Assembly: GCA_963740635.1 (NCBI GenBank)
Contig: CAVUEQ010000001.1
Location: 401,026 to 465,025, forward strand
DNA from: an uncultured bacterium
Lineage (GTDB): Bacteria > Patescibacteriota > Saccharimonadia > UBA4664
Direction: 5' to 3'
DNA: 64,000 nt
The stretch's first letter is position 1, and each line of letters opens with the position of its first letter. The translations under genes were made by a program, and so were the position numbers. The notes beneath the pieces are model-generated. The model did not search any database, was not told where the DNA came from, and was given only the letters and a program-made list of their open reading frames with translations. Below are positions 1-64,000 of the stretch, piece after piece.

Positions 1-41
1 CGGGCGGTGCTGGTAGTTTTGCTGGGTGTCGTTGCCATCAT
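1..41 (-). CDS. rpsK: 30S ribosomal protein S11, first ~13 codons only (runs off the window)
   Basis: ATG at 39-41 (or 36-38), 8 nt after the rpsM stop and preceded by AAGGA. Reads MMATTPSKTTSTA. Matches the conserved rpsM-rpsK order. Confidence 0.45.
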   Translation of the reverse strand, partial: MMATTPSKTTSTA

Positions 42-49
42 TATCCTTA

Positions 50-436
50 TTAAGTCTTAGCCGCTGACTTCTTGCGGCCCGAGCCCATCGTGACTTTCTT
101 GCCGCGCTTGGTGCGGGCATTGGTCTTGGTGCGCTGGCCGTGCGCCGGCAGGTTGGCCTTGTGACGGAGGCCGCGGTAGGAGTTAATTTCCTTGAGGCGC
201 TTGATGTTGAGGCTGATCTCACGCTGCAAGTCACCTTCCACGCGGTAGTTCTTGTCGATTTGCTCGCGGAGCTTAGAGACTTCGGCTTCGGTGAGGTCTT
301 TCACGCGGGTGTCGGGGTTGATGCCTGTGGCCTTCAGGATTTTTTGGCTGGTGTGAACACCGATGCCGAAAACGTAGGTGAGGGCCACCTCAACCCGCTT
401 GGCTTCGGGGATATTAACTCCGGAAATGCGCGCCAT
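50..436 (-). CDS. rpsM: 30S ribosomal protein S13
   Basis: 128-aa ORF recognisable as uS13 (ARISGVNIP...YRGLRH). Start overlaps the rpmJ stop (TAATG). Confidence 0.97.
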
Positions 437-552
437 TAACCCTGCCTCTGCTTATGACGAGGTTTGGCCGAGCAGATCACCCGCACCACGCCTTCGCGCC
501 GCACGACTTTGCACTGGTCACACATTTTTTTGACGCTGGCGCGGACCTTCAC
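436..552 (-). CDS. rpmJ: 50S ribosomal protein L36
   Basis: Below the ORF-track cutoff. GTG start, reads [38 protein letters not shown] (classic bL36). GAGGAA Shine-Dalgarno upstream. Confidence 0.9.
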
Positions 553-574
553 GGGAATTCCTCGTCTTACTTAA

Positions 575-838
575 TTATCTGTGCCTGTAGGTGATACGAG
601 CCTTGGTAAGGTCGTACGGAGTCATTTCGAGGACGACGCGGTCGCCGGGGATGATGCGGATGTAGTGCATGCGCATTTTGCCGGAGATGTGAGCTAACAC
701 AACGTGGCCGTTCTCGAGCTCTACCTTGAATAAGGCGTTGGGTAGAGTCTCAAGGACGGTGCCTTCGAGCTCAATTACTTCCTTTGTTGCTCGCTTGCCG
801 GATTTCTCCGGCCTTGTTGGCTTCTTCGCGTCTGACAT
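575..838 (-). CDS. infA: translation initiation factor IF-1
   Basis: 87-aa ORF with the IF-1 S1-fold core ([35 protein letters not shown]...PGDRV). Confidence 0.96.
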
Positions 839-856
839 ATATGACTACAGTTGTCG

Positions 857-885
857 ATTATAGATAATTGTTTCGTGCTTGTAAA
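857..885 (-). promoter_or_regulatory. sigma70-type promoter for infA-rpmJ-rpsM
   Basis: Minus strand reads TTTACA (880-885), 17 nt, TATAAT (857-862), about 19 nt before the infA ATG. Confidence 0.5.
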
Positions 886-891
886 GGCTTT

Positions 892-899
892 TGTATCTG
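892..899. repeat. target-site duplication TGTATCTG, left copy
   Basis: Identical 8-mer directly abuts both ends of the IS (892-899 and 1784-1791). Confidence 0.8.
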
Positions 900-1783
900 G
901 GTTCTGTCCACTAAACCGGAACAGCCATACTCTTAAGTAATGTGAATGGGTCTCGAAATAGTTCAGGGTGGCTCCTCCGTGCCTGAAACTCCTGCAGTAT
1001 GCCGGACAAGAAGCGCTTCAAGAAGCGGTCGCGGGTTCGGATGACAAACCGGTCCAGGCAGCTCCAGACATTCTCGGCCCGGTTGGTTGGCCCGAAGTGC
1101 CCCCGGTCATGGTTGCAGACGACGAGTCCGTAGCCGACGTCCTCGAGCCCCAGATGGGAAGCGTGGGCGTCAGCATGAATGAGGCTGCCGACCTCAGCGT
1201 GACGGTCAAGGAAGCCCTCAACGGTATCTTGGGCTACATCCGGAATGACCTCTAGTCGCACTTTGTTTGTTTCCCGGTCGACCACCCCCATGACAATAGC
1301 TTGGTTGCCATATTTCTGGTGACCCAGGAAGGACTCGTCAATCTCCAGGAGGCCAGCCAATGGGTCGCCCTCACTGCGGGGCAACCGGGACCGGAGCCGT
1401 TCCAGCCACCGCTGCACCGTCGGGTAGCTGAGGCCGGTCGCCACCACAATGTCGCCTGGAGAGTGCTTGCCCTGCCAACAGATGACGAGGGCCAGGATCT
1501 TGACCCAGGACAGCTTCGAGAACCCGAATCCCAGGTTGCGCTTGAGGCTCCATTTCCGGCGGCAGGTACCGCACCACAGGTATTTCTCCCGTACAAGTAT
1601 TGTCTTGTGGCTTTGCCAAGGGCAAACCAGGCCATTGGGATATATTTCCCGGACCACCAGCTCGACACACTCCTGGTTATCCCGGGGCAGATTTATTAAG
1701 GTATACATTGGAACAAGTCTCCTTGCTTTAAGTTATTGCCGTAACTTAAGTGTAGAACTTGTTCCGCTTTAGTTTAGAGAACC
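900..1783 (-). mobile_element. IS1595-family insertion sequence (884 bp)
   Basis: Imperfect terminal inverted repeats: GGTTCTGTCCACTAAACCGGAAC (900-922) versus the reverse complement of 1761-1783, GGTTCTCTAAACTAAAGCGGAAC (19/23). Single transposase ORF. Flanked by an 8-bp direct repeat. Confidence 0.8.
911..1708 (-). CDS. IS1595/ISXO2-like DDE transposase
   Basis: 265-aa ORF with an N-terminal Cys-rich zinc-ribbon-like region (CPWQSH...CGTCRRKW), then a block (LEIDESF...VMGVVDRETN...HAD) typical of DDE_Tnp_IS1595. Confidence 0.8.
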   Translation of the reverse strand: MYTLINLPRDNQECVELVVREIYPNGLVCPWQSHKTILVREKYLWCGTCRRKWSLKRNLGFGFSKLSWVKILALVICWQGKHSPGDIVVATGLSYPTVQRWLERLRSRLPRSEGDPLAGLLEIDESFLGHQKYGNQAIVMGVVDRETNKVRLEVIPDVAQDTVEGFLDRHAEVGSLIHADAHASHLGLEDVGYGLVVCNHDRGHFGPTNRAENVWSCLDRFVIRTRDRFLKRFLSGILQEFQARRSHPELFRDPFTLLKSMAVPV

Positions 1784-1791
1784 TGTATCTG
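1784..1791. repeat. target-site duplication TGTATCTG, right copy
   Basis: See 892-899. Confidence 0.8.
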
Positions 1792-1796
1792 TTTTG

Positions 1797-2888
1797 TTAG
1801 AGCAATGACGCTAGCCGGCGAACCCCCTCGGTGATTTCGCGTTCGGTGAGCGCGCAGAACGGCAGGCGCACGAAGCGGTTCGGCTGGGCGGATGGGGAGA
1901 ACGCTTCCCCCGGTGTAAGCGCTAAGCCGCCGGTGGCGGCCCGCTCGACCAGACCCCGGACGTTGGCGCCGTCCGGCAGGGTGAGGCCGACAAAGTACCC
2001 ACCTTCGGGCTTGGTCGCTTCGGCCTCGGGCAAGTAGCGGGCGATGGCGGACAGCGTAGCGTCCAGGCGCGGCCGGTACAGCTGCTTGAGCCAGGCTACC
2101 TGCTTATCGAGCATGCCGCCTCCGAGGAACTCGGCGATTGCCGCCTGTGTGATCAGGACCGGCGACAGGTATGTCTGCTCGCCCAAGGCCACCATTTGGC
2201 TGATGATGTGCTCGGGACCAATCGCGAACCCGACGCGCAAGCCGGGCGACACCAGCTTGCTGAAGGAGCTTACGGTGATAACCCGCTCCGGGTAGATCTC
2301 ACGCAGCAACGGTAGGTCTTCGCCGCGGTAGCGCAGTTGCCGGTACGGCACGTCCTCCACGACGTAGAAGCCGAACCGATCGGCTAATTCCAGCACCTGT
2401 CGGCGCTTGGCCAACGACAGCGTGACGCCGGTGGGATTTTGGAAATCCGGTACCAAGTAGAGGTAGCGCGGATGGTTGGCTGCCGCGAGCGCGGCCAAAC
2501 GTTCTACCGAGATGCCGTCGGGCTGGAGTGGCACGCCGATGACGGTGGCCCCTCGCCGCCGCAAGGTCGTGATTGCCCGGTCGTAAGTTGGTTCCTCGGT
2601 TAAAACCACCTTGTCGGCCGCACCGCTGTCGGCCAGAACGCCAGCGAGTATATCCTGTAGCTGCAGCGAGCCGTTACCTACGATGACTTCCTCGCGGCGC
2701 GCGTCGAATTGCTCGGCCAGAATGTTCACCAACGGGTCAAAACCTCGCTGCTGGCCGTATTGCAAAACCGAGGCCGGATCACCCGCCAGTGCGGCAGCAA
2801 AGCACTCCTCGAGCCGCGGGAGCACGTGATGCAGCGCCTCTGTTGGCGGCACCCCCCGGGTAAACGAAATCATATCAAGCTCGGGCAT
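1797..2888 (-). CDS. PLP-dependent aminotransferase, class I/II (AspC/LysN-like)
   Basis: 363-aa ORF. SSFSKLVSPGLRVGF block holds the PLP-lysine motif. Start is 11 nt after the secY stop. Confidence 0.8.
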   Translation of the reverse strand: MPELDMISFTRGVPPTEALHHVLPRLEECFAAALAGDPASVLQYGQQRGFDPLVNILAEQFDARREEVIVGNGSLQLQDILAGVLADSGAADKVVLTEEPTYDRAITTLRRRGATVIGVPLQPDGISVERLAALAAANHPRYLYLVPDFQNPTGVTLSLAKRRQVLELADRFGFYVVEDVPYRQLRYRGEDLPLLREIYPERVITVSSFSKLVSPGLRVGFAIGPEHIISQMVALGEQTYLSPVLITQAAIAEFLGGGMLDKQVAWLKQLYRPRLDATLSAIARYLPEAEATKPEGGYFVGLTLPDGANVRGLVERAATGGLALTPGEAFSPSAQPNRFVRLPFCALTEREITEGVRRLASLL

Positions 2889-2899
2889 GGCAAGCGCCT

Positions 2900-4213
2900 T
2901 TAATATTGTTCGTATGAGGTGGTAATGGCCTGGGCCTCGAGTTGCTTGAGGGTCTCAATGGCCACGGATACGACGATCAGCAGGCCGGTGCCGCCGAACG
3001 TCAGCACCTGGCTGTTGGTGAAGGCCTGGGCAATAAACGGCAGCACCGCGATGAAGCCCAACCCGAGAGCGCCGGCCAGGGTAATGCGGTTGACGACGCG
3101 CTTGAGGTAGGTCGCGGTCTGGTTACCGGGACGGATGCCGGGAATGAAGCCGCCCTGCTTTTGGAGGTTTTCGGCAATGTCTTTGGGGTTGAACACGACC
3201 GATGTGTAGAAGAACGTGAAGGCCACGACCAGCACGAAATACGAGACCGCGTAGATCGTGCCGTTGGGCGAGAACCAGGCGGTGAGCAACGACGCGAAAT
3301 GCGACACCCAGGGGGTTTTAGCGCTCGTGAGCACCTGCCCAAGCAACCCCGGAATCGATAGGAACGCCAGCGCGAAGATGATCGGGATAACACCGGCCGT
3401 GATCACGCGCAGAGGCAGATGCGTGTCGACGCCGGCATACACCCGGTCGCCGCGGGTGCGTTTAGCATACGACACCGGAATGTTGCGCGTGCCTTCGTTG
3501 AGCACGACTACGAAAGCTATTACCGCCAGCGTGGCCGCCAGGAAACCAATGAGCGTGACGATTTTGCCGGCGTCACCGGAGGCGAGGCTGGCGAACTGGC
3601 CGGCGCTGGTGGGCAGCCGCGACACAATGCCGCAAAAGATGATGAGCGAAATGCCGTTACCAATCCCCTTCTCGGTGATGATCTCGCCGATCCACATCAG
3701 AAGCATGGTGCCGGCGGTAATGGTAGAGACCATGAGCAGCCACTGGAAGAGGTTGGGGTGGCCGATGACGTCGGTGTTCGCGACCCTGATGGAGGTCTGC
3801 TGAATGAGGAAAACCATCCCAAACGACTGCACGATGGCCAGCGGCAGAGTGAGCAGCCGGGTGTACTGGTTGAGTTTGCGGCGGCCCTGCTCGCCCTCTT
3901 TGGATAGCGCCTCAAAACTTGGCACCACCTGCTGCAGCAACTGCATAATAATGGACGCGTTAATGTATGGGCCCACGCCCATCATGATGATGGAAAAGTT
4001 GGCTAGCGCGCCACCCGAAAAGACGTCGGCAAAGCCGAGGATCTTGTTGGAGTTGAAGATAAATTTAAGAAAGTTGGCCAGCGCCGCGTTGTCCGGGACG
4101 GGCACCGGTACGTGGGCCAGGAACCGGAATACGACTATAAGACCAAGGACAACCAGCACCCTCCGGCGCAGATCCGGGGAACGGTAGACCTGCTTGAGAC
4201 TGCCCCAGTTCAT
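2900..4213 (-). CDS. secY: preprotein translocase subunit SecY
   Basis: 437-aa polytopic membrane ORF with SecY sequence character. Overlaps the rplO stop by 4 nt. Confidence 0.96.
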   Translation of the reverse strand: MNWGSLKQVYRSPDLRRRVLVVLGLIVVFRFLAHVPVPVPDNAALANFLKFIFNSNKILGFADVFSGGALANFSIIMMGVGPYINASIIMQLLQQVVPSFEALSKEGEQGRRKLNQYTRLLTLPLAIVQSFGMVFLIQQTSIRVANTDVIGHPNLFQWLLMVSTITAGTMLLMWIGEIITEKGIGNGISLIIFCGIVSRLPTSAGQFASLASGDAGKIVTLIGFLAATLAVIAFVVVLNEGTRNIPVSYAKRTRGDRVYAGVDTHLPLRVITAGVIPIIFALAFLSIPGLLGQVLTSAKTPWVSHFASLLTAWFSPNGTIYAVSYFVLVVAFTFFYTSVVFNPKDIAENLQKQGGFIPGIRPGNQTATYLKRVVNRITLAGALGLGFIAVLPFIAQAFTNSQVLTFGGTGLLIVVSVAIETLKQLEAQAITTSYEQY

Positions 4214-4824
4214 GCGGCCGGCTCGTCCGCCTTAGGTTCACTGGCCTCGGGCTTCGGCTGGGCCTTGGGCTTGGCCTCGGCTTCGGCCTCGGCTTTGGGG
4301 GCCTTGGCTTCGGACTTGGGAGCCTTCACCTTGGCTTCTTCTGCCGGGGCAGGGCGAGTGGCCTTTTTGCTGGGCCGGCGGACGTACTTTACGATCTCTA
4401 CGGCGCCGCCGGCAGCCTCAACCGCGGTTTTGGCGGACGCACTGACGGCATGGAGCTTGAGCATGAGCTTCTTGGTGATCTCGCCTTTGCCGAGCAGTTT
4501 GACCCGGCCGTTGGCATCGGTAATGAGGCCGGCGGTGGCCAGGGCAGCAGCGTCGAGAGTGCTGCCGGCCTTGAAGCGGTCGAGACCAGCGAGGTTGAAC
4601 ACCTGGTACTCAACCCGCGATACCGGCGCGAAGCCGCGCTTCTTGGGGAGGCGCTTGGCGAGCGGGTTCTGGCCGCCCTCGAAACCGGGGCGCACGCCGC
4701 CGCCGGTGCGGGCGTTTTGGCCCTTGGTGCCGCGGCCGGCGGTCTTGCCGTAGCCCGAGCCGATACCGCGCCCAACGCGCTTGCGGTCTTTGGTGCTTTC
4801 GAGATTGAGTTCGTGGATTTTCAT
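4210..4824 (-). CDS. rplO: 50S ribosomal protein L15 with long K/A/E/P-rich C-terminal tail
   Basis: 204-aa ORF. The uL15 core (RVGRGIGSGYGKTAGRGTKGQ) is followed by about 55 aa of low complexity (AKVKAPKSEAKAPKAEAEAEAKPKAQPKPEA). Confidence 0.95.
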   Translation of the reverse strand: MKIHELNLESTKDRKRVGRGIGSGYGKTAGRGTKGQNARTGGGVRPGFEGGQNPLAKRLPKKRGFAPVSRVEYQVFNLAGLDRFKAGSTLDAAALATAGLITDANGRVKLLGKGEITKKLMLKLHAVSASAKTAVEAAGGAVEIVKYVRRPSKKATRPAPAEEAKVKAPKSEAKAPKAEAEAEAKPKAQPKPEASEPKADEPAA

Positions 4825-4834
4825 GGGGTGGTCC

Positions 4835-5335
4835 TTAGGCGGCTGCTGCGGCCGGTTCCTTCTTGGCTTGTCTTACGTTGCGGTCCGGCGTGGCCTTGAG
4901 GCGCGACAGGGCCAATGCAGTAGCGTAAGCGTTGTTTACTTTATTACTGGAGCCGAGGGATTTGGTCAACAGGTCGTGGATGCCGGCCACCTCCACCACG
5001 TTGCGGACGGCGCCGCCGGCAATAACGCCGGTACCGGCCGAGGCGGGCTTGAGCAGCACGATAGCGCCGGCGAACCGCACCTGGACCTCGTGCGGGATGG
5101 TGTTGCCTTTGAGGGGCACAGTGATCATGTCGGCTTTGGCGCGCGAGACGGCCTTGGCGATGCTGGTCATCACCTCGGAGCCTTTGCCCACGCCCACGCC
5201 GACGCGGCCTTTGCCGTCGCCGACCACCACAGTGGCTCGGAAACGGAAGCGGCGGCCGCCCTTGACCACGCGGGCCACGCGGTCGATGGCTATCACCTTC
5301 TCTTCAAATTCTTTGGGCTGCTGTTCGATAGCCAT
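4835..5335 (-). CDS. rpsE: 30S ribosomal protein S5
   Basis: 166-aa ORF, uS5 core ([25 protein letters not shown]). Confidence 0.96.
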
Positions 5336-5683
5336 TTAAAACTCCAATCCTGCGGTGCGGGCAGCAACGGCTAGGGCATGCAGCCGGCCGTGGTAAATGC
5401 GCCCGTTACGGTCGAACACGACTGCCTTAATTTTCTTCGTCCTGGCGCTGGCCGCCACCTGCTCGCCGGCCCAGGAGGCCTTGGAGGTGAGATTGCCCAG
5501 CGATTTCTGCCCGACCGTGCTCACGTAGACCAGCGTGCGGCCGGTGGTGTCGTCGATGATCTGGGCGGTTACGTGGGTAAGTGTAATCTTGACCGACAGG
5601 CGCGGACGCGCGGCAGTGCCGGAAACCTTGGCCCTCACGCGGGACCGGCGGCGGTTGAGTTTGGCGAGTGTCTGATTAATCAT
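5336..5683 (-). CDS. rplR: 50S ribosomal protein L18
   Basis: 115-aa ORF, uL18 (ends [22 protein letters not shown]). Confidence 0.95.
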
Positions 5684-5686
5684 GGT

Positions 5687-6226
5687 TTAGCCTTTAGTAG
5701 CAGTCTTACCGGCCTTGCGGCGGATCTGCTCTTCCACATATTTAATACCTTTGCCTTTGTAGGGCTCGGGTTTCTTGAGGGCCCGCAGGTTGGCGGCCAC
5801 TTGGCCCACCAGCTGCTTATCAAATCCGCTCAAGGTGATGACATTTTTCTCGATCTTCGCCTCCACGCCCTGAGGCAGCGTGAACACTACGGGGTGCGAG
5901 AAGCCGAGGCTGAGATTGATGGTGTTGCCGGCCACGCTGGCGCGGAAACCGACGCCGTTGATCTCCAGCGCGCGGGTGAAGCCCGCGGATACGCCGGTGA
6001 CCATGTTGGCTATCAGTGTGCGCATGAGGCCGTAGAGGCGGCCGGTTTCGGGGGTCTCCGAGGCCTTGCTCACCAGGAGGCTGTCGCCTTCCCGAACCAG
6101 TTCGATGCCCGGCAGCAAGGCCACCTCGAGGGCGCCTTTTGGCCCGGTAACTTTCACTAAGCGGTCAACAAGTTCCACCGTGACGCCGGCGGGAACGGTA
6201 ATTGGTTGTCGTCCAATTCTACTCAT
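5687..6226 (-). CDS. rplF: 50S ribosomal protein L6
   Basis: 179-aa ORF, uL6 (MSRIGRQPITVPAGV...KGKGIKY). Confidence 0.95.
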   Translation of the reverse strand: MSRIGRQPITVPAGVTVELVDRLVKVTGPKGALEVALLPGIELVREGDSLLVSKASETPETGRLYGLMRTLIANMVTGVSAGFTRALEINGVGFRASVAGNTINLSLGFSHPVVFTLPQGVEAKIEKNVITLSGFDKQLVGQVAANLRALKKPEPYKGKGIKYVEEQIRRKAGKTATKG

Positions 6227-6227
6227 G

Positions 6228-6614
6228 CTACCACACCTTACAGATTAGTTCGCCGCCGAGGCCTTTTTTGCGGGCATCGCGGCCGGTCATGATGCCGCTC
6301 GAGGTACTGACAATCACCAAACCCCGGCCGCCGAGAACCAACGGGATGTCCTGGGCGCTGGTGTAAACGCGGCGGCCCGGCTTAGATACGCGGATCAGCG
6401 ACGTGATGGTTTCGGGGTTGGCCGGCAGTGCGAGCTCGAGCGACTTGAAACCGCCGGCCTCAGTGGTTTTGACGCCTTCCAGGAACCCGGCCTGCGCCAG
6501 GATTTCGGCCACCTGGGCCTTGAGCTTGGAGTGAGGCATTACCACCACGCGCTTGTGCGCCGTGTTGGCGTTGCGGATGCGGGTGAGGAGATCGGAAATT
6601 GAATCGTTAAACAT
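6228..6614 (-). CDS. rpsH: 30S ribosomal protein S8
   Basis: 128-aa ORF, uS8 (DSISDLLTRIRNA...GGELICKVW). Confidence 0.95.
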   Translation of the reverse strand: MFNDSISDLLTRIRNANTAHKRVVVMPHSKLKAQVAEILAQAGFLEGVKTTEAGGFKSLELALPANPETITSLIRVSKPGRRVYTSAQDIPLVLGGRGLVIVSTSSGIMTGRDARKKGLGGELICKVW

Positions 6615-6625
6615 AGCTTATCTCC

Positions 6626-6811
6626 TTACCAACTCGCCTTAGTGACGCCGGGAATCTGGCCCTTCGAGGCGAACTCGCGGAAGCATACCCGGCAGAGGGC
6701 GAATTTACGAATATATCCACGCGGGCGGCCGCAGACTTGGCAGCGGTTGACCTTGCGGGTCGAGAATTTGGGTTTACGGCCGGCTTTTACGACTAGTGCA
6801 ACTCTTGCCAT
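6626..6811 (-). CDS. rpsN: 30S ribosomal protein S14, short zinc-binding type Z
   Basis: 61-aa ORF with CQVCGRPRG...CRVCFRE. Confidence 0.95.
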
Positions 6812-7356
6812 CAGGCAGTCCTCCTAAAGGGAAATCCCATTAACTGTAGCAGCCGCTTACTTTCTTCCGGGGTCTTGGCGGTGGTCACAATGTTGACCTG
6901 CAGACCGTGGCTGGCGCCAACCTCCTCGAAGGGAATCTGCGGGAAAATGCTGTGGTCGGGCAGACCGAGGCTGTAATTGCCGTGCGGGTCGAAAGCGGTG
7001 TCCGAGAGGCCGTGGAAGTCGCGGATGCGCGGCAGCACGACGCTTATCAGCTGGTCCAGGAACTCCTCGGCCCGAGTGCCGCGCAAGGTGACCGTGGCGC
7101 CGACCTTATTGCCCTCACGGACCTTGAACGCGGCGATGCTCTTGCGGGCCACGGTGGTCACCGGGTGCTGGCCCGTGACTTTGGCGAGTGTATCGGCAGC
7201 TGTGTCGAGGTGCTTGGTGTCACTGACGGCACGGCCCACGCCGGAACTCACCACGACCTTGAGGATCTTCGGAACCTGGTGCGGATTGGCGTAGCTAAAC
7301 TCGCTGCGGAGGGCGGGTACGGCGGTCTTTACGTATTTTTCGGTGAATCTATTCAT
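6811..7356 (-). CDS. rplE: 50S ribosomal protein L5
   Basis: 181-aa ORF, uL5. Position in the spc cluster. Confidence 0.95.
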
Positions 7357-7739
7357 GACTTCTTACCTGACTTGGCTGGGGCTTTCTTGGCTTCGGCTTT
7401 GGTAGCGGCTTTTTCGGCTTTCTTGGCCGCTTTCTCGTGATTGGCGCTGACCTTGAAGATGCGCTCCTTACTGCCGTCGGCCTTGATCACGTAGCCCACG
7501 CGGGCGGGTTTGCCGGAGGCCGGGTCGAGCACCATCACCTTGGAGGCGTCGATCGGGCGGGTGACGTCCAGGATACCCCCGCGGGGGAGCTTCTGGGAGG
7601 GCTTGGTGTGGCGTTTCACCACATTAATGTTCTCCACCAGCACCTTGTTCACGCCCGGGAGCACTGCCACCACGGCGCCGGTTTTGCCTTTGTCGCGGCC
7701 GGTGATCACTATTACTTGGTCGTCGCGCCGGAGTTTCAT
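7353..7739 (-). CDS. rplX: 50S ribosomal protein L24 with K/A-rich C-terminal tail
   Basis: 128-aa ORF, KOW motif (DQVIVITGRDKGKTG). Confidence 0.95.
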   Translation of the reverse strand: MKLRRDDQVIVITGRDKGKTGAVVAVLPGVNKVLVENINVVKRHTKPSQKLPRGGILDVTRPIDASKVMVLDPASGKPARVGYVIKADGSKERIFKVSANHEKAAKKAEKAATKAEAKKAPAKSGKKS

Positions 7740-8107
7740 TACAGCACCTCCGGAGCGAGTGAAATGATCTTCATGTAGCCGCCGTCGCGCAACTCCCGGG
7801 CCACTGGTCCGAAGATGCGGGTGCCGCGCGGAATGCCGGCCTTGTCGATGAGCACGGCGGCGTTTTCGTCAAAGCGGATGCTACTGCCGTCGGCGCGCTT
7901 GGTGTCTTTGACGGTGCGCACGATGACGGCGCGCACCACCTCTTTTTTCTTGACGCCGGCGCCGGGGAGCGCCGCCTTCACGGAAGCCGTGATGACGTCG
8001 CCCACGCGGGCGTAGCGGCGGCGCGAACCACCGAGGACCTTGATACACAAGATGTCCTTGGCGCCGGAGTTGTCGGCCACTTTGAGCCGGGTTTCTGCCT
8101 GAATCAT
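7739..8107 (-). CDS. rplN: 50S ribosomal protein L14
   Basis: 122-aa ORF ([17 protein letters not shown]). Confidence 0.97.
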
Positions 8108-8108
8108 C

Positions 8109-8360
8109 TTAGGCCTCCATCTCCTTGGCGGTCACTTTGCGGGCCACTTCCCAGCGCTTGTCTTTCGACAGCGGGCGGGTCTCGGTAATTTCGACCAGGT
8201 CGCCGGTGTGCATAGCATTGTCGGCGTCGTGAGCCTTAAAGCGGGTGGTCACCTTGTACTTTTTGCGGTAAATGGGGTGCTCTTTCACGCTGCTAACGGC
8301 CACAACGATGGTCTTGTCCATTTTGTCGGAGACGACTGTCCCTCGTAATGTTCTAATCAT
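8109..8360 (-). CDS. rpsQ: 30S ribosomal protein S17
   Basis: 83-aa ORF, uS17. Cluster position. Confidence 0.94.
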
Positions 8361-8569
8361 TCTGACGCCTCCTCCCGGGCGATTTCGCGCTCGCGGCGCA
8401 GGGTGAGCGCGCGGGCAATAGTTTTCTTGTGAGCCGACAGGATCTTAACGCCCTTTTCTTCCTTGGTGCGGCTGTTGATGATGGCTTGGGCTAAGGCCGC
8501 CTGCTCTGACGCGATGAAAGTTTCGAGCTCAGCATCGGTCTTGGCGGTAATTTCTGCGAGCTTAATCAT
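8357..8569 (-). CDS. rpmC: 50S ribosomal protein L29
   Basis: 70-aa ORF, uL29. Cluster position. Confidence 0.9.
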
Positions 8570-9021
8570 GACTGCTTCCCCTCCACGGTTTCGGACTTGG
8601 CGGTATCGCCGGGGGTTTCGCGGACAATAAAGCGGGTCGGGATGGGCAGTTTGTGCCCAGCCAAACGCATGGCTTCTTTGGCGGTTTCAACGTCCACGCC
8701 GTCCATCTCGAACATGATGGCGCCGGAGCGCACCTTGGCGGCATAGTGGTCCACCGAGCCCTTGCCCGAGCCCATGCGGACTTCGGCCGGCTTCTTGGTG
8801 ATGGGGGTGTCCGGGAAAATCCGGATCCAGATTTTGCCGCCGCGCTTAACGTAGCGGGTCATGGCGCGGCGGGCGGCCTCGATCTGGCGGCTGGTGATGC
8901 GCTCGGAGGCTTCGGCCTTCAGGGCGTAGCTGCCGAAGGCGATTTCGTGTCCGCGCTGGGCCGAGCCGCGCATTACGCCCTTCATCTGCTTGCGGAATTT
9001 AGTTTTCTTTGGCATTAACAT
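8566..9021 (-). CDS. rplP: 50S ribosomal protein L16
   Basis: 151-aa ORF ([15 protein letters not shown]). Confidence 0.96.
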
Positions 9022-9028
9022 GGCAAAC

Positions 9029-9667
9029 CTACTTCTTCCCCTCGAACTTCGTGCCCTTGTAGATCCAGACTTTCACGCCGATGACGCCGTAGGTGGTGCG
9101 GGCGAGGGCCTGCGCGAAATCGATGTCGGCGCGGAGGGTGTGCAGCGGAATGCTGCCTTGAGCAACATTTTCGCGGCGGGCCATTTCGGCGCCGTTGAGG
9201 CGGCCGGCGATGGCCACTTTGGCACCGAGCGCGCCGGACTTCATGGCGTTTTCAACGCTCATCTTCATGGCGCGGCGGAAGCTGATGCGGCGCTCGAGCT
9301 GGCCGGCAACGTTTTCGGCTACCAGCATGGCGTTGGTTTCGGGCTTCTTCACTTCTTCGATCGAAACCTTCACCGGCCCGCCGACGATCTTGGCGAGCAG
9401 GGCCTTGAGCTCTTCGGCGCCGCTGCCGCCGCGGCCGATGACCACGCCGGGCTTAGAGGTGTGAATTGTGACGATGAGGGCGCCGGGCGAGCGCTCGATA
9501 TCCACGCGGGCCACGCCGGCTCGCTTACTCAGCTTGCCCGCAATGGCGGCCCGGAGCTTGAGGTCCTGGATGAGATAGGCGGCGTAGTCGCGGTCGGCGT
9601 ACCAGCGGGACTGCCAGTCGTGGTCGACCTGGAGGCGCATGCTGCGGGGATTAATCTTTTGACCCAT
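9029..9667 (-). CDS. rpsC: 30S ribosomal protein S3
   Basis: 212-aa ORF ([12 protein letters not shown]..., KH domain). Confidence 0.96.
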
Positions 9668-10116
9668 TACTTGGCCTCCTCGTTAGCGTTTGATCCGACG
9701 GAAGCGATGGAAGTATCCGACGCACCTGCCGGCGGTGTCTGAGCGGAGCGAGTTCGCCGGCCAGCGGAGGATGCTTCCGGAGCTTTCTGATCGCTCACCA
9801 CCACGGTGATGTGGCTGGAGCGCTTGCGGATGGGGCTGGCGGAACCTTTGGCGCGCGGCATGGAGCGCTTGAGGCTGGGGCCGGGGCCGATCAGCACGGA
9901 TTCTACCACCAGGTCGCGGGCATTGGCGCCCAGGTTGTTCTCGGCGTTGGCGATGGCGCTGGTGAGCACCTTACCGACGGGGCCGGTGGCGCGCTTGTCG
10001 GTGTTTAGCAGTATGGCCTGGGCATCTGTGGCGCGGCGGCCGCGGATGAGCGCGGCGACCAGGCCGGTCTTGCGGGCCGATGTGCCGACGAATTTAGCGG
10101 TGGCTGAGGTTTTCAT
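9667..10116 (-). CDS. rplV: 50S ribosomal protein L22 with extended C-terminus
   Basis: 149-aa ORF, uL22 core then a Ser/Ala-rich tail. Confidence 0.93.
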   Translation of the reverse strand: MKTSATAKFVGTSARKTGLVAALIRGRRATDAQAILLNTDKRATGPVGKVLTSAIANAENNLGANARDLVVESVLIGPGPSLKRSMPRAKGSASPIRKRSSHITVVVSDQKAPEASSAGRRTRSAQTPPAGASDTSIASVGSNANEEAK

Positions 10117-10391
10117 TACTTCTGTCCCTTCGCCAATTTACCGCCGTGGCCGCGGAATTTCCGGGTGGGGCTAAACTCACCGAGCTTGTGGCCGACCATA
10201 TTTTCAGATACGAACACCGGCACGTGCATGCGGCCGTTGTGGACGGCGATGGTGTGGCCAACCATCTCGGGGCTGATAGTAGAGGCGCGGGCCCAGGTCT
10301 TGAGCACCAACTTGTCGCCGGCCGGCAGGGCGACGATGCGTCCCAGCAACCGAGTATCTACGTGTGGTCCTTTTTTGAGTGATCGGCTCAT
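10116..10391 (-). CDS. rpsS: 30S ribosomal protein S19
   Basis: 91-aa ORF ([12 protein letters not shown]...GHKLGEF). Confidence 0.97.
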
Positions 10392-11264
10392 CTAGCGTCT
10401 CCTACCTTTGCCGCGGCCGCGGATAATCATGGCGTCGGTGGACTTGCGGCGGCGGGTCTTGAGACCCAAGGCCGGCTTGCCCCACGGCGTTTTTTGGCCG
10501 TATTTGTAAATTGCTGTTGGCTGCGCGCCTTCACCACCACCATGCGGGTGGTCGACCGGGTTCATGGCTTTACCCCTGACCTGCGGGCGCCAACCCAGGT
10601 GGCGCCGGCGGCCGGCCGAGCCCCACTTGATGTTCTGGTGCTGCTCGTTGCCGACGGTGCCGATGGTGGCCTGGCAGTTCTCGTTGACCAATCGGACTTC
10701 ACCGGAGGGCAGGCGGACCTGCACAAAGCCGGGCTTCGTGGACTCTTTGGACACCAGGCTGGCTTTGGCGCCGGCGCTGCGCGCGATCTGGCCGCCTTTG
10801 CCGAGTACCAGCTCGATGTTGTAGATCTGGGTGCCGGCGGGGATGGACTTCAGCGGCAAGCGGTTGCCGGTGCGGATGGCGGCCTCTTCGCCCGAGGCGA
10901 GCTGGTCACCCACCTTCATGCCGGAGCCGGCCAGCACGTAGGCCAACCGTCCACGCCCGGTCTCCGACTTGCCGCCGTCGATGCGCACCAGCGCGATGTG
11001 CGCCGAGCGGTTGGGGTCGTATTCCAGGGCCTCAACGGTGGCGGATTTAACGGCCTTGAAGTCAAAGTCGACGAGGCGGTAGTAGCGCTTGACGCCGCCG
11101 CCGCGGTGACGAATGGTAATTTTGCCCTGGTTGTTGCGGCCGGAGCCGGTCTTCTTGGCGACAATTAGGGCCTTCTCGGGGCGCTTCTTGGACAGGCCGG
11201 CAGTGTCGGCGGTGGTCATTCCGCGGCGGCCGGGAGTGGTTGGTTTATAAAGCTTAATTGCCAT
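10392..11264 (-). CDS. rplB: 50S ribosomal protein L2
   Basis: 290-aa ORF (MAIKLYKPTTPGRRG...HPHGGGEG). Confidence 0.97.
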   Translation of the reverse strand: MAIKLYKPTTPGRRGMTTADTAGLSKKRPEKALIVAKKTGSGRNNQGKITIRHRGGGVKRYYRLVDFDFKAVKSATVEALEYDPNRSAHIALVRIDGGKSETGRGRLAYVLAGSGMKVGDQLASGEEAAIRTGNRLPLKSIPAGTQIYNIELVLGKGGQIARSAGAKASLVSKESTKPGFVQVRLPSGEVRLVNENCQATIGTVGNEQHQNIKWGSAGRRRHLGWRPQVRGKAMNPVDHPHGGGEGAQPTAIYKYGQKTPWGKPALGLKTRRRKSTDAMIIRGRGKGRRR

Positions 11265-11545
11265 TACTTGGCCCCCTCGAACAAAGCGATTTTTTGGCCG
11301 CTCTGAAGTTTAATCATGGCTTTCTTGACGTCCTTTTGGCGGCCCAGGACTTGCTTGAAGCGCTTGAGTTTGCCTTTGGAAATGATCATGTTGACGTCGG
11401 TAACGTTGACCTTGAACGTGGACTCGACGGCCCGCGCCACTTCAATCTTGTTGGCGCTGGTGGGCACCTCGAACACGTAAATGCCACGCTCGGCGAGATA
11501 AATGGCTTTTTCACTAATCTTGGGAGTAAGCACGATCGAACTCAT
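11264..11545 (-). CDS. rplW: 50S ribosomal protein L23
   Basis: uL23. ATG at 11543-11545 chosen (MSSIVLTPKISEKA) because it overlaps the rplD stop as TAATG. The ORF track extends to 11563. Confidence 0.9.
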   Translation of the reverse strand: MSSIVLTPKISEKAIYLAERGIYVFEVPTSANKIEVARAVESTFKVNVTDVNMIISKGKLKRFKQVLGRQKDVKKAMIKLQSGQKIALFEGAK

Positions 11546-12177
11546 TATTTCTCTCCCAACCACGAATTAATAACTGCGAGCGCCTTTTCGGTAACGACGA
11601 TTTTGTCGGCGTTCATAACGTCGTAAACATTGAGGTAGTTGGCCTGGACGGTCTTGAGGCCGGCGATGTTGCGGGTGGCGCGCTCGATGAGGTCGGTCTT
11701 GGCTTCGACGGCCAGGAGCAGATTGCCGCTAAGGCCCATCTTGCCCAGTAACTGGACGGTGGACTTCACTTTGCCCTCGGTGTCGAAGGTTTCGAGCACC
11801 ACGATGTCGCCGGCGGCGGCGCGCAGGCTCAGCGCCCCGCGGATGGCCGCGCGCTTCATGCGCACCGGCAAGGTGAGCTGGTGGTTTTCGTTGCCGGTGG
11901 GGCCAAACACCACGCCGCCGCCGCGCCAGTTGGGTACGCGGATGGAGCCGACGCGCGCGCGGCCCGTGCCTTTTTGGCGCCAGGGCTTCTTGCCGCCGCC
12001 GCGCACCAGCCCGCGGGTGAGGGTGCTAGGACCGGCTACCCGGCCGGCCGCCAGATAGGTGCGGTAGGCTTGAGCGACCAGCTCGTGGTTGGCTTCCACG
12101 CCAAACACCGCGGTGTCCAAGGTGTGGCCGGTTTCGCGGGCGGCGCCGGCTTTGGTGTAAGCGGTTACGGATTTCAT
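11545..12177 (-). CDS. rplD: 50S ribosomal protein L4
   Basis: 210-aa ORF, uL4 (KPWRQKGTGRARVGS). Confidence 0.96.
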   Translation of the reverse strand: MKSVTAYTKAGAARETGHTLDTAVFGVEANHELVAQAYRTYLAAGRVAGPSTLTRGLVRGGGKKPWRQKGTGRARVGSIRVPNWRGGGVVFGPTGNENHQLTLPVRMKRAAIRGALSLRAAAGDIVVLETFDTEGKVKSTVQLLGKMGLSGNLLLAVEAKTDLIERATRNIAGLKTVQANYLNVYDVMNADKIVVTEKALAVINSWLGEK

Positions 12178-12833
12178 GCGGTGCCTCGGACCATTACGAG
12201 CCCGCGCTTGGGACCAGGCACGGCGCCCGAGATGGCCAGCACACCGAGCGCCGGGTCTACCACGACCACCTTGAGGCCCTTAACGGTGACCTGGTCGTGG
12301 CCCATGTGGCCGGCCATGCGCAGGCCCTTGAAGACATGCTCCGGATAACCCGAGCCGATGGAGCCGTGGGCGCGATAGTTGTGCGAACCGTGGGTCTTGG
12401 GTCCGCGGGCGAAATTGTGGCGCTTAATGGTGCCGGCAAAGCCCTTGCCCTTCGAAGTAGCCGTGACTTCCACCGGGTCGCCGGCCTCAAAAGCAGTGAC
12501 GTCGAGCGTGGCGCCCACTTCCAGCGCCATGGCCTCGGCGACGGCGGCTTCGCGGGCTTTGGCGGCGGGGTGGCCGGCCTCCACGTCCTTAATGCGGAAT
12601 TCGCGCATGGTGCGCGCATTTGAGCCGGAGGCCTTGAGGTGGCCAGCTTGTGGCTTGGGCTGATGCTTGGCCTCGCCAAAACCGAGCTGGACGGCATTAT
12701 AGCCGTCCTTGTCGCTGGTCTTGACCTGCGTGACCACGCACGGGCCGGCCTGAATAAGCGTCACGCGAGCGACGTTGCCGGACTCGTCGAAGAGTTGAGT
12801 CATGCCAAGTTTTGTTCCGAGAATCGCCTTCAT
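12174..12833 (-). CDS. rplC: 50S ribosomal protein L3
   Basis: 219-aa ORF, uL3 (GTKLGMTQLF...KGKGFAGTIKRHNF). Confidence 0.96.
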   Translation of the reverse strand: MKAILGTKLGMTQLFDESGNVARVTLIQAGPCVVTQVKTSDKDGYNAVQLGFGEAKHQPKPQAGHLKASGSNARTMREFRIKDVEAGHPAAKAREAAVAEAMALEVGATLDVTAFEAGDPVEVTATSKGKGFAGTIKRHNFARGPKTHGSHNYRAHGSIGSGYPEHVFKGLRMAGHMGHDQVTVKGLKVVVVDPALGVLAISGAVPGPKRGLVMVRGTA

Positions 12834-12946
12834 TCAAGCCCTACTTACATAAATAAACCCTAGGCAATGGTGGTTTCCCCTAGGCTCGGGGACCTGCCGC
12901 TTCCTAGTCTATTGGCACGCACGCGCGTGACGCGAAATACCATGTG

Positions 12947-12976
12947 ACTATAGCGTATCTGACGCTTGGCTGTCAA
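12947..12976 (-). promoter_or_regulatory. near-consensus promoter for rplC and the downstream ribosomal genes
   Basis: Minus strand reads TTGACA (12971-12976), 18 nt, TATAGT (12947-12952). Overlaps the 3' end of the upstream membrane-protein gene. Implies a leader of about 105 nt. Confidence 0.55.
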
Positions 12977-13373
12977 CAGGTGCGGGCGGGGTTTGGCCGC
13001 CGCCGCGCCGGGTAAGTTGGGCCAGCTCTTCGCCAAGGGCGCCGTTCATTAATATGAGGCCGGAGATGGTGAGGGTGGCGGCCACTGCGTACGAGGCCAG
13101 CCAGCGGAAATCCTGAACAAACAAACGCCGTTCCGTGATGACTGGTATGAGCACGAAAATGGCCGCGAAATTGCTCATCCACCACCCGATCAAGAAGCCT
13201 CGCGGGCGCTTTAACGGATGCTGCTTGGACAATTCGCGGACCCGCAAAAACCGCCTGGTGACGCGCCAGTTCAGATACAAAATTACCGGCAGGGGCAAAT
13301 TTCCGAGAATGAAGATCCACACATAAGTACTATACCCAGTACCTATGAGATATCCAGCATTGACAAAACGCAT
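12948..13373 (-). CDS. hypothetical integral membrane protein
   Basis: 141-aa ORF with about 4 hydrophobic helices. No recognised family. Confidence 0.55.
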   Translation of the reverse strand: MRFVNAGYLIGTGYSTYVWIFILGNLPLPVILYLNWRVTRRFLRVRELSKQHPLKRPRGFLIGWWMSNFAAIFVLIPVITERRLFVQDFRWLASYAVAATLTISGLILMNGALGEELAQLTRRGGGQTPPAPVDSQASDTL

Positions 13374-13415
13374 ATTCTGTGTTGATATGCATTATTCTTG
13401 ATTTTGGAGATTTTC

Positions 13416-13601
13416 ATGAACCCCAGCTCCACGGCACAGCGCATCGGATCGCTGCTGGCCATCACCATTGGCATCACCATCGCCGACAGCTACGTGCCGC
13501 ACGAACTTACGCTTGTGCGGCAACTGCTGGCGATAGTTCAACTTGGCTTGATGGCCGCGATTGTGGTCCTGACGCTAGGTTCGCTACTGCGCGACTTCTA
13601 A
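13416..13601 (+). CDS. hypothetical small membrane protein (61 aa)
   Basis: GGAG is 8 nt before the ATG at 13416. Two hydrophobic helices. Its stop abuts the stop of the convergent gene. Confidence 0.45.
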   Translation: MNPSSTAQRIGSLLAITIGITIADSYVPHELTLVRQLLAIVQLGLMAAIVVLTLGSLLRDF

Positions 13602-13859
13602 CTAAAACCAAATGCTTAGGGGCGCGATGGCGCCAAACAGCCCGATGATAGCGCCCACGATCATCACCGCATACTCGATTTTGCGGTCGATGGCGAAGTG
13701 GTCGTGCTGAGCTACAATAAGTCCGACGACCAGGCCTCCTGGAATTAACGGGAGGCCGTTGATTTTGATCCAACATAGTCCCAGCGTCAGGAAGACGAGA
13801 ATTTTCAGGAAATAGGCGTTGTCGGATTCCCGGGCGCTGGTTTTGCGGACTTTACTCAT
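13602..13859 (-). CDS. hypothetical small membrane protein (85 aa)
   Basis: Two to three hydrophobic helices. Start lies 6 nt after TGgTTTAAT (13866-13874). Confidence 0.5.
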   Translation of the reverse strand: MSKVRKTSARESDNAYFLKILVFLTLGLCWIKINGLPLIPGGLVVGLIVAQHDHFAIDRKIEYAVMIVGAIIGLFGAIAPLSIWF

Positions 13860-13971
13860 GCGCGTATTAAACCATAAGCGTGATGCAGGTGCAATGGGTG
13901 GCTTTGACTTCTAAGGCAGGTGGGTCTTTCCGAGCGTTTTGGATGATACTACTTTCGCAAAAATAGATACT

Positions 13972-13999
13972 TTTTGCACCTATTCCTTTTGCACCTATT
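13972..13999. repeat. tandem direct repeat, 2 x TTTTGCACCTATT
   Basis: Identical 13-mers at 13972-13984 and 13987-13999 (period 15), next to a GCAAAAA/TTTTTGC hairpin. Confidence 0.6.
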
Positions 14000-14034
14000 T
14001 GATGGTAGTTGATTCGCCAAAAAAGTAATCAGGC

Positions 14035-14067
14035 CCGCCGCACCCTCCAGTTGGAGAGATGCGGCGG
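14035..14067 (-). terminator. GC-rich hairpin ending the rarA operon
   Basis: CCGCCGCA (14035-14042) pairs with TGCGGCGG (14060-14067), with an inner CTCC/GGAG stem. The T-run on the minus strand is about 10 nt away, so it is not canonical. Confidence 0.45.
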
Positions 14068-14094
14068 ACCCTTGGTCCGGGTGGGCGTGCCGGT

Positions 14095-14208
14095 CTAGTC
14101 GCCGACCGGGCCGAAGAGGAAGACGAGGACACCGGCGACGACGACGCCGACGACAGCGAGGAACGACTTCCCCTTGTTCTCCTTGACCACCTTCGGTACG
14201 ACGGACAT
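14095..14208 (-). CDS. 37-aa single-pass membrane micro-protein (hypothetical)
   Basis: Not in the ORF track. GGAAGGA Shine-Dalgarno 8 nt before the ATG. Reads MSVVPKVVKENKGKSFLAVVGVVVAGVLVFLFGPVGD, followed by the hairpin at 14035-14067. Confidence 0.4.
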   Translation of the reverse strand: MSVVPKVVKENKGKSFLAVVGVVVAGVLVFLFGPVGD

Positions 14209-14280
14209 GGCGTAGTTCCTTCCGGACGAGAGCAGGTCACTTGCCTACTCGACTGTGGCACCGGGTTCGGGCCGGGAAAA

Positions 14281-15498
<1,218 letters not shown>

Positions 15499-15531
15499 GT
15501 ATTCACTATAACCGCCGCGGCGCCAGATATG

Positions 15532-16116
15532 CTAGAAGTTCAGGATGCGCGTGCGGCCAGGCTCGACGATGGCAAAGGTCTGGTGGGCGCCGACGGTGGC
15601 CGGCCACCGCAATTTGGTGGAAGCTAAACATTCTTTGGCCAACTCCACCAGCTCGCCGGCGCTTGAGCTGCTGAGATCGCTGCCGGCCAGCACTTCCTTG
15701 GCAGCGGCAGTGGAGCCGGCGAGGGCCGAGCTTTCTATTACCGGCTTGAGGTAAAAATCCTGCGCACTGTCCAGGTAATAAATCCCGGGTTCGTCGGTGT
15801 GGCGGACGGGGTCGATGCCCGCCACGATAATTTCGACCCGGCCGGTCATTTGGCCCAGGTGCGGCACGAGATCGAGAACCAGCGCCGCCTGGATAAGCTG
15901 CGCCAGCTCGGCCGGGCTGGTGGTAGCCGTGAGGGCAGGCACCACCTTTTCCATGACCGGACGCCGCACCGCCTCCAGATTGCCGGCCACTAGCAGGATC
16001 GCGCGCCCGGGCACATTCATAAATTGTCCGAACTTAAGGGTGCCGTCGGGGATCGAGGCTACATCGCTGGCAGCCACCACGCAGTCGCGGTTTTTGAGAG
16101 CAAGGATTAATGGCAT
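15532..16116 (-). CDS. proteasome beta-subunit-like (Ntn-hydrolase fold) protein lacking the Thr1 nucleophile
   Basis: Start set at the internal ATG 16114-16116 (MPLILALKNRDCVVAASD...), 4 nt after the upstream stop. Block pattern matches 20S beta/HslV (ILALK..D.VVAASD, ILLVAGN, IIVAGID, ALAGST). Pro occupies the Thr1 position. Confidence 0.5.
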   Translation of the reverse strand: MPLILALKNRDCVVAASDVASIPDGTLKFGQFMNVPGRAILLVAGNLEAVRRPVMEKVVPALTATTSPAELAQLIQAALVLDLVPHLGQMTGRVEIIVAGIDPVRHTDEPGIYYLDSAQDFYLKPVIESSALAGSTAAAKEVLAGSDLSSSSAGELVELAKECLASTKLRWPATVGAHQTFAIVEPGRTRILNF

Positions 16117-16120
16117 GCGG

Positions 16121-16783
16121 CTATTTTGCGCGCTGAGCGAACTTGCCGTCAATGGCCGCAATGGCGGTCGTGAGTGAGGAATCGAGCTGGCCGTCGAGCA
16201 GGCGGGCCTCGGCGATAAGCTGCTCCGGGTTGCCGGGGCCGGCGCTGCTGCTGGGGGCATATTTGGCTTCATAGGCCAGGGTTTCGAGGTGGGTGGCCTG
16301 GTCGAGCCAGTAATAGGCCGTGGCGATCACGCCCAGCAGGCGGGCGTCTTGCATCACGAACAGCCGGCCCGAGGCTTTCACGGAGGTCCAGAACTGCGTG
16401 AGGTAATCAATGCGGGCAAACAGGGTGGTGCTGCCGCGGCGGGCGTCAAACAAGGCTTTGTCTTCGGCCAGCTCTGCCCGGATTTGCTCGAGGATATCGC
16501 GCTCCATCTGGAGCGTGTTGGGGGCTGCGGCCGCGTGGCGGGCCGGCTCGGGGCGCAGCGTGCCAAAAAACAGGCCGACCGGAATGCCGATCATCACGCC
16601 TAACGCGCCTGCCGCCACGCCTGATCCCAGGAAGGCCAGGTAGCTGCCGGCCAGGGCGCCGGCGCTGACCCGGCCAAACAGATAAGCCAGCGGGGCCAGC
16701 AAGGCCAGCACGCCGAGCATAACCCGGCCGCTCAGCCGGAAGCCGCTCCCGGGTGTTTGAGGGGTGATGTCTGGAGTTGCCAT
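16121..16783 (-). CDS. hypothetical membrane protein (N-terminal TM helices plus helical soluble domain)
   Basis: 220-aa ORF. First gene of the operon with the proteasome-like gene and rarA. Confidence 0.55.
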   Translation of the reverse strand: MATPDITPQTPGSGFRLSGRVMLGVLALLAPLAYLFGRVSAGALAGSYLAFLGSGVAAGALGVMIGIPVGLFFGTLRPEPARHAAAAPNTLQMERDILEQIRAELAEDKALFDARRGSTTLFARIDYLTQFWTSVKASGRLFVMQDARLLGVIATAYYWLDQATHLETLAYEAKYAPSSSAGPGNPEQLIAEARLLDGQLDSSLTTAIAAIDGKFAQRAK

Positions 16784-16794
16784 AAGAATGCACT

Positions 16795-16823
16795 ATTATA
16801 AGCGCATTTTGACAAATGATCAA
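16795..16823 (-). promoter_or_regulatory. promoter of the membrane / proteasome-like / rarA operon
   Basis: Minus strand reads TTGATC (16818-16823), 17 nt, TATAAT (16795-16800). The ATG is 11 nt after the -10. Confidence 0.5.
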
Positions 16824-16940
16824 TTCTTACTTATAAAGTACTCGGTCGCCGCCTTGAATTCCGGCAGCGCCAAAATTATTGCATGCGTGCGTCGGGTAGT
16901 TGCCCAAAATGGGACAAGCCTACGGAAAATAGCCTCAATT

Positions 16941-16967
16941 TTGAAAACTATTGCCCTAAATGGGCAA
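16941..16967 (-). terminator. intrinsic terminator after rnhA
   Basis: TTGCCC/GGGCAA stem (16951-16967) followed on the minus strand by TAGTTTTC. A degenerate second copy of the hairpin lies at 16900-16917. Confidence 0.45.
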
Positions 16968-17001
16968 CTCCTTCGATGGTGAGCACCCTCACAACAAACC
17001 C

Positions 17002-17466
17002 TTATCCTGTAGTGTCTCGGCCGGCGCGCGCCAGCAGCCCTTGTTTGCGGGCCTCATTGGCCCAATGATCGGCCAGCTCGTTGCCGGGATCATTATTGTG
17101 CCCGCGCACCCACACCAGGACCGCCCGCGACTGGCGATAAAGCTCCACCACCTCCCGCACCAGATCGAGATTTTTGATCTCACCGCCTTTTTTCTTCCAC
17201 CCGTTGCGCTCCCAACCAACGGACCACTTGGTGATCACGTTAATCCAAAATTCCGAATCGGTGTGAATGGCGCAGGGTGCGCCGGCGGCATCCTGAAGCG
17301 CCGCTATCAGCGCCCGGCCCTCCATGCGGATGTTGGTGCTATCGGGGTCGCTCCCGAGGATATGCGGCTTCATGTCGCGAATAACCGCGAACCCGCCGGC
17401 GCCTGGATTGGGCTCGCAGCTGCCATCGGTGTAGTAAATTATGGGATCTGGGCCGGTTTCTGACAT
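17002..17466 (-). CDS. rnhA: ribonuclease HI
   Basis: 154-aa ORF with RNase H motifs (YTDGSC...GAGG, TNIRMEGRA, HTDSE, VRGHNNDPGNELAD). Confidence 0.9.
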   Translation of the reverse strand: MSETGPDPIIYYTDGSCEPNPGAGGFAVIRDMKPHILGSDPDSTNIRMEGRALIAALQDAAGAPCAIHTDSEFWINVITKWSVGWERNGWKKKGGEIKNLDLVREVVELYRQSRAVLVWVRGHNNDPGNELADHWANEARKQGLLARAGRDTTG

Positions 17467-17586
17467 GGGTTAATTTTACACTAAAAGTCGAACGGCCGGC
17501 CCCCTGGAGGGATCAGCCATCGAGGTGCTCGAGTTGCTGCCTATTCCGGGGCTGTAATTTCCGCGCCGCACCGCTACAATCGGGGT

Positions 17587-17841
17587 ATGAATAATGCAGA
17601 TTTAATCCTGTCGGGCGAAGTCATCGAGCAATCCTGTTCCGAGGACCAGGCCGCGGCCTTTCGATCCGCCATCGAGAATCTCATGATTGAAGACCTGGTG
17701 GCGATTAATGATTACCTCAATGCCGGCGTGGCGCCCGACTCGGATTGGCAATCCTATTGGAATGCCTTTGCCAAATTTGAGTGGAAAGACTTCAGCATCG
17801 CCTACCGCCACGTCCTCGACCGCGACTTCAGCTTGGATTAA
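17587..17841 (+). CDS. hypothetical acidic protein (84 aa)
   Basis: ATG lies 6 nt after TACAAT (17575-17580). No recognised domain. Confidence 0.45.
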   Translation: MNNADLILSGEVIEQSCSEDQAAAFRSAIENLMIEDLVAINDYLNAGVAPDSDWQSYWNAFAKFEWKDFSIAYRHVLDRDFSLD

Positions 17842-17878
17842 ACGCCGAGGCAGGCCCCACAGGCTCAAATGTAATCCG

Positions 17879-18292
17879 CTAAATCGCCCGCATCCGGTTC
17901 CCGCGCGGGTTGTGCTCCAGCTCCACCAGCCCCAACGCCTCCATCAGCGGCGGCATGTACATGCCAAACCGACCGCGCAGACCCTTCTTGGTGCCGTACC
18001 AGCCGCCCACCGGATTTTTCGGGTCGCGCGCCCAGGCCTCCACGGTCCCCGCCTTGGCCTCCTTTTGCTCGTCGGCCGCGCCCAATTCCATCCAATCGCC
18101 GTGCGCCTTCAGCATAGCGTGCAAATCCTCAATGGCCCGCGCCAGGTACCCGAGCTTGGTCGAGCCCACCACGCACACAATCATCGCCGGCTCCACCGTC
18201 TTATCCATATACATCTGATACTGCGACGTCCCTGGCGGCGTCGTGAGCTGCCACGGTGATTCTTTGGTGCCGTTGCCTTTTACGTCTGGCAT
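17879..18292 (-). CDS. conserved hypothetical protein (MPDVKGNGTK...GDWMELG...NPVGGWYG family)
   Basis: 137-aa ORF. GAGGAGG Shine-Dalgarno. From memory it resembles a widespread uncharacterised bacterial family. Confidence 0.55.
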   Translation of the reverse strand: MPDVKGNGTKESPWQLTTPPGTSQYQMYMDKTVEPAMIVCVVGSTKLGYLARAIEDLHAMLKAHGDWMELGAADEQKEAKAGTVEAWARDPKNPVGGWYGTKKGLRGRFGMYMPPLMEALGLVELEHNPRGNRMRAI

Positions 18293-18318
18293 GATTTGGA
18301 CCTCCTCGTTACTTGCGC

Positions 18319-18552
18319 TTACTTGATTTTGCTAATCTGTTCGAGATATTCGACGGTATCTATGCCGAGGGTACGCAGATTTGATTTAATGATGAATACG
18401 GGTATCTCCGAGTCCGCCTGAATGATGATGGGCCGCTTCAAATCTTTACGGCCGTAAATAATATGGTCGCCCTTCGTGCGTAAATACTCGCACCCGATGG
18501 AAACTAAAAATTTCTCGAAGCGAGGCCGAGAAATTTCTGTGACTTTGGGCAT
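18319..18552 (-). CDS. hicA: HicA-like mRNA interferase toxin
   Basis: 77-aa ORF. KGDHIIYGR...RPIIIQ...IKSNLRTLGI matches the HicA/YcfA pattern. Confidence 0.7.
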   Translation of the reverse strand: MPKVTEISRPRFEKFLVSIGCEYLRTKGDHIIYGRKDLKRPIIIQADSEIPVFIIKSNLRTLGIDTVEYLEQISKIK

Positions 18553-18559
18553 GCCCCGG

Positions 18560-18868
18560 TTACGCGTAGGTGGGCACGGCGACTTTTATTTCAGAGGGTG
18601 AGTCTTCTACTAACTGCGGCGGCATCCAGGGCGACCTTGCTGTTTTGACCCAACCCAACTCCTCGAGCACTTCGTCAGTCGTGCCTCGTTCGTGAAGATC
18701 CTCGAAGAAGAGCATTACCGCCTCGCCAAACCGTTTTTGGACGTCAGCTTTGCTTTTACCCTGTACGCTCAGCTCGAGCACGGGGGTGTAGGCAATGAAA
18801 TAGTTCCCTTGTTGCATCAGCATCACAGGTAACTTATATTCTAATTTGGCGGCGATTGGTTTGCTCAT
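18560..18868 (-). CDS. hicB: HicB-like antitoxin (UPF0150 N-terminal fold)
   Basis: 102-aa ORF. ...GNYFIAYTPVLELSVQGKSKADVQKRFGEAV... matches the HicB N-domain. Lies 7 nt upstream of hicA. Confidence 0.65.
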   Translation of the reverse strand: MSKPIAAKLEYKLPVMLMQQGNYFIAYTPVLELSVQGKSKADVQKRFGEAVMLFFEDLHERGTTDEVLEELGWVKTARSPWMPPQLVEDSPSEIKVAVPTYA

Positions 18869-18886
18869 GCAGCAATTATAGCTGAG

Positions 18887-19219
18887 TTACATCTTGATTT
18901 CGATGTCGACGCCGGCGGGGAGGTTGAGGTTCATGAGGGCGTCGATGGTCTTGGGGGTGGGCTCGGTGATGTCGATGAGGCGTTTGTGGGTGCGCATTTC
19001 GAACTGCTCGCGGGCGTCCTTGTAGATGTGCGGGCTGCGCAGGACAGTCATGGAGTTCTTCTCGGTAGGCAGCGGAATCGGGCCCGCGACGGTAGCGCCT
19101 GTGCGGGTGGCGGTGTCGATGATTTGTTTGGCGGACTGGTCGATGACTTTGGAGTCATACGCCTTTAGGCGGATACGGATCCGCTGCTTTTCTGGGGCTT
19201 TGACTTCGGCTGTGGCCAT
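18887..19219 (-). CDS. rpsJ: 30S ribosomal protein S10
   Basis: 110-aa ORF ([11 protein letters not shown]...[11 protein letters not shown]). Confidence 0.97.
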
Positions 19220-19282
19220 GGGTAGGTGCTATCTCTTGTTGATCGGTTAATACTAAATACACGCTCACGTGGTGTTGGGTTG

Positions 19283-19312
19283 ATTTAAGCACGGTAATGC
19301 GGTTTTTGTCAA
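19283..19312 (-). promoter_or_regulatory. candidate rpsJ promoter
   Basis: Minus strand reads TTGACA (19307-19312), 18 nt, TGcTTAAAT (19283-19291). Confidence 0.4.
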
Positions 19313-19438
19313 TGTGATGCTGAACATCTCGGTGATTTCGTGGTGTTATTTCCCGATGGATAAATTAGCCTATGGTTTGGGGGCTTTATTTTGGCTCTAG
19401 GACGTTATTTTATTAGTCCTTGATTATTATTGTGGTTA

Positions 19439-19447
19439 TGGTATAAT
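19439..19447 (+). promoter_or_regulatory. extended -10 promoter TGgTATAAT
   Basis: Perfect TGnTATAAT in an AT-rich spacer, about 70 nt before the GTG at 19517. Confidence 0.45.
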
Positions 19448-19516
19448 GGCTTTGTCGGTACCCGCTGACACCCACCCTGGAGCTTCTGCTCCCCTCGTCA
19501 AGATTGGAGTCACGCC

Positions 19517-19720
19517 GTGACCCAGACCCGGATGTCCGTTGAGAGCGCGCTGGCATGGCGCGACCTGGCCGTTACCAAGCTCGACGAAGCACGTGGCAAA
19601 ATCGACCCCAAGGATTGGGGCGAGGACGGCCAGCTCAAAGGGCTGATGAAGGATCTCAACGAAGCCACAGATGCGCTCGGCGAAGCCGAATGGTGGCGAG
19701 ACCACCCCGGCTGTAGCTAG
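19517..19720 (+). CDS. hypothetical 67-aa protein
   Basis: GTG start with GGAG 8 nt upstream. Helical acidic sequence, no recognised domain. Confidence 0.4.
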   Translation: MTQTRMSVESALAWRDLAVTKLDEARGKIDPKDWGEDGQLKGLMKDLNEATDALGEAEWWRDHPGCS

Positions 19721-19795
19721 AGGCATGCAAGGGTGGAAACGCCCGGCCCCTGGGAGTTACGACTTCCATGGGGCTGGGCACCCACTGAATTATTT

Positions 19796-19822
19796 CGCCC
19801 CCGTTTTGGGGGCGTTTTATTT
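19796..19822 (+). terminator. intrinsic terminator
   Basis: CGCCCCC-GTTTT-GGGGGCG stem-loop followed by TTTTATTT. Overlaps the stop of the convergent DUF1345 gene. Confidence 0.65.
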
Positions 19823-20473
19823 GCCGAGACCGGCGACGAGGTTGATGGTGGTGGCGATGATGACAGTACCCAGCAGGTAAGCCAGCAACGCGTGACGCAG
19901 CCCCATGGAGCGGAATTCGCGTGATTTGAGGCTGGTATCGGAGACCTGGTAGGTCATGCCCATGGTGAAAGCGAGGTAGGCGAAATCGGCGTAGACTGGG
20001 GTCTTGGTGTCGCCAAAATCGACGCCGCCGGTGGGAGCGGTGTAATACAACTCGGCGTAGCGCAGCGCGTAGAGTGTGTGGACCATCAGCCATGACGCCA
20101 TCACGCTGATGACGGCGAGGGTGGTGCTGGAGATTTGGGCGCCGCTGGGCGTGCCTTTGGCGTTCACGAGGATGAGCGCCACCGCGCCCAGGCTGGCAAT
20201 GCTGGCCACCAGGAGGATGGCATCCGACACCACGCGCGATGGGTCTTCGCGGGTGGCGTGCTTTTTGACGAGATCGGGGCCGTATTGCGATACCTGGGCC
20301 CAGGTGACGGCCACGAACAGGACGGCGACGGTGTCCCAGGCCACGATGGCGGCTAGCGCGATTGGCGCGGCGCCGGCGGTGAGACCACCCACGGCAATCC
20401 CGGCAACAGCAATTGCAGCTAGCTTCACCCAGGCGCGGGGGACGGATTTTTCGTTGGTGAGCTTTACCGGCAT
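19817..20473 (-). CDS. DUF1345-like integral membrane protein
   Basis: Start set at ATG 20471-20473 (MPVKLTNEK...), 6 nt after TGcTATAAA. The longer track ORF overlaps the upstream gene with junk-like sequence. Confidence 0.65.
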   Translation of the reverse strand: MPVKLTNEKSVPRAWVKLAAIAVAGIAVGGLTAGAAPIALAAIVAWDTVAVLFVAVTWAQVSQYGPDLVKKHATREDPSRVVSDAILLVASIASLGAVALILVNAKGTPSGAQISSTTLAVISVMASWLMVHTLYALRYAELYYTAPTGGVDFGDTKTPVYADFAYLAFTMGMTYQVSDTSLKSREFRSMGLRHALLAYLLGTVIIATTINLVAGLGK

Positions 20474-20488
20474 GATCAATTTATAGCA

Positions 20489-20525
20489 CAAAAAGCAACG
20501 AGCCCGCCCATACGGACGGGTTCGT
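20489..20525 (-). terminator. intrinsic terminator after the shikimate-kinase-like gene
   Basis: 9-bp stem (one mismatch) at 20498-20525, followed on the minus strand by TGCTTTTTG. Confidence 0.5.
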
Positions 20526-20540
20526 CGCGCGTGAGCGGGG

Positions 20541-21143
20541 CTAGAGCAGGTATCCCTCCTTGAGCAGCCAGTTGAAGATGACCCCAGCGACTTCGTCCTC
20601 GACGAGGTTGTCGGTTTCCAGTCGCCAGTCTGCCAGCTCGTCGTAAAACTCAGTGCGCAGGGCGCGGCGGGAGGCCAAGTCATCACGCAGCGTGGTGTGG
20701 CCTTCGAGGAGCGGCCGCCCGGCATCCTCCTGGCTGGTGATGCGGGCGATCAAAACGTCGTCCGCGGCGTCGAGCCATAAGCAGGGGCAGTTCAGGCGCT
20801 TGAGGGCGCGGCGGTTGGCTTTGCGCTTCACTGAGCCGCCCCCGAGGGCGATCACCGCATGCCTGGGGAGGCCCAGGACGACCTTCGTTTCCAGGTCACG
20901 GAAGCGCTCCTCGCCGTAGGTCTTGATGTACTCATCGATTGACATCTTTCGGCCGACTTCGGCTTCGATCAGGCGCTCGACCTCGGTATCAACATCGATG
21001 AAGAGCTCTGGAAGCGGCACGTCGACATGGCGCTCTGCCAGCCATGCCTGGATGATCCTGGCGACCCTGATGCCTACAGTGCCCTTGCCGGCGCCGGGCA
21101 GGCCTTCGAGGTGAAGCCCGGGGAAACTGTCGATGGTTGTCAT
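20541..21143 (-). CDS. aroK: shikimate kinase-like P-loop kinase
   Basis: Walker A GLPGAGKGT, FIDVDTEVE and ALGGGSV blocks as in AroK. Start set at ATG 21141-21143. Confidence 0.55.
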   Translation of the reverse strand: MTTIDSFPGLHLEGLPGAGKGTVGIRVARIIQAWLAERHVDVPLPELFIDVDTEVERLIEAEVGRKMSIDEYIKTYGEERFRDLETKVVLGLPRHAVIALGGGSVKRKANRRALKRLNCPCLWLDAADDVLIARITSQEDAGRPLLEGHTTLRDDLASRRALRTEFYDELADWRLETDNLVEDEVAGVIFNWLLKEGYLL

Positions 21144-21309
21144 GATATGTACCCCAATCTGGATCTCGTGGGAGGATATTGGCTTCACGGTTATACCATA
21201 AAGCTGGCCTGCGGCAAAATGGCGAGCTCCGATCTTAAGCGAAAACTATTTGGTGCTTACGCTTTGCTGAGGGCCTGCGCCCGGCGGGAAGGGTGCGTTC
21301 GCGGGAATC

Positions 21310-21336
21310 AAAAATGGCCCCGGAGGGCCGCTTTTT
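21310..21336 (-). terminator. weak hairpin with flanking A/T runs after tuf
   Basis: AAAAA-tGGCCC-cgga-GGGCC-gcTTTTT. Only a 5-bp GC stem. Confidence 0.35.
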
Positions 21337-21364
21337 GGCTTAGCAGTGCGCCGCGCTGCGCAGG

Positions 21365-22550
<1,186 letters not shown>

Positions 22551-22642
22551 TGGTTCTCCTTAAAAATTGCGTTCGACAGTAATGGGGCTATAGAGCCTCA
22601 ATAATCCGAGCATAAAAAATTCTGCCCGCATTGGACCCGATA

Positions 22643-22672
22643 ATTATAGCGAGGTGGACGGGGTCTTGTAAA
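22643..22672 (-). promoter_or_regulatory. tuf promoter
   Basis: Minus strand reads TTTACA (22667-22672), 18 nt, TATAAT (22643-22648). Leader ends in AAGGAG before the ATG. Confidence 0.5.
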
Positions 22673-22685
22673 TACCTTAGCAGCA

Positions 22686-22716
22686 GAAAAAGCCATGCCC
22701 GGCGCTAAGCGCTGGG
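22686..22716 (-). terminator. hairpin after the NUDIX gene
   Basis: CCCAGCGC-TTA-GCGCCGGG (one mismatch), then a T-run within 6 nt on the minus strand. Confidence 0.4.
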
Positions 22717-22734
22717 TTGGACGTGGGCGCGGCG

Positions 22735-23280
22735 CTACTTGAGGTGGCCGAGGTGTAGGCCGGCCAATGCGACGGCCGAGATGGTTTGGGCGTCGGTGAT
22801 TTCCCCGGCCGCAATGATTTTCTTGAGCTCGGCCCAACTCACCCACCGCTTGGCCGTGATGGTGTCGTTGGTGCCGCCCAGCGGTTCGCGGACCTGGTGC
22901 AGGCCGGTGGCCACGAAGGTAATGTTGCGCACGGCGGCGAACCCCCCAAACGGGTTGATGTCGTGGGTCAGGCGTTCCCACCGGTCGGCGTGGAGGCCGG
23001 CCTCTTCGGCCAGCTCACGCTTGGCGGCGTCAATTTCGTCCTCGCCGTCGATGTTGCCGGCCGGAATTTCCCAGGAGGTGGCGCCGGTGGTGTAGCGCTC
23101 CTGCTCAATGAGGCAAACCTTGTGGTCGTCGTTGAGGGCCACAATAAAGACCGCCGGCCGCGTTTCGACCCAGCCATACACCGTCGACCGCCCGTTTGGT
23201 GTGATCACTTGGTCTTCATGGACGGACATGTAATCGTTTTGGTAAACAATTTTGCTCGAAAGACGCTGCCATTTGCTCAT
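22735..23280 (-). CDS. NUDIX hydrolase (ADP-ribose pyrophosphatase-like)
   Basis: 181-aa ORF with a Nudix box (GNIDGEDEIDAAKRELAEEAGL). Confidence 0.85.
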   Translation of the reverse strand: MSKWQRLSSKIVYQNDYMSVHEDQVITPNGRSTVYGWVETRPAVFIVALNDDHKVCLIEQERYTTGATSWEIPAGNIDGEDEIDAAKRELAEEAGLHADRWERLTHDINPFGGFAAVRNITFVATGLHQVREPLGGTNDTITAKRWVSWAELKKIIAAGEITDAQTISAVALAGLHLGHLK

Positions 23281-23286
23281 AACAAG

Positions 23287-24396
23287 TTATGAATTCCGCT
23301 TATTGTCCGTATCATCGCATAATTTGCCCAGAAACTCGAAAATTTCGGCCAGCTCGGCGCGGTTGACGTACTCGCCGGGGCTGTGGGGGTTGTGGTAGCC
23401 GGCGCCCATCATGACCACGTCGAGGCCGCGGCCGGCCAGGATGCCGCCGTCGAAGCAGCCGTAGGTGGGCTGGAGGTTGGGGGTGAGGTTGACTGCCCCC
23501 AGCGCGCCGGCGACGTGCCGGAAGAGCGCGCCCGATTGGTCGAGGCGGTAGGCCGGCGAGTCTTTGGCGATGGTGATTTTGGGCTCCACGCCGTGCTTTT
23601 TGGCCGTGTCGCGGAAGGTTTGCTCGACCTGCGCGGCGGCCGCATCGGCCTTGGCTGTATCAAAACTGCGCAGCTCGGCCTGGAGCGAAGCCACACCGGG
23701 AACTTGGTTACGGGCTTTGCCAAAGCCGAATATGCCGATGTTGCAAGTGACGCCCGGCTCGTACTCCCCCACCTTGATTTGATTTGCGGCATCGATGAGG
23801 GCGGCGCCGGCGTTGCGCCCGGCCTGCCATTCGGCGGGGTGGGCGGTGCGGCCCACGTATTCGACGTCGATTTTGATATAGGCCGGACTCTGCGTGACGA
23901 CATTGTTGACCCGGCCGGTCCAGTCGAGCACAATGGCGCGCTTAGCGCTCAGCAGTTTCATGTCGAGGTCTTTGGCGCCGAGGCAGCCGGACTCTTCGCC
24001 GACCGTGAACAACAGTTCGAGCGGACTGGCCGGCCTCACTCTCCCAGCGGCGATGGCGCTCACGAGCTCCAGGAGGGCGGCTACGGCTGCCTTATCGTCG
24101 CCGCCGAGCAAACCCGTGCCGTCGGTTTTGATGACGTCCGGGTCCACGACCACCTGGCGGCCGGCCAGCGGTGCGGCAATGTCGGTGTGAGCCACCAGGG
24201 CTAGGGCCTCGCCGGCTGCCTCCGATCCCGGTATGCGCGCCACGATGTTGCCCATTGGGTCTTTCTTATAAGGAACATTTCCTTTCTCAAGCCGGCCGGT
24301 AATATATTCCAGTACCTTTTTCTCGTGTGGGTGCACCTCGTCGATGGCTACTAGGTCGAGGAAGGTTTGCTCGAGTTGAGTTATGCGCTGTGACAT
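23287..24396 (-). CDS. M20-family metallopeptidase (peptidase T-like)
   Basis: 369-aa ORF. HTD...GGDDKAAVA...GEESG metal-ligand blocks. ATG is 6 nt after TGcTACAAT (24403-24411). Confidence 0.75.
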   Translation of the reverse strand: MSQRITQLEQTFLDLVAIDEVHPHEKKVLEYITGRLEKGNVPYKKDPMGNIVARIPGSEAAGEALALVAHTDIAAPLAGRQVVVDPDVIKTDGTGLLGGDDKAAVAALLELVSAIAAGRVRPASPLELLFTVGEESGCLGAKDLDMKLLSAKRAIVLDWTGRVNNVVTQSPAYIKIDVEYVGRTAHPAEWQAGRNAGAALIDAANQIKVGEYEPGVTCNIGIFGFGKARNQVPGVASLQAELRSFDTAKADAAAAQVEQTFRDTAKKHGVEPKITIAKDSPAYRLDQSGALFRHVAGALGAVNLTPNLQPTYGCFDGGILAGRGLDVVMMGAGYHNPHSPGEYVNRAELAEIFEFLGKLCDDTDNKRNS

Positions 24397-24534
24397 GCAT
24401 CGATTGTAGCAGAGGAATTTTTTTGGGTTCAGGCACTAGCCAGTTGGTGTCTCAAATTGGGAGATAGGGCGAAATATTAGCCTCGAATTTGAAAGTTATG
24501 TCTCAAAATGAGACACCCTGTTGATTGGGCGCAT

Positions 24535-24567
24535 TCGAAAAAAAGAAAAGCCCCCGATGACCGAGGG
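24535..24567 (-). terminator. intrinsic terminator after fusA
   Basis: Minus strand reads CCCTCG-GTCAT-CGGGGG then CTTTTCTTTTTTT. Confidence 0.6.
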
Positions 24568-24593
24568 TCATTTCCTTAGAAGCAAAGCCGAAT

Positions 24594-26685
24594 TTAACCC
24601 GCGGCTTTGGCGGCGGCGCGCTTGCCGATGATCTCTTCGGCGACGTTGCGCGGAACTTCCTCGTAGTGGTCGAATTCCATGGTGTTGCTGCCCCGGCCCT
24701 GGGTCATAGAGCGCAGGGTGGTGGTGTAGCCGAACATTTCGGCCAGGGGTACTTGCGCGTCCACGACCTTCACGCCGGCGCGGTCTTCCATTTTCTCGAC
24801 CCGTCCGCGCTTGGAGTTGAGGTCGCCGATAACGTCGCCCATGAACTCTTCGGGCACCACGACTTCGACTTTCATGATGGGCTCGAGAATGATTGGGTTG
24901 GCCTTTTTGGCCGCGGCCTGGAAGGCCATGGAGCCGGCGATCTTGAAGGCCATTTCGGATGAGTCGACGTCGTGGTAGGAGCCGTCGTAGAGCTTCACCT
25001 TGACGTCGACGATCGGGAAGCCGGCCACCACACCGTTGCCGATGGCCTCTTTCACGCCTTCCTCGGTAGGCTTAATGTATTCGCGCGGGATGATACCGCC
25101 GACGATGGCGTTTTCCCAGACGTAACCCTCGCCGGTTTCGGTGGGGCTGACCTCCACCCAGGCGTCGCCGTACTGGCCGCGGCCGCCGGATTGGCGCACG
25201 AATTTGCCCTGGGCGCTGGCGGTACCCTTAATGGTTTCGCGGTAGGCGACCTGCGGGCGGCCGACGTTGGCCTCCACCTTGAATTCGCGCTTCATGCGGT
25301 CGACCAGGATGTCCAGGTGCAGTTCGCCCATGCCCTCGATGATGGTTTGAGCGGTTTCCTCGTCGGTGTGCACGCGGAAGGTCGGGTCTTCTTCGGCCAG
25401 GCGCTGCAACGCGATGCCCATCTTCTCCTGGTCGGCCTTGGTTTTGGGCTCGACCGCGATCGAAATGACGGGCTCGGGAAAGATGATGCTCTCGAGAATC
25501 ATCGGGTTCTCGACACTGGTAATGGTGTTGCCGGTGGTGGTGTTTTTGAGGCCCACAGCGGCGGCAATGTCGCCGGCGTAGACTTCGGTGATTTCTTCGC
25601 GGGAGTCGGCGTGCATCCGCACCAGGCGGCCGATGCGCTCTTTCTCGCCGGTTGAGGTGTTCAGGATGTAACTGCCGGACTTGAGTGTGCCGGAGTAGAC
25701 GCGGAAGAAGGCCAGCTTGCCGACGAACGGGTCGGTGGCAATCTTGAAGGCCAGGCCGGCAAATGGCTCGGAATCGTCGGGCTTGCGCTCGAATTCGTCG
25801 CCGGTCTTGGGGTCGTGTGCCAAAGACGGAGCCGATGTCGAGCGGGGTGGGCAGGAAGTCGATGACGGCGTCGAGCAGCTTCTCCACGATCACGCCGCGG
25901 CCGTCGCCGCCGGAAACGGCGAAGAACTTGCCCGACAGCACGGACTTGCGGATGGCGGTTTTGAGCTCGCCGGTCGGTGAGCTCTTGGCCCTCCAGGTAT
26001 TTCTCGAGCAGCTCGTCGTCGGCCTCCACGGCCGCTTCGATCAGGTGGTGACGGTAGCTGCTCGGCCTTCTCCATCATGTCGGCGGGGATTTCGCCCTCG
26101 ACCAGCTCGTGGTCGTGGTATTCTTTGTAGGTGTAGGCCTTCATCTCGACGAGGTCGATCACGCCGTTGATGCTCTGCTCGAAGCCGATGGGCAGGTGGA
26201 TGGCAAGGCGCGCTTGGTGAGGCGGTCGTGAATGCTCTCGAGAGACTTGTAGAAGTCGCCGCCGGTCTGGTTGATCTTGTTAATGAAGCAAATGCGCGGC
26301 ACGCCGTACTTGTCGGCCTGGCGCCAGACGGTTTCGGACTCTGCGGCTCCACGCCCATTTTGCCGTCGAACACGGTGACGGCGCCGTCGAGCACGCGCAA
26401 GCTACGCTCCACCTCCACGGTAAAGTCGATGTGGCCGGGCGTGTCGATAATGTTGATGCGCTTGCCCTTCCAGAAGCAGGTCGTGGCAGCGGAGGTGATG
26501 GTGATACCGCGCTCTCGCTCCTGCTCCATCCAGTCCATAGTGGCCTCGCCCTGGTGGACCTCGCCGATCTTGTGGGTCTTGCCGGTTCGGTAAAGGATGC
26601 CCTCGGTGACGGTGGTTTTACCGGCGTCGATGTGGGCAATAATTCCAATGTTTCGGGTGTTTTCGAGCGAATATTCGCGGGCCAT
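24594..26685 (-). pseudogene. fusA: elongation factor G, frame broken by about 5 indels within 25814-26343 (probably sequence errors)
   Basis: EF-G blocks are spread over five overlapping ORFs in three frames, from the N-terminus [25 protein letters not shown] to the C-terminal 409-aa fragment. Confidence 0.9.
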
Positions 26686-26806
26686 AGTGGGTGTGGGTAT
26701 CCTTAATCGTTAATTTAGCGCTCGTTAAATTGGCGCAAAACAAAACAGCGCCAAGCGCACTGGTTACATGTATTTTACCGGCATGCGGGTTCAAGCGCAA
26801 GTTTAG

Positions 26807-26835
26807 TTGACTCTTTGGGCTAAATATTATATATT
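26807..26835 (+). promoter_or_regulatory. promoter of the HTH / coiled-coil gene pair
   Basis: TTGACT (26807-26812), 17 nt, TATATT (26830-26835). The -35 lies inside a duplicated motif, CGCAAGTT(TAG)TTGACTCTTTRGG, whose second copy starts around 26870. Confidence 0.5.
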
Positions 26836-26906
26836 GTAGAAATTCCTTTGCCACTAGGGGCTACGGAAACGCAAGTTGACTCTTTAGGTTCTAGAAAGGA
26901 TCAGCC

Positions 26907-27098
26907 ATGACCTCACCCACTCCCAACCTCCTGCTCCCATCTGAAGTGGCCGAAGTGCTCCGGGTCAGCAAGATGACCGTCTACCGCCTCATCAAATCCG
27001 GCACCCTGCCGGCCGTCCGCATCGGACGTAGCTTCCGCATCCCGCAAGCGTCCTTCGAGGAGTACTTGCGGCAGGCCAGCTCTCAATCTGGTGACTAG
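26907..27098 (+). CDS. excisionase-family / MerR-like helix-turn-helix DNA-binding protein
   Basis: 63-aa ORF. LLLPSEVAEVLRVSKMTVYRLIKSGTLPAVRIGRSFRIP is the HTH_17/excisionase pattern. AAGGA Shine-Dalgarno. Confidence 0.75.
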   Translation: MTSPTPNLLLPSEVAEVLRVSKMTVYRLIKSGTLPAVRIGRSFRIPQASFEEYLRQASSQSGD

Positions 27099-27143
27099 CC
27101 TGGGCTCACCACTATCCGTACCTGCGTCCATGAGGAGGCGACC

Positions 27144-28217
27144 ATGACCGAACAACCAAATGGGCTCGATGTCTCGCAGATGATCGAGGCCCTTGAAGTG
27201 GAGGCTGGGAAACTTCGGCAAGCCGGCGATGCGCGTGCAACCGATCTTCGCTCATTGGAAGAGAATATCCGCAGCTTGCAGGAACATAAACAGACCAGAG
27301 TGCAACGGGAAGCCCAAGCATTGCGAGTGGAGCGATCCAGGGAGAGTAGGCGAAATGAGGCTCACTCGGCTATCGCCTTGTTGGACCGCCTCCTTACCGA
27401 ACGGTCAAAGTTGTACGTGGCATTGGACAACGGTTCTCTGTCTGCTGCAAAGGCCGTAGAAGCCAGGCACTCGCTTGCATTGCTGAAAAGCCGGATTTGT
27501 CATGCTCGCGATGCACTACGCGAACGGCTGGCAGCTGCCGAATTTGCGCAAGGGGTTTACCGGGACGAGGAGCTGATCCGGCAACTGCAAACGGCTACGT
27601 CGCCTCGATACCTTCCAGAGGGTGCAAAGTCGCGCGCCTTCATTGTGCGTACAGTCACTTTGTATTACCGGGACTTAGCCATAAGGGCTCGCATCAGGCT
27701 CAAAAAGAGATTGGGCGCGATGAACGCGGCGCAGGAGGCCAACCTCGCTAAGGAATCTCGGCGCGTTGGGCTACAGATAGACGATAAGCAAGACAGAATA
27801 CGGCGGGCGCTGGTGGCAGCCGAAGCAGAGACTGACCCGGCAGTGCGTGACGAGGATTTGATCCAACTGTTGCGGTCTGCCTTGGATAGGGCAAGCAAAA
27901 CGCTGCTTCGGTACGGCAAAGACGCCAGAACTGCGCCCGTGCTGATCGAGCAACTGGAGCTAGACCTGGTGCGAAGGGATGAGCTACTCGCTCTGTTAGC
28001 GGCAGGAGGGCTCAATCACGACGAAATCGCATCCGCCAGGTTCGAGCTCAGCTGGATAAGGCGCCATACCTATCGTATTCGCAAGGCTATTGACGCTATG
28101 ATCGAGACAGCAGCTACACTAGGCCCAGGGAGCCTCTCTCGCAAGGAACACTGGCTGCTCAGAAAGCTGAGAGAAGTGGTTGTTGCGGATTACGACCCGA
28201 GGAAAGTTCAGGATTAA
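27144..28217 (+). CDS. hypothetical Arg/Leu/Glu/Ala-rich, predicted all-helical protein (357 aa)
   Basis: GAGGAGG Shine-Dalgarno. No motif recognised. Confidence 0.5.
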   Translation: MTEQPNGLDVSQMIEALEVEAGKLRQAGDARATDLRSLEENIRSLQEHKQTRVQREAQALRVERSRESRRNEAHSAIALLDRLLTERSKLYVALDNGSLSAAKAVEARHSLALLKSRICHARDALRERLAAAEFAQGVYRDEELIRQLQTATSPRYLPEGAKSRAFIVRTVTLYYRDLAIRARIRLKKRLGAMNAAQEANLAKESRRVGLQIDDKQDRIRRALVAAEAETDPAVRDEDLIQLLRSALDRASKTLLRYGKDARTAPVLIEQLELDLVRRDELLALLAAGGLNHDEIASARFELSWIRRHTYRIRKAIDAMIETAATLGPGSLSRKEHWLLRKLREVVVADYDPRKVQD

Positions 28218-28219
28218 GG

Positions 28220-28252
28220 CCCCGCTCTGCCAGAATTTTCGGCGGAGCGGGG
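28220..28252. terminator. hairpin between convergent genes
   Basis: 12-bp stem CCCCGCTCTGCC / GGCGGAGCGGGG (one G-U pair), loop AGAATTTTC. Confidence 0.55.
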
Positions 28253-28271
28253 CGTTCGACTTTTTAGGCAA

Positions 28272-29660
28272 TTATTTTTCGTTTTGGAGCTTGGCGGCGA
28301 GCTCTGCGGCCAGGTTGTCGTAGCCGGACACGCTTAAGGCAAGGATGACGTCGCCGGGTTTGGTATTTGCGATGACATGCTTGACTAGCTCGGCGCGGTC
28401 GGGCTCGTAGAAAGCGTCTGACTTGCGGCCGTTTAGGAGGTCGTCGCCGCTGACGGTGTGCTCAGCGCCGGCTTCGCGCGCTCCCTCGATATCGGTGACA
28501 TAGCAAACCTCGGCGGCGGTGAGCACCGAGCGGTATTCGTGGAGCAGGGTTTTGGTGCGCGAGTAGGTGTGCGGGCGGAAAATAACCACGATGCGGCGGC
28601 CGGGAAAGTGCAACTTGGCCGCCTCGATGTTGACGGCGACTTCGGTGGGGTGGTGAGCGTAGTCGTCGATGACGGCGATGGCGGCTTCGGGGTCGGAAAC
28701 TAGATTGAAGCGGCGGTAGGCGCCCCGGAAGCCGGCCGCGCCCTCGAGGATTTGGTCGAACGCGAGACCCTGCTGGAGGCCGGCGGCGACCGCGGCGAGG
28801 GTGTTGAGCACATTGTGCTTACCGTAGAGGGCGATGGCGACGTGGCCAAGCACGCCGCCGTTTTTGTGGACTTCAAATTCCAGGCCCTGCGGGAGGTAGG
28901 CGATGTTGCGGGCGCCGAGGTCGCCGTCAGTGAGGCCGTAGGTCGTGACTGGGCAGCTAGCAGTGGCGGCGATTTCGAGCACGGTTTTGGACTCGGAGCA
29001 GGCGATGAGGTGGCCGGATTTTGGCACGGCGGCCACAATTTCGCGGAACCTGGCTTTCACCAATTCAAAGGTCGGGAAGGCGTCGGGGTGGTCGTGCTCC
29101 ACTGAGGTGAGCACGAGCGTGCCGGGGTGGTAATACTGAACTTTGGATTTGGGGTCGAGCGCCGAGGCCTTGTATTCGTCGCCCTCGACGACCACCGTGC
29201 CGGCGCCGGTCAGGCGCACGCTCGACGGAAAGTTGAACGGCTGGATGCCCACGAGATAATCCGGCGAGCGGCCGGCCGACTCCAGCAGCCAGGCGATGAG
29301 CGCGGTGGTGGTGGTTTTGCCATGCGTGCCGGCCACGGCAATTACTTGGGCGTGCTCGGTGAGGTGGCCAAAAAATTCGGCGTAAGATTGCACGGGAAGG
29401 CCGCGGCGCCGGGCCTCGGTGATCACCGGCGAATCCGGCGTGACGTGCGCGCCGGTGATAATGACGGCCGTCACGCCGTCGAGCTGCACGGGGTCGAAAT
29501 GTGTCCACCACACGAATTTGTGTTCGTCGAGCCAGGTGCTCCCGGGCGGTATGGCGCCGGGGTCGAGGCCCGTCACCTGGTAGCCGTTGTCGCGGGCGGC
29601 CAGGGCCAGACCGCGCATGGCGTGGCCGGCGATGCCCACGAAGTACAGGTGACCGCTCAC
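28272..29660 (-). CDS. Mur-ligase family, Mpl-like (UDP-MurNAc:tripeptide ligase) or MurC-like
   Basis: 462-aa ORF. GTHGKTTTT P-loop. EGDEY...KSK, VEHDHPDAF and DDYAHHPTE blocks align with my recollection of E. coli Mpl. GTG start overlaps the upstream stop (GTGA). Confidence 0.75.
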   Translation of the reverse strand: MSGHLYFVGIAGHAMRGLALAARDNGYQVTGLDPGAIPPGSTWLDEHKFVWWTHFDPVQLDGVTAVIITGAHVTPDSPVITEARRRGLPVQSYAEFFGHLTEHAQVIAVAGTHGKTTTTALIAWLLESAGRSPDYLVGIQPFNFPSSVRLTGAGTVVVEGDEYKASALDPKSKVQYYHPGTLVLTSVEHDHPDAFPTFELVKARFREIVAAVPKSGHLIACSESKTVLEIAATASCPVTTYGLTDGDLGARNIAYLPQGLEFEVHKNGGVLGHVAIALYGKHNVLNTLAAVAAGLQQGLAFDQILEGAAGFRGAYRRFNLVSDPEAAIAVIDDYAHHPTEVAVNIEAAKLHFPGRRIVVIFRPHTYSRTKTLLHEYRSVLTAAEVCYVTDIEGAREAGAEHTVSGDDLLNGRKSDAFYEPDRAELVKHVIANTKPGDVILALSVSGYDNLAAELAAKLQNEK

Positions 29661-30232
29661 CCGGCAAACTCCGGCAAATCCGCCAGGTCGTCGACCGACT
29701 TGGCTTTTTCAAGCAGCTCTTTGGGAAAGAAACCGGGCTTGGCCGACTTGGCTAATTTTAGGACACCCGGCAAATCCACGAGCTCCACGGTTATTTTTTC
29801 CCCGGCATCCACTTTCGGCTCTTGTTGCGAGTCAAAATCCGTGGCCACATATGTGTACACAAGCCAGTCGATTTTGGTGACCGGCTGCACCACGTCCACG
29901 AGCTTCCAGTTTTTGAATTTCATACCGGTTTCTTCCAATAGTTCACGTTTGATTGCTTCCAGCTCGCTTTCTTCGTCGTGGTCATGCCGGCCGCAGGGCA
30001 GGCTGTAATATTCCTGGGTAAAGCTGGGTTGGATCTCTTTAATGACCACCAGCTGGTGGTCCTTGATGGCCAAGACCTGCACAGTGTCCGGCCGGTCGAG
30101 CATCTCGAAAGTGGCCTCGGTACCGTCATAAAGCTCCTGCGGCCACTGGTAGACGTCGTAAATTTGACCTTGGAAAACGCGTTTAGCTTGGGATGGGATG
30201 GGGTGGGCGTGCCGGGGATGGATGGTTCTCAT
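29657..30232 (-). CDS. NUDIX hydrolase
   Basis: Nudix box GRHDHDEESELEAIKRELLEETGM. Start set at ATG 30230-30232, 6 nt after TATAAT (30239-30244). Confidence 0.8.
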   Translation of the reverse strand: MRTIHPRHAHPIPSQAKRVFQGQIYDVYQWPQELYDGTEATFEMLDRPDTVQVLAIKDHQLVVIKEIQPSFTQEYYSLPCGRHDHDEESELEAIKRELLEETGMKFKNWKLVDVVQPVTKIDWLVYTYVATDFDSQQEPKVDAGEKITVELVDLPGVLKLAKSAKPGFFPKELLEKAKSVDDLADLPEFAG

Positions 30233-30338
30233 TGCGTCATTATAGCGCAACCGTTCATTACGAACCGCTGAACACGCCTGAATTAATTCATGGCTCCAGA
30301 TGTATAACGAAACTGTATACCCTTAATTTTTATGGCTT

Positions 30339-30393
30339 GGCGTAGGCCTAAGACTACGCCATTATCGAGGATATGCGTAGTTTGACTACGCAT
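30339..30393. repeat. two tandem perfect hairpins sharing a GCGTAG/CTACGC core
   Basis: GGCGTAG-N8-CTACGCC (30339-30360) and ATGCGTAG-N5-CTACGCAT (30373-30393). Neither has a U-run. Confidence 0.6.
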
Positions 30394-30479
30394 TCGGCGG
30401 TGCTAAATATTTTCCGGCACGGGTTCCGTTAGGCATCGAGAGGGTGGATGTCTAGACAGGACCTACTCATGGACCGAAT

Positions 30480-32150
30480 CTAGCGCGCGGCAACTTCCGC
30501 CGGCAGCACCTCCACCACTTCGCCCCCGACGCCGCGGGTGAAGTAGCTGTCGTGGGAGATGTAGAGCACAGAGCCGGTGTAGCGGCCGAGGGCCTTTTCG
30601 AGCTCTTCGATGCTGGGCAGGTCGAGGTGGTTGGTGGGCTCGTCGAGTATGAGCAGGTTGGGGCCGGCGCAAAGCATTTTGATGAGCTGGAAGCGGGCTT
30701 TTTGGCCGCCGGAGAGCTTTTCGATCTCGAGTTTGCCGTCGAGCTGGGGATCGAAGAGGTAGTCGCTCATCACTTGCTTGACCTTCTGGTCACTCACCGG
30801 GACGCCGAGGTCGGAGTATACCTGGGTGATGGCGGCGGCAAGCGGCTGGTGGAGATATTTGGGGTCGATTTCCTGCTCGTAGATGCCGATGGTGATCTTG
30901 GGGTCGAGAATGATGGTCCCGCCGAAGAGGCGGCTGGCGAGCTTAGTACTGCCGGCGGTGGCCAGGATGGCCTTCACGAGGGTGGACTTGCCGACGCCGT
31001 TGCGGCCTTTGAGCTCGAGGCGCTCGCCCTGGCGCAGCTGGAAGGTGATGCCGTCGAAGAGCGGTATGTCGTACCCGAGCGCGAGGCCTTCGACGTCCAC
31101 CAGAATGCGCTGGCCCACCGCGAGCTCGCGGGTGTGAATGCGGATGTTTTTGGCCTTGTACTTGTCGTATTTGGCGACCATTTTGTTTTGCATGGTGCCG
31201 AGCTGCTCCTGGTCGATCCAAAACGATGGCTTGGTAATCCGGGCCTTGAGGGCGTCATATTGGCGCTGGAGGCGGTCTTCCATAATCCGGAAACGCACGG
31301 CGCTGGGGCCGGCGGCTTTGTTTTTCTTGCGGCGCGCCTCCATCACCTGGTTGTGCAGATTGGCGAGGGTGCGCTGGTCGAATTCGTACTGCTCCATGGC
31401 GTTCATGGTGGAGCGGCCGTTTTGCTTGAGGTAGTGTTCGTAGTCACCGGTGAAGCTGAGTGCCTCGCGGTCTTTGATTTCGACGATGCGGCCGACGCTA
31501 GCGAGCACGTCGCGGTCGTGCGTGATGACCACCACGGCCTGCTGCGCGCTTTCCAGCCATTCGATGAAGGCCTCCTTGGCGATGTAGTCCATGTGGTTGG
31601 TGGGCTCGTCGATGAGGGCGAGGCCGGCATCGCTGAGGGTGACTTTCACGAGCTCTACAAAGCGCTTTTGGCCGCCGGACAGGTGGCGGATGGGCCCGTC
31701 GATGCGTTCGGCGGGTACCTGGAAATCCTCGAGCTCCTGGCGGGCCCGTTGCTCGATGTCGTAATAACCGAGCTCGCCGAAGCGTGCGAGGGCGTCGGTG
31801 TAGGCGGAAATCTTGGCCATGTCGTCGCCCATTTTGTCCGGGTAGGTAGAAATAATGTGGTGCAATTGCGCGTATTCGGGGAGGTTTTCGAGTACGTATT
31901 CGAGTACCGGCTGGTCCGCCACTTCGTGGTGTTCCTGGGCGGTACTGGCAATCACCAGGCCCCGGCGCTGGTCGACGCTCCCGGTAAATTGCGCGTCGGT
32001 GCCGGCCATAATGCCGAGCAGCGTGGTTTTGCCGATGCCGTTGCGGCCAATGAGGCCGACTTTCTCACCGGGCTGGATTGTGAGGTCCAGGCCGTCGTAG
32101 AGGGTCTTGGCGCCGATAGTTTTAGCGATGTTTTGGAGATTAATAAGCAT
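30480..32150 (-). CDS. ABC-F family ATPase (two ABC domains, no TM domain)
   Basis: 556-aa ORF. Two Walker A motifs (GRNGIGKTT, GRNGVGKST) and two LSGGQK signatures. Confidence 0.9.
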   Translation of the reverse strand: MLINLQNIAKTIGAKTLYDGLDLTIQPGEKVGLIGRNGIGKTTLLGIMAGTDAQFTGSVDQRRGLVIASTAQEHHEVADQPVLEYVLENLPEYAQLHHIISTYPDKMGDDMAKISAYTDALARFGELGYYDIEQRARQELEDFQVPAERIDGPIRHLSGGQKRFVELVKVTLSDAGLALIDEPTNHMDYIAKEAFIEWLESAQQAVVVITHDRDVLASVGRIVEIKDREALSFTGDYEHYLKQNGRSTMNAMEQYEFDQRTLANLHNQVMEARRKKNKAAGPSAVRFRIMEDRLQRQYDALKARITKPSFWIDQEQLGTMQNKMVAKYDKYKAKNIRIHTRELAVGQRILVDVEGLALGYDIPLFDGITFQLRQGERLELKGRNGVGKSTLVKAILATAGSTKLASRLFGGTIILDPKITIGIYEQEIDPKYLHQPLAAAITQVYSDLGVPVSDQKVKQVMSDYLFDPQLDGKLEIEKLSGGQKARFQLIKMLCAGPNLLILDEPTNHLDLPSIEELEKALGRYTGSVLYISHDSYFTRGVGGEVVEVLPAEVAAR

Positions 32151-32179
32151 GGGGGATGGGTTTGGATTATTATGGGAGC

Positions 32180-32202
32180 TTTTTGACCCTTTGGGTCAAA
32201 AA
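32180..32202. terminator. bidirectional-type hairpin TTTTTGACCC-TTT-GGGTCAAAAA
   Basis: Perfect 10-bp inverted repeat between the HAD gene stop and the ABC-F start. Confidence 0.55.
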
Positions 32203-32209
32203 TAACGAG

Positions 32210-32809
32210 TCATGGAAGTAAGGCTCGGATCTGGTCGACGCTGGTATACAATTCGGCGCGAATGCCCGCCGCGAGGGCACTATCGACTTTGTGCTGGCTA
32301 TCGTCGAAAAAGAGTATGTCATGCGGGTGCAAGCTGGGAATGTCTTTTAGAAGTGAATAATGGACCTTCCGGAAGAATTCGGGATCCTTCTTCTCCAGAC
32401 CGAGCTCGCATGACACGAACAGGCCGTCGAGTTTGCCGGGGAACATTACCTTGCGCATGTAGGCGGTGCGGTATTGTTCCTGGTCCGTCGCAAGATATAC
32501 CTTAACCCCGGCGGCGCGCAACTTTTGCAAGGTATCAAGCAACTTTTGGTCGATGTTATTTTCAGCCTTGAACCAGCGCTCCAGCAGCGCTTCGGGAGTG
32601 CCCTGCCAGTGCCAAAGGTCGCGGTGCTCAGCGATGAGCTCTTTGAGGTCGGCCCGGCCCACAGTGGCTTCACGAAATTTGCCCTGGAAGAAAGGCTCAA
32701 TCTGCTCAGCCTCGATGGAATGGTCCTCAGCATGCTGGTGAGAATAGGGCCGGTCGTTGAGTGTGAGGACGCCGTCGGCGTCCATGAGTAGGACTTTGGG
32801 TGCGGTCAT
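32210..32809 (-). CDS. HAD-superfamily hydrolase
   Basis: Start set at ATG 32807-32809 (MTAPKVLLMDADGVLTL = HAD motif I), 2 nt after the upstream stop. Confidence 0.75.
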   Translation of the reverse strand: MTAPKVLLMDADGVLTLNDRPYSHQHAEDHSIEAEQIEPFFQGKFREATVGRADLKELIAEHRDLWHWQGTPEALLERWFKAENNIDQKLLDTLQKLRAAGVKVYLATDQEQYRTAYMRKVMFPGKLDGLFVSCELGLEKKDPEFFRKVHYSLLKDIPSLHPHDILFFDDSQHKVDSALAAGIRAELYTSVDQIRALLP

Positions 32810-32811
32810 GA

Positions 32812-33240
32812 TTAGTCGGTGAAATCCCAGACCTTGAGACCGATGTGGTCGTTTTGGGTTTTGGTGTGGTGGGCCGGGTAGCTGGTAATAAACAGCTCCA
32901 GCGTGGCCGAGCACTCCCCTTTTACCAGGTGGCCGGCTCGGGCCATCATTTGCGGGTCTGACAGCGTGACATGGAGGTGGGCGAAGGGTTGGCCGTCGAT
33001 GAGGGCGACGTTGCCGAGCAGTGACGCCACTTCGAAGATGCCTGCGAGACGCATGTCGCTAAATTGCTTGGTGGGCATGGAGTAATGCGCCAGGGTGGGC
33101 GCATCGACCGAGCCGATGCCGGTGATTTGGGCGTTGTCTATCCCCTGCTCGGCGCAGAAGCGCTGAAGGGTTTCATGGATATCGTCACCGGGTTCAAGCC
33201 GGAGGGCGGATGTGTTTTCGGACAGGCGAGCGTATTTCAT
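32812..33240 (-). CDS. PPC (DUF296) domain protein
   Basis: 142-aa ORF with the DUF296 pattern (G.GS.....L.........G.FE..SL.GN.....P..HLH..L). ATG is 6 nt after TGcTAGAAT (33247-33255). Confidence 0.65.
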   Translation of the reverse strand: MKYARLSENTSALRLEPGDDIHETLQRFCAEQGIDNAQITGIGSVDAPTLAHYSMPTKQFSDMRLAGIFEVASLLGNVALIDGQPFAHLHVTLSDPQMMARAGHLVKGECSATLELFITSYPAHHTKTQNDHIGLKVWDFTD

Positions 33241-33308
33241 GACCTGATTCTAGCATGGGGATCCACGACCCGGTGGCAAAAATTTCTGCCGACAGTTATT
33301 TATCATCA

Positions 33309-33337
33309 TTGATCTTTTGTCGAATATCTGGTATTAA
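33309..33337 (+). promoter_or_regulatory. promoter of the large secreted-protein gene
   Basis: TTGATC (33309-33314), 17 nt, TATTAA (33332-33337), preceded by TGg. Confidence 0.5.
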
Positions 33338-33407
33338 TACTAAGTTCATAAGCTGTCCATTCCGGTCCAGCTGTAAAGGGACCTAGACAAATCGAGAGGT
33401 GAGATTG

Positions 33408-35339
33408 ATGACACAACCACGTCATCGGATTAGAGGCCGAACCCGTGTCCGGGTCTGGGTGACAACGGGTATTGCGATAGTGTTGGTCGCTGCCTTGGCC
33501 GCCTATCTGTCCGGCGTTCGCCCTTGGGCACACTCTGGCCTGTCCAGCGCCGCGGGCAATACCAGCCCGGTCGCCGGGCCAAGCGGTGCCGGCGTGGCAG
33601 TCGCGGGGGCAAGCAGTGTCACCGTGATCCTGCCGAACATGAAAAACCGGCCGGACTACAAGTTCTCGGCCACGCAGCCGAGCGTCGCGGCAAGTCAGTC
33701 ACTGAAGAGCCCGACCTCGGTTCTGGCGCCGCTGGCGCCGCTGTACGACTTCCACGCCGTCCCGGCTACGCTGCCACCGGGCACGCAGCTTCGGTTCGTG
33801 GTTCAGAAGAACCTCGACCCTAAGCTAGTGTTCGAGGCCTACTACGACCCGTCGTTGGGGCATTGGGTGCCCGAACCGACGACCTACATCCCGGCAACGG
33901 GTGAGGCCGTGGCCACCGTGGCGCACTTTTCGATCCACTCCATTTTCTCGTGGGGTGCGAGCAGGGTTAAAGCACTGCTCGAGGGGGCCTTCAAGAACCT
34001 GTTCGGAGTGCTGACTGCGCACGCCAGCCAACCGCAGTGCGGCCCGGCCAACGGCGTAGATATGCACTACATCACCGGCCCGCAGTCGGTGCTATCGTGC
34101 CACGACGCGACCGTCGTGACGCCCGGTGTCAACGGGGTGGCGAACCTGCAGGTGAAGCTGGCCAACAACCGGCATTACCCGATGGACGTCGATTCCCCGT
34201 CAAGCGGCAACGTTTCAACCGATGACCGCGGGAGCGTAGCTCAGCAGATCGGGGCGGCGCTAACGAAGTTCGCCTCGAAGCGGCCGGGTCACAACATGAC
34301 CCTGCTGACCGGCGCGGCGCTTGCCAAAATCCAGCTCCCGTCCCAAAAGGCGCCCTTCTCGCACGCCGCGATCGAAACGCAGGTCGACGGCGAGGCCTAC
34401 CTCTGCGGACTGCTGCAGACCGCGGTGGACGAGATCGCCCTGATGGTGCACCTGCCCGTGTCGAAGTTGACCAGAAACCTGGTCGATGGGCTGGCCGGGG
34501 AAGAGGCACTCTACCGGCTCGGGACCGAGCTGTACAGCCCCGACCAACTGTCCCTTCAGGCCATCAAGACCTTGGGGGATGTCGGGCTCGACGCCCTCAA
34601 GGTCGCGGTGCAAAACGCCGGGACCTTCTTAGCCGGGCTGGTGGGACTGGTTGTGAGTCTGATCGACGACATGTGGCAGTCCATTAGTGGGCTGATTGAC
34701 ACTGTCAGCAACCAGAGCTTTCACCGCTACACGTTCACCGCCGACGGATCGCCGTGGAGCCCGTTCGACCTGCACAATGTCGACTGGTCGAGGATCACGA
34801 TACCCGGAAGTTGGTTCCTTGGCCCGCCCACTGTGCAGCTCCACCCGGAGCCGGATTTTCCGCCTGTGGGAATGGCCGAGAACATCCCCACAACCTTCAA
34901 GGACTACAGCGGGTACGAGCACGTGGACGCGTATCTGGGCTCAGACGGCCCCGTGAACGTCGTCTACGGTCAATTGGGTGGTATTGAGGTGGCAGCGGCG
35001 CCGGTATCGCTGAACTATCACGCCGGCGGCACGGCCGATGCTCAGCGCGGTATGGGATACCTCATCTACAAGGCCGGCTCAACCGGGCCGGTGTTTGTTG
35101 GTGTGGCTTACCCCGAAGGCGCCTGGGGTGCAGCCTGGCTGCCAAACCCACACAAGGCCGATCACACCGACCTGGTGATGCGCGCGTCGATCACGGGCGG
35201 TCACCTGGTGATCGAGGAGGAGTTCTATGGGCCCCGCGACATCATCGCCGGCCCGACGGGCAAGGGCGAGACGATCTGGAGCCTGAACGGCGCCTCCCTC
35301 ACCTTCGCCAACAACATCATACAGCCGGCTGCCGGCTGA
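33408..35339 (+). CDS. hypothetical membrane-anchored/secreted protein (about 643 aa)
   Basis: N-terminal Arg-rich stretch plus a hydrophobic helix (VWVTTGIAIVLVAALAAYL). AGGTGA is 5 nt before ATG 33408; the track starts at GTG 33399. No domain recognised. Confidence 0.6.
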   Translation: MTQPRHRIRGRTRVRVWVTTGIAIVLVAALAAYLSGVRPWAHSGLSSAAGNTSPVAGPSGAGVAVAGASSVTVILPNMKNRPDYKFSATQPSVAASQSLKSPTSVLAPLAPLYDFHAVPATLPPGTQLRFVVQKNLDPKLVFEAYYDPSLGHWVPEPTTYIPATGEAVATVAHFSIHSIFSWGASRVKALLEGAFKNLFGVLTAHASQPQCGPANGVDMHYITGPQSVLSCHDATVVTPGVNGVANLQVKLANNRHYPMDVDSPSSGNVSTDDRGSVAQQIGAALTKFASKRPGHNMTLLTGAALAKIQLPSQKAPFSHAAIETQVDGEAYLCGLLQTAVDEIALMVHLPVSKLTRNLVDGLAGEEALYRLGTELYSPDQLSLQAIKTLGDVGLDALKVAVQNAGTFLAGLVGLVVSLIDDMWQSISGLIDTVSNQSFHRYTFTADGSPWSPFDLHNVDWSRITIPGSWFLGPPTVQLHPEPDFPPVGMAENIPTTFKDYSGYEHVDAYLGSDGPVNVVYGQLGGIEVAAAPVSLNYHAGGTADAQRGMGYLIYKAGSTGPVFVGVAYPEGAWGAAWLPNPHKADHTDLVMRASITGGHLVIEEEFYGPRDIIAGPTGKGETIWSLNGASLTFANNIIQPAAG

Positions 35340-35359
35340 GGAAGGAGAACTTCCAGCAC

Positions 35360-35387
35360 GGCGCGGGGGCCATGAGGTCCCCGCGCC
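35360..35387 (+). terminator. GC hairpin after the secreted-protein gene
   Basis: GGCGCGGGG (35360-35368) pairs with CCCCGCGCC (35379-35387). Confidence 0.5.
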
Positions 35388-35410
35388 GTCTGCACGCATT
35401 TATTGAATAC

Positions 35411-35437
35411 AAAAAGCCGCCTCTCTGGCGGCTTTTT
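35411..35437. terminator. bidirectional intrinsic terminator
   Basis: AAAAAGCCGCC-TCTCT-GGCGGCTTTTT. Serves rpsG (minus) and the plus-strand gene. Confidence 0.7.
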
Positions 35438-35450
35438 AGATCGCTTGGTT

Positions 35451-35927
35451 TCAGTAGCGGGCGAAGTGGGCGAAAGCTTTGTTGGCCTCGGCCATGCGGT
35501 GGGTGTCTTCGCGCTTCTTCACGGCATCGCCGGTGTTGTTGTAGGCGCTCATGAGCTCGTCGGCCAGGTGCTGGTCGAAGCTTTTGCCGCTCTTGGCGCG
35601 GGCGGCGCCCAGGATCCAGTTCATGGCCAGGTGGATTTTGCGGTCGCCGCGGACCTCCATGGGCACCTGGTAGGTGGCGCCGCCGATGCGTTTGGCCTTC
35701 ACCTGCACCGCGGGCGCGACGTTTTTGATGGCGGTCTCGAAGACCTCCAGCGCCGGCTGCTTGGTCTTGGTCTCGACGGTTTCGAGGGCGTTGTACACCA
35801 GCGTTTCGGCCAGGCGCTTCTTGCCGTCGCGCATGACTTTATTGGTCAGCTTGGTGACCAGAACGTTGGTGTATTTCAGATCGGGCTCAAGCGTACGCTT
35901 GAATGACTTGGTTTTCTTACGGGGCAT
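35451..35927 (-). CDS. rpsG: 30S ribosomal protein S7
   Basis: Start set at ATG 35925-35927 (MPRKKTKSFKR...). uS7 throughout. Confidence 0.95.
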   Translation of the reverse strand: MPRKKTKSFKRTLEPDLKYTNVLVTKLTNKVMRDGKKRLAETLVYNALETVETKTKQPALEVFETAIKNVAPAVQVKAKRIGGATYQVPMEVRGDRKIHLAMNWILGAARAKSGKSFDQHLADELMSAYNNTGDAVKKREDTHRMAEANKAFAHFARY

Positions 35928-35990
35928 TGGTTTCTCTCCTTTCGAGATACTGCCGCGGTTCCTCACTTGGGGGGCGGCTAATGCTGATTC

Positions 35991-36404
35991 TTAGGCTTTG
36001 GGCTTCTTGGCTCCGTACTTGCTGCGGCCCTGCGAGCGCTTGGCGACACCGGCGGTGTCGAGGGCCCCACGGATAATGTGGTACCGCACACCCGGAAGGT
36101 CCTTCACTCGGCCGCCCCGGATAAGCACAACCGAGTGCTCCTGCAGGTTGTGGCCGATGCCGGGGATGTAGGCAGTGACTTCCATGCCGTTGGTGAGGCG
36201 CACACGGGCGATTTTGCGCAGAGCCGAGTTGGGCTTCTTAGGGGTGGTGGTGGAGACCTTCACGCAGACGCCGCGCATAAACGGCGAGTGCAGGTTGTAG
36301 CTGCGGCCCTTTATGGAGTTTTGGATGCGGTCAAGCGCCGGGGTGGCCGACTTCTTTTTCGGGTCACGACGGGGCTTGCGCAAGAGTTGGTTAATGGTAG
36401 GCAT
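35991..36404 (-). CDS. rpsL: 30S ribosomal protein S12
   Basis: 137-aa ORF ([10 protein letters not shown]...[10 protein letters not shown]). Confidence 0.97.
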
Positions 36405-36418
36405 AACGGTCCTAGATG

Positions 36419-40327
<3,909 letters not shown>

Positions 40328-40530
40328 AATTATCCTTCCACCGTTAATTCTTGAGTCTGCGGCGACTTCGGCCGGCTCAGTTTCATCATCATCTTCGCCG
40401 CCCAGGGTTTCGAATTCGTCTTCGCCGCCGGAAGCCAGATCCACGAGCGGCATGTCGGCCACGACGGCCTCGCCCTCGATGATCTTCTCGGCGCCGAGCT
40501 CGGTGATTTCGTCGTCGAGGCGCTCGGCGA

Positions 40531-43882
<3,352 letters not shown>

Positions 43883-44050
43883 TAGTCTGCTCCTAACTAT
43901 GGAAAATGAGTAATTATGTGCTCTGAGGTTTTTCTAAACACATAAAACTAGGGCCAACAGGGCCTAGTTGTTCGATTTAAGCATCCTCTTGTTATCTAGT
44001 TTGGCGTAATCTGTTGCCGGTGTCAAGAGGTTTTGATGTATGATTTCGGT

Positions 44051-44383
44051 ATGAACGACGATACGGTCAAAATTGTAGTGGGGGTTCCCGAAACGCATGC
44101 CGATGCGGTGCGGCAGGCCTTGGGCGAGGCCGGCGCCGGGCGGGTGGGCGATTATGAATTCACTAGCTTCTCGGTGAAGGGTACGGGACGGTTTTTGCCA
44201 ATGGCCGGCGCCCATCCCGCGATCGGTGAAGTTGGCCGGCTCGAGGAGGTGGCGGAAGAACGGATCGAGACGGTGTGCCGGCGCCGCGATCTGGGAAAAG
44301 TAATAGCGGCTATTAAGCGGGTGCATCCCTATGAGGAAGTCCCGATTGATGTTTACCCCTTGCTCGACCCGTACAGCCCGTAA
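44051..44383 (+). CDS. stand-alone YqfO / Nif3-insert-domain-like protein
   Basis: [30 protein letters not shown]...GTGRF.P..GA.P.IGEVG.LE.V.E.RIE resembles, from memory, the inserted domain of Nif3/YqfO proteins. ATG 44051 lies 6 nt after TATGAT. Confidence 0.45.
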   Translation: MNDDTVKIVVGVPETHADAVRQALGEAGAGRVGDYEFTSFSVKGTGRFLPMAGAHPAIGEVGRLEEVAEERIETVCRRRDLGKVIAAIKRVHPYEEVPIDVYPLLDPYSP

Positions 44384-44410
44384 TTCGGGTTAGGCTCTCA
44401 GAATCCTCAT

Positions 44411-44433
44411 TTCGACTTTTGTCGAAGTATTTT
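44411..44433 (+). terminator. intrinsic terminator
   Basis: TTCGAC-TTTT-GTCGAA followed by GTATTTT. Confidence 0.5.
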
Positions 44434-44502
44434 GGGCATGCTTGATTTTGCTTACTTCAAGGGATAATCTGACCAACAGTTAATAGTACGACTTATTTCG
44501 AA

Positions 44503-44928
44503 ATGAGAAGTTGTAGGGGGATGGTTGTGGACGCAGATGAAATACAGATGGAGCTGATGGCGCAAGAGGTTCGGGCAGGGGCGGTAGCCGAGACGCCCGC
44601 AGAGGAGGCCCCAATCGAGGTGGGGGAAGAAATCTTCGAGCAAGATCCCGACTCATTAGATGCAAACATCGAGCGGTTGAGTGTGATATTCCGCGCCCTG
44701 GGGCACTCTACCAGGCTCGAGCTAGTGGCTTACTTAAGCGATAGTGCCTTATCTACTGTAACAAATATGGCTGTGCTGGCCGACATTCCAATCAGTACGT
44801 TGACCCATCACCTGCGCGTACTGGAGCAAGCAGGCGTCGTCGAGGTAAGCAGGGCGGGCCGCGAGCGCCGGTACGAATTGAGTGCTACCTGCAAGGCGCT
44901 GCTAGCCCAGTTTATGCTGGCGCGCTAG
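44503..44928 (+). CDS. ArsR/SmtB-family transcriptional regulator (start uncertain)
   Basis: FRALGHSTRLELVAYL...HHLRVLEQAGVVEVSRAGRERRYEL is a winged-HTH ArsR pattern. The acidic N-terminal extension may not be translated. Confidence 0.7.
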   Translation: MRSCRGMVVDADEIQMELMAQEVRAGAVAETPAEEAPIEVGEEIFEQDPDSLDANIERLSVIFRALGHSTRLELVAYLSDSALSTVTNMAVLADIPISTLTHHLRVLEQAGVVEVSRAGRERRYELSATCKALLAQFMLAR

Positions 44929-46212
44929 CATGATGTATTGACCAATACCAAACGCGAGCAGCAGCAGGCCGAGCGTGGTGATCACCGTCGGAACGCCGAA
45001 CAGGTCGGCCAGGACGCCGGCGAAAAAGATGGGCAGGGTGGCGGCGATGTTGATCATCATCCCGAGGGCGCCAAACACTTTGCCGCGGCTTTGCTCGGTA
45101 GTGTGCTCCTGGAGCAACGTCTGAGAGGCCACGGATACCACGGCGTTCATGAAACCGAGGATGAGGACGATGGGCGCCACGATCAGGCCGATTTGGTAGT
45201 GCTCGAGCAGCATGGTGTGGCCGGCATGGAGGTGGTGCAGCCGGTCGGAGCTGCCGAGCATGGCCAGCGCCGTCGCCCCCACGATGAAGCCGACGGCGAT
45301 GAGGCGCAGCCGCGGTATCCAGGATGTGAGGCGCTCGATCACGACCACGCCCGCCACCATGCCGATGCCGGCCGGAATGATCAGGAAATGCGATGAATCC
45401 TGGAGCGGGATCCCCAGGATGGCCAGCGACATGGCCGGCGCGAGCGCCAGAATCACGCCCAACACCGACTGGGACAATGTGAGCTGCAATATCGGGAACG
45501 ACAGGTTGTGGTTGGTGCGGATGAGCCGCCAATTGTTGAGGATTTCGCGCCAGGTGTAGCGCACGATGCGCGCGAACGGCATGCCCTCGGATTGCTCCAC
45601 TTGAATGTTGGGCAGCAGCCAAACGAGGCCAGCGGCCAGGGCGAACATGATAGACGTCAGGACATACGGGCCGCTGGGGCCAAACCAGGCTATTACCGGC
45701 GCCGACGCTGAGTAACCAACGATAAACGAAGCGTAGATGGTGAACACGAATAGAGAATTGGCGCGCTGGAGGTGGCCCGGCTTCACCAGCGCCGGTATGG
45801 AGGCGGATTCGGCGGGCGTGAAGAATTGCGTGGCGGTGGAAATGAGGAAGCTAAACAGCAGCACCAGCCAGAGGTTGTGCTCAAACACGAGGTAGCCGAG
45901 CACCAGGACGGCGCGGGCGAGGTTGGCCACCAGCAGCACGACCTTTTTGTTCCAATGGTCGACGTAGACGCCGGCGGCCGCGGCAAAGAAAATCGACGGG
46001 ATGCCGAAGCTTAGGATCAGCAACGCGACCGACACGTTGGCTAGTCTAGTGCCCTGAGCGAGCTGGAACACGCGGATGATAAGCGCGAAATTGAGCAGAT
46101 TCTGCGCGATCTGCGACAGGATTTGTGAGCCCCAGAGCCGGTTGAAATTGCCGTTGCGAATAATCGAGACTTCGTCTGTGAATTCGGCCGGGATCGGGGG
46201 TCGGCGCTTCAC
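44902..46212 (-). CDS. MFS transporter
   Basis: 436-aa ORF with about 12 TM helices. Its 3' end overlaps the convergent ArsR gene by 27 nt. Confidence 0.8.
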   Translation of the reverse strand: MKRRPPIPAEFTDEVSIIRNGNFNRLWGSQILSQIAQNLLNFALIIRVFQLAQGTRLANVSVALLILSFGIPSIFFAAAAGVYVDHWNKKVVLLVANLARAVLVLGYLVFEHNLWLVLLFSFLISTATQFFTPAESASIPALVKPGHLQRANSLFVFTIYASFIVGYSASAPVIAWFGPSGPYVLTSIMFALAAGLVWLLPNIQVEQSEGMPFARIVRYTWREILNNWRLIRTNHNLSFPILQLTLSQSVLGVILALAPAMSLAILGIPLQDSSHFLIIPAGIGMVAGVVVIERLTSWIPRLRLIAVGFIVGATALAMLGSSDRLHHLHAGHTMLLEHYQIGLIVAPIVLILGFMNAVVSVASQTLLQEHTTEQSRGKVFGALGMMINIAATLPIFFAGVLADLFGVPTVITTLGLLLLAFGIGQYIMLARQHKLG

Positions 46213-46253
46213 GCGGGGCGGCTCCTGGGTTTAGTTGGTTTTGCGGGCGGACG

Positions 46254-46856
46254 TTACTTGGTGATGACGCTGTCTATTAAACCATAGCCTTTGGCTTCGC
46301 GGGCGTCCATCCAATAGTCGCGGTCGGTGTCTTTGTGGACCTCATCGATTGATTTGCCGGTGCGCTCGGCCAAAATCTCGTCCAGTTTCTGGCGGCTCTT
46401 GAGTATCTCGCGGGCCGTGATCTCGATGTCGGAGGGCGTGCCGCTGAAACCCGCGGAGCCCTGATGGATCATGATTTTGGAGTTGGGCAGGGCGAACCGC
46501 TTGCCCTTGGCGCCGGCCGAGAGCAGCACCGCGCCCATGCTGGCCGCCATGCCGACGCAGATGGTGGAGATATCGGGCTTCACGGCGTTCATGGTGTCAA
46601 ACATGGCCAGGCCCGCGTAGACGCTGCCGCCCGGCGAGTTGATGTAGAGCTTGATGTCTTTGCCGGCGTCCTCTGACTCGAGGAACAGTAATTGGGCGAT
46701 CACCAGGTTGGCCACGGTATCGTCGATTTCGGTGCCGAGGAAAATGATGCGCTCCTTGAGCAGGCGGGAATAAATGTCATAGGCACGCTCACCGCCGGCG
46801 GTTTTTTCGATGACGGTGGGGATGAGAATGGAGGCGTTTTTGGGCAGGTTGTTCAT
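46254..46856 (-). CDS. clpP: ATP-dependent Clp protease proteolytic subunit
   Basis: 200-aa [14 protein letters not shown] (Ser) and IMIHQ (His) catalytic blocks. Confidence 0.95.
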
Positions 46857-46883
46857 GGGCGGTTCCTTGTTGCTCGGTCTATT

Positions 46884-46910
46884 TTAGCACTCTCATGTGC
46901 TGAGTGCTAG
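46884..46910. promoter_or_regulatory. CIRCE operator (HrcA binding site) overlapping the clpP promoter
   Basis: TTAGCACTC-N9-GAGTGCTAG versus consensus TTAGCACTC-N9-GAGTGCTAA (17/18). Overlaps the minus-strand TGcTAAAAT -10 at 46881-46889. Confidence 0.75.
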
Positions 46911-46935
46911 TAGCCTCGACGGGTAACTCTGTGGG

Positions 46936-48216
46936 CTACTTGGCCTCGGCGTAACTGACGAGCCTGGCGATCACTTTCGAGCTCATGAGGTGGTTGTAGA
47001 CCTCTTCGCGGGTGTTGGGGTTGGACAGCTCGGCCTGGGTGGCCGGGTCCGGGTAGTCGCGCTTGAGGCGGTCGATTTCGTGGTCGAGCTCTGCGGCGGT
47101 GACGCTGAGGTTTTCGGCCGCGGCCACCTCGGTGAGCACCATGGCCAGCCCCACGCGGCGTTCGGCCTCGGGACGCATTTCTTGGTCCATGTCATCACGG
47201 GTTTTGCCCGAGAGGTCGAGGTATTTCGCAAAATCGAGACCGCTGGCGGCCAGGTTTTGCTCGAGCTCAGCCCGCATGCGCTCAAGTTGCTGCTCCACAA
47301 GGGCATTCGGTATTTTGAAATCGCTCTTCTTGAGCAACTCATTCAGCACATCTTGCTCATAATCGCGCGAAGAGGCCTCGGCTTTCTGGGCGGTCAGTTT
47401 CTCGGTGATATCGGCCTTGAGCTCGGCCTCGGACTTAAACGGACTCACGCGCTCCACGAAGTCTTTATCGACCTCGGGCAGCACCAGCTCGGTGACGGAA
47501 TTAAGCTTAATCTTAAAGGTTACGACTGTGTCGGCCAGGGTTTTCTCATGGTAATTAGCGGGAAACCGGATGTCGAACGTCTTCTCGTCGCCCTTCTTTA
47601 GGCCGGTAATTTCGGCCTCGAAGCCGGGGATGAATTGGCCCGAGCCCAGCTGCAGAGTCTGGTTTTTGGCCGAGGCGCCGGGCACGGCCTGGCCGTCCTT
47701 GGTGCCTTCGAAGTCAAAATTGACCTCATCACCCTGGCGCGCGGGCTGCTCGGAATCCAGGCGGGTGGCCTCACGGCGCCGCAGGTCCTGGATGGTGCGC
47801 TCGATCTCGGCCGCCTCGATTTTGATGGCCGGGCGCTTCACCCGCAGCTTCTTGTAGTCGGGCAACTTCACTTTGGGCAGCAGTTCGGCCTTCACTTTGT
47901 AGACGAGGGTGGTGTAGGGTACGAATTTCTCGAGCGACACTTTGGGGCTCGACACTATTTGGAGCTTCAGCTCCTTCACGGCGCCGGGGTAGGCGTGCTG
48001 GATGGCGTGGTCGATGAACTCGCGCTGCACGGTGTCGGCGCCGAGCTCGCGCTCCACGATCACATCGGGGGCTTTGCCCGGCCGAAAGCCCGCGGCTTTC
48101 ACGCGGCCGCGCAGTTCGTTAAACACCTCGGTCTTGATGTGGTTGAGAGAACCCTCATCGAGCGCCACAGTGAACTCGATTTCGGCGTCGGTGCGGGTGA
48201 GAATATTGGTTTCCAT
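46936..48216 (-). CDS. tig: trigger factor
   Basis: 426-aa ORF with the trigger-factor N-terminal / PPIase / C-terminal arrangement. Confidence 0.92.
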   Translation of the reverse strand: METNILTRTDAEIEFTVALDEGSLNHIKTEVFNELRGRVKAAGFRPGKAPDVIVERELGADTVQREFIDHAIQHAYPGAVKELKLQIVSSPKVSLEKFVPYTTLVYKVKAELLPKVKLPDYKKLRVKRPAIKIEAAEIERTIQDLRRREATRLDSEQPARQGDEVNFDFEGTKDGQAVPGASAKNQTLQLGSGQFIPGFEAEITGLKKGDEKTFDIRFPANYHEKTLADTVVTFKIKLNSVTELVLPEVDKDFVERVSPFKSEAELKADITEKLTAQKAEASSRDYEQDVLNELLKKSDFKIPNALVEQQLERMRAELEQNLAASGLDFAKYLDLSGKTRDDMDQEMRPEAERRVGLAMVLTEVAAAENLSVTAAELDHEIDRLKRDYPDPATQAELSNPNTREEVYNHLMSSKVIARLVSYAEAK

Positions 48217-48287
48217 AGTCTAATACGTTAGCATGCCCCGCCGCCCGGGCAAAGCGTTAGCGCCACGGCTTGGTGTATGCTCGGGGT

Positions 48288-49235
48288 ATGAAACAGTACG
48301 ATTTGCTGGCGGTCGGGGGCGTGTATGTGGACATTAATTGTCTAAATTTTCCGTTTGGCGATGCCGGCATCGGGCTCGAAAAAGAAATTGTCAGCCTTGG
48401 CGGCGGTTACGAGATGGTGGCCGGCGGGTCGGCCATGAATTTCAACCGGCTGTGCCACGGGCTGGGTCTGAGCAGCGTGCTCGTGGGCAAAGTCGGTGAC
48501 GACCGGGCCGGGAAATTGCTAGAAGAATTGGTGCAGGAGGCAGGCGTGGAGCCGGCGCTGATCGTGGACCAGGAAGTGCGGACCAATCTGGGCCTCAACT
48601 TTGTGAACCCTGAGGGCCGCACGATTATCGCCTCCGTGGGTTCGGCCAACCAGGCGCTCGACCCGGAGAGCGTATTGGAGCGGGCTGAGCCTCTGCTCAA
48701 GGACGTGCGCTATCTTTATCTCGGGACTTGCCTGAAGTTGACGCGGCTGCTGCCTGCCTATGAGCACTTGGTGATACTGGCGAAGAATACGGATACCAAA
48801 ATCGTGATCGACCACGGCCGCATCACCAATGCCACGACCGACGAGGACCTGGCCATGACCCGCGACCTGGTAGCGCACTCCGACTACTATCTGCCCAGCG
48901 CTGATGAGTTTATGCAAATGTGGGACGCGAAGTCGATCGAAGACGGGCTGAAATCCCATGATTGGGGCCAGACCTGGGTGGCGGTAAAAGACGGTCCGAA
49001 CGGCGTTTATGGCTTTGCTGAGGGCGGCCTGACTAATGTGCCGGCCTTCGACGTCAAGGTCATGAACACGGTCGGCGCGGGCGACGCGTTTAATGCCGGC
49101 TTTGTGGCCGCCCTCCACGACGACCGCGGTTTCGACGAGGCCTTGCGGCTCGGCAACGCGGTCGCTGCCCTCAAAATCTCGCGCGATGAATTGCCCACCC
49201 GGGCAGGTGCTGAAGGTCTAATGCGGAAAGCCTGA
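48288..49235 (+). CDS. PfkB-family carbohydrate kinase
   Basis: GAGDAFNAGF signature. ATG 48288 (MKQYDLLAVGG) lies 6 nt after TATGCT. The track ORF starts at 48270. Confidence 0.8.
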   Translation: MKQYDLLAVGGVYVDINCLNFPFGDAGIGLEKEIVSLGGGYEMVAGGSAMNFNRLCHGLGLSSVLVGKVGDDRAGKLLEELVQEAGVEPALIVDQEVRTNLGLNFVNPEGRTIIASVGSANQALDPESVLERAEPLLKDVRYLYLGTCLKLTRLLPAYEHLVILAKNTDTKIVIDHGRITNATTDEDLAMTRDLVAHSDYYLPSADEFMQMWDAKSIEDGLKSHDWGQTWVAVKDGPNGVYGFAEGGLTNVPAFDVKVMNTVGAGDAFNAGFVAALHDDRGFDEALRLGNAVAALKISRDELPTRAGAEGLMRKA

Positions 49236-49249
49236 CCATCTCGGCTAGG

Positions 49250-49513
49250 CTATTTCTTGTACAGCTGGTTATGCGTACCTACTGCAACAAATAATAATTC
49301 ATTATCCCCGACGATCTTGTAATGTGCACGCCAATCCCCGCCAAAGGAGATGGAGCGGTGGCCCGACCATTCTCCAGTGAGAGGATGGTTGTACAGGATT
49401 GCATCGCCCGGGTTAGACCTAAAGGAGCGAAGGGCCTGCTTTAAGCGCTCTTTTTGGGCCGGCCGTAGTTTTTTCGCTTGTTTCGTAAACGTCTTGCTGA
49501 AGTTAACGGTCAT
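49250..49513 (-). CDS. relE: RelE/YafQ-family type II toxin
   Basis: 87-aa ORF. ...LTGEWSGHRSISFGGDWRAHYKI.GDNELLFVAVGTHNQLY matches the RelE/StbE pattern. Overlaps the antitoxin stop by 4 nt. Confidence 0.75.
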   Translation of the reverse strand: MTVNFSKTFTKQAKKLRPAQKERLKQALRSFRSNPGDAILYNHPLTGEWSGHRSISFGGDWRAHYKIVGDNELLFVAVGTHNQLYKK

Positions 49514-49785
49514 AGTGACCCGAGGTAGTCTTCCAGCTCAGAGTCGTTGACGACAGTGTTGACCCGACCGGAAGCATAATCAGCTTCTGCCTCGCGGATT
49601 AAGCCTTGGAGGTAAGTCGTTGGCTCTAATGAAGAGCTGAGGGTTATTTCGCGGCTACGCAACATCTGCTTGATGGTGGCATTCACTAGCGACGTTGCCG
49701 GGATGCCAACCTCTTCGGCAAACTCCTTGAGCTCTTTCCGGGTGGCTTCATCAAGACGTACGTTCATGGTGACGGTTTTACTCAT
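49510..49785 (-). CDS. relB: RelB/DinJ-family antitoxin
   Basis: Start set at ATG 49783-49785 (MSKTVTMNVRLDEATRKELKEFAEEVGIPATSLVNATIKQML). It lies 6 nt after TACAAT, with a TTTACA -35 and an ATGTG-TAT-CACAT palindrome. Confidence 0.7.
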   Translation of the reverse strand: MSKTVTMNVRLDEATRKELKEFAEEVGIPATSLVNATIKQMLRSREITLSSSLEPTTYLQGLIREAEADYASGRVNTVVNDSELEDYLGSL

Positions 49786-49939
49786 GATTTGATTGTATGC
49801 TTTATGTGTATCACATGTAAACACGTCCAGGCCAGGAGGCCAATCGCTCCGCCGAAGGTCAGGTGCCAGGGATAAATCCTGGGATGAGTTTAAGTGGGGC
49901 CCATACATTCAGCTTAACTTATTTAGTAGCTGCGGCGTG

Positions 49940-50359
49940 TTACTTAGAAACAATAAACTGCCCCAACACCTGCTGCTCCAAATGGTCGTGGAAGATGAAG
50001 GTGCCGGCTTTGTTTAGCGTCACAGTGAGGCTTTGCCCTTTGGCGAGCAGTTTTTCGGACGTCCCGTCATACTCAATGTGGTGGTCGTGGGGACCAAAGG
50101 CCATGAGCCGCTGGGTGTCGTCGCTGTTTGTGATGGTCAAGGTATCGCAGAGCTTGGCTTGGGTGAGAGCAGGCTGCACGAAGTTATTTGCGATTGTCAC
50201 GTGTTGGGCTGGATGGTTGCTGCCCTTGCAGTTGGCTAGGCCCTGCTGGGCGGGGTTTGAGGGTAAGTACTTGTCACTCAGGTAGAGAGTGCCGGAAACG
50301 ACAACGACGCAGACCAGAATGAAGCCGGTCGCAAGGCCAACGGTTCGAAGTTTCGTCAT
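49940..50359 (-). CDS. membrane-anchored cupredoxin-like protein
   Basis: 139-aa ORF. N-terminal TM helix. C-terminal GTFIFHDH...Q pattern resembles small blue-copper folds. Confidence 0.45.
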   Translation of the reverse strand: MTKLRTVGLATGFILVCVVVVSGTLYLSDKYLPSNPAQQGLANCKGSNHPAQHVTIANNFVQPALTQAKLCDTLTITNSDDTQRLMAFGPHDHHIEYDGTSEKLLAKGQSLTVTLNKAGTFIFHDHLEQQVLGQFIVSK

Positions 50360-50436
50360 GGACGTTCGCTGAGATGGCGGTTAAGGATAAGTGGCATGGG
50401 TATATTCTATACTTTAGTATACTTCTACCGAAATCC

Positions 50437-50489
50437 AACTCCTTTTGCAGTGGTTGTCGCACCTATGGCAACTGTTGACTAACTCAAAG
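50437..50489. repeat. intergenic repeat, copy a
   Basis: AACTCCTTTTGCAGTGGTTGTCGCACC...TCAAAG, homologous to copies b and c. Lies just 3' of mazF-1. Confidence 0.6.
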
Positions 50490-50500
50490 TTGCCTCGGAA

Positions 50501-50842
50501 TTAATGACCGTTGATCAGTAATGCTACCTTTGCAGAAGCTTCAGCTAGCACCTCTTCGGGCGCCTGCGCTATGAAGGCTGTCTCGCGGGCACGATAGTCG
50601 ATACTTCGAACGTGAATGGGCAAGACTGCCCCGTTAATACGGGTGGTCGAGACTATTACCTCGTTTGGCCTGCCTTTCGGCTTGCTTGTTATCGGGCACA
50701 TTACGACTAACCCGGTTTTTTCTGCCATTAGCTTGCGCGATAGGATCAACGCCGGCCTTCGACCAGACTGCTCATGGCCCAATCGAGGATCTAGCTGAAG
50801 CCAAACAAGATCGCCGCGCTCAGGAATATACGGGTCAGACAT
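50501..50842 (-). CDS. mazF: MazF/PemK-family endoribonuclease toxin (copy 1)
   Basis: Start set at MSDPYIPERGDLVWLQLDPRLGHEQSGRRPALILS...CPITSK. Overlaps the mazE stop. Confidence 0.8.
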   Translation of the reverse strand: MSDPYIPERGDLVWLQLDPRLGHEQSGRRPALILSRKLMAEKTGLVVMCPITSKPKGRPNEVIVSTTRINGAVLPIHVRSIDYRARETAFIAQAPEEVLAEASAKVALLINGH

Positions 50843-51092
50843 CGTACCATCGTTCGGCGCCAACATCAGGTCCCCAATCATACTCTGCATGAACGCTTGC
50901 GGGTGTAAGCCCATCAAGTAGCCCTTCAAGGGTTAGTTCGCCAGGAGCGATGGGCCGTAATGTAATGGTCTTGCCATTGCTCTTAATCTCGACATCAGAG
51001 TCATCGCGAAGCCCCAGCTCATCGACGACTCGTTGAGGAATTCGCACAGCCAGGCTGTTGCCCCACTTCTTGACCTTAGCTTCAGCTTTCAT
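50835..51092 (-). CDS. mazE: MazE/AbrB-SpoVT-family antitoxin (copy 1)
   Basis: 85-aa ORF, KKWGNSLAVRIPQRV swapped-hairpin motif. Upstream promoter TTGTAC-17-TATACT with an ATATAC/GTATAT palindrome. Confidence 0.8.
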   Translation of the reverse strand: MKAEAKVKKWGNSLAVRIPQRVVDELGLRDDSDVEIKSNGKTITLRPIAPGELTLEGLLDGLTPASVHAEYDWGPDVGAERWYDV

Positions 51093-51344
51093 GATGTCTC
51101 CTGCTTGCGCAGAGTATATACTATTGTATATCCGGGTACAAGATAGTCTTCTGCTCGGCTACCAGATGGGGATGGGTTTTTAGAAGCCCCGACGCCGCAG
51201 CTCACGACGGGCTGTTTTAAGGGAGAGGGCAAGCAGTTGCTGCCGTAAAAGCGAAGGCCCCCGCCCCGAAGTTGATTTGAGTTTCTGCAGGGGCTATATA
51301 TACTTAAGCGCAATGGAACATTGAAGGCGAGACAAACGGCAGCT

Positions 51345-52415
51345 ATGGCAATAAAACAACGATCTCAGTTACTTAGGGACAGGTTGCCAGGTAATGGCCT
51401 GCTACTCCTGGTGTTTGTAGGGATATTTGGGATAGCCGGTACGCTACTTTTGAAGACCTCGAGGGCTGCTAGTACGACGGCTTTTGAAGCCGAAGCCAAT
51501 CCAAGTGGTGTTACCGGCCCGGCCGCAGTCGTGCCTCTTGGCACTGCTTCTGGCGGGCAGGCTGTTAAATTTGGCTCTGGTGCTGGTGGTGTAACGGATG
51601 CAACCCTGAACGCACTGATTGCATCGACACCACCGTCCACTTCTGGCCCGGCACCCTCTGGTCCGACAGTCGGCCAATCAGGACAGTTCGACACTTCGAC
51701 GCTGGCGACAAATGAAATTTGGGACAACTTTGACGGCACCACGCTCGACAGCCGGTTATGGCAACGGGATACGATTAACCAAGGCGGTACCCAGGTCTAT
51801 CAAAACGCCAACATGACTCTCGATGGCAGCGGGCATGCCGTCATGACGGCCACTCAGAGCGGCAGTACGATTTATTCGGGCCGGTTTACCTCACGCCAGA
51901 AATTTGCGATGAAGTACGGCTGGAGCGCGGCCAGAATCAAAATGCCATATTCAGGAAACGGTGTCGGCGGGGCCTGGTTCCCGGCATTTTGGATGTTACT
52001 GGTCGGTTATAACACCAGCCCAAACTATGCCGAATATGATCTTATGGAGCAATTTGGTGATTCCTCTACGTATTCAACTCACCTGTACCTGAGTGACGGC
52101 ACCGCCAGCGACGACAAACAATCATACAAGGCTGTGCCATCATCGCAGGGCAGCGATGCGAGCCAAGCGTACCATACCTATTGGACACTCTGGGAAGCCG
52201 ACCGCATACGCGTCGGTGTTGATTCGCTGGTAATGGGCGACTGGCATTCGACAGATTTTTCTGCCGGCCAATGGGCCAATCACATGCAGCAACCTATGTA
52301 TTACATATTTAATTTTGCTGTAGCGCCAAGTTGGTTACCTGCGCCCAAGCCAACAGACTTCCCTGCGCAGATGAACGTCGACTGGGCCTGGTATAAGCCC
52401 CTGTCGGCTTTGTAG
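51345..52415 (+). CDS. secreted glycoside hydrolase family 16 (beta-glucanase/laminarinase-like)
   Basis: WFPAFWML and catalytic EYDLME (ExDxxE) motifs. N-terminal signal/TM helix. Start ambiguous (TTG 51321 or ATG 51345). Confidence 0.75.
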   Translation: MAIKQRSQLLRDRLPGNGLLLLVFVGIFGIAGTLLLKTSRAASTTAFEAEANPSGVTGPAAVVPLGTASGGQAVKFGSGAGGVTDATLNALIASTPPSTSGPAPSGPTVGQSGQFDTSTLATNEIWDNFDGTTLDSRLWQRDTINQGGTQVYQNANMTLDGSGHAVMTATQSGSTIYSGRFTSRQKFAMKYGWSAARIKMPYSGNGVGGAWFPAFWMLLVGYNTSPNYAEYDLMEQFGDSSTYSTHLYLSDGTASDDKQSYKAVPSSQGSDASQAYHTYWTLWEADRIRVGVDSLVMGDWHSTDFSAGQWANHMQQPMYYIFNFAVAPSWLPAPKPTDFPAQMNVDWAWYKPLSAL

Positions 52416-52452
52416 GCATACTTCTATGGTGCCCTTGAACGACATTCATGAG

Positions 52453-52496
52453 AACTCTTTTTGCAATGGTTGGACCGTTTACGTCAAGCGTTTGAG
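52453..52496. repeat. intergenic repeat, copy b
   Basis: AACTCTTTTTGCAATGGTTGGACC...GTCAAGCGTTTGAG. Lies just 3' of mazF-2. Homology to copy c continues leftward to about 52425, right at the GH16 stop. Confidence 0.6.
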
Positions 52497-52512
52497 CTTG
52501 ACCCGAACTAGG

Positions 52513-52851
52513 TTAGCCATTGACCAAACTGTCAATAAGTATTTGCGTCTTAGATAAAGTTTCGCCATCGGCCTTGCCGCCGAAGTCAGGTTTTCGTTCA
52601 TGCCAATCAACACTTTTAACCTGATCCGCCAGAATGACGCCGTCTATTTTTTTGGCTTTGATGCGGACTTCAAATGGGTACCCTTTCACTTTGGAGGTAA
52701 TTGGACAAACAAGCATCAACCCGGAACGCAGGTTGTACGGCTGACCGGATAGCACCAAAGCGGGCCGGACACCGGCCTGTTCGTGCCCCACATGGGGGCT
52801 AAAGTTGAACCAAACGATATCACCCCTATCAGGGGTGTATGCCTCTACCAT
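52513..52851 (-). CDS. mazF: MazF/PemK-family endoribonuclease toxin (copy 2)
   Basis: Start set at MVEAYTPDRGDIVWFNFSPHVGHEQAGVRPALVLS...CPITSK. Confidence 0.8.
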   Translation of the reverse strand: MVEAYTPDRGDIVWFNFSPHVGHEQAGVRPALVLSGQPYNLRSGLMLVCPITSKVKGYPFEVRIKAKKIDGVILADQVKSVDWHERKPDFGGKADGETLSKTQILIDSLVNG

Positions 52852-53093
52852 ATTTCTTTTCCGACCGGCGCTCCCCAATCTACTTCGCGATGAACATTCT
52901 CGGGAGTGATGCCTTTAACTAGGTCATCTAGAGATAGCCGAGGGTTCTCTTCGCGCTTTATGATCGCCGTATTACCATCGCTAGTGATTTCAATTTGGGT
53001 ATCATTTGTGAGCCCCAGATCTCGAGCTACACGAGAAGGTATGCGGATTGCCAGGCTGTTGCCCCACATCTTTACTTGAGTCGTAGTTTTCAC
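52845..53093 (-). CDS. mazE: MazE/AbrB-SpoVT-family antitoxin (copy 2)
   Basis: 82-aa ORF, KMWGNSLAIRIPSRV. Promoter TTGACG-17-TACAAT upstream. Confidence 0.8.
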   Translation of the reverse strand: MKTTTQVKMWGNSLAIRIPSRVARDLGLTNDTQIEITSDGNTAIIKREENPRLSLDDLVKGITPENVHREVDWGAPVGKEIW

Positions 53094-53171
53094 TTTGTGC
53101 CCTCTTTATTGGGTCTAATTGTATATCTTTGTATCTACACCGTCAAGTAATATTTAGTTGGTTCGAACCAG

Positions 53172-53333
53172 TTAAGCAAACGGTGGAAAATGTGATGAAT
53201 GCTCCCATGGTTGACCGAACCATACGTTACCGAAATCCTTCGTGATAAAAACGATGTAGTAATCGCCGTTCGGAAGCACAGCGACGGGCCACTCTCTTGA
53301 AGTGTCAATTTTGGTGACTTGAAAGGCACTCAT
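53172..53333 (-). CDS. possible 53-aa ORF (hypothetical)
   Basis: Not in the track. Reads MSAFQVTKIDTSREWPVAVLPNGDYYIVFITKDFGNVWFGQPWEHSSHFPPFA. More protein-like than the overlapping track ORF 53135-53329. Starts right after repeat copy c. Confidence 0.3.
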   Translation of the reverse strand: MSAFQVTKIDTSREWPVAVLPNGDYYIVFITKDFGNVWFGQPWEHSSHFPPFA

Positions 53334-53336
53334 TCG

Positions 53337-53380
53337 AACTCTTTATGCGATGGTTGTGGGACCTCTGTCAAGTTTTTGAG
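53337..53380. repeat. intergenic repeat, copy c
   Basis: AACTCTTTATGCGATGGTTGTGGGACC...GTCAAGTTTTTGAG. Confidence 0.6.
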
Positions 53381-53478
53381 GCTGAATCCCTGTGACGGAA
53401 TATTTGACTTCCCTGCAGGATGTGACTAAGGCCTCACTATTTTGGGCGCGACCAGGAGCTGGCAAAGCATACTTTTCT

Positions 53479-53925
53479 TCAGTGGGTCGAGATGGCCCAT
53501 ACTAACAGCGTAAATGCGTATAAGTTTATTAGTAACGTTCTAATCCAGTGTGTTTGCAGAATCTTCTTAAGATACGTACTCTTTGGCCCTGCTGGATCTT
53601 TACTAAGTTTCGCCTGCCATTGTCCCCAAAACATTGCGGTAAGAATAAGAGAAAGGGCTTGATAGAGGATCGTAGTCCAAATCGCCCATTGCGGTGACCC
53701 GTCCGGATGATACCAGGCAAGGGTAATTGAGCCTATAAGTGCGACTCCAACTGGAGCAAAAATCCAGTAGGGTAGTTTTCTCCAATGCACCTCCTGGACC
53801 TTGTGAAAGTCCTTGGAATCGACCAGCTTCCACGTCCTGAAAATATCAATTTCCATTGCCCAAATGGTGCCTACGTTATAGAAACCAAGAGCGAGATTCA
53901 ATAGAAGGAAGGTGTATGTACTCAT
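53479..53925 (-). CDS. hypothetical 4-TM membrane protein
   Basis: 148-aa ORF. ATG is 6 nt after TATAAT (53932-53937). Confidence 0.55.
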   Translation of the reverse strand: MSTYTFLLLNLALGFYNVGTIWAMEIDIFRTWKLVDSKDFHKVQEVHWRKLPYWIFAPVGVALIGSITLAWYHPDGSPQWAIWTTILYQALSLILTAMFWGQWQAKLSKDPAGPKSTYLKKILQTHWIRTLLINLYAFTLLVWAISTH

Positions 53926-54106
53926 GCTTAAATTATACAGATATCCTGGCCAGCGATAAAGGCGACAAATACGTGATGGGCACTACTTTCACTTCCTTTG
54001 GATCACCGAGACGCCATTGCTAAATTATCGCATTTATTACAAACAAGCGCCGATAATTCGAGGCGCTCTTGTACTATCGACTGATGTAAACATAAGAATG
54101 ATATCT

Positions 54107-54192
54107 TGGTGCGGATGAAAGGACTTGAACCTTCACGGGGTTTCCCCCACTAGCTCCTAAGGCTAGCGTGTCTACCATTCCACCACATCCGC
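54107..54192 (-). tRNA. tRNA-Leu (anticodon UAG), class II with long variable arm, CCA encoded
   Basis: Minus strand: GCGGATG acceptor stem, anticodon stem CTAGC/GCTAG with loop CTTAGGA, variable arm GGGGGAAACCCC, T-arm GGTTCAAGTCC, 3' end CATCCGCACCA. Confidence 0.9.
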
Positions 54193-54241
54193 GCGGTGCG
54201 CTCACAAGTATAACTGGAATCTGCGGCTGCGTGAACTATAT

Positions 54242-54926
54242 CTAGTTGACCGGGAAAATCCTGCTTAGCCCGTAGAGGATGAGTAGAACCAGAGCAAGGG
54301 TCGAGTAGGTCTTGATGTAGGTGATGGCGATCTGGTTTTCTTGAAGCTCTATTGGTTTCGCCCTGTGGCTCGCGGGCGCTGCGTACCCAAAAGCAGGGGT
54401 CGCCTTTCGGTCATAAATTCGAAATGAAGCAATTGGATAAACCGGGAGCATGAACGCCGTGAACCATTTGGTGGCAACATAAGAGCCGTCGGGATGCACA
54501 TCTGATCGGCCGTAAAGATACGTGCCAAATCCGTAGGCGCTAAAAGATCCGCTGCTACGCAACGCTACTAGGTTTCGACTCGTGAGAGGCTTGCCTGCAT
54601 CGATAACCCAATTTGCGATGTAGTCGGGGTTTTCGACTACTTCGCCAGTAGAAGGCAGTTTGTAACTCCCCTTTTCGAGCCCGCCTGAACGCACCAAAAT
54701 CTGCGGGCAGGCTGATGCGTTTTGCGGTGCCGTGTTCAAGTACTTCTACGTCATCGAGCGTGACTTTCACAATCGTTCCATGCTTTTGTTCATGATCCAC
54801 CGGCCTGCCATCGGGGCCGAGAAAGGAATAACCGATCAAGATATACTTGCCGGTAAGCTTGCTGGATGAGAGTGTTTGAGATTCCGAATTGTGGAGAGTA
54901 TCTTTCACAGATAGTACTATTACCAT
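54242..54926 (-). pseudogene. hypothetical protein with C-terminal TM helix, apparently frameshifted
   Basis: Two overlapping ORFs (54555-54926 and 54242-54739) join sensibly at an AAAAGGGG run near 54665-54675. Confidence 0.4.
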
Positions 54927-54991
54927 ATATTGGGTAGATTTACAAGCCCAGTCACTTGATTACTACCCAAAAAGGGAGTATTTTCTGAAAA

Positions 54992-55543
54992 TTACATAAT
55001 CCCGGGCGGGTTCGTGTAGAAGCTGAGTGCCGTGTCGCCGTATTTTTTGGCTTTAGTTAGAGGCAAGCTGAGTTCGGGAGCCGGGTGCTTGCTGGAATGG
55101 CTGAGGGCGAGCACGCCTCCGGGCATGAGGAATGCACCGAGGCGTTCGAGGATTACGGAGTCGAGCTGGGCGTATGGTGGGTCGGCGATAATGAGACCGT
55201 AGCGAGGCGCCGGCGGGTATTGGGCGGGGCTGGCCAGCCAGGTTTCCACGGTCATTTGGTGCAGCACAAAACCCCAATCGAGGCCGAGGGACTTGGCCGA
55301 GGCGGTGATGCTGCGAGCCACGCGGGCGTTGGCCTCGACGGCGTCCACGAGCACGGCGCCGCGGCTTGCGGCCTCGAAGCCGGCCGCGCCCGAACCGGCG
55401 TAGGCGTCGAGGACGGTGAGGCCGGCCGGTGCGCCCACGACGTCGAAGAGGGCGGCGCGAACTTTTTCGGACAGCGGGCGCACGCTTCGGCTGGCGGGCT
55501 GGGCGATGCGGCGGCCGCCCAGGGTTCCCGACAGGATTTTCAC
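54992..55543 (-). CDS. rsmD: 16S rRNA (guanine966-N2)-methyltransferase RsmD
   Basis: GTG start at 55541-55543 overlaps the upstream stop (GTGA). Has DAYAGSGA SAM-binding and IIADPPY motifs. Confidence 0.8.
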   Translation of the reverse strand: MKILSGTLGGRRIAQPASRSVRPLSEKVRAALFDVVGAPAGLTVLDAYAGSGAAGFEAASRGAVLVDAVEANARVARSITASAKSLGLDWGFVLHQMTVETWLASPAQYPPAPRYGLIIADPPYAQLDSVILERLGAFLMPGGVLALSHSSKHPAPELSLPLTKAKKYGDTALSFYTNPPGIM

Positions 55544-56421
55544 GCTGCCGGTAGCTCGGCCACGACCGCGTCTGACTCGGCGGCGGCGGCCGTCACCATG
55601 GCCTGGCCGGCCTCCAGCAGCGCCAGCAGCCAAACGACGCCGATGGCTCGCGCGGCTTTGGGCGCCAGGACGTTTTTGACCGTGCTCGCAATGTCGTTGT
55701 TCCAGCCCTCCTTGTAAAAGCGGTCGTACAACCCCAGGCCGGCGACTTCGCGGGCCTCGCTTTTGAAATACTCGATGGGGCCCAGCGAGCGGGCGCGGGC
55801 CAGCTCCTGGTCGTCAAACTGCGGCTTGATCGGAAATATCAGCAGCGCGAAGGCAATGCCCAGCTCGAAATTGGTGTGAGTGGTCATGTGGCCCTTGGCG
55901 CCCCAAATGTCCCAGTTCTTCTTAATATGGCCGGCAAACTGGTTGAAGCGCCCAGCTTCCAGGTCGCGGCTGGCCTTGCCGGCGGCCTCGGCGATTTTGT
56001 CCTCGAGCGGGAATTGGTGCGCCGGGGTGAGGCCGTCGCCGATGTAGTGCGCCAGCCAGGCCGCCTCAAACGACGCCCGCACCATGTCACCGGTGCTCAG
56101 GCATTCGACCAGCCCGCGGTAGTGCGTTTCGATGTGTTCCGGCACCTCGCCCTCGTCGGCTACCGGGTCGTAGAGGTGGCTGGGGTTGTGGTTGTCTTTG
56201 TGGCTCTGATCGCTGCCTTTGGGCTTGAGTCCGATCTTGGTATTGAGGCCGTCGGGCCCGTTATAGCCTTCGAAACGCAAAATCGAAGCCAGGTCCGGGA
56301 AGGCCTCGCTCGGCAAATAATGTGAAATCATTTTGTAGGCTGCAGTATCGAGACGCTGGTGGATACCGGCCGACTTTACAACTCGTCTGGGCGTAATAAA
56401 CCCTGCGTACATACTATCCAA
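55540..56421 (-). CDS. hypothetical protein, possibly of the zinc-dependent phospholipase C / P1-nuclease superfamily
   Basis: HYIGDGLTPAH resembles the H..GD...P.H metal-ligand motif of that superfamily. Start uncertain (TTG 56421 or ATG 56412). Confidence 0.4.
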   Translation of the reverse strand: MDSMYAGFITPRRVVKSAGIHQRLDTAAYKMISHYLPSEAFPDLASILRFEGYNGPDGLNTKIGLKPKGSDQSHKDNHNPSHLYDPVADEGEVPEHIETHYRGLVECLSTGDMVRASFEAAWLAHYIGDGLTPAHQFPLEDKIAEAAGKASRDLEAGRFNQFAGHIKKNWDIWGAKGHMTTHTNFELGIAFALLIFPIKPQFDDQELARARSLGPIEYFKSEAREVAGLGLYDRFYKEGWNNDIASTVKNVLAPKAARAIGVVWLLALLEAGQAMVTAAAAESDAVVAELPAA

Positions 56422-56467
56422 ACGTTATGTCTAACATTATACCGGGTTTTTGGCCCATAAACGACTT

Positions 56468-56492
56468 GGAGCCCCGGACAACCGGGGTCTCC
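56468..56492 (-). terminator. strong GC hairpin after ilvC
   Basis: GGAGCCCCGG-ACAA-CCGGGG(T)CTCC. Weak U-tract. Confidence 0.45.
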
Positions 56493-56553
56493 AGTCGTCC
56501 GAGGCTCATAGTGGCACTCGGAAGGTGATGCTTGTGCGCGAGGGCCGACGGCG

Positions 56554-57678
<1,125 letters not shown>

Positions 57679-57704
57679 CTATCAGAATTAATACAAAGAT
57701 AAGT

Positions 57705-59765
57705 CTAATCGAGAGAAGTCACGGCTTTGAGGGCGTTAACCTTGGCCGCAACCGAAGGGTGCTTGAGCATGGCGCCGGGGTCGGAGAGGAATTTGAGGGC
57801 TTCGGCGCGGACGGACGCCAGGAATTTGACGTCGGAGATGTCGGCCAGCTGGACGTCGAGGGTGCCGTGCTGGCGGCGGCCGTAGATTTCGCCGGGGCCG
57901 CGCAGCTCGAGGTCGATCTGCGCGAGCCGGAAGCCGTCGCGGGATTTTTCGAGCGCGCCGAGCCGCTCGAGGGTGCCGGGGGCTTTGGATTCGGCGACGA
58001 GGAAGCAGCTGGCGGGGTGGGCGCCGCGGCCGATGCGCCCGCGCAATTGGTGGAGCGCCGCCAGGCCGAAGCGTTCGGCGCCCTCCACGAGCATGACTGT
58101 GGCATTGGGTATATCGATGCCGACCTCGATGACCGACGTGGATACCAGGATGTCGAGCTCGCCCGCCGCGAACTGGTCCATGACGGCCTGTTTGTCGGCG
58201 GTGGCCATGCGACCGTGGAGTAAGCCGAGCCGGCGGTGCTTGAACGGGCCCTCGGACAAGCGTTTGAATTCGGCGGTGACACTTTTGGCGTCGAGTTCGG
58301 GCGAATCATCGATGAGCGGACACACCACGAACACCTGGCGGCCGGCGGTGATCTGCTCGTTAATGTGGTCGTAGGCCTTGGCGCGGCTTTTGGCGTCGAG
58401 CACCTTGGTGGTGATGGGCTGGCGGCCCGGCGGCAGGCCCTCAATCACCGACACGTCGAGCTCGCCATAAACAGTGAGCTGGAGGCTGCGCGGGATCGGC
58501 GTGGCGGTCATGGACAGCAAGTGCGGCAGGCGGCCGGCCTTGGCCTTGAGCTGCTTGCGCTGGGCCACGCCGAAGCGGTGCTGCTCGTCGATGATGACCA
58601 GGCCGAGATTGGGCAGCTCCACCGATTCGCCGAGCAGGGCCTGCGTGCCGATTACCAGCAGCGGGCCGCCGGCCTTGATGCGCTCCACGGCGGCTTTGCG
58701 CTCGGCGGCCGGCTGTTTGCCGAGGATTACGGCGGTGCGGTAGCCCAGCTTCTCCAGCAACAGCCCGATTTTGGCGGCGTGCTGGCGGGCCAGGATCTCG
58801 GTGGGCACCATGAGGGCGGCCTGATATCCGCTTTGCATAGCCATAAACGCCGCCATGGTAGCCACCACGGTTTTGCCCGAACCCACGTCGCCCTCGAGCA
58901 GGCGGTTCATGGGCTGGTCGCGGCCCAGGTCCTGAAAAATCTCCCAGGCCGCCTTCTTTTGGGCCGGGGTGAGGTCAAATTCCACCTCGTGCAGAAATTT
59001 CTTGGCGCTGTCGACCTCGAAGGGCATCTGCGGCGCACTCTCGGTCTTAATTTCGTGTTTGATCACGAGGCTGGTGAGCATCAAGAACCACAATTCCTCG
59101 AAGGCCAGCCGGTTGCGGGCCTTGGTCAACGCCGCCGTTGACGGCGGGAAATGAATGTCGAGCAACGCTTTGGTGATCCCGATGAGCTTGGCCGATTCGA
59201 TGACGGCAGGCGGCAGCGTTTCGACAAGCGTCGGAATCAGCGGCAGCACTTCGCGTACCAGGCCGCGGATTTGCTTGCTGCTGAGCCCTTCGGTCTCGGG
59301 GTACACCGGCACGATGCGGGCGGTGTCCTTGGTCATTTTGCCCTCGGCCACCACCTCGATGGCAGGCGACCGCAGCGCCAGGTCGTTGTTGGCGAAGGTG
59401 AGCTGGCCGCTCACAAGCACCGGCGTGCCCGTCGGGATGGTTTTGGCGAGGTACGATTGGTTGAACCACACGGCCTTCACGGTGCCGGTGCCGTCGGAGA
59501 TAATGGCTTCGGTAAGGTGCAACTTGCGCCCGCGCGCATAGCGTCCGGCCACGCGCTCGATCTCGCCGCGAAATGTAACGTTGCCCGGCCGCATCATCCG
59601 GATGGGAATAATTTTCGAGAAATCGTCGTAGCGGCGTGGAAAATGACGCACCAGGTCACCGAGCGTGGCGATATTCAGGCGCTCGAGCTTGTGCGCCATC
59701 TCCGGGCCAACCCCTTTTAAGGAGCCAATGGGCCGGGCCTGCCAATCATGTGACGTTTTCTCCAC
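57705..59765 (-). CDS. recG: ATP-dependent DNA helicase RecG
   Basis: 686-aa ORF. Wedge domain plus SF2 helicase motifs (GDVGSGKT, DEQHRFG). GTG start 6 nt after TGcTACACT (59772-59780). Confidence 0.92.
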   Translation of the reverse strand: MEKTSHDWQARPIGSLKGVGPEMAHKLERLNIATLGDLVRHFPRRYDDFSKIIPIRMMRPGNVTFRGEIERVAGRYARGRKLHLTEAIISDGTGTVKAVWFNQSYLAKTIPTGTPVLVSGQLTFANNDLALRSPAIEVVAEGKMTKDTARIVPVYPETEGLSSKQIRGLVREVLPLIPTLVETLPPAVIESAKLIGITKALLDIHFPPSTAALTKARNRLAFEELWFLMLTSLVIKHEIKTESAPQMPFEVDSAKKFLHEVEFDLTPAQKKAAWEIFQDLGRDQPMNRLLEGDVGSGKTVVATMAAFMAMQSGYQAALMVPTEILARQHAAKIGLLLEKLGYRTAVILGKQPAAERKAAVERIKAGGPLLVIGTQALLGESVELPNLGLVIIDEQHRFGVAQRKQLKAKAGRLPHLLSMTATPIPRSLQLTVYGELDVSVIEGLPPGRQPITTKVLDAKSRAKAYDHINEQITAGRQVFVVCPLIDDSPELDAKSVTAEFKRLSEGPFKHRRLGLLHGRMATADKQAVMDQFAAGELDILVSTSVIEVGIDIPNATVMLVEGAERFGLAALHQLRGRIGRGAHPASCFLVAESKAPGTLERLGALEKSRDGFRLAQIDLELRGPGEIYGRRQHGTLDVQLADISDVKFLASVRAEALKFLSDPGAMLKHPSVAAKVNALKAVTSLD

Positions 59766-59815
59766 TAGGGTAGTGTAGCAAACGCAGGTTTCGGCAAATC
59801 ATTTGCTCGAAATTA

Positions 59816-59845
59816 GGTATATTTTATATGCATATAATTTATACC
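59816..59845. repeat. 30-bp AT-rich quasi-palindrome
   Basis: GGTATATTTTATATGCATATAATTTATACC (26/30 self-complementary) between the tyrS stop and the recG promoter. Confidence 0.5.
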
Positions 59846-59872
59846 TAAAATGACACGAATGAATTTGGCATG

Positions 59873-61042
59873 TTATATGACTTTAAAAAAGCGCTTCTTG
59901 CCGACCTGGACGAGGTCGCCGGACTTGAGCTTGTGGGACTCGCCGTCGACGGGCTTGCCGTTGACCTTGATGCCGTCTTGATCGATGAGGCGGCGGACCT
60001 CGGTGCGGGATGAGACTAGCTCGGCGCCGACGAGGAAGTCGATAAGATTGGGGGATTTACCTTTAGAAGAAATTTCGTCGATTAGCTCATCGCTCGGGCC
60101 CTTTTTATCGCGGTAGGTGCGGTTCCAGGCGGACTCGGCTTCGAGGGCAGCCGCCTCGCCGTGGTACATCCGCACGATTTCGCGGGCCAGGGAGGCCTTG
60201 GCGTCGCGGGGGTTGGCGCCGCCGGCCAGGGTTTTTACCAGCGCGTCGATGACGTCCAGCCCGATTTCGGTGCAGAGTTTGTAGTAGGGCGCGATGAGAG
60301 AGTCGGGTAGGCTCATGACACGCCCGTACATGTCGACCGGCGCGTCGGTGAAGCCCACGTAATTGTCGAGGCTTTTGCTCATTTTGCGGGAGCCGTCGAG
60401 GCCTACGAGCAGTTCGCAGGTAAACACTATCTGCGGCTTTTGGCCGAGCTTCTTCTGCAGCGCTCGGCCGGCCACGAGGTTAAACAGCTGGTCGGTGCCG
60501 CCAAATTCCATGTCGGCCTCGAGCGCGACCGAGTCGTAGGCCTGCATGAGCGGGTAGAGCAATTCGTGCAGCGCCAACTCCTGGCCACTCTCGAGGCGGT
60601 TTTTGAAGTCGTCGCGCTCGATGATTTGGGCCACACTGATGTTTGACGCCAGACCGATAAGGTCGCCGAAGCTGAGTTTGCCCAGCCACTCGGAGTTGTA
60701 GCGGATTTCGGCTTTCTTAACGTCCAGAATGGCGCCGACCTGGTCGAGGTAGGTCTTAACGTTGGCCGCAATCTCGTCGTCGGTGAGCATGGGGCGGGTC
60801 TGGCTCTTGCCCGACGGGTCGCCGATCTTGGTGGTGTAGTCGCCGATGAGGAAAATGACGGTGTGGCCGAGGTCCTGGAAGGCCCGGAGCTTGCGCAAGG
60901 CCACGGCATGGCCGATGTGCAGGTCGGGCCGGGTGGGGTCCACGCCGAACTTGATGCGCAGCTTCTGGCCTGATTCTAGTGCGCGCTCCAGTTCAGGGCG
61001 GCCAATAATCTGATCAACGCCGCGGGAAAGTAATTCGTCCAT
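59873..61042 (-). CDS. tyrS: tyrosine--tRNA ligase
   Basis: 389-aa ORF. HIGH (LHIGHAV) and KMSKS motifs, C-terminal S4 domain. Confidence 0.93.
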   Translation of the reverse strand: MDELLSRGVDQIIGRPELERALESGQKLRIKFGVDPTRPDLHIGHAVALRKLRAFQDLGHTVIFLIGDYTTKIGDPSGKSQTRPMLTDDEIAANVKTYLDQVGAILDVKKAEIRYNSEWLGKLSFGDLIGLASNISVAQIIERDDFKNRLESGQELALHELLYPLMQAYDSVALEADMEFGGTDQLFNLVAGRALQKKLGQKPQIVFTCELLVGLDGSRKMSKSLDNYVGFTDAPVDMYGRVMSLPDSLIAPYYKLCTEIGLDVIDALVKTLAGGANPRDAKASLAREIVRMYHGEAAALEAESAWNRTYRDKKGPSDELIDEISSKGKSPNLIDFLVGAELVSSRTEVRRLIDQDGIKVNGKPVDGESHKLKSGDLVQVGKKRFFKVI

Positions 61043-61115
61043 ATGGGTGGTAGTTTAGCACGCGCATGCCTAAGTTTCGAAGCGCATCTTTTCAGCTTAA
61101 ATTCACAAGCGGGAG

Positions 61116-61124
61116 TGGTATAAT
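61116..61124 (+). promoter_or_regulatory. extended -10 TGgTATAAT for the PBP gene
   Basis: TATAAT at 61119-61124, ATG at 61131 (6-nt spacer). Confidence 0.5.
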
Positions 61125-61130
61125 TTCGTC

Positions 61131-64000
61131 ATGCCTAAGCGATCCGTCCGGCGCCGGCCCGCAAAGCCGTCCGAGGACTTCACTCACAGCGCCAAAAACC
61201 ATCTGAAGAATTTCTTTCTGTCGTTTACCCCGAGCCGGTTCCGGGCTTACTGGCTGAGCCGGGACGGGTTGAAGCGGGTAGGCAAGCTAGTGGGAGCCGG
61301 GTTCCTGTTTATTTTGCTGGTGTTTTTGTGGTTTGCCAAAGACCTGCCCACGCCGGGTAAAATTAACGCCCGGGTGACCGCCCAGACCACCAAGTTCTAC
61401 GATTCCACCGGCAACAAGCTTATTTACGAGCTGTATGGCGACCAGAACCGCAGCATTGTAGCATTCGACCAGATCCCGGCGGTGGCCAAGAACGCCACCA
61501 TCGCCATCGAGGACAAGAATTTCTACCACCACGGAGCATTTAGCTTTTTGGGTTACATCCGCGCGGGATTTGCCGACCTGCTGCACCGCAACACGGCGCA
61601 GGGCGGCTCGACGATTACGCAGCAGTACGTGAAGAACGCGCTGCTCGACCCGGCCGACCACAGCTTTTCGCGCAAGATCAAGGAGCTGATCCTGTCGATG
61701 GAAATCGGCCAGTTCTATTCCAAAAACGACATCCTCACGCTCTATCTTAATGAGATTCCCTACGGCAACCGGGCGTATGGCATCGAGAGCGCCTGCAAGA
61801 CGTTCTTCCCGCAGGATATCGACAAAGCCGACAAGGACCAGCATTGCGCCAAGAACCTCGATTTGGGGCAGTCGGCCCTGCTGGCGTCCATTCTGAACGC
61901 GCCGTCGTACTTTTCGCCCTACGGCGCCCACCAGCCGCAATTGATCGACCGGCAGCACATCGTGCTCGACCTCATGGTGGAGCAGGGTTACGTCAGTAAG
62001 ACCGACGCTGACGCCGCCAAGTGGACGGTCGAGGACCTCAACGTCCAGAATCCGAACGTCAAGATCGCGAAGGAGCAAAATCTGTACGCCAACCTCGACC
62101 CCCGGTTGGCCCACTTTGTGCTTTACGCTCAGGATTACCTGGAGAACAAATACGGCACCTCGACCGTCACCGAGGGCGGCCTGAATGTGCGCACGACGCT
62201 CGACTACGACAAGCAGATGGCGGCCTACAACGCCATCCAGGCCAATATGAAGCACATCCAGGCGCTCGGCGGGTCGAATGCGGCCATCGTGTCGACCGAC
62301 CCGCGCAACGGCCACGTGCTCGCGATGATCGGCTCGCACGACTTCAACGACCCCAACGGCGGCCAGGTCAATGTGGCCACCAGCCAGCGCCAGCCGGGCT
62401 CAAGCTTTAAGCCCATCGTGTACTCGACCCTGTTTGGCAAAAACAAGGATGCGGCGTGTGCCAAATCCCGTGATTGCCCCACCTACGGTCCCGGCACCAC
62501 TATTTATGACGTGCCCACCAACTTCGGCACCGACGCCAACCCCTACAAGCCGCAAAACTTCGGGAACAAGAATTACGGCATCATCACGGTGCGGCAGGCC
62601 TTGGCCGGCTCGCTGAACGTGCCGGCGGTGAAGGCGCTGGCGATGGCGGGGATCAGCAATTCGCTCCAGACGGCCCAGGCACTCGGCATCGACACCCTCA
62701 AGTCGGCCGACAACTACGGCCTGTCGCTGGTGCTGGGAACCGGAGGTGTGGAGCTGGTGGAAATGGCCAACGCCTACGAATCGTTTGCCAACGGCGGCCT
62801 GCATTATGAGCAAACGCCGATATTGCTGCTCAAAGACCAGAAGGGCAACATCATGGAGGACAACACCAAGCCCGCCAAGCCCAAGCAAGCGCTCGACCCG
62901 CAGGTAGCCGGGCTGATGGCCGACGTGCTGAGCGACAATGGGGCCAAGCAATTCGTATTTGGCAACGACCTGACGCTGCGCAACATGTGCATCAACAACC
63001 ATGCCACGAACTGTTTGCACGCCGGGGCCAAGACCGGCACCACCGAGCACTTCAACGACGCCTGGACGATGGGCTTCACGCCGGATCTGGTGGGCGGCGT
63101 GTGGGTGGGCAACAACGACAACAGTCCAATGAGTGCGGCGGCGGCCGACATTGCCGCCCCTATCTGGAGGACCTACATGAACGCGGTGCTGGGCGGCACG
63201 CCGAATGAGGCCTTCGCCAAGCCCGCGAGCCTTAAGACCGTGTCGCTCGACAAGACGACCGGCCGCGGCGTCACAGCCGGCACCAAGACCACGACGGTCG
63301 ACCTGTTCCCCAGCTGGTACACGGCCATGGGTTCGGTGGGCGGCAAGAGCGCGCAGATCGACAAGGTCTCCGGTAAGCTGGCCACGGAGTGCACACCCGA
63401 CCTGGCGAAAGACACCGCCTACTCCAGCGCGATTCTGCCTGAGATCACGAAGGCCGAAAATCCGAGCCAGTACCTAAACTGGCTGACGGCACTGCAACGG
63501 GCGGGCTATTCCACCAGCGGCGGCGATTTGCCCACCGACGCCGACAATGTGCACCATTGCGACGACGTGAAGCCGACGGTGGTCATCAACGGCGCGGGGG
63601 GCGGCGGGCCATACAATCTGAACATTAAAGTAAACTCGGGAACCTTCACAGCCAACAAGCTCGAAGTGTACTTTGATGACCAGATTGTGTCGACGCAGGT
63701 AATTGACGGCACCGGGACCTACCCCGTTTCGTACGCTCCGACCACTACCGGCAGCCATGACTTTAAGGCGGTGGTAACCGACGCCGCGCTCTACCAGGGC
63801 AGCGATGATAAATCCGTAACCGTCACCAACAGCGGCGGGGGCGGCGGCTTCAGCGGCGTGCTGCCCGCGGATGGCAGCCAGGTGCCGTCCGGGCCGGTGA
63901 CATTTAGCTGGACTATTGACTCCGGGGCCAGCAGCTATAGCTTGTATGTCGATAATATTCTGCGCGGAACCACTGCCGCGACTGTGAAGTCGGTGAGCGG
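61131..64000 (+). CDS. class A penicillin-binding protein (GT51 transglycosylase + transpeptidase), 3'-truncated by the window edge
   Basis: Not in the ORF track because it is open-ended. My translation reads MPKRSVRRRP..., a TM helix, EDKNFYHHGAF, GGSTITQQ, RKIKE (GT51), SSFKP at 62400 and KTGTT at about 63030, then Gly-linked beta-sandwich-like repeats. Confidence 0.88.
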   Translation, partial: MPKRSVRRRPAKPSEDFTHSAKNHLKNFFLSFTPSRFRAYWLSRDGLKRVGKLVGAGFLFILLVFLWFAKDLPTPGKINARVTAQTTKFYDSTGNKLIYELYGDQNRSIVAFDQIPAVAKNATIAIEDKNFYHHGAFSFLGYIRAGFADLLHRNTAQGGSTITQQYVKNALLDPADHSFSRKIKELILSMEIGQFYSKNDILTLYLNEIPYGNRAYGIESACKTFFPQDIDKADKDQHCAKNLDLGQSALLASILNAPSYFSPYGAHQPQLIDRQHIVLDLMVEQGYVSKTDADAAKWTVEDLNVQNPNVKIAKEQNLYANLDPRLAHFVLYAQDYLENKYGTSTVTEGGLNVRTTLDYDKQMAAYNAIQANMKHIQALGGSNAAIVSTDPRNGHVLAMIGSHDFNDPNGGQVNVATSQRQPGSSFKPIVYSTLFGKNKDAACAKSRDCPTYGPGTTIYDVPTNFGTDANPYKPQNFGNKNYGIITVRQALAGSLNVPAVKALAMAGISNSLQTAQALGIDTLKSADNYGLSLVLGTGGVELVEMANAYESFANGGLHYEQTPILLLKDQKGNIMEDNTKPAKPKQALDPQVAGLMADVLSDNGAKQFVFGNDLTLRNMCINNHATNCLHAGAKTGTTEHFNDAWTMGFTPDLVGGVWVGNNDNSPMSAAAADIAAPIWRTYMNAVLGGTPNEAFAKPASLKTVSLDKTTGRGVTAGTKTTTVDLFPSWYTAMGSVGGKSAQIDKVSGKLATECTPDLAKDTAYSSAILPEITKAENPSQYLNWLTALQRAGYSTSGGDLPTDADNVHHCDDVKPTVVINGAGGGGPYNLNIKVNSGTFTANKLEVYFDDQIVSTQVIDGTGTYPVSYAPTTTGSHDFKAVVTDAALYQGSDDKSVTVTNSGGGGGFSGVLPADGSQVPSGPVTFSWTIDSGASSYSLYVDNILRGTTAATVKSVS

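Follow-up and report, generated by a model that had tools for sequence, protein, structure and literature searches.

In the 64,000-nucleotide stretch of DNA analysed here (the window), the ribosomal protein genes rpsJ and rplC lie 6053 bp apart (12834..18886; ORF coordinates return the figure given in a first-pass annotation of the same DNA), raising the question of how such a gap arose and how the genes behind it, cut off from rpsJ, are expressed and controlled. The gap is flanked by:

18887..19219, minus strand: rpsJ (S10), 110 aa, from the ORF list; placed in relatives by tblastn
12174..12833, minus strand: rplC, head of the rplC-to-secY cluster, from ORF lists; same order, with Pfam calls, in L167-L179

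The source organism is a member of Candidatus Saccharimonadia (Saccharibacteria, CPR), with the sources of L3 homologues being named Candidatus Saccharimonadia or Saccharimonadales. A metagenome scan returned rpsJ-rplC gaps of -1 to 382 bp in ~70 loci of other bacteria and of at least 0.8 kb in every close relative of the window genome. Each related Saccharimonadia contig fetched was broken at the same place, the gap ranging from 0.8 kb to more than 8 kb: 822 bp (L110), 837 bp (L100), 2028 bp (L092), 2280 bp (L096), 2.3 kb (L179), 2726 bp (L090), 4.2 kb (L178), 6.5 kb (L169), 6.9 kb (L175), 8.8 kb (L173/L174), 9.7 kb (L167), about 10 kb (L171/L172) and more than 8 kb (L180). Six JGI contigs encode a protein identical to the window S10 (called PF00338), and rplC was absent downstream of rpsJ in all six. 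Judged by these contigs, the usual S10 operon is broken 3′ of rpsJ across the Saccharimonadia lineage.

The gap itself holds the following genes:

18560-18868, minus strand: HicB-like ORF, in the variable part adjoining rpsJ
18319-18552, minus strand: HicA (PF07927, E 1e-6)
17879-18292, minus strand: DUF6855 (Pfam, E 2e-69)
17587-17841, plus strand: acidic ORF, with homologues at the same place in relatives
17002-17466, minus strand: rnhA (RNase H; Pfam, E 3e-30)
16121-16783, minus strand: membrane protein (mem220)
15532-16116, minus strand: 194-aa ORF (prot194), previously labelled 'proteasome-like'
14281-15498, minus strand: rarA/mgsA (MgsA/RarA; Pfam, E 5e-51)
13602-13859, minus strand: mem85, a membrane protein of 85 aa with two helices and an invariant motif, IDRKIEY
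13398-13601, plus strand: small membrane ORF convergent with mem85, between mem85 and rplC, likewise in relatives
12948-13373, minus strand: 141-aa membrane ORF (mem141), from the ORF list, its last codons overlapping the rplC promoter

Of the labels assigned in the first pass, HicA, RNase H and RarA agree with Pfam; the 'HicB' ORF had no match there, prot194 reached PF00227 only below threshold (E 0.09; 12.8 bits, cut-off 22.4), and a separate 'micro-ORF' found no support. The start of prot194 is probably at 16116 (194 aa, as in relatives) rather than at 16272. The acidic ORF and the three small membrane ORFs are, on comparative grounds, real genes, since homologues occupy the same place in relatives. 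Homologues of mem85, which lacks any Pfam domain and has 103 database homologues, every one annotated 'hypothetical', are found in L088-L092, L096, L100 and L167-L175 directly 5′ of rplC and in its orientation; the plus-strand ORF next to it has a C-terminal LLREF/ILEDY motif kept in L167, L169, L171, L173 and L175, and mem141 has homologues in L167 (68% identity) and L169 (59%).

These genes differ in how widely they are shared. According to a presence/absence table, hicBA occurs in the window genome only and is absent from all relatives; DUF6855 is found, among relatives, only in L167, and contigs with a 100% identical S10 carry different genes at the hicBA/DUF6855 part. The block from the acidic ORF through rnhA, the membrane protein and the 194-aa ORF to rarA (14281..17841) has the same gene order in L167 and L169, with rarA additionally in L171, L173 and L175; rnhA, mem220 and prot194 are common to close relatives, rarA to the family and mem85 to the class. 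This pattern indicates the DNA downstream of rpsJ to have gathered genes over time, the oldest being mem85 beside rplC and the newest hicBA beside rpsJ. What had been described as one 6-kb insertion of 12 unrelated genes is instead a Saccharimonadia-wide trait, with a gap that appears to have accreted in layers and whose flanks lack repeats. That the gap is an assembly mis-join, a condition the first-pass annotation had itself raised, or one recent mobile-element insertion is very improbable and already refuted as far as the comparative data reach: base-level assembly errors are present (frameshifts break tuf, fusA and rpoB) and hicBA and DUF6855 are typical accessory genes, but the identical break recurs in more than 15 independent assemblies (JGI, ENA, NCBI, Logan), with rarA, mem85, the opposite-strand ORF, promoter, leader and rplC kept in the same order, neither direct nor inverted repeats flank the gap, integrase and tRNA genes are absent, and the G+C of the gap (0.52-0.63 per kb) falls inside the window range.

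On its other side, too, the window rpsJ is parted from its usual neighbour, tuf. Its upstream region contains:

19283..19312, minus strand: promoter-like site TTGACA-N18-TTAAAT, then a small conserved hairpin, CACGUGAGCGUG

An alignment of rpsJ upstream regions showed site and hairpin to be kept in the window, L001, L169 and L175, and we infer the former to be rpsJ's own promoter. In L007, L090, L092, L178 and L179, rpsJ follows tuf by 6-30 nt and rplC heads its own cluster. The picture from these loci is that rpsJ still sits beside tuf in more distant relatives and stands alone, with a putative promoter of its own, in the window's family. The loss of the tuf neighbour and the separate rpsJ promoter had gone unmentioned in the first-pass annotation.

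How, then, would the rplC side be transcribed? The genes from rplC to secY are packed without gaps and correspond to the S10 operon minus rpsJ, plus the spc operon; by inference, they form a single transcription unit. Upstream of rplC lies:

12947..12976, minus strand: rplC promoter-like site (-35 TTGACA, 12976-12971; 18-nt spacer; -10 TATAGT, 12952-12947)

This site, already proposed in the first pass as a promoter belonging to rplC, is the top consensus match within 12000-20000 (11 of 12 positions), and TTGACA-N18-TAnnnT recurred in 14/14 relatives with sufficient upstream DNA, TG preceding the -10 element in most; its presence and conservation support the proposed role. Simple read-through into rplC from upstream is argued against by the opposite-strand gene sitting between mem85 and rplC. 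The predicted rplC leader is about 107 nt long and holds a conserved hairpin of about 48 nt, then a U-rich tract. Taken jointly, a lineage-wide split, an rplC promoter of its own and a structured leader are highly probable. The leader comprises:

12860..12907, minus strand: conserved leader hairpin (RNAfold, covariation, covariance model)
12907-12903 with 12864-12860: outer stem P1
12901-12896 with 12871-12866: imperfect stem P1b
12895: bulged A, with pairs G12894:C12872 and G12893:C12873 and a two-base bulge, A12875 and A12874
12892-12888 with 12880-12876: inner hairpin P2
12849..12857, minus strand: U-rich tract, UUUAUUUAU, 2 nt 3′ of the hairpin, with 15 nt left to the rplC start codon

RNAfold predicted one shared architecture in 10/10 leader sequences folded singly. 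In A7, a manual alignment guided by the structure, whose pair counts are inflated thereby, 92.2% of cells pair (65.7% in shuffles), both sides change in a compensatory manner in 17 of 18 pairs, and the covariation score is 0.699, compared with 0.212 when shuffled and 0.03-0.13 with partners slid. In each of 8 loci outside its training set, a covariance model (R1) returned a single match (E 4e-9 to 4e-4), directly 5′ of the rplC ATG; it also matched the leader in the window and gave no match in ~70 loci of other bacteria. The invariant internal loop of the hairpin is kept from 34% to 55% G+C and down to an L3 identity of about 47%. An Rfam 15 scan (E up to 10) matched the leader to no family, known r-protein leaders included. 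The only two CCTAGG copies in the 64-kb window (12859-12864 and 12879-12884) had been noticed before, albeit with a spacing of 13 nt that we measure as 14 nt, and had been described as able to pair; the conserved fold instead pairs the downstream copy with an upstream CTAGG (12907-12903) in the outer stem. The middle copy, which the closest relative L087 lacks, lies within the inner hairpin, in its loop and 3′ arm. The more general suggestion of an r-protein feedback site fares better: with its conserved and covarying hairpin and the U-rich tract behind it, the leader is a good candidate.

As to the protein, the core of the hairpin resembles the S8 site of 16S helix 21 (E. coli sequence and numbering taken from rrsB):

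12872..12895, minus strand: S8-site-like core, A(595) G(596) G(597) U(598) C(599) ... G(639) A(640) A(641) A(642) C(643) C(644)
6228..6614, minus strand: rpsH (S8), 128 aa, from ORF translation, with an S-T-S tripeptide in VSTSSG

The leaders follow the core pattern A-G-G-U-C ... G-A-A/U-A-C-C, in which the invariant alignment columns A17, G19, A44 and C45 equal A595, G597, A642 and C643. In alignment A7, 596:644 is G-C in 14 sequences and A-U in one; U598-A640 is kept in 14/15 leaders, and position 641 is A or U. The L088 leader has U598-A640 swapped to A-U, and that of L173 an inner stem of 3 bp only. The window leader carries all determinants of the S8 site, i.e., the bulged A595, the 596:644 pair, G597-C643, U598-A640, a variable 641 and an invariant A642 (PMC4176348), and also matches the rrsB-derived helix 21. 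A literature-built descriptor, drawn up after the S8 likeness had been noticed, matches the window leader with a chance rate of 0.3% for such a stretch and about 6.7 chance matches per 128 kb; it matches 13/17 other leaders, 4/17 failing the strict form, and in L167 and L179 the leader is its sole match on that strand. The models R1 (full) and R2 (core) missed helix 21 in the E. coli rrn operon, their top matches (~10 bits, E ~0.6) lying elsewhere, and a simple core-pattern scan of E. coli rRNA gave 2 matches where 0.47 were expected, which is not significant alone. The gene for S8, a protein whose S-T-S tripeptide binds RNA (PMC4176348), lies in the same rplC-to-secY cluster that the leader heads, with PF00410 called at the same position in relatives. 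We consider S8 somewhat likelier than not to be the ligand of the rplC leader, and S8-dependent attenuation the best reading, ahead of L4, because the core reproduces the S8 site of helix 21 and rpsH belongs to the same cluster.

The idea of the first-pass annotation was feedback by L4, as at the E. coli S10 leader; L4, or L3 as the first gene product, would bind the leader and cause attenuation or a translation block. The leader does head a cluster starting with rplC-rplD, its hairpin and U tract are laid out like the L4-responsive attenuator hairpin of E. coli, precedent assigned to L4 the sole published leader candidate upstream of rplC (Archaeoglobi), and the covariance models failed to single out the S8 site in rRNA. 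However, R1 and R2 had no meaningful match in E. coli 23S either: the best, a non-significant 10-bit match at ~23S 997-1035, would make the 596:644-equivalent pair G-G. Rfam, home of the known r-protein leaders, was likewise silent up to E 10, and the S8 site is matched in every point by the invariant nucleotides and by the succession of a 1-nt bulge, 2 bp and a 2-nt bulge. Regulation by L4 or L3 is, in our assessment, unlikely, and L4 is not the best candidate ligand.

As to the read-out, the 14 nt after P1 contain 8 T (window mean 2.5; 0.3% of 14-nt windows reach 8), and every leader has a T-rich tail after the hairpin, with 5-10 T of 14 in relatives. The distance from stem to U tract is fixed at 2-4 nt in every leader and that from hairpin to ATG varies from 21 to 73 nt, which ties the structure to the U tract rather than the ribosome-binding site. 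The hairpin is unlike a textbook intrinsic terminator, its stem being interrupted and ending 2-4 nt before the U tract, and a terminator scan did not flag it. In the proposed mechanism, the leader's internal loop would copy the S8-binding site of helix 21, S8 made from rpsH within the rplC-to-secY unit and in excess of free 16S rRNA would bind it, the otherwise irregular hairpin would be stabilised, and RNA polymerase would terminate at the U tract, resulting in autogenous attenuation of the whole rplC-to-secY cluster. Attenuation as the read-out falls just short of an even chance; the explanation as a whole (split, promoter, S8-responsive attenuating leader) is, on balance, the one we favour.

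Alternatively, hairpin and U tract may be constitutive and respond to no protein, serving as a terminator that insulates rplC from mem141/mem85 transcription or as an mRNA stabiliser, the S8 likeness being coincidental. The co-directional mem141 ends just 40 nt upstream of the hairpin in the window, and both the chance matches of the S8 descriptor and the failure of the covariance models on helix 21 are compatible with coincidence. Yet the hairpin lies downstream of the conserved promoter and would be transcribed within rplC mRNA; for most relatives, the first gene upstream runs on the other strand, leaving nothing to terminate; and an invariant asymmetric internal loop, kept over such ranges of G+C and L3 identity, is more than simple termination or stabilisation would require. 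A constitutive element is improbable. Still less probable is that S8 or another r-protein binds the hairpin and, in the manner of the E. coli spc operator, affects rplC translation or mRNA decay rather than termination. Every characterised case of S8 regulation is translational, the hairpin is atypical as a terminator, and the U-rich stretch could serve as a ribosome standby site; against this, the hairpin, with its 3′ end 21-73 nt from the ATG, leaves the ribosome-binding region uncovered, and the U tract keeps its constant place after the stem.

The proposed S8-responsive leader and the split behind it can be set beside four known arrangements. rpsJ is found with tuf instead of rplC in cyanobacteria (str operons), plastids and archaea. 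The relatives with rpsJ after tuf and rplC heading its own cluster are similar, but the Saccharimonadia loci are still close (0.8-10 kb), accessory genes continue to accumulate between them, and rpsJ of the window's family is parted from tuf too. The Archaeoglobi L4 r-leader candidate, whose ligand was assigned by precedent only (Eckert and Weinberg 2020), is the sole published one placed, like the Saccharimonadia leader, upstream of rplC-rplD-rplW-rplB; it is archaeal and of unrelated structure, and nothing in the Rfam 15 scan matched up to E 10.

The E. coli S10 leader, which works by L4-mediated, NusA-dependent attenuation and translational control, shares the position heading the L3-L4-L23-L2... 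genes and a hairpin then U tract at which an r-protein is thought to cause termination. It differs in preceding rpsJ, not rplC, in having five hairpins where the present leader has one composite ~48-nt hairpin and a variable 5′ hairpin, and in lineage (Gammaproteobacteria, not CPR); the two are unrelated in sequence, and the core described here resembles a site in 16S rather than 23S domain I. The E. coli spc operator, a helix 21 mimic bound by S8 at the rplE start, has the same proposed ligand and logic, namely an mRNA copy of the helix 21 loop in the S8-encoding operon, and documented S8 regulation is limited to Gammaproteobacteria in the literature searched. Whereas the spc site is internal, the Saccharimonadia site precedes rplC, at the 5′ end of the cluster as a whole; it resembles no Rfam family by sequence or covariance model, and its 596:644 pair is mostly G-C. 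In strand topology the leader follows helix 21, its 595 side being 5′ and a hairpin closing it, while in spc mRNA the order is reversed (A+80, A+81 with U+11; PMC4176348), and the U tract after its hairpin suggests attenuation rather than a translational block. The conserved promoter and S8-site-like leader point to a feedback switch without earlier description, one in which the ligand logic known from the E. coli spc operon would be joined to an attenuator laid out like the E. coli S10 leader.

The junction between rpsJ and rplC is among the most stable gene adjacencies in bacteria. In the ORF list of the window, the two genes are separated by exactly 6053 bp, as the first-pass annotation had stated:

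12174-12833, minus strand: rplC (encoding L3)
18887-19219, minus strand: rpsJ (encoding S10)

The synteny check across relatives that had been suggested to expose a mis-join instead revealed the same break in >15 independent assemblies, and the break is hence a trait of the lineage rather than an assembly artifact. The closest S10 among species-representative genomes stems from an uncultured Candidatus Saccharibacteria MAG (83% identity), and the sources of the L3 homologues are named Candidatus Saccharimonadia or Saccharimonadales. In none of six JGI contigs with an identical S10 does rplC follow rpsJ. A metagenome scan with L3 gave 80 loci, among which relatives were defined by S10 and EF-Tu identities of at least 70% and at least 77%, respectively; the rpsJ-rplC gap was 822-2726 bp in every relative locus by this criterion and -1 to 382 bp in other bacteria. 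Closer relatives on longer contigs showed gaps of 6.5-10 kb, and the gap measured 2.3 kb, 4.2 kb and >8 kb in three more Saccharibacteria genomes, among which CP064960.1 is closed. In the closed genome (1.32 Mb; its locus is L180 in our set of fetched contigs and loci, all bearing L numbers), there is no rpsJ within 8 kb upstream of rplC, and the two genes may be fully unlinked. A literature search for the rpsJ-rplC split or for a ribosomal-protein leader in Saccharibacteria returned nothing relevant. The synteny break is real and lineage-wide, though descriptive.

The interval had been read as a single insertion of twelve unrelated genes. Among its members, Pfam confirms HicA, DUF6855, RNase H and MgsA/RarA. 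In contrast to its label, the presumed HicB ORF lacks a Pfam hit, and the ORF called proteasome-like (start probably at 16116) has only a sub-threshold one (E = 0.09) and is without a relative in the set of solved structures. As they were found again at the same place in relatives, the small ORFs are real genes. A presence/absence table gave the following distribution.

Occurrence of the genes lying between rpsJ and rplC
hicB and hicA: this genome only
DUF6855 gene: window and the related locus L167
rnhA, the gene of a 220-aa membrane protein and a 194-aa ORF: window, L167 and a second related locus, L169, which like L167 stems from a soil sample
rarA: six of six family-level relatives
mem85 (13602-13859, minus strand; 85-aa membrane protein): almost every Saccharimonadia locus, with an invariant IDRKIEY motif

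The product of mem85, predicted to span the membrane twice, is encoded throughout Saccharimonadia (loci L088-L100 and L167-L175 included) at a position immediately preceding the rplC promoter; it has no Pfam domain, and 103 of its 103 database homologues are annotated as 'hypothetical'. In locus L100, the order is rpsJ, mem85, a small opposite-strand ORF and rplC. Overall, the oldest genes of the gap adjoin rplC and the youngest adjoin rpsJ, and the content following rpsJ already differs between contigs whose S10 is 100% identical. Such layers of differing age, together with the lack of mobile-element marks, argue against a single insertion; the sequences instead suggest that genes slowly accumulated at a permissive position immediately downstream of rpsJ. 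A mobile genomic island was likewise rejected, as no repeats flanking the gap and no recombinase among the Pfam hits were found, the nearest tRNA lies as far away as 54107, and the G+C content of the gap stays within the range of the window. An entire CPR class broke the rpsJ-rplC junction and then went on inserting genes there. In practical terms, this provides a marker of the lineage as well as a site beside a highly expressed gene at which insertions are tolerated. Where binning or annotation relies on synteny and takes rpsJ and rplC to be adjacent, Saccharimonadia call for a caveat.

Several smaller observations concern the gap genes themselves. A small membrane ORF on the plus strand (13398-13601) runs convergently to mem85 and directly adjoins it; its C terminus bears a conserved LLREF/ILEDY motif, and the two genes are kept as a pair in family-level relatives. 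Between rarA and mem85 lie 420 nt of non-coding DNA with a 15-nt tandem repeat (13967-13996; ATACTTTTTGCACCT / ATTCCTTTTGCACCT) that may serve mem85 as an operator or promoter; a DJ-1/PfpI remnant was considered for this spacer and discarded for want of similarity. An acidic 84-aa ORF and rnhA form a divergent pair (17002-17841) that is kept in locus L001 (6612-7345; 56% identity for the acidic ORF and 85% for rnhA), with a weaker match to the acidic ORF in locus L175.

On its other side, rpsJ is parted from tuf as well, while the two genes are adjacent in more distant Saccharimonadia. Besides ~600 nt of non-coding DNA, this interval (window 19220-21188) holds two genes:

19817-20725: DUF1345 membrane gene
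20541-21188: shikimate-kinase-like gene

Three essential genes of the window are each split by frameshifts:

21365-22550: tuf, with one extra base near 21636-21640 (GAATTT-C-GACGCC); intact in relatives, at 394 aa
24594-26685: fusA
41452-43882: rpoB

These are most likely indel errors of the assembly rather than pseudogenes; either way, they affect the reading of single bases and leave gene order untouched. No separate rpmD (L30) ORF was apparent between rpsE and rplO (window 4210-5335), which would fit the absence of L30 known for CPR bacteria. The rpsN gene is short (61 aa) in the window and in loci L169, L171 and L173, and long (89 aa) in loci L178 and L179.

When the 200-nt regions preceding rplC in ten relatives were compared, two features stood out as conserved in otherwise unalignable DNA, namely a promoter-like site and a composite hairpin:

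12976-12947, minus strand: predicted rplC promoter, TTGACA-18-TATAGT
12907-12860, minus strand: hairpin of the rplC leader, with outer (P1), imperfect (P1b) and inner (P2) stems

The promoter-like site had been proposed before, and it is the best match in the region (11 of 12 positions). As expected of a sigma-70-type promoter, whose hexamers are spaced 16-18 nt apart, the site is conserved: TTGACA-N18-TAnnnT, mostly preceded by TG, recurs in 14 of 14 relatives with enough upstream sequence. In every family-level relative, a small gene on the opposite strand separates mem85 from rplC, which makes it unlikely that rplC depends on upstream read-through.

From the base upward, the hairpin consists of P1 (5-7 bp), P1b, an unpaired A and two G-C pairs, topped by a two-base bulge in the 3′ strand and the inner hairpin P2 (5-6 bp). 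Folded singly, ten of ten leaders adopt this architecture, at -15.6 to -26.5 kcal/mol. The first-pass annotation had drawn attention to two CCTAGG palindromes in the leader; both exist (12859-12864 and 12879-12884), 14 rather than 13 nt apart, and are the only copies in the 64-kb window. Counting the shorter CTAGG at 12903-12907, the motif occurs three times in this leader. According to the comparative data, the downstream copy (12864-12860) pairs with the upstream CTAGG (12907-12903) to form P1, while the middle copy (12884-12879) covers the loop and 3′ arm of P2 and has no counterpart in the closest relative, L087. The formerly suggested pairing of the two CCTAGG copies with each other is possible on paper and is not conserved. 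In this genome, the middle copy is also a possible alternative partner for the 3′ arm of P1, an option not conserved in L087.

Plain MAFFT alignments of the leaders misaligned the stems, and a hand-made, N-padded alignment, which MAFFT left unchanged, was used instead. The structural alignment A7 comprises 15 distinct leaders aligned by hand.

Pairing and covariation in alignment A7; the numbers lean towards the structure, which guided the making of the alignment
Paired cells: 92.2% (shuffles, 65.7%)
Pairs in which both sides change: 17 of 18 (shuffles, 10.8)
Cells with compensatory changes: 71 (shuffles, 21.8)
Covariation score: 0.699 (shuffles, 0.212; slid partners, 0.03-0.13)

Support for the fold independent of A7 comes from a covariance model (R1) built from ten sequences, which in each of eight unseen loci returned a single hit, located immediately before the start codon of rplC (E = 4e-9 to 4e-4). 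The new hits include compensatory variants of P2 (UCUCC/GGAGA, UCGGC/GUCGA, UCUAG/CUAGA and UCGGU/ACCGA), and in the leader of the closed genome (CP064960.1 7893-7984) the P2 loop carries a 36-nt insertion. R1 had no hit on ~70 loci of other bacteria, nor were S8-like or leader motifs found in other bacteria with adjacent rpsJ and rplC. Scanning the whole window with Rfam 15 at gathering thresholds yielded a tRNA-Leu only, and a permissive scan (E up to 10) of 12700-13100 yielded nothing on the minus strand. The sole published leader candidate upstream of rplC is archaeal. We infer that the rplC leader is a candidate autoregulatory leader of ribosomal-protein genes.

The conserved nucleotides of the leader hint at a ligand. 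Invariant in A7 are the unpaired A, the second G, the second bulged A and the first C, and nearly invariant are the first G, the U-C opening P2, the G-A closing it and the last C. This core, A-G-G-U-C ... G-A-(A/U)-A-C-C, resembles A595-A596-G597-U598-C599 ... G639-A640-U641-A642-C643-U644 in helix 21 of E. coli 16S rRNA (rrsB, exact numbering), a comparison that is post hoc and made against E. coli rather than the organism's own 16S rRNA. Seven conserved nucleotides interrupt helix 21, which serves S8 as its primary binding site (PMC4176348). It forms the triples A595-(A596-U644) and (G597-C643)-U641; position 641 is variable, and the invariant A642 stacks on the S-T-S tripeptide of S8 (PMC4176348). 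The 596:644 pair is A-U in E. coli and C-G in T. thermophilus, beside the invariant G597-C643 (PMC4176348).

Counterparts of S8-site positions (E. coli numbering) in alignment A7
595: column 17, unpaired A in 15 of 15; A also in loci L178, L179 and L180
596:644: columns 18:46, G-C in 14 and A-U in 1
597-643: columns 19:45, G-C in 15 of 15
598-640, the first pair of the helix that continues: columns 20:42, U-A in 14 of 15 and A-U in locus L088
641/642, unpaired in the 3′ strand: column 43, either A or U; column 44, A throughout (15 of 15)

Judged by these columns, the leader shares the geometry and the invariant bases of the S8 site of rRNA, and it varies where that site is known to vary (596:644 and 641). 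An S8-site descriptor written from the literature matches the leader (0.3% expected by chance for a leader-sized stretch) as well as 13 of 17 other leaders, and in two loci of 16-20 kb the leader is its sole match on that strand. Its second match in the window (6871-6923, minus strand) falls near the 3′ end of the rplE reading frame, ahead of rpsN-rpsH; seven relatives lack it at the corresponding position, and it is probably a chance occurrence. The gene for S8 itself, rpsH (6228-6614, minus strand), encodes the S-T-S motif and sits in the gap-free cluster downstream of rplC, a gene packing by which it would share an mRNA with the leader.

Searches in the opposite direction speak against this reading. 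Applied with filters off to an E. coli rrn operon, R1 and its 29-position core version (R2) did not recover helix 21, their top matches being non-significant or on the wrong strand. A strict core pattern found helix 21 plus one non-native site in E. coli rRNA as compared to 0.47 expected, which is not significant alone, and loose motif scans (274 hits) were discarded as too permissive. On balance, we lean slightly towards S8 as the ligand of the leader.

As to the mode of action, every leader has a U-rich tract 2-4 nt past P1 (5-10 T per 14 nt vs. a background of 2.5-3.6, in genomes with 40-60% G+C), and the distance from hairpin to start codon ranges from 21 to 73 nt. With the U tract fixed and the start distance variable, the structure appears tied to the former and not to a ribosome-binding site, which favors transcription attenuation over direct start-site occlusion as the read-out. 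A consensus terminator scan did not flag the leader hairpin, whose stem is interrupted and ends 2-4 nt short of the U tract; T-rich tails follow the hairpins in all leaders. Interrupted as it is by an internal loop, the stem could plausibly gain from a bound protein the stability required for termination. A comparable role is ascribed to L4, together with NusA, at the E. coli S10 attenuator. That L4, which is encoded at 11545-12177 and on whose feedback the first-pass annotation had speculated, or else L3 is the ligand here seems improbable next to the S8-like core.

If S8 is the ligand, Saccharimonadia might control the whole rplC-secY supercluster (~20 genes) by one 5′ S8-sensing transcription attenuator, a proposal we put forward tentatively. 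Such an attenuator may have arisen when rpsJ and any upstream control were severed from rplC. How the synthesis of ribosomal proteins is balanced outside a few model bacteria is, to our knowledge, largely unknown. The leader is small, displays clear covariation and comes with a specific ligand hypothesis amenable to mutation, which opens this question to testing in CPR bacteria, now that cultivation and transformation have become feasible for some of them. It is this conserved leader, with its specific and testable S8 hypothesis, that we consider worth following up. No S8 operators are known outside Gammaproteobacteria, and according to a 2024 review, control by S8 has yet to be traced beyond that class. 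If the proposal is true, no S8 operator will have been described before this one from any other class, nor any ribosomal-protein leader from the Candidate Phyla Radiation; the leader would also be an independent invention in which S8 mimicry is joined to an S10-leader-like attenuator.

Compared to known systems, the gene-order break is similar to the tuf-rpsJ arrangement familiar from cyanobacteria and archaea. The E. coli-type S10 leader is a multi-hairpin structure (HA-HG) upstream of rpsJ, whereas the element described here lies upstream of rplC; what precedes rpsJ in the window is only a conserved promoter-like site of its own (19312-19283), followed by a small conserved hairpin (CACGUGAGCGUG). 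The rplC leader is closest to the E. coli spc operator in the logic of its ligand and to the E. coli S10 attenuator in layout, yet belongs to the sequence family of neither.

What the first reader, a model, noticed from the sequence alone, without database searches (positions are those of the whole stretch)
13857..61133. Thirteen genes start exactly 6 nt after a -10 hexamer: a pervasive leaderless-mRNA architecture
Each case reads hexamer, 6-nt spacer, start codon (coordinate is the start-codon boundary):
- 13859(-): TTTAAT acgcgc ATG
- 17466(-): TAAAAT taaccc ATG
- 17587(+): TACAAT cggggt ATG
- 20473(-): TATAAA ttgatc ATG
- 24396(-): TACAAT cgatgc ATG
- 30232(-): TATAAT gacgca ATG
- 33240(-): TAGAAT caggtc ATG
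- 44051(+): TATGAT ttcggt ATG
- 48288(+): TATGCT cggggt ATG
- 49785(-): TACAAT caaatc ATG
- 53925(-): TATAAT ttaagc ATG
- 59765(-): TACACT acccta GTG
- 61131(+): TATAAT ttcgtc ATG
None has a Shine-Dalgarno sequence, and transcription would begin at or within a base of the start codon. tig (8 nt), tyrS (9 nt) and the 16783 gene (11 nt) are near-leaderless. Genes inside operons and several first genes (tuf, clpP, ilvC, mazE, the HTH gene) do use AGGAG-type Shine-Dalgarno sequences. The constant spacing also settles the correct start for several ORFs that the six-frame track over-extends.
Basis: seen in the sequence. Interest (0 to 1): 0.6.

Follow-up and report, generated by a model that had tools for sequence, protein, structure and literature searches.

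The report
Leaderless gene starts in a Saccharimonadia genome
About a third of the transcription units in this window of a small candidate-phylum (Saccharimonadia/TM7) genome carry a promoter -10 box exactly 6 bases before the start codon, so their mRNAs probably have no leader; this design is well known in Actinobacteria and Deinococcus, and I found no report of it for this lineage.

Summary
All 13 hexamer-N6-start strings are in the sequence as written. The pattern is well above chance. TANNNT-N6-ATG occurs 25 times against 10.3±3.1 in shuffles. Before ATGs that open at least 80 codons, spacer 6 has 12 hits against about 2.4 at other spacers, with none at spacer 5.

The hexamer behaves as a sigma-70 -10 element:
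- T-12, A-11 and T-7 are nearly invariant.
- G at -14 is enriched, as in an extended -10.
- C at -1 precedes the A/G at +1.
- There is no -35 signal.

It is found only before first genes of transcription units (15 of 45, against 0 of 27 operon-internal genes). It never co-occurs with a Shine-Dalgarno tetramer.

Orthologues in related Saccharimonadia keep the hexamer and the spacing while the spacer bases diverge. The public gene calls on the source contig use the same start for 10 of the 12 reader sites that could be looked up.

Site 44051 is ambiguous. Sites 13859 and 20473 have off-consensus hexamers but comparative support.

This is the known "TA-led/leaderless" architecture (GeneMarkS-2 group C) in a new lineage. 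Transcription starts remain unmapped.

The parts
13320..13334 (-). TATAGT acttat GTG.
   Evidence: The L168 orthologue starts ATG MWIFICGNLPLP, at the position of this GTG (VWIFILGNLPLP). The public call uses ATG 13373 instead.
13857..13871 (-). TGG TTTAAT acgcgc ATG. Start of an 85-aa ORF. The hexamer is off-consensus because it lacks A-11.
   Evidence: TGGTTTAAT-N6-ATG is conserved in the L168 orthologue. The same start is used in the public call. It is the first start codon in the ORF.
15496..15510 (-). TATAGT gaatac ATG.
   Evidence: L168 has TATAGT ggagat ATG. 8 of 10 distant Saccharibacteria orthologues have a -10-like hexamer at 6-7 nt. The public call agrees.
16781..16800 (-). TATAAT, 11 nt, ATG. 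Near-leaderless start (a leader of about 4-5 nt) of a 220-aa ORF.
   Evidence: TTGATC-17-TATAAT. TATAAT at 11 nt is conserved in L168.
17464..17478 (-). GTG TAAAAT taaccc ATG. Start of RNase H (154 aa).
   Evidence: GTGTAAAAT-N6-ATG is kept in L081 and L168 with different spacer bases. Only one open codon lies upstream. The public call agrees.
17575..17589 (+). TACAAT cggggt ATG. Start of an 84-aa ORF, divergent from RNase H.
   Evidence: The L081 orthologue has TATGAT at 8 nt, and the two divergent starts are only 38 nt apart there. The public call agrees.
18866..18880 (-). TATAAT tgctgc ATG. Start of a 102-aa ORF upstream of hicA, 18 nt after the rpsJ stop.
   Evidence: TCGAAA-17-TATAAT. The public call agrees.
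20471..20485 (-). TGC TATAAA ttgatc ATG. Start of DUF1345 (218 aa). The hexamer lacks T-7. It lies directly after a terminator hairpin.
   Evidence: The terminator is at 20517-20502. The L081 and L168 orthologues have GTG TACAAT-N6-ATG after a hairpin and are called at 218 and 217 aa. The public call agrees.
21186..21200 (-). TATGGT ataacc GTG. Possible leaderless start of shikimate kinase. Uncertain.
   Evidence: The public call uses ATG 21143. Profile boundaries are ambiguous.
24394..24408 (-). TGC TACAAT cgatgc ATG. Start of an M20/PepT-like peptidase (369 aa).
   Evidence: L168 has TGC TACAAT cgaaag ATG. PepT-like profile position 2 aligns to residue 8. Terminators lie upstream. The public call agrees.
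30230..30244 (-). TATAAT gacgca ATG. Start of a NUDIX hydrolase (191 aa).
   Evidence: The motif-blind coding model picks it. The public call agrees.
33238..33252 (-). TGC TAGAAT caggtc ATG. Start of a PCC-domain protein (142 aa).
   Evidence: Three open codons lie upstream. The same start is called in an independent Logan assembly and in the public record.
44039..44053 (+). TATGAT ttcggt ATG. Candidate start of a 110-aa ORF. Ambiguous.
   Evidence: The rival ATG 44036 has GAGGT 5 nt upstream and is the start in the public call. No orthologue was found in the relatives.
48214..48230 (-). TGC TAACGT, 8 nt, ATG. Near-leaderless start of trigger factor (a leader of about 1-2 nt).
   Evidence: TAAYCT at 8 nt in L171 and L172. 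TANNNT at 8 nt in L089, L091 and L092. Most of the 120 homologues listed are called at 426 aa, the window's length.
48276..48290 (+). GTG TATGCT cggggt ATG. Start of a PfkB-family sugar kinase (315 aa).
   Evidence: The L171 orthologue has GTG TATGCT cgagtc ATG and is called at 314 aa. The public call agrees.
49783..49797 (-). TACAAT caaatc ATG. Start of a RelB/DinJ-like antitoxin (91 aa) upstream of a ParE/YafQ toxin.
   Evidence: TTTACA-18-TACAAT. RelB/DinJ profile position 1 aligns to this Met. The public call agrees.
53923..53937 (-). CTG TATAAT ttaagc ATG. Start of a 148-aa membrane ORF in the low-GC island.
   Evidence: It is the first start codon in the ORF. The public call agrees.
59763..59777 (-). 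TGC TACACT acccta GTG. Start of RecG (686 aa).
   Evidence: It is the only start codon upstream of the conserved LKGVG segment. 11 of 16 orthologues have TANNNT at 6-8 nt.
61040..61057 (-). TAAACT, 9 nt, ATG. Near-leaderless start of tyrS.
   Evidence: tyrS orthologues have TANNNT at 6-8 nt in L111, L092, L095, L091 and L151.
61119..61133 (+). TGG TATAAT ttcgtc ATG. Start of a class A penicillin-binding protein, divergent from tyrS.
   Evidence: It is the first start codon in the open frame, with 10 open codons upstream. The motif-blind coding model picks it.

Best explanation
The window comes from a 60%-GC member of Candidatus Saccharimonadia (Saccharibacteria/TM7, CPR). About one third of its transcription units are built for leaderless expression.

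Each of these units has a sigma-70-type -10 element, consensus TAYAAT. It often has G or TG just upstream (extended -10) and no recognisable -35. Its last T lies 7 nt before the first base of the start codon.

The proposed mechanism has two steps:
1. RNA polymerase starts at the A (or G) of ATG/GTG, which is preceded by a C at -1. The mRNA therefore begins with its start codon.
2. Translation starts without Shine-Dalgarno pairing, by a ribosome with initiator tRNA recognising the 5'-terminal AUG/GUG.

Operon-internal genes and the remaining first genes (tuf, clpP, ilvC, rpoB, mazE and others) use ordinary leaders with GGAG-type sites.

Shown: the motif, its exact position, its enrichment, its restriction to first genes, its exclusion of Shine-Dalgarno sequences, and its conservation in orthologues.

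Inferred: the transcription start and the mode of ribosome loading. These rest on experiments with the same motif in Mycobacterium and Deinococcus.
For: Enrichment and sharp spacing.

-10 identity: T-12 in 17/17 sites, A-11 in 16/17, T-7 in 16/17, G-14 in 11/17, C-1 in 11/17, and no -35 signal.

Placement: 15 of 45 first genes against 0 of 27 internal genes (Fisher p = 5e-4). No Shine-Dalgarno tetramer in any of the 15. Terminator hairpins lie just upstream of the 20473, 21188 and 24396 starts.

Start codons:
- A motif-blind codon-usage model picks exactly these starts for 12 of 17 sites.
- The public gene calls on the 828,923-bp source contig carry the same products for 12 sites.
- Profile boundaries fit for the antitoxin and the M20 peptidase.

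Orthologue conservation:
- L168 (69-88% nucleotide identity) keeps the hexamer at 6 nt for M20, DUF1345, rnhA, mgsA and orf85. My count from the sequences printed gives 28/30 hexamer bases identical against 13/30 spacer bases.
- L081 does the same for DUF1345 and rnhA, and there two divergent starts are only 38 nt apart.
- L171 does the same for pfkB.
- 8 of 10 distant mgsA orthologues and 11 of 16 recG orthologues have a hexamer at 6-8 nt.

Lineage signal: pooled Saccharibacteria loci give 17 and 13 strict hexamers at spacers 6 and 7 against about 3 elsewhere, while 70 non-Saccharibacteria loci show no comparable peak, only a 3-base periodicity.

Literature: TANNNT with its first T 12 bp before the start codon is the published signature of leaderless genes (PMC3160421, PMC6028130). 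It was validated by mapped transcription starts in M. tuberculosis and D. deserti (PMC3898074, PMC4007540) and by mutagenesis in D. radiodurans (PMC12340547).
Against: No transcript 5' ends or N-terminal peptides exist for this organism.

Most sites lack a -35 match: the two-hexamer scan finds only 3 of the 17.

Three sites are individually uncertain:
- 44051 has a rival start with its own Shine-Dalgarno sequence, and that rival is the one in the public call.
- For aroK, the public call uses ATG 21143 rather than GTG 21188.
- 13859 lacks A-11.

The sample is only 64 kb. The sequence has frameshifts in tuf, fusA and rpoB, so local errors are possible.
Confidence: 0.85

Rival explanations
1. The hexamers are real -10 promoter elements, but for a sizeable share of the genes the adjacent ATG/GTG is not the translated start. 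In that case those mRNAs are short-leadered or mis-annotated rather than leaderless.
For: 44051 has an upstream ATG with GAGGT, and that ATG is the start in the public call. aroK and orf124 are publicly called at other ATGs. The codon model prefers ATG 59699 for recG.
Against: For 11 of 17 sites the motif-adjacent codon is the first possible start in the ORF. 12 of 17 match the public calls. The recG and orf124 orthologues support the GTG starts. The coupling of ATG to exactly 6 nt would not arise if the ATG were irrelevant.
Confidence: 0.08
2. The A/T-rich hexamer is a translation signal inside a longer leader, that is, a non-Shine-Dalgarno ribosome-binding or S1-binding site of the GeneMarkS-2 'group B' type. 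The promoters would then lie further upstream.
For: The motif is A/T-rich and lies where a ribosome-binding site would lie. Most sites have no -35.
Against: It is absent from all 27 operon-internal genes, which use GGAG instead. Its conservation pattern is that of sigma-70 -10 recognition (T-12, A-11, T-7), with an extended -10 G and a C(-1)/R(+1) start context. Terminators lie immediately upstream at several sites. In L081 a 38-nt divergent intergenic region holds only the two hexamers.
Confidence: 0.05
3. Chance, or a by-product of A/T-rich intergenic DNA and in-frame stop codons next to ORF starts.
For: Intergenic DNA here is less G+C-rich than coding DNA. Two hexamers (TAA AAT at 17466, TAG AAT at 33240) begin with an in-frame stop codon.
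Against: 0 of 100 shuffles reach the observed count. The peak is confined to spacer 6, with 0 at 5 and 3 at 7, and no excess at the in-frame spacers 0, 3, 9 or 12. The 70 control loci from other phyla show only codon periodicity. Orthologues conserve the arrangement.
Confidence: 0.02

Closest known systems
TA-led (leaderless) genes of Actinobacteria and Deinococcus-Thermus (Zheng et al. 2011, PMC3160421; Cortes et al. 2013, PMC3898074; de Groot et al. 2014, PMC4007540; PMC12340547)
   Same: A TANNNT -10 box with its first T 12 bp before ATG/GTG. No Shine-Dalgarno sequence. The share of genes is similar: more than 20% of genes in those phyla, and 33-38% of transcription units here. Toxin-antitoxin modules are among the leaderless genes.
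   Different: The lineage is Saccharimonadia (CPR). The middle bases are informative here (TAYAAT), closer to the medium-GC pattern Zheng et al. describe for 40-60% GC groups than to the bare TAnnnT of most groups above 60% GC. In this window the spacing is strictly 6 nt, whereas related Saccharibacteria use 6-8 nt. No transcription-start data exist.
GeneMarkS-2 'group C' genomes (Lomsadze et al. 2018, PMC6028130)
   Same: A Pribnow box 6-8 nt before the first gene of an operon, with Shine-Dalgarno sites on the other genes. This is the mixture seen here.
   Different: That paper reports group C mainly in Actinobacteria and Deinococcus-Thermus. I could not check whether any Saccharibacteria were classified, because the supplement is not held.
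Extended -10 (TGnTATAAT) promoters that work without a -35
   Same: G at -14 in 11 of 17 sites, TGn in several, and no -35 signal.
   Different: T at -15 is present in only 6 of 17 sites, and in several the TG directly abuts the hexamer. Dependence on the TG was not tested.
Non-Shine-Dalgarno upstream motifs of Bacteroidota ('group B')
   Same: An A/T-rich motif close to the start codon, with no Shine-Dalgarno sequence.
   Different: Group B motifs also precede operon-internal genes. Here 0 of 27 internal genes carry the motif.

Membership tests
Bacterial leaderless (TA-led) genes / GeneMarkS-2 group C architecture | A -10-like TANNNT hexamer whose first T lies about 12 bp upstream of the start codon (spacer 6-8 nt) | tested here: met
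   15 TANNNT and 2 variant hexamers at exactly 6 nt. The logo matches the sigma-70 -10.
Bacterial leaderless (TA-led) genes / GeneMarkS-2 group C architecture | Positional enrichment of the motif over shuffled or background sequence | tested here: met
   25 against 10.3±3.1. 12 against about 2.4, and 9 against about 0.3, across spacers.
Bacterial leaderless (TA-led) genes / GeneMarkS-2 group C architecture | No Shine-Dalgarno sequence upstream of the same start codon | tested here: met
   0 of 15 have GGAG, GAGG, AGGA or GGGG at -18..-3. 29 of the other 57 genes do.
Bacterial leaderless (TA-led) genes / GeneMarkS-2 group C architecture | The motif is confined to first genes of operons, and internal genes use ribosome-binding sites | tested here: met
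   15 of 45 first genes against 0 of 27 internal genes.
Bacterial leaderless (TA-led) genes / GeneMarkS-2 group C architecture | The arrangement is conserved in orthologues of related genomes | tested here: met
   L168, L081 and L171 for 7 genes. Distant mgsA, recG, tig and tyrS orthologues.
Bacterial leaderless (TA-led) genes / GeneMarkS-2 group C architecture | Primary transcript 5' end at, or within about 5 nt of, the start codon | not testable with these tools
   No RNA data. The TM7x transcriptome preprint has no start-site or UTR analysis.
Bacterial leaderless (TA-led) genes / GeneMarkS-2 group C architecture | Translation initiates at the 5'-terminal AUG/GUG | not testable with these tools
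   Support is indirect only: the coding signal begins at these codons, and profile and orthologue N-termini fit.
Non-Shine-Dalgarno ribosome-binding motif (group B type) | The same motif precedes operon-internal genes as well as first genes | tested here: not met
   0 of 27 internal genes.
Extended -10 promoters | A TG dinucleotide at -15/-14, one base upstream of the hexamer | tested here: inconclusive
   G-14 in 11 of 17 sites but T-15 in only 6 of 17.

The most novel reading that the evidence does not exclude
Saccharimonadia, and perhaps Saccharibacteria as a whole, would be a further major bacterial lineage in which leaderless mRNAs drive a third or more of transcription units, alongside Actinobacteria and Deinococcus-Thermus. 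This is not described in the literature I could search. If true, it would matter in three ways:
- It would bear on how the reduced CPR translation apparatus initiates.
- It would link these episymbionts to their Actinobacteria hosts, which use the same signals.
- It would give a rule for correcting gene starts in CPR genomes. GTG-initiated leaderless genes such as the 124-aa ORF at 13322, and probably recG, appear to be called wrongly or differently in the public record.
Probability: 0.5. Interest if true: 0.45.

Novelty: new member of a known kind. Interest (0 to 1): 0.3.

Why it matters
The finding is correct but belongs to a well-described class. Its value is practical and taxonomic.
- It extends the leaderless architecture to a CPR lineage whose gene expression signals are almost unstudied.
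- It gives a simple positional rule (-10 box, 6 nt, start codon) that fixes start codons and defines transcription-unit boundaries in these tiny genomes.
- It shows that the conserved str/S10 ribosomal gene clusters here are broken up by independently transcribed leaderless genes.
- It identifies promoter fragments that could serve as expression signals for the emerging genetics of Saccharibacteria.

It does not reveal a new mechanism.

Tried and rejected
- Exact-protein contig look-ups failed for rnhA, clpP, rpsL and the 664-aa recG form.
- The genome-contig scan with MgsA found only relatives at 61% identity or less, with no conserved synteny. It informed only on mgsA itself.
- The metagenome scan with RecG found only relatives at 51% identity or less.
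- The two-hexamer promoter scan recovers 3 of the 17 sites plus the 16783 promoter, so I dropped the idea of canonical -35/-10 promoters. A position logo confirmed that there is no -35 signal.
- No orthologue of the 44051 ORF is present in the close relatives, so that start stays unresolved.
- PBP1 orthologues have longer, unalignable N-termini and gave no information on 61131.
- Five searches combining leaderless or Shine-Dalgarno with Saccharibacteria, TM7, CPR or Patescibacteria returned nothing substantive.
- The GeneMarkS-2 supplement is not held. The J Bacteriol TM7x paper is not held by PubMed id.
- I rejected the stop-codon and periodicity artefact. In-frame spacers 0, 3, 9 and 12 show no excess, and control loci show only 1/4/7 periodicity.


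Full report
**What the window is**

The window is 59.7% G+C. It carries the str, S10 and spc ribosomal gene clusters, rpoBC, tig-clpP, recG, tyrS and a class A penicillin-binding protein.

Its proteins match exactly the products called on one public contig of 828,923 bp (NCBI/ENA). Some members of its S10 protein cluster are named Candidatus Saccharimonadia or Saccharimonadales. The nearest species representatives for MgsA are Saccharibacteria MAGs at 55-61% identity. A Logan contig from run ERR11718635 is 100% identical to window 30618-36159. The organism is therefore a high-GC member of the Saccharibacteria (TM7) within the CPR.

All 13 strings are present as written. Eleven hexamers fit TANNNT. 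13859 has TTTAAT and 20473 has TATAAA.

- TANNNT-N6-ATG occurs 25 times on both strands. Dinucleotide-preserving shuffles give 10.31±3.12, and none of 100 reaches 25. Other spacers give 4-22.
- About half of the 25 sit at real gene starts, and the rest equal the chance level.
- I restricted the count to ATGs followed by at least 80 open codons. This uses no gene calls and no knowledge of the motif. Spacer 6 then has 12 hits against 0-5 for every other spacer from 0 to 30, with none at 5 and three at 7.
- With a stricter hexamer (TA.AAT or TAYAMT) the count is 9 against 0-2. The Poisson p values are 8e-6 and 1e-10.

**Is the hexamer a promoter -10 element?**

I aligned the 17 sites on the start codon.

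- T-12 is present in 17/17 sites, A-11 in 16/17 and T-7 in 16/17. The consensus is TAYAAT. These are the positions sigma-70 reads most strictly.
- G at -14 is present in 11/17 sites, as in an extended -10.
- C at -1 precedes the A/G of the start codon in 11/17 sites. This is the usual pyrimidine(-1)/purine(+1) start context. The p value is 0.003 for each of these two enrichments.
- No -35 signal appears. The two-hexamer scan finds only three of the 17 sites.
- With the hexamer at -12..-7, the first base of the start codon is +1.

**Where the motif occurs**

I curated 72 genes.

- 15 of 45 first genes of transcription units carry TANNNT at 6 nt. None of 27 operon-internal genes does (Fisher p = 5e-4).
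- None of the 15 has a GGAG-type tetramer at -18..-3. 29 of the other 57 genes do.
- First genes with hexamers at other distances are few: tig at 8 nt, tyrS and orf290 at 9 nt, orf220 at 11 nt, and orf85, which besides its TTTAAT at 6 nt has TATGGT at 11 nt.
- Terminator-like hairpins lie just upstream of the 20473, 21188 and 24396 starts. Those genes therefore cannot be reached by read-through without passing a terminator, and the only -10-like element after each hairpin is the one at 6 nt.

**Are the start codons right?**

- For 11 of 17 sites the motif-adjacent codon is the first possible start in the ORF.
- A codon-usage model that ignores upstream sequence picks exactly these codons for 12 of 17.
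- Exact-sequence look-ups show that the public gene calls on the source contig use the same start for 13859, 15498, 17466, 17587, 18868, 20473, 24396, 30232, 33240, 48288, 49785 and 53925.
- Three public calls differ. 44051 is called at ATG 44036, which has GAGGT 5 nt upstream. aroK is called at ATG 21143. The 124-aa ORF is called at ATG 13373. The 686-aa RecG form was not found in the collection.
- Profile boundaries agree with the motif. RelB/DinJ position 1 aligns to the Met at 49785. PepT-like position 2 aligns to residue 8 of the M20 protein.
- For recG, GTG 59765 is the only start codon upstream of the conserved LKGVG segment.

**Comparative evidence**

L168 is a 525-kb Saccharimonadia contig of 60% GC. 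It is syntenic with window 12.5-24.4 kb at 69-88% nucleotide identity. It has:

| Gene | Sequence in L168 | Comparison with the window |
|---|---|---|
| M20 | TGC TACAAT cgaaag ATG | hexamer at 6 nt kept |
| DUF1345 | GTG TACAAT caatcc ATG, after a hairpin | hexamer at 6 nt kept |
| rnhA | GTG TAAAAT acccac ATG | hexamer at 6 nt kept |
| mgsA | TATAGT ggagat ATG | hexamer at 6 nt kept |
| orf85 | TGG TTTAAT gagcgc ATG | the off-consensus hexamer is conserved |
| orf220 | TATAAT at 11 nt | same distance as in the window |
| orf124 | ATG MWIFICGNLPLP | the ATG aligns to the window's GTG 13322 |

Over the five pairs at 6 nt, I counted 28/30 identical hexamer bases against 13/30 identical spacer bases, reading from the sequences printed.

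Further relatives:
- L081 shows the same for DUF1345 and rnhA. There the divergent rnhA and orf84 starts are only 38 nt apart, with both hexamers inside that gap.
- L171 keeps GTG TATGCT-N6-ATG at pfkB. L171 and L172 keep the tig hexamer at 8 nt.
- Among distant relatives, 8 of 10 mgsA orthologues and 11 of 16 recG orthologues carry a -10-like hexamer at 6-8 nt. tig and tyrS behave likewise.
- Pooled Saccharibacteria loci give 17 and 13 strict hexamers at spacers 6 and 7 against about 3 elsewhere. Seventy loci from other phyla show only codon periodicity.

**Mechanism**

Transcription most likely starts at the A/G of the start codon, and translation starts on the 5'-terminal AUG/GUG without Shine-Dalgarno pairing.

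The first step is inferred from the geometry of the -10 element. The second is inferred from established work on leaderless mRNAs. Neither is shown here.

The alternative of a translation signal inside a longer leader is disfavoured. The motif is absent from internal genes, it has the sigma-70 conservation pattern, terminators lie directly upstream, and the 38-nt divergent gap leaves no room for other signals.

**Comparison with what is known**

This is the published signature of bacterial leaderless genes:
- TANNNT with its first T 12 bp before the start codon (Zheng et al. 2011, PMC3160421).
- GeneMarkS-2 'group C' genomes, with a Pribnow box 6-8 nt before first genes and Shine-Dalgarno sites elsewhere (PMC6028130).
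- Confirmation by mapped transcription starts in M. tuberculosis and D. deserti (PMC3898074, PMC4007540), and by mutagenesis in D. radiodurans (PMC12340547).

All sequence-level defining features are met here. The transcript-level features cannot be tested.

I found no paper that connects leaderless expression with Saccharibacteria, TM7, CPR or Patescibacteria. The TM7x transcriptome preprint does not analyse 5' ends. A 2025 study inferred 188 start sites for TM7x from coverage only.

**Verdict**

It is a new lineage record of a known architecture, not a new mechanism.

Individual caveats:
- 44051 is ambiguous.
- aroK 21188 is uncertain.
- 13859 and 20473 have off-consensus hexamers but comparative support.
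- 'Pervasive' means 33-38% of transcription units in a 64-kb sample.

Noticed in passing
window 21365-22550 (tuf), 24594-26685 (fusA), 40531-43882 (rpoB): Three highly conserved genes are broken by frameshifts. tuf has a 1-nt insertion (a C at about 21635) relative to the intact 394-aa gene of L081. fusA is split into at least two ORFs. rpoB is split into at least four ORFs, although relatives have an intact rpoB of 1182-1187 aa. rpoC, recG and the PBP gene are intact, and a 5.5-kb stretch is identical to an independent assembly. The breaks therefore look like consensus errors concentrated in conserved genes rather than pseudogenes.
   Followed up: partly
window 50356-50409 (-): TAGAAT ataccc ATG opens a 13-codon ORF (MPLILNRHLSERP). 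Its TGA stop overlaps the ATG of the downstream cupredoxin-like gene (an ATGA overlap), and that gene has no Shine-Dalgarno sequence. This may be a leaderless upstream ORF that delivers ribosomes by termination-reinitiation.
   Followed up: partly
window 12833-36404: The str and S10 ribosomal clusters (rpsL-rpsG ... fusA ... tuf ... rpsJ ... rplC) are interrupted by unrelated genes. Most of these have their own leaderless promoter, and several sit behind terminators. Relatives L081 and L168 show the same fragmentation with partly different inserted genes.
   Followed up: partly
window 50400-54900: A low-GC island (45-54% G+C) lies next to tRNA-Leu (54107-54192). It holds two mazEF modules and a GH16 glycosidase. 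Both mazE genes have an A/GGAG-type Shine-Dalgarno sequence. mazE2 also has a canonical TTGACG-17-TACAAT promoter with a leader of about 24 nt, and TACAAT/TATACT boxes lie upstream of mazE1. This contrasts with the leaderless style of the surrounding genome and suggests horizontal acquisition. The 148-aa ORF at 53925 inside the island is nevertheless leaderless-type.
   Followed up: no
window 13322 vs 13373; 59765; 21188 vs 21143: The public gene calls appear to avoid GTG starts. The 124-aa ORF is called 17 codons too long (ATG 13373), although its L168 orthologue starts at the position of GTG 13322. The 686-aa RecG product is not in the collection, although GTG 59765 is the only start upstream of the conserved N-terminal motif.
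   Followed up: partly
L081 6866-6905: In this relative the divergent rnhA and orf84 start codons are only 38 nt apart, and the gap holds just the two -10 hexamers back to back. This is an unusually compact bidirectional promoter pair.
   Followed up: yes
window 19220-19262 (-); L168 9961-10000: The region upstream of rpsJ (gtgtatttagtattaac...agatagcacctaccc ATG) is nearly identical in L168 and has no Shine-Dalgarno sequence. It may be a conserved short leader, possibly regulatory.
   Followed up: no

Follow-up and report, generated by a model that had tools for sequence, protein, structure and literature searches.

A repeated intergenic element as the likely attachment-type site of a tRNA-Leu-anchored cassette array in Saccharimonadales

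A short intergenic element, present in three copies in the 64-kb stretch of DNA analyzed here (hereafter, the window), is likely an att-type site in a cassette array that grows by accretion from a tRNA gene—that is, the recombination-site scar between successive cassettes devoid of an integrase. We observed a family of repeats with a fixed 3' end, position and orientation, a difference of a single cassette between two loci, and cassette starts that are re-used in different genomes.

The window was scanned with the 20-nt core query AACTCTTTTTGCAATGGTTG, allowing up to three mismatches and using 100 shuffles as the background. Matches were found only at positions 50437, 52453 and 53337 of the plus strand (copies a, b and c, with 2, 0 and 2 mismatches, respectively)—three occurrences against 0.01 expected. 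An independent nhmmer profile, built solely from element copies outside the window, recovered copy b (52545-52427, E = 1.1e-21), copy c (53415-53318, E = 8.1e-18) and copy a (50476-50434, E = 1.4e-4), with no other match in the 64 kb. The triplicated element reported in the first-pass annotation is therefore real, and its higher conservation as compared to the neighboring genes was likewise borne out: a formal alignment of copies b and c, 69-70 nt long, has 55 identical positions (82% identity in a gapless 39-mer), whereas MazF-1 and MazF-2 are 42% and MazE-1 and MazE-2 49% identical. The element is longer than originally described (minimal units are given in Table 1), since it takes in 25 nt previously read as the first eight codons of a small ORF, and its consensus, CTCAAA-NN-CTTGAC-N10-CAACCATTGCAnAAAGAGTTCGAATGAATGTCGTTCAAGGGCACCA, occupies ca. 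70 nt at the cassette end. Copy c, whose 5' part is a remnant of the final codons of a 72-aa XRE/HTH gene, extends upstream to ~53444 and terminates in an aberrant core, TTCAAGTCACCA. Copy a is partial: its 5' half is identical to copy b at 18 of 20 positions and to copy c at 30 of 40, the arm is retained (TTGCCA-N10-CAACCACTGCAAAAGGAGTT), and the 3' 26 nt, core included, are replaced by GGATTTCGG. This copy is probably no longer able to recombine.

All three copies are located within a 4.9-kb island (GC content of 0.50 vs. 0.61-0.62 in the flanks) that begins at the 3' end of a tRNA-Leu(TAG) gene, and they share the orientation of this gene. The tRNA is 96.5% identical to that of locus L005, and its last 13 nt, TTCATCCGCACCA (54119->54107), most likely represent the attB-type core. 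Read along the minus strand, this core is followed by cassette 1 with copy c, cassette 2 with copy b, cassette 3 with the decayed copy a and a distal segment. The start of cassette 1 was also found in loci L001, L011, L014 and L020, there behind an element and not behind the tRNA. L068 carries an orthologous mazEF cassette (19503-20301) that differs in its 5' part and ends with an element of its own, and in L013 the place taken by copy a in the window, after mazF-1 (83% DNA identity between the orthologues), is occupied by an intact long-form element. The cassette boundary at 52427/52426 explains why, as already noticed in the first-pass annotation, the similarity of copy b stops beside the GH16 gene, i.e., at 52427 and 11 nt from the stop codon (52413-52415). 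The distal segment, with a GC content of 0.515 vs. 0.61 in the flank, adjoins a conserved PfkB kinase gene; neither profile search detected a terminal element in it.

Table 1. Features of the tRNA-Leu(TAG) island, listed in minus-strand order.
Feature	Position	Strand	Details
tRNA-Leu(TAG), array anchor	54107..54192	-	ARAGORN; Rfam tRNA, 60.9 bits
Cassette 1	53312..54106	-	795 nt; GC 0.45; starts AGATATCATTCTTATG..., ends with copy c
Terminator-like hairpin, cassette 1	~54072-54036	-	
Membrane ORF, cassette 1	53925->53479	-	148 aa
Element copy c, long form	53312..53444	-	Minimal unit 53380->53312; nhmmer E = 1.4e-26
Cassette 2	52427..53311	-	885 nt; starts AAATTGACAC, ends with copy b
Body of 53-aa ORF, cassette 2			DUF2716 C-terminal fragment; Pfam
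Promoter-like site, cassette 2	53146-53118	-	Promoter scan, 10/12
mazE-2, cassette 2	53093->52845	-	Pfam
mazF-2, cassette 2	52851->52513	-	Pfam
Element copy b, short form	52427..52496	-	Minimal unit 52496->52427; CTCAAACGCTTGAC-N10-CAACCATTGCAAAAAGAGTTCTCATGAATGTCGTTCAAGGGCACCA; ends at canonical core
Cassette 3 body	50493..52426	-	Starts TAGAAGTATGCC
GH16 gene, cassette 3	51321-52415	+	Inverted; Pfam
mazE-1, cassette 3	51092->50835	-	Pfam
mazF-1, cassette 3	50842->50501	-	Pfam
Element copy a, degenerate partial	50437..50492	-	Profile positions 57-115 only
Distal segment (cassette 4)	49240..50436	-	Starts TAGAAGTATAC
Cupredoxin-like ORF, distal segment	50359->49940	-	139 aa; Pfam
DinJ-like ORF, distal segment	49785->49510	-	Pfam
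YafQ/ParE toxin, distal segment	49513->49250	-	Pfam

Genome and metagenome scans were combined with a set of RsmD-anchored loci, and around 25 further copies were recovered from at least 12 Saccharimonadales/Patescibacteria contigs outside the window. These copies are always direct repeats separating unrelated small gene sets, and tRNA-Leu(TAG) precedes them in all contigs that include it (L005, L009/L021, L015, L020, L067 and L068). The similarity of every full copy stops at ...TTCAnnnGCACCA and gives way to unrelated DNA, such that GCACCA is both the sharp end of each full copy and the 3' end of the tRNA; TTCA+GCACCA is all that tRNA and element have in common. Within the 3' region, variability is highest in the 3 nt preceding GCACCA, and hybrid cores occur in L012 (...CTTCATCCGCACCA) and L015 (...TTCAACCGCACCA). 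The cargo across arrays comprises MazEF/PemK, RelE/YafQ, Doc-Phd and HigBA-like modules, NYN and CBASS-like genes, and an Mrr nuclease with an HTH gene—a gene content, rich in toxin-antitoxin functions, that is typical of such arrays. Since the element is found between unrelated genes in other genomes, it is not a by-product of mazEF duplication, and the duplicated module of element, small ORF and mazEF that had been put forward is not supported. The first-pass annotation was on the right track in its other suggestion, a mobile or regulatory unit in its own right, as the element appears to mark the boundaries of mobile cassettes.

The same annotation interpreted the element as a σ70-type promoter (TTGACA-N18-CATAAA) with a near-leaderless start, driving a small ORF and mazEF, with the copies stemming from module duplication and the GH16 gene having replaced one of the small ORFs. 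We consider this scenario improbable. The TTGAC(A/G) motif is indeed near-invariant and positioned 17-18 nt 5' of an A-rich hexamer, approximately 12 of the 14 cassettes inspected are co-oriented with the element, and an ATG within copy c opens the 53-aa ORF. However, a σ70 consensus scan called no promoter in any copy, and the -10 boxes proposed (CATAAA, CAAAAA and CAAAAG) all lack a T at position 6, while the presumed spacer, CAACCATTGCA, is invariant, unlike promoter spacers. Five family members (L001 3120; L005 2891; L012 1401; L020 11388; L067 13370) have CTG, AAG or ACG in place of the start codon, and what had been taken for homologous codons is the element's conserved 3' end, which stops at GCACCA in every genome; past +25, the copies are unrelated, with the change falling exactly at this motif. 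Furthermore, terminator hairpins follow 25-35 nt past the core in many cassettes, mazEF-2 has a better promoter of its own (Table 1), unrelated genes lie both before and after the element elsewhere, and a promoter could not produce the insertion difference between the window and L001 described below.

The terminators, together with the -35-like box upstream, could also bound a short transcript, and the 3' part of the element resembles a tRNA T-loop plus CCA end—features that would suit a small RNA gene or tRNA-like transcript of ~80-100 nt with a conserved 5' part, a variable middle and an intrinsic terminator. This possibility appears even more remote than a promoter, as an Rfam search of the element gave no match, no conserved secondary structure or covariation was found in the element family, and single-sequence folds were no better than shuffles (z from -1.0 to +1.1). 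The 7-bp hairpins described earlier do exist in copies a (50467-73/50488-94) and b (52483-89/52496-502), but they are absent from copy c and not conserved across the family. Moreover, the -10 region is poor, the stretch from core to terminator splits into unrelated classes, and no terminator follows the core in window cassettes 2 and 3.

The comparison of the window with L001 exposed the gain or loss of an individual cassette. The two sequences are 100% identical along 54112->50869, and the AGATATC motif is preceded by the tRNA end, TTCATCCGCACCA, in the window and by an element (d, TTCAAGGGCACCA) in L001, which itself begins with TTCATCCGCACCA followed by ATGTTGACACC (of the presumed tRNA, this locus includes just the final 13 nt, at its 5' end). 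The difference amounts to one 3.15-kb cassette plus one element, extra in L001 and bounded exactly by cores. We also identified four cassette-start classes (ATGTTGACACC; AGATATYATTCTT; AAGCATACNAGAAC; ATTAAGAYAAT) each of which was found after the tRNA in one genome and after an element in a different genome. Shuffling of this sort could, in principle, arise if the intergenic repeat merely provided homology for RecA-dependent cassette swaps in competent Saccharimonadales, or for segmental duplication, with no dedicated enzyme—an arrangement likened to minimal mobile elements. Copies that are 75-90% identical over 70-140 nt would suffice for occasional homologous exchange; long forms retain a variable relic of the HTH gene, with 5' limits resembling deletion end-points and not a fixed site edge; and the copies at L012 1401 and L016 600 have the same arm and differ in their last 25 nt, as gene conversion could yield. 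Yet cassettes join the tRNA exactly at TTCA+GCACCA in the window, L005, L015, L020, L067 and L068, and RecA exchange at the tRNA is disfavored because this motif offers far too little homology. The exact 3' limit common to all full copies, together with their single orientation and single tRNA, also speaks against homologous recombination as the driver, which we regard as unlikely.

Under the preferred interpretation of an att-type site, the element would consist of the conserved arm and crossover core of an attachment site, and represent the junction left by each cassette integration. Through conservative site-specific recombination, small, circularizable cassettes would enter either the 3' end of tRNA-Leu(TAG) or the core of a cassette already in place. 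Each cassette would start right after GCACCA, where a short trailer and a terminator are often located, and carry the ~70-nt element at its end. Exchange within or beside the common GCACCA would leave the tRNA intact and place the element at the distal end of the insert. Repeated integration would build a directly repeated array by accretion, and recombination between cores would delete or release cassettes. These events are presumed to be enzyme-catalyzed and conservative, and the cassettes may go through a circular form; a search for a circular cassette contig returned none, and viral contigs had no true match to the element. As the window cassettes encode no recombinase, the enzyme would presumably act in trans. 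The conserved arm (60-70 nt, up to 140 nt in long forms) is longer than a serine-integrase half-site requires; therefore, part of it may serve another function or mark recent common descent. In addition, the start of cassette 2 falls inside a gene fragment, which, along with the aberrant core of copy c, implies that at least some junctions arose by illegitimate or secondary-site events.

Motif searches and Pfam analysis of neighboring genes detected no recombinase in the 64-kb window or in element-bearing loci, with the exception of L068. There, the gene for a 519-aa Resolvase+Recombinase protein adjoins the tRNA-Leu, with its stop codon within the tRNA 3' end, in an 8.9-kb element bounded by a second TTCATCCGCACCA and directly followed by a mazEF cassette with a terminal family element. 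In five contigs a homologue (54-56% identical) extends into the 3' end of tRNA-Leu(TAG), and in five into that of tRNA-Met. The 3' end of the L068 recombinase gene can be aligned at ~60% to class-B cassette starts, that of window cassette 1 among them. This Saccharimonadales family of large serine recombinases, integrating at tRNA 3' ends, is the best candidate for the enzyme, a tentative assignment suggested by co-location. Other observations fit it less well: the alignment between the attR arm of L068 and the cassette element is only weak, no dyad symmetry centered on the element core was found (some dyad symmetry is usual in serine-integrase sites), and the recombinase-carrying loci L070-L080 contain no family element. 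Serial insertion at an occupied tRNA also needs an extra assumption because attP and attB are normally the only pair of sites that serine integrases recombine; mimicry of the B' half-site by some cassette starts, or a directionality factor, would permit it.

Published precedents for the same architecture are the ssrA islands of Dehalococcoides (PMC3146451) and the tycheposons (bioRxiv 10.1101/2020.12.28.424599). The former, which carry a DsiB/CcrB-type serine recombinase, appear to be the closest parallel: tandem units downstream of one small-RNA gene are bounded by its 3' end or a short direct repeat thereof, a conserved sequence just upstream of each repeat cannot be aligned to the RNA gene, and some units lack an integration module and were proposed to be cis-mobilizable; as in L068, a serine-family recombinase of ~520-540 aa lies beside attL on the reverse strand. 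In contrast, the target here is tRNA-Leu(TAG) instead of tmRNA, the common core 6-13 nt instead of 20 nt, and the conserved non-tRNA arm 60-140 nt instead of a 15-bp motif; the units are far smaller (0.8-3 kb), with no recombinase inside them except in the L068 array, the host phylum is Patescibacteria, and the link between enzyme and site is putative. Tycheposons and tRNA-anchored islands of Prochlorococcus likewise integrate at tRNA genes, newer integrations pushing older ones deeper into the island, with neighbors separated only by a partial tRNA copy and with degenerate remnants and extra partial tRNAs scattered about. They are defined by their own integrase (mostly a tyrosine recombinase) and replication modules, unlike the integrase-less micro-cassettes described here, with one conserved arm and very little tRNA sequence in the repeat. 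The CIMEs of streptococcal ICE-IME accretion (reviewed in PMC5704250) are att-flanked modules without integrase or transfer functions that accrete site-specifically into arrays at the 3' end of a tRNA gene or at another conserved 3' gene end, and are mobilized by the integrase of a related element. They differ in being usually single remnants beside an ICE, not arrays of at least 3-4 cassettes <1 kb, and in having a tyrosine integrase as a rule. Such CIME and accretion features were reportedly described by Pavlovic in 2004 and Bellanger in 2011.

Finally, an integron reading, whereby the element would be attC and the locus a classical integron or CALIN cassette array, has very little probability. 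Small, mostly unidirectional and toxin-antitoxin-rich cassettes with a fixed insertion point, each ending in a 70-140 nt repeat as a distal recombination site, resemble Vibrio cholerae repeat (VCR) arrays in genome organization, and VCRs were also first spotted as an intergenic repeat. However, a search of both strands of the element revealed no imperfect-palindrome hairpin, the core is GCACCA and not GTTRRRY/RYYYAAC, and the element is conserved in sequence, whereas attC is conserved in structure. Searches of the window and the loci for motifs of an IntI-type tyrosine recombinase came back empty, a tRNA gene, whose core the site adjoins, anchors the array in place of an attI beside intI, and many cassettes have a promoter of their own and a terminator at the start. 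As a tRNA-anchored array, the locus would instead show in what way the tiny genomes of Saccharimonadales (CPR) exchange toxin-antitoxin and other accessory genes.

Three copies of the intergenic repeat, termed a, b and c in order of increasing coordinate, are present in the window, as the first-pass annotation had claimed. The 20-mer AACTCTTTTTGCAATGGTTG, searched with up to three mismatches allowed, matched solely at positions 50437, 52453 and 53337 of the + strand (shuffle expectation, 0.01), and an independent profile HMM trained only on element copies from other genomes recovered copies b (E = 1.1e-21), c (8.1e-18) and a (1.4e-4)—with no other match in 64 kb. Formal alignment of b and c yielded 82% identity over a gapless 39-mer and 55 identical positions across the 69-70-nt minimal unit, and the flanking paralogues proved as divergent as had been estimated (42% identity for MazF and 49% for MazE). 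The perfect 7-bp hairpins described for copies a and b do exist at different positions, but these positions are non-homologous, copy c contains no such hairpin, and hairpins are not a feature of the family at large. Copy a is half an element: its arm is recognisable, while the last ~26 nt are replaced and the terminal core, GCACCA, is lost. Since the orthologue of mazF-1 in a related contig (L013; 83% DNA identity) precedes an intact long-form element, copy a represents a decayed site rather than a different element. The 9 nt that follow its truncation (TAGAAGTAT) are the same as the first 9 nt of cassette 3, the gene unit that copy a closes.

The distribution of the element was explored in other genomes, with the contigs and loci retrieved designated by L numbers. 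When one genome per species was scanned with a degenerate pattern, the element appeared at four loci, distributed over three MAG assemblies labelled as Saccharimonadales, Patescibacteria or uncultured bacterium, alongside about five chance matches (L002, L004, L007, L008 and L010), a number close to the expectation for a 19-base pattern. A metagenome scan contributed seven further contigs, and look-ups anchored on RsmD contributed L020, L067 and L068. With nhmmer, ~25 copies were found outside the window, either in a short form of about 70-95 nt or in a long form of about 140 nt. The minimal unit consists of CTCAAA-NN-CTTGAC, a variable 10-mer and the nearly invariant 46-mer CAACCATTGCAnAAAGAGTTCGAATGAATGTCGTTCAAGGGCACCA; in the long form, the 3' terminus of an XRE-type HTH gene (72 aa) makes up the extra 5' part. 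This gene is intact and divergent from an Mrr-type nuclease gene in L011 and L006, is frameshifted in L003, and persists as relics of 8-18 codons in L015, L016, the extra copy d of L001 and copy c of the window.

Element copies in any one locus are direct repeats and, wherever the tRNA is on the contig, they lie downstream of tRNA-Leu(TAG) in the same orientation. The array begins at the 3' end of this tRNA in the window, L005, L009/L021, L015, L020, L067 and L068, with the repeats oriented as the tRNA is. Moreover, the island flanks are syntenic in relatives, with RsmD upstream of the tRNA and a PfkB kinase/trigger factor beyond the island, and what they enclose is variable both in size (3.3 kb in L009/L021, about 2.8 kb in L069 and about 6.9 kb in L019, where no element was detected) and in gene content. 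Five contigs (L018, L020, L066, L014 and L001) end or begin within or just after the RsmD/tRNA-Leu array, L014 beginning at a cassette start and L001 with the last 13 nt of the tRNA; the element repeats evidently break short-read assemblies at this place. Upstream of the long-form elements of L011 we also observed a defence-type island encoding DUF499, DUF2779/Cas4-like, LexA-like repressor, SMODS plus ThiF (CBASS-like) and DUF6602 proteins, together with an Mrr_cat nuclease whose gene diverges from that of the 72-aa XRE protein; L011 and L006 have this Mrr/XRE pair in common, as well as two conserved proteins of unknown function. MAG UBA6017 carries a second long-form element 82 nt upstream of, and co-oriented with, tRNA-Arg(TCG)/tRNA-Lys(CTT), on a contig different from that of its tRNA-Leu array (L009), which reflects either a second locus or a mixed bin.

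In the window, the island extends over 49.2-54.1 kb with a GC content of 0.50, as compared to 0.61-0.62 on either side, and starts at the 3' end of tRNA-Leu(TAG). With the exception of GH16, the genes of interest lie on the minus strand, as do all three element copies, and along this strand the island divides into three cassettes and a distal segment. Pfam searches identified two MazE/MazF (PemK) pairs, one GH16 enzyme, a YafQ/ParE toxin with a DinJ-like ORF upstream and, by a weak match, a cupredoxin-like protein.

Coordinates of the tRNA-anchored island in the window and of related features in other loci
Feature	Locus	Position	Strand	Content
Segment between RsmD and tRNA-Leu	window	54193-54990		~800 nt, GC 0.495; overlapping ORFs of 165 and 123 aa
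tRNA-Leu(TAG)	window	54192->54107	-	anchor
Cassette 1	window	54106->53312	-	terminator-like hairpin, 148-aa gene, element c
Cassette 2	window	53311->52427	-	DUF2716 fragment, own promoter, mazEF-2, element b
53-aa ORF	window	53172-53333	-	DUF2716 C-terminal quarter
Cassette 3	window	52426->50437	-	inverted GH16, mazEF-1, decayed element a
GH16 gene	window	51321-52415	+	N-terminal membrane/signal segment, low-complexity linker
Distal segment	window	50436->~49240	-	cupredoxin-like gene, dinJ-yafQ; no terminal element
AT-rich palindromic motifs	window	50400-50427, 51113-51135, 53117-53140		TATAC-N-AAAG-TATA...
Post-core hairpin	window	54072-54036		
Post-core hairpin	L013	~450-425		
Post-core hairpins	L020	10694-10723, 11468-11497		
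Post-core hairpin	L003	~7195-7155		
Post-core hairpin	L009	~2757-2730		
Recombinase-bearing element	L068 (GCA_038245115.1)	10618-19502		8.9 kb
Defence-type island	L011	1-13000		upstream of long-form elements
Mrr/XRE region	L006	4600-7560		Mrr/XRE pair, two conserved unknown proteins
Second long-form element and the tRNA genes downstream (MAG UBA6017)	L006	4486-4623 and 4235-4404		upstream of tRNA-Arg(TCG)/tRNA-Lys(CTT)

Several local details accompany this organization. GH16, alone among the cassette genes in being oppositely oriented, and mazE-1 diverge from a common promoter region of ~230 nt. Similar AT-rich palindromic motifs occur upstream of both mazE genes and just downstream of copy a, before the cupredoxin-like gene, where the motif looks like a mazE-type operator/promoter from which the mazEF has been lost. 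Additionally, the segment between RsmD and tRNA-Leu, the 165-aa ORF of which has no Pfam match, looks like an independent insertion that lies ahead of the tRNA, given that the tRNA follows RsmD by only about 10-190 nt in relatives.

The junctions between cassettes proved the most informative feature of the locus. All full copies of the element end with TTCAnnnGCACCA and the tRNA ends with TTCATCCGCACCA, and the similarity between copies ceases exactly after GCACCA. The identity between tRNA and element is short (4+6 nt), reaching 13 nt in the element at 1401 of L012 and in the attR of L068; hybrid cores are found in the former, which carries the 13-mer of the tRNA, and in L015, which carries TTCAACCGCACCA. 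Within the 3' region, variability peaks at the three bases preceding GCACCA. The abrupt loss of similarity at the GH16 gene, correctly noted in the first-pass annotation, is the boundary between copy b and cassette 3, where the GH16 stop codon lies 11 nt from the core. Further evidence came from L001, a 6.4-kb contig from another sample, ERR11718635, that is 100% identical to the window from 54112 to 50869 (3,244 nt). In the window the tRNA reads GCACCA|AGATATCATTC, in L001 the element d reads GCACCA|AGATATCATTC, and the start of L001 itself reads TTCATCCGCACCA|ATGTTGACACC; L001 thus holds one extra 3.15-kb cassette plus element, with break-points at GCACCA, and the difference is a single unit that starts after the core and ends in an element. 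This unit encodes an HTH_3 protein, two small ORFs and a 569-aa thioredoxin-like membrane protein. Moreover, the first 15-45 nt past the core belong to a few classes, and for each of these there is a genome in which the tRNA directly precedes it and another in which an element does: AGATATYATTCTT, for instance, is preceded by the tRNA in the window and L067, and by an element in L001, L011, L014 and L020 (twice). The exact 3' limit, the one-cassette difference and the re-used starts together form the signature of conservative site-specific recombination at a shared core, with units accreting in tandem at a single attachment site. The repeat is real, and it calls for another reading: the likely assignment is an att-type junction, at which presumably mobile micro-cassettes abut one another in an array anchored on tRNA-Leu, with a candidate enzyme considered below.

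The first-pass annotation had read the minus strand of the element as a promoter followed by a near-leaderless ORF. The hallmarks of a sigma-70 promoter are -35 and -10 hexamers, with A2 and T6 in the latter, and, for a leaderless gene, a conserved start codon at the start of transcription. A consensus scan called no site in the copies, the start ATG is replaced in five of them, and the "spacer" between the supposed boxes is invariant; the promoter reading was therefore abandoned. A transcript driven by the element is likewise disfavoured by terminators downstream of the core in many cassettes, where an A-tract/GC-stem/T-tract hairpin lies 25-35 nt past the core (z = -4.0 in L013, -3.3 in L003, -2.8 and -2.9 in L020 and -2.5 in L014, and weaker in cassette 1 of the window). 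These hairpins look like bidirectional intrinsic terminators. A segment inserted at the 3' end of a tRNA needs such a terminator, which would block any transcript leaving the element, and the hairpin presumably terminates tRNA-Leu transcription once its cassette adjoins the tRNA. The 53-aa ORF into which copy c leads matches DUF2716 only in the C-terminal quarter of the profile (98-132 of 141, E = 2.7e-7); element c supplies its start codon and the first eight codons, and the DUF2716-like part sets in with base one of cassette 2. It is probably a fusion artefact in which a truncated gene became joined to element sequence. The core of element c is itself aberrant (TTCAAGTCACCA, one base missing), from which we infer that this junction arose via a secondary-site event.

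Other element types were considered as well. A structured RNA was rejected: the sole Rfam match is the tRNA, RNAalifold on 11 copies gave 9 pairs at -1.6 kcal/mol with no covariation and no consensus structure, and DNA folds of both strands of four copies were equivalent to shuffles (z from -1.0 to +1.1). The attC sites of integrons are imperfect inverted repeats (R''-L''/L'-R') that fold into single-strand hairpins with a GTTRRRY core, and integrons carry an intI tyrosine recombinase, attI and Pc beside the array. The window locus resembles an integron in organization but is devoid of its defining features, as the element does not fold into a hairpin, its core is GCACCA, no ORF of the window or loci has tyrosine-recombinase box motifs, and the array starts at a tRNA. 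The element is not a dispersed repeat of the MITE or REP type either, which is typified by terminal inverted repeats or palindromes, target-site duplications and many scattered copies in both orientations: the 64 kb contain just three copies, which share a single locus and orientation, and no inverted repeat is conserved. An XerCD/dif-like site appeared unlikely on inspection, which revealed no 11-6-11 palindrome and showed the copies to be direct rather than alternating. Only the last ~13-30 nt of the element are tRNA-like, and the arm could not be aligned by eye with the tRNA body or promoter region, which speaks against the whole element being a pseudo-tRNA. Finally, a phage or plasmid origin drew no support from the viral contigs, which were scanned three times without a true match; the 44 matches to the 17-mer core are chance hits inside coding sequence.

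Motif searches and Pfam found no recombinase encoded in the window or in most arrays: regular expressions for tyrosine- and serine-recombinase motifs, applied in six frames to the window and all true loci, gave nothing credible, and among 38 neighbouring proteins Pfam detected a recombinase in L068 only. There, a 519-aa Resolvase plus Recombinase protein is encoded on the reverse strand directly after tRNA-Leu, with its last seven codons provided by the tRNA 3' end. Large serine recombinases (LSRs) typically combine these two domains in ~450-700 aa and act on att sites of ~40-50 bp with an imperfect dyad and a central crossover dinucleotide. The L068 gene belongs to an LSR element that occupies the same tRNA core beside the array, ends with a second TTCATCCGCACCA and also carries reverse transcriptase, HTH, SRAP and HD genes; past this second core follow a class-A cassette start (ATGTTGACAAT plus terminator), a mazEF pair orthologous to mazEF-2 and an element of the family. 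As a side observation, RVT_1 is located between HTH genes, a possible retron or defence reverse transcriptase, alongside SRAP, HD_4 and DUF5681.

This recombinase family is abundant in Saccharimonadales (850 matches at E ≤ 1e-30). A homologue overlaps the tRNA-Leu(TAG) 3' end beside RsmD in five contigs, and a second homologue overlaps tRNA-Met in another five. The gene adjoins the att site in L068 and L070-L074 (tRNA-Leu) and in L075-L080 (tRNA-Met), and not in the window or the other element-bearing loci. The homologue at tRNA-Met(CAT) in L075-L080 is 56% identical and shows the same overlap of stop codon and tRNA; in each recombinase, the complementary strand of the targeted tRNA encodes the C-terminal end. 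The recombinase gene aligns in its 3' end at ~60% with class-B cassette starts, which on translation read as a relic of its C-terminus riddled with stop codons; in the arrays, a tblastn search for LSR relics returned nothing beyond the tRNA-encoded GADERT and, at class-B starts, a match of 15 aa interrupted by stops, which is suggestive and not significant. These alignments suggest that class-B cassettes may be recombinase-less deletion derivatives that retained both half-sites. Between the attR arm of L068 and the cassette element the alignment is weak. A dyad scan of reconstructed attP/attB and of junctions of element and cassette start revealed no symmetry around the core (best fractions 0.41-0.60, all off-centre), a weak test given that genuine sites may be highly imperfect. 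Serine integrases are usually limited to attP x attB reactions, which leaves serial insertion unexplained by such an enzyme on its own. On balance, we propose a serine recombinase as a possible candidate for the responsible enzyme, with some hesitation.

The closest parallel is provided by the tandem ssrA islands of Dehalococcoides (PMC3146451), in which a direct repeat of the RNA gene 3' end forms each boundary, every repeat is preceded by additional conserved sequence, a serine recombinase of ~540 aa is encoded beside attL on the reverse strand, and integrase-less units have been proposed to be cis-mobilisable (PMC3146451). The same "push-in" accretion at tRNAs has been described for tycheposons (bioRxiv 10.1101/2020.12.28.424599). 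The array studied here differs from these systems in its very small units, nearly all without a recombinase, in the conservation of one 70-140-nt arm across unrelated cargo, in the very short tRNA-derived core and in the host phylum. A search of the Saccharibacteria/Patescibacteria literature, of incomplete coverage, found no description of the array or the element; among the short contigs, none had the terminal overlaps of a circular cassette.

A bolder proposal, which we regard as rather doubtful, is that Saccharimonadales own a dedicated integron-like platform for gene capture, with tRNA-Leu(TAG) as the fixed insertion point, integrase-less cassettes and an LSR acting in trans. Cassettes of under 1-3 kb with toxin-antitoxin, defence and surface-enzyme genes would retain, of the att site, no more than its two halves, namely the element of 70 nt and ~30 nt left over from the end of the recombinase gene, and the trans-acting LSR would insert, excise and shuffle these cassettes. 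If true, a phylum of very small genomes would possess its own counterpart of the integron, built on double-stranded sites and a serine recombinase. Genetic manipulation of Saccharibacteria is very hard, and if the candidate LSR is the enzyme, the recombinase and its ~100-bp site would constitute a ready-made integration tool. From a practical perspective, the repeats account for assemblies breaking just past RsmD/tRNA-Leu, and ORFs that begin inside an element, such as the 53-aa ORF, should be annotated with suspicion. The genomes of Patescibacteria/Saccharibacteria are ~1 Mb in size with few recognised mobile elements, and the gain and loss of accessory genes in them is poorly understood. The locus would offer a concrete, sequence-defined mechanism for this process: a hot spot behind tRNA-Leu where sub-kilobase cassettes are stacked and swapped among strains, exchanging toxin-antitoxin pairs, a GH16 glycosidase, nucleases and CBASS-like genes.
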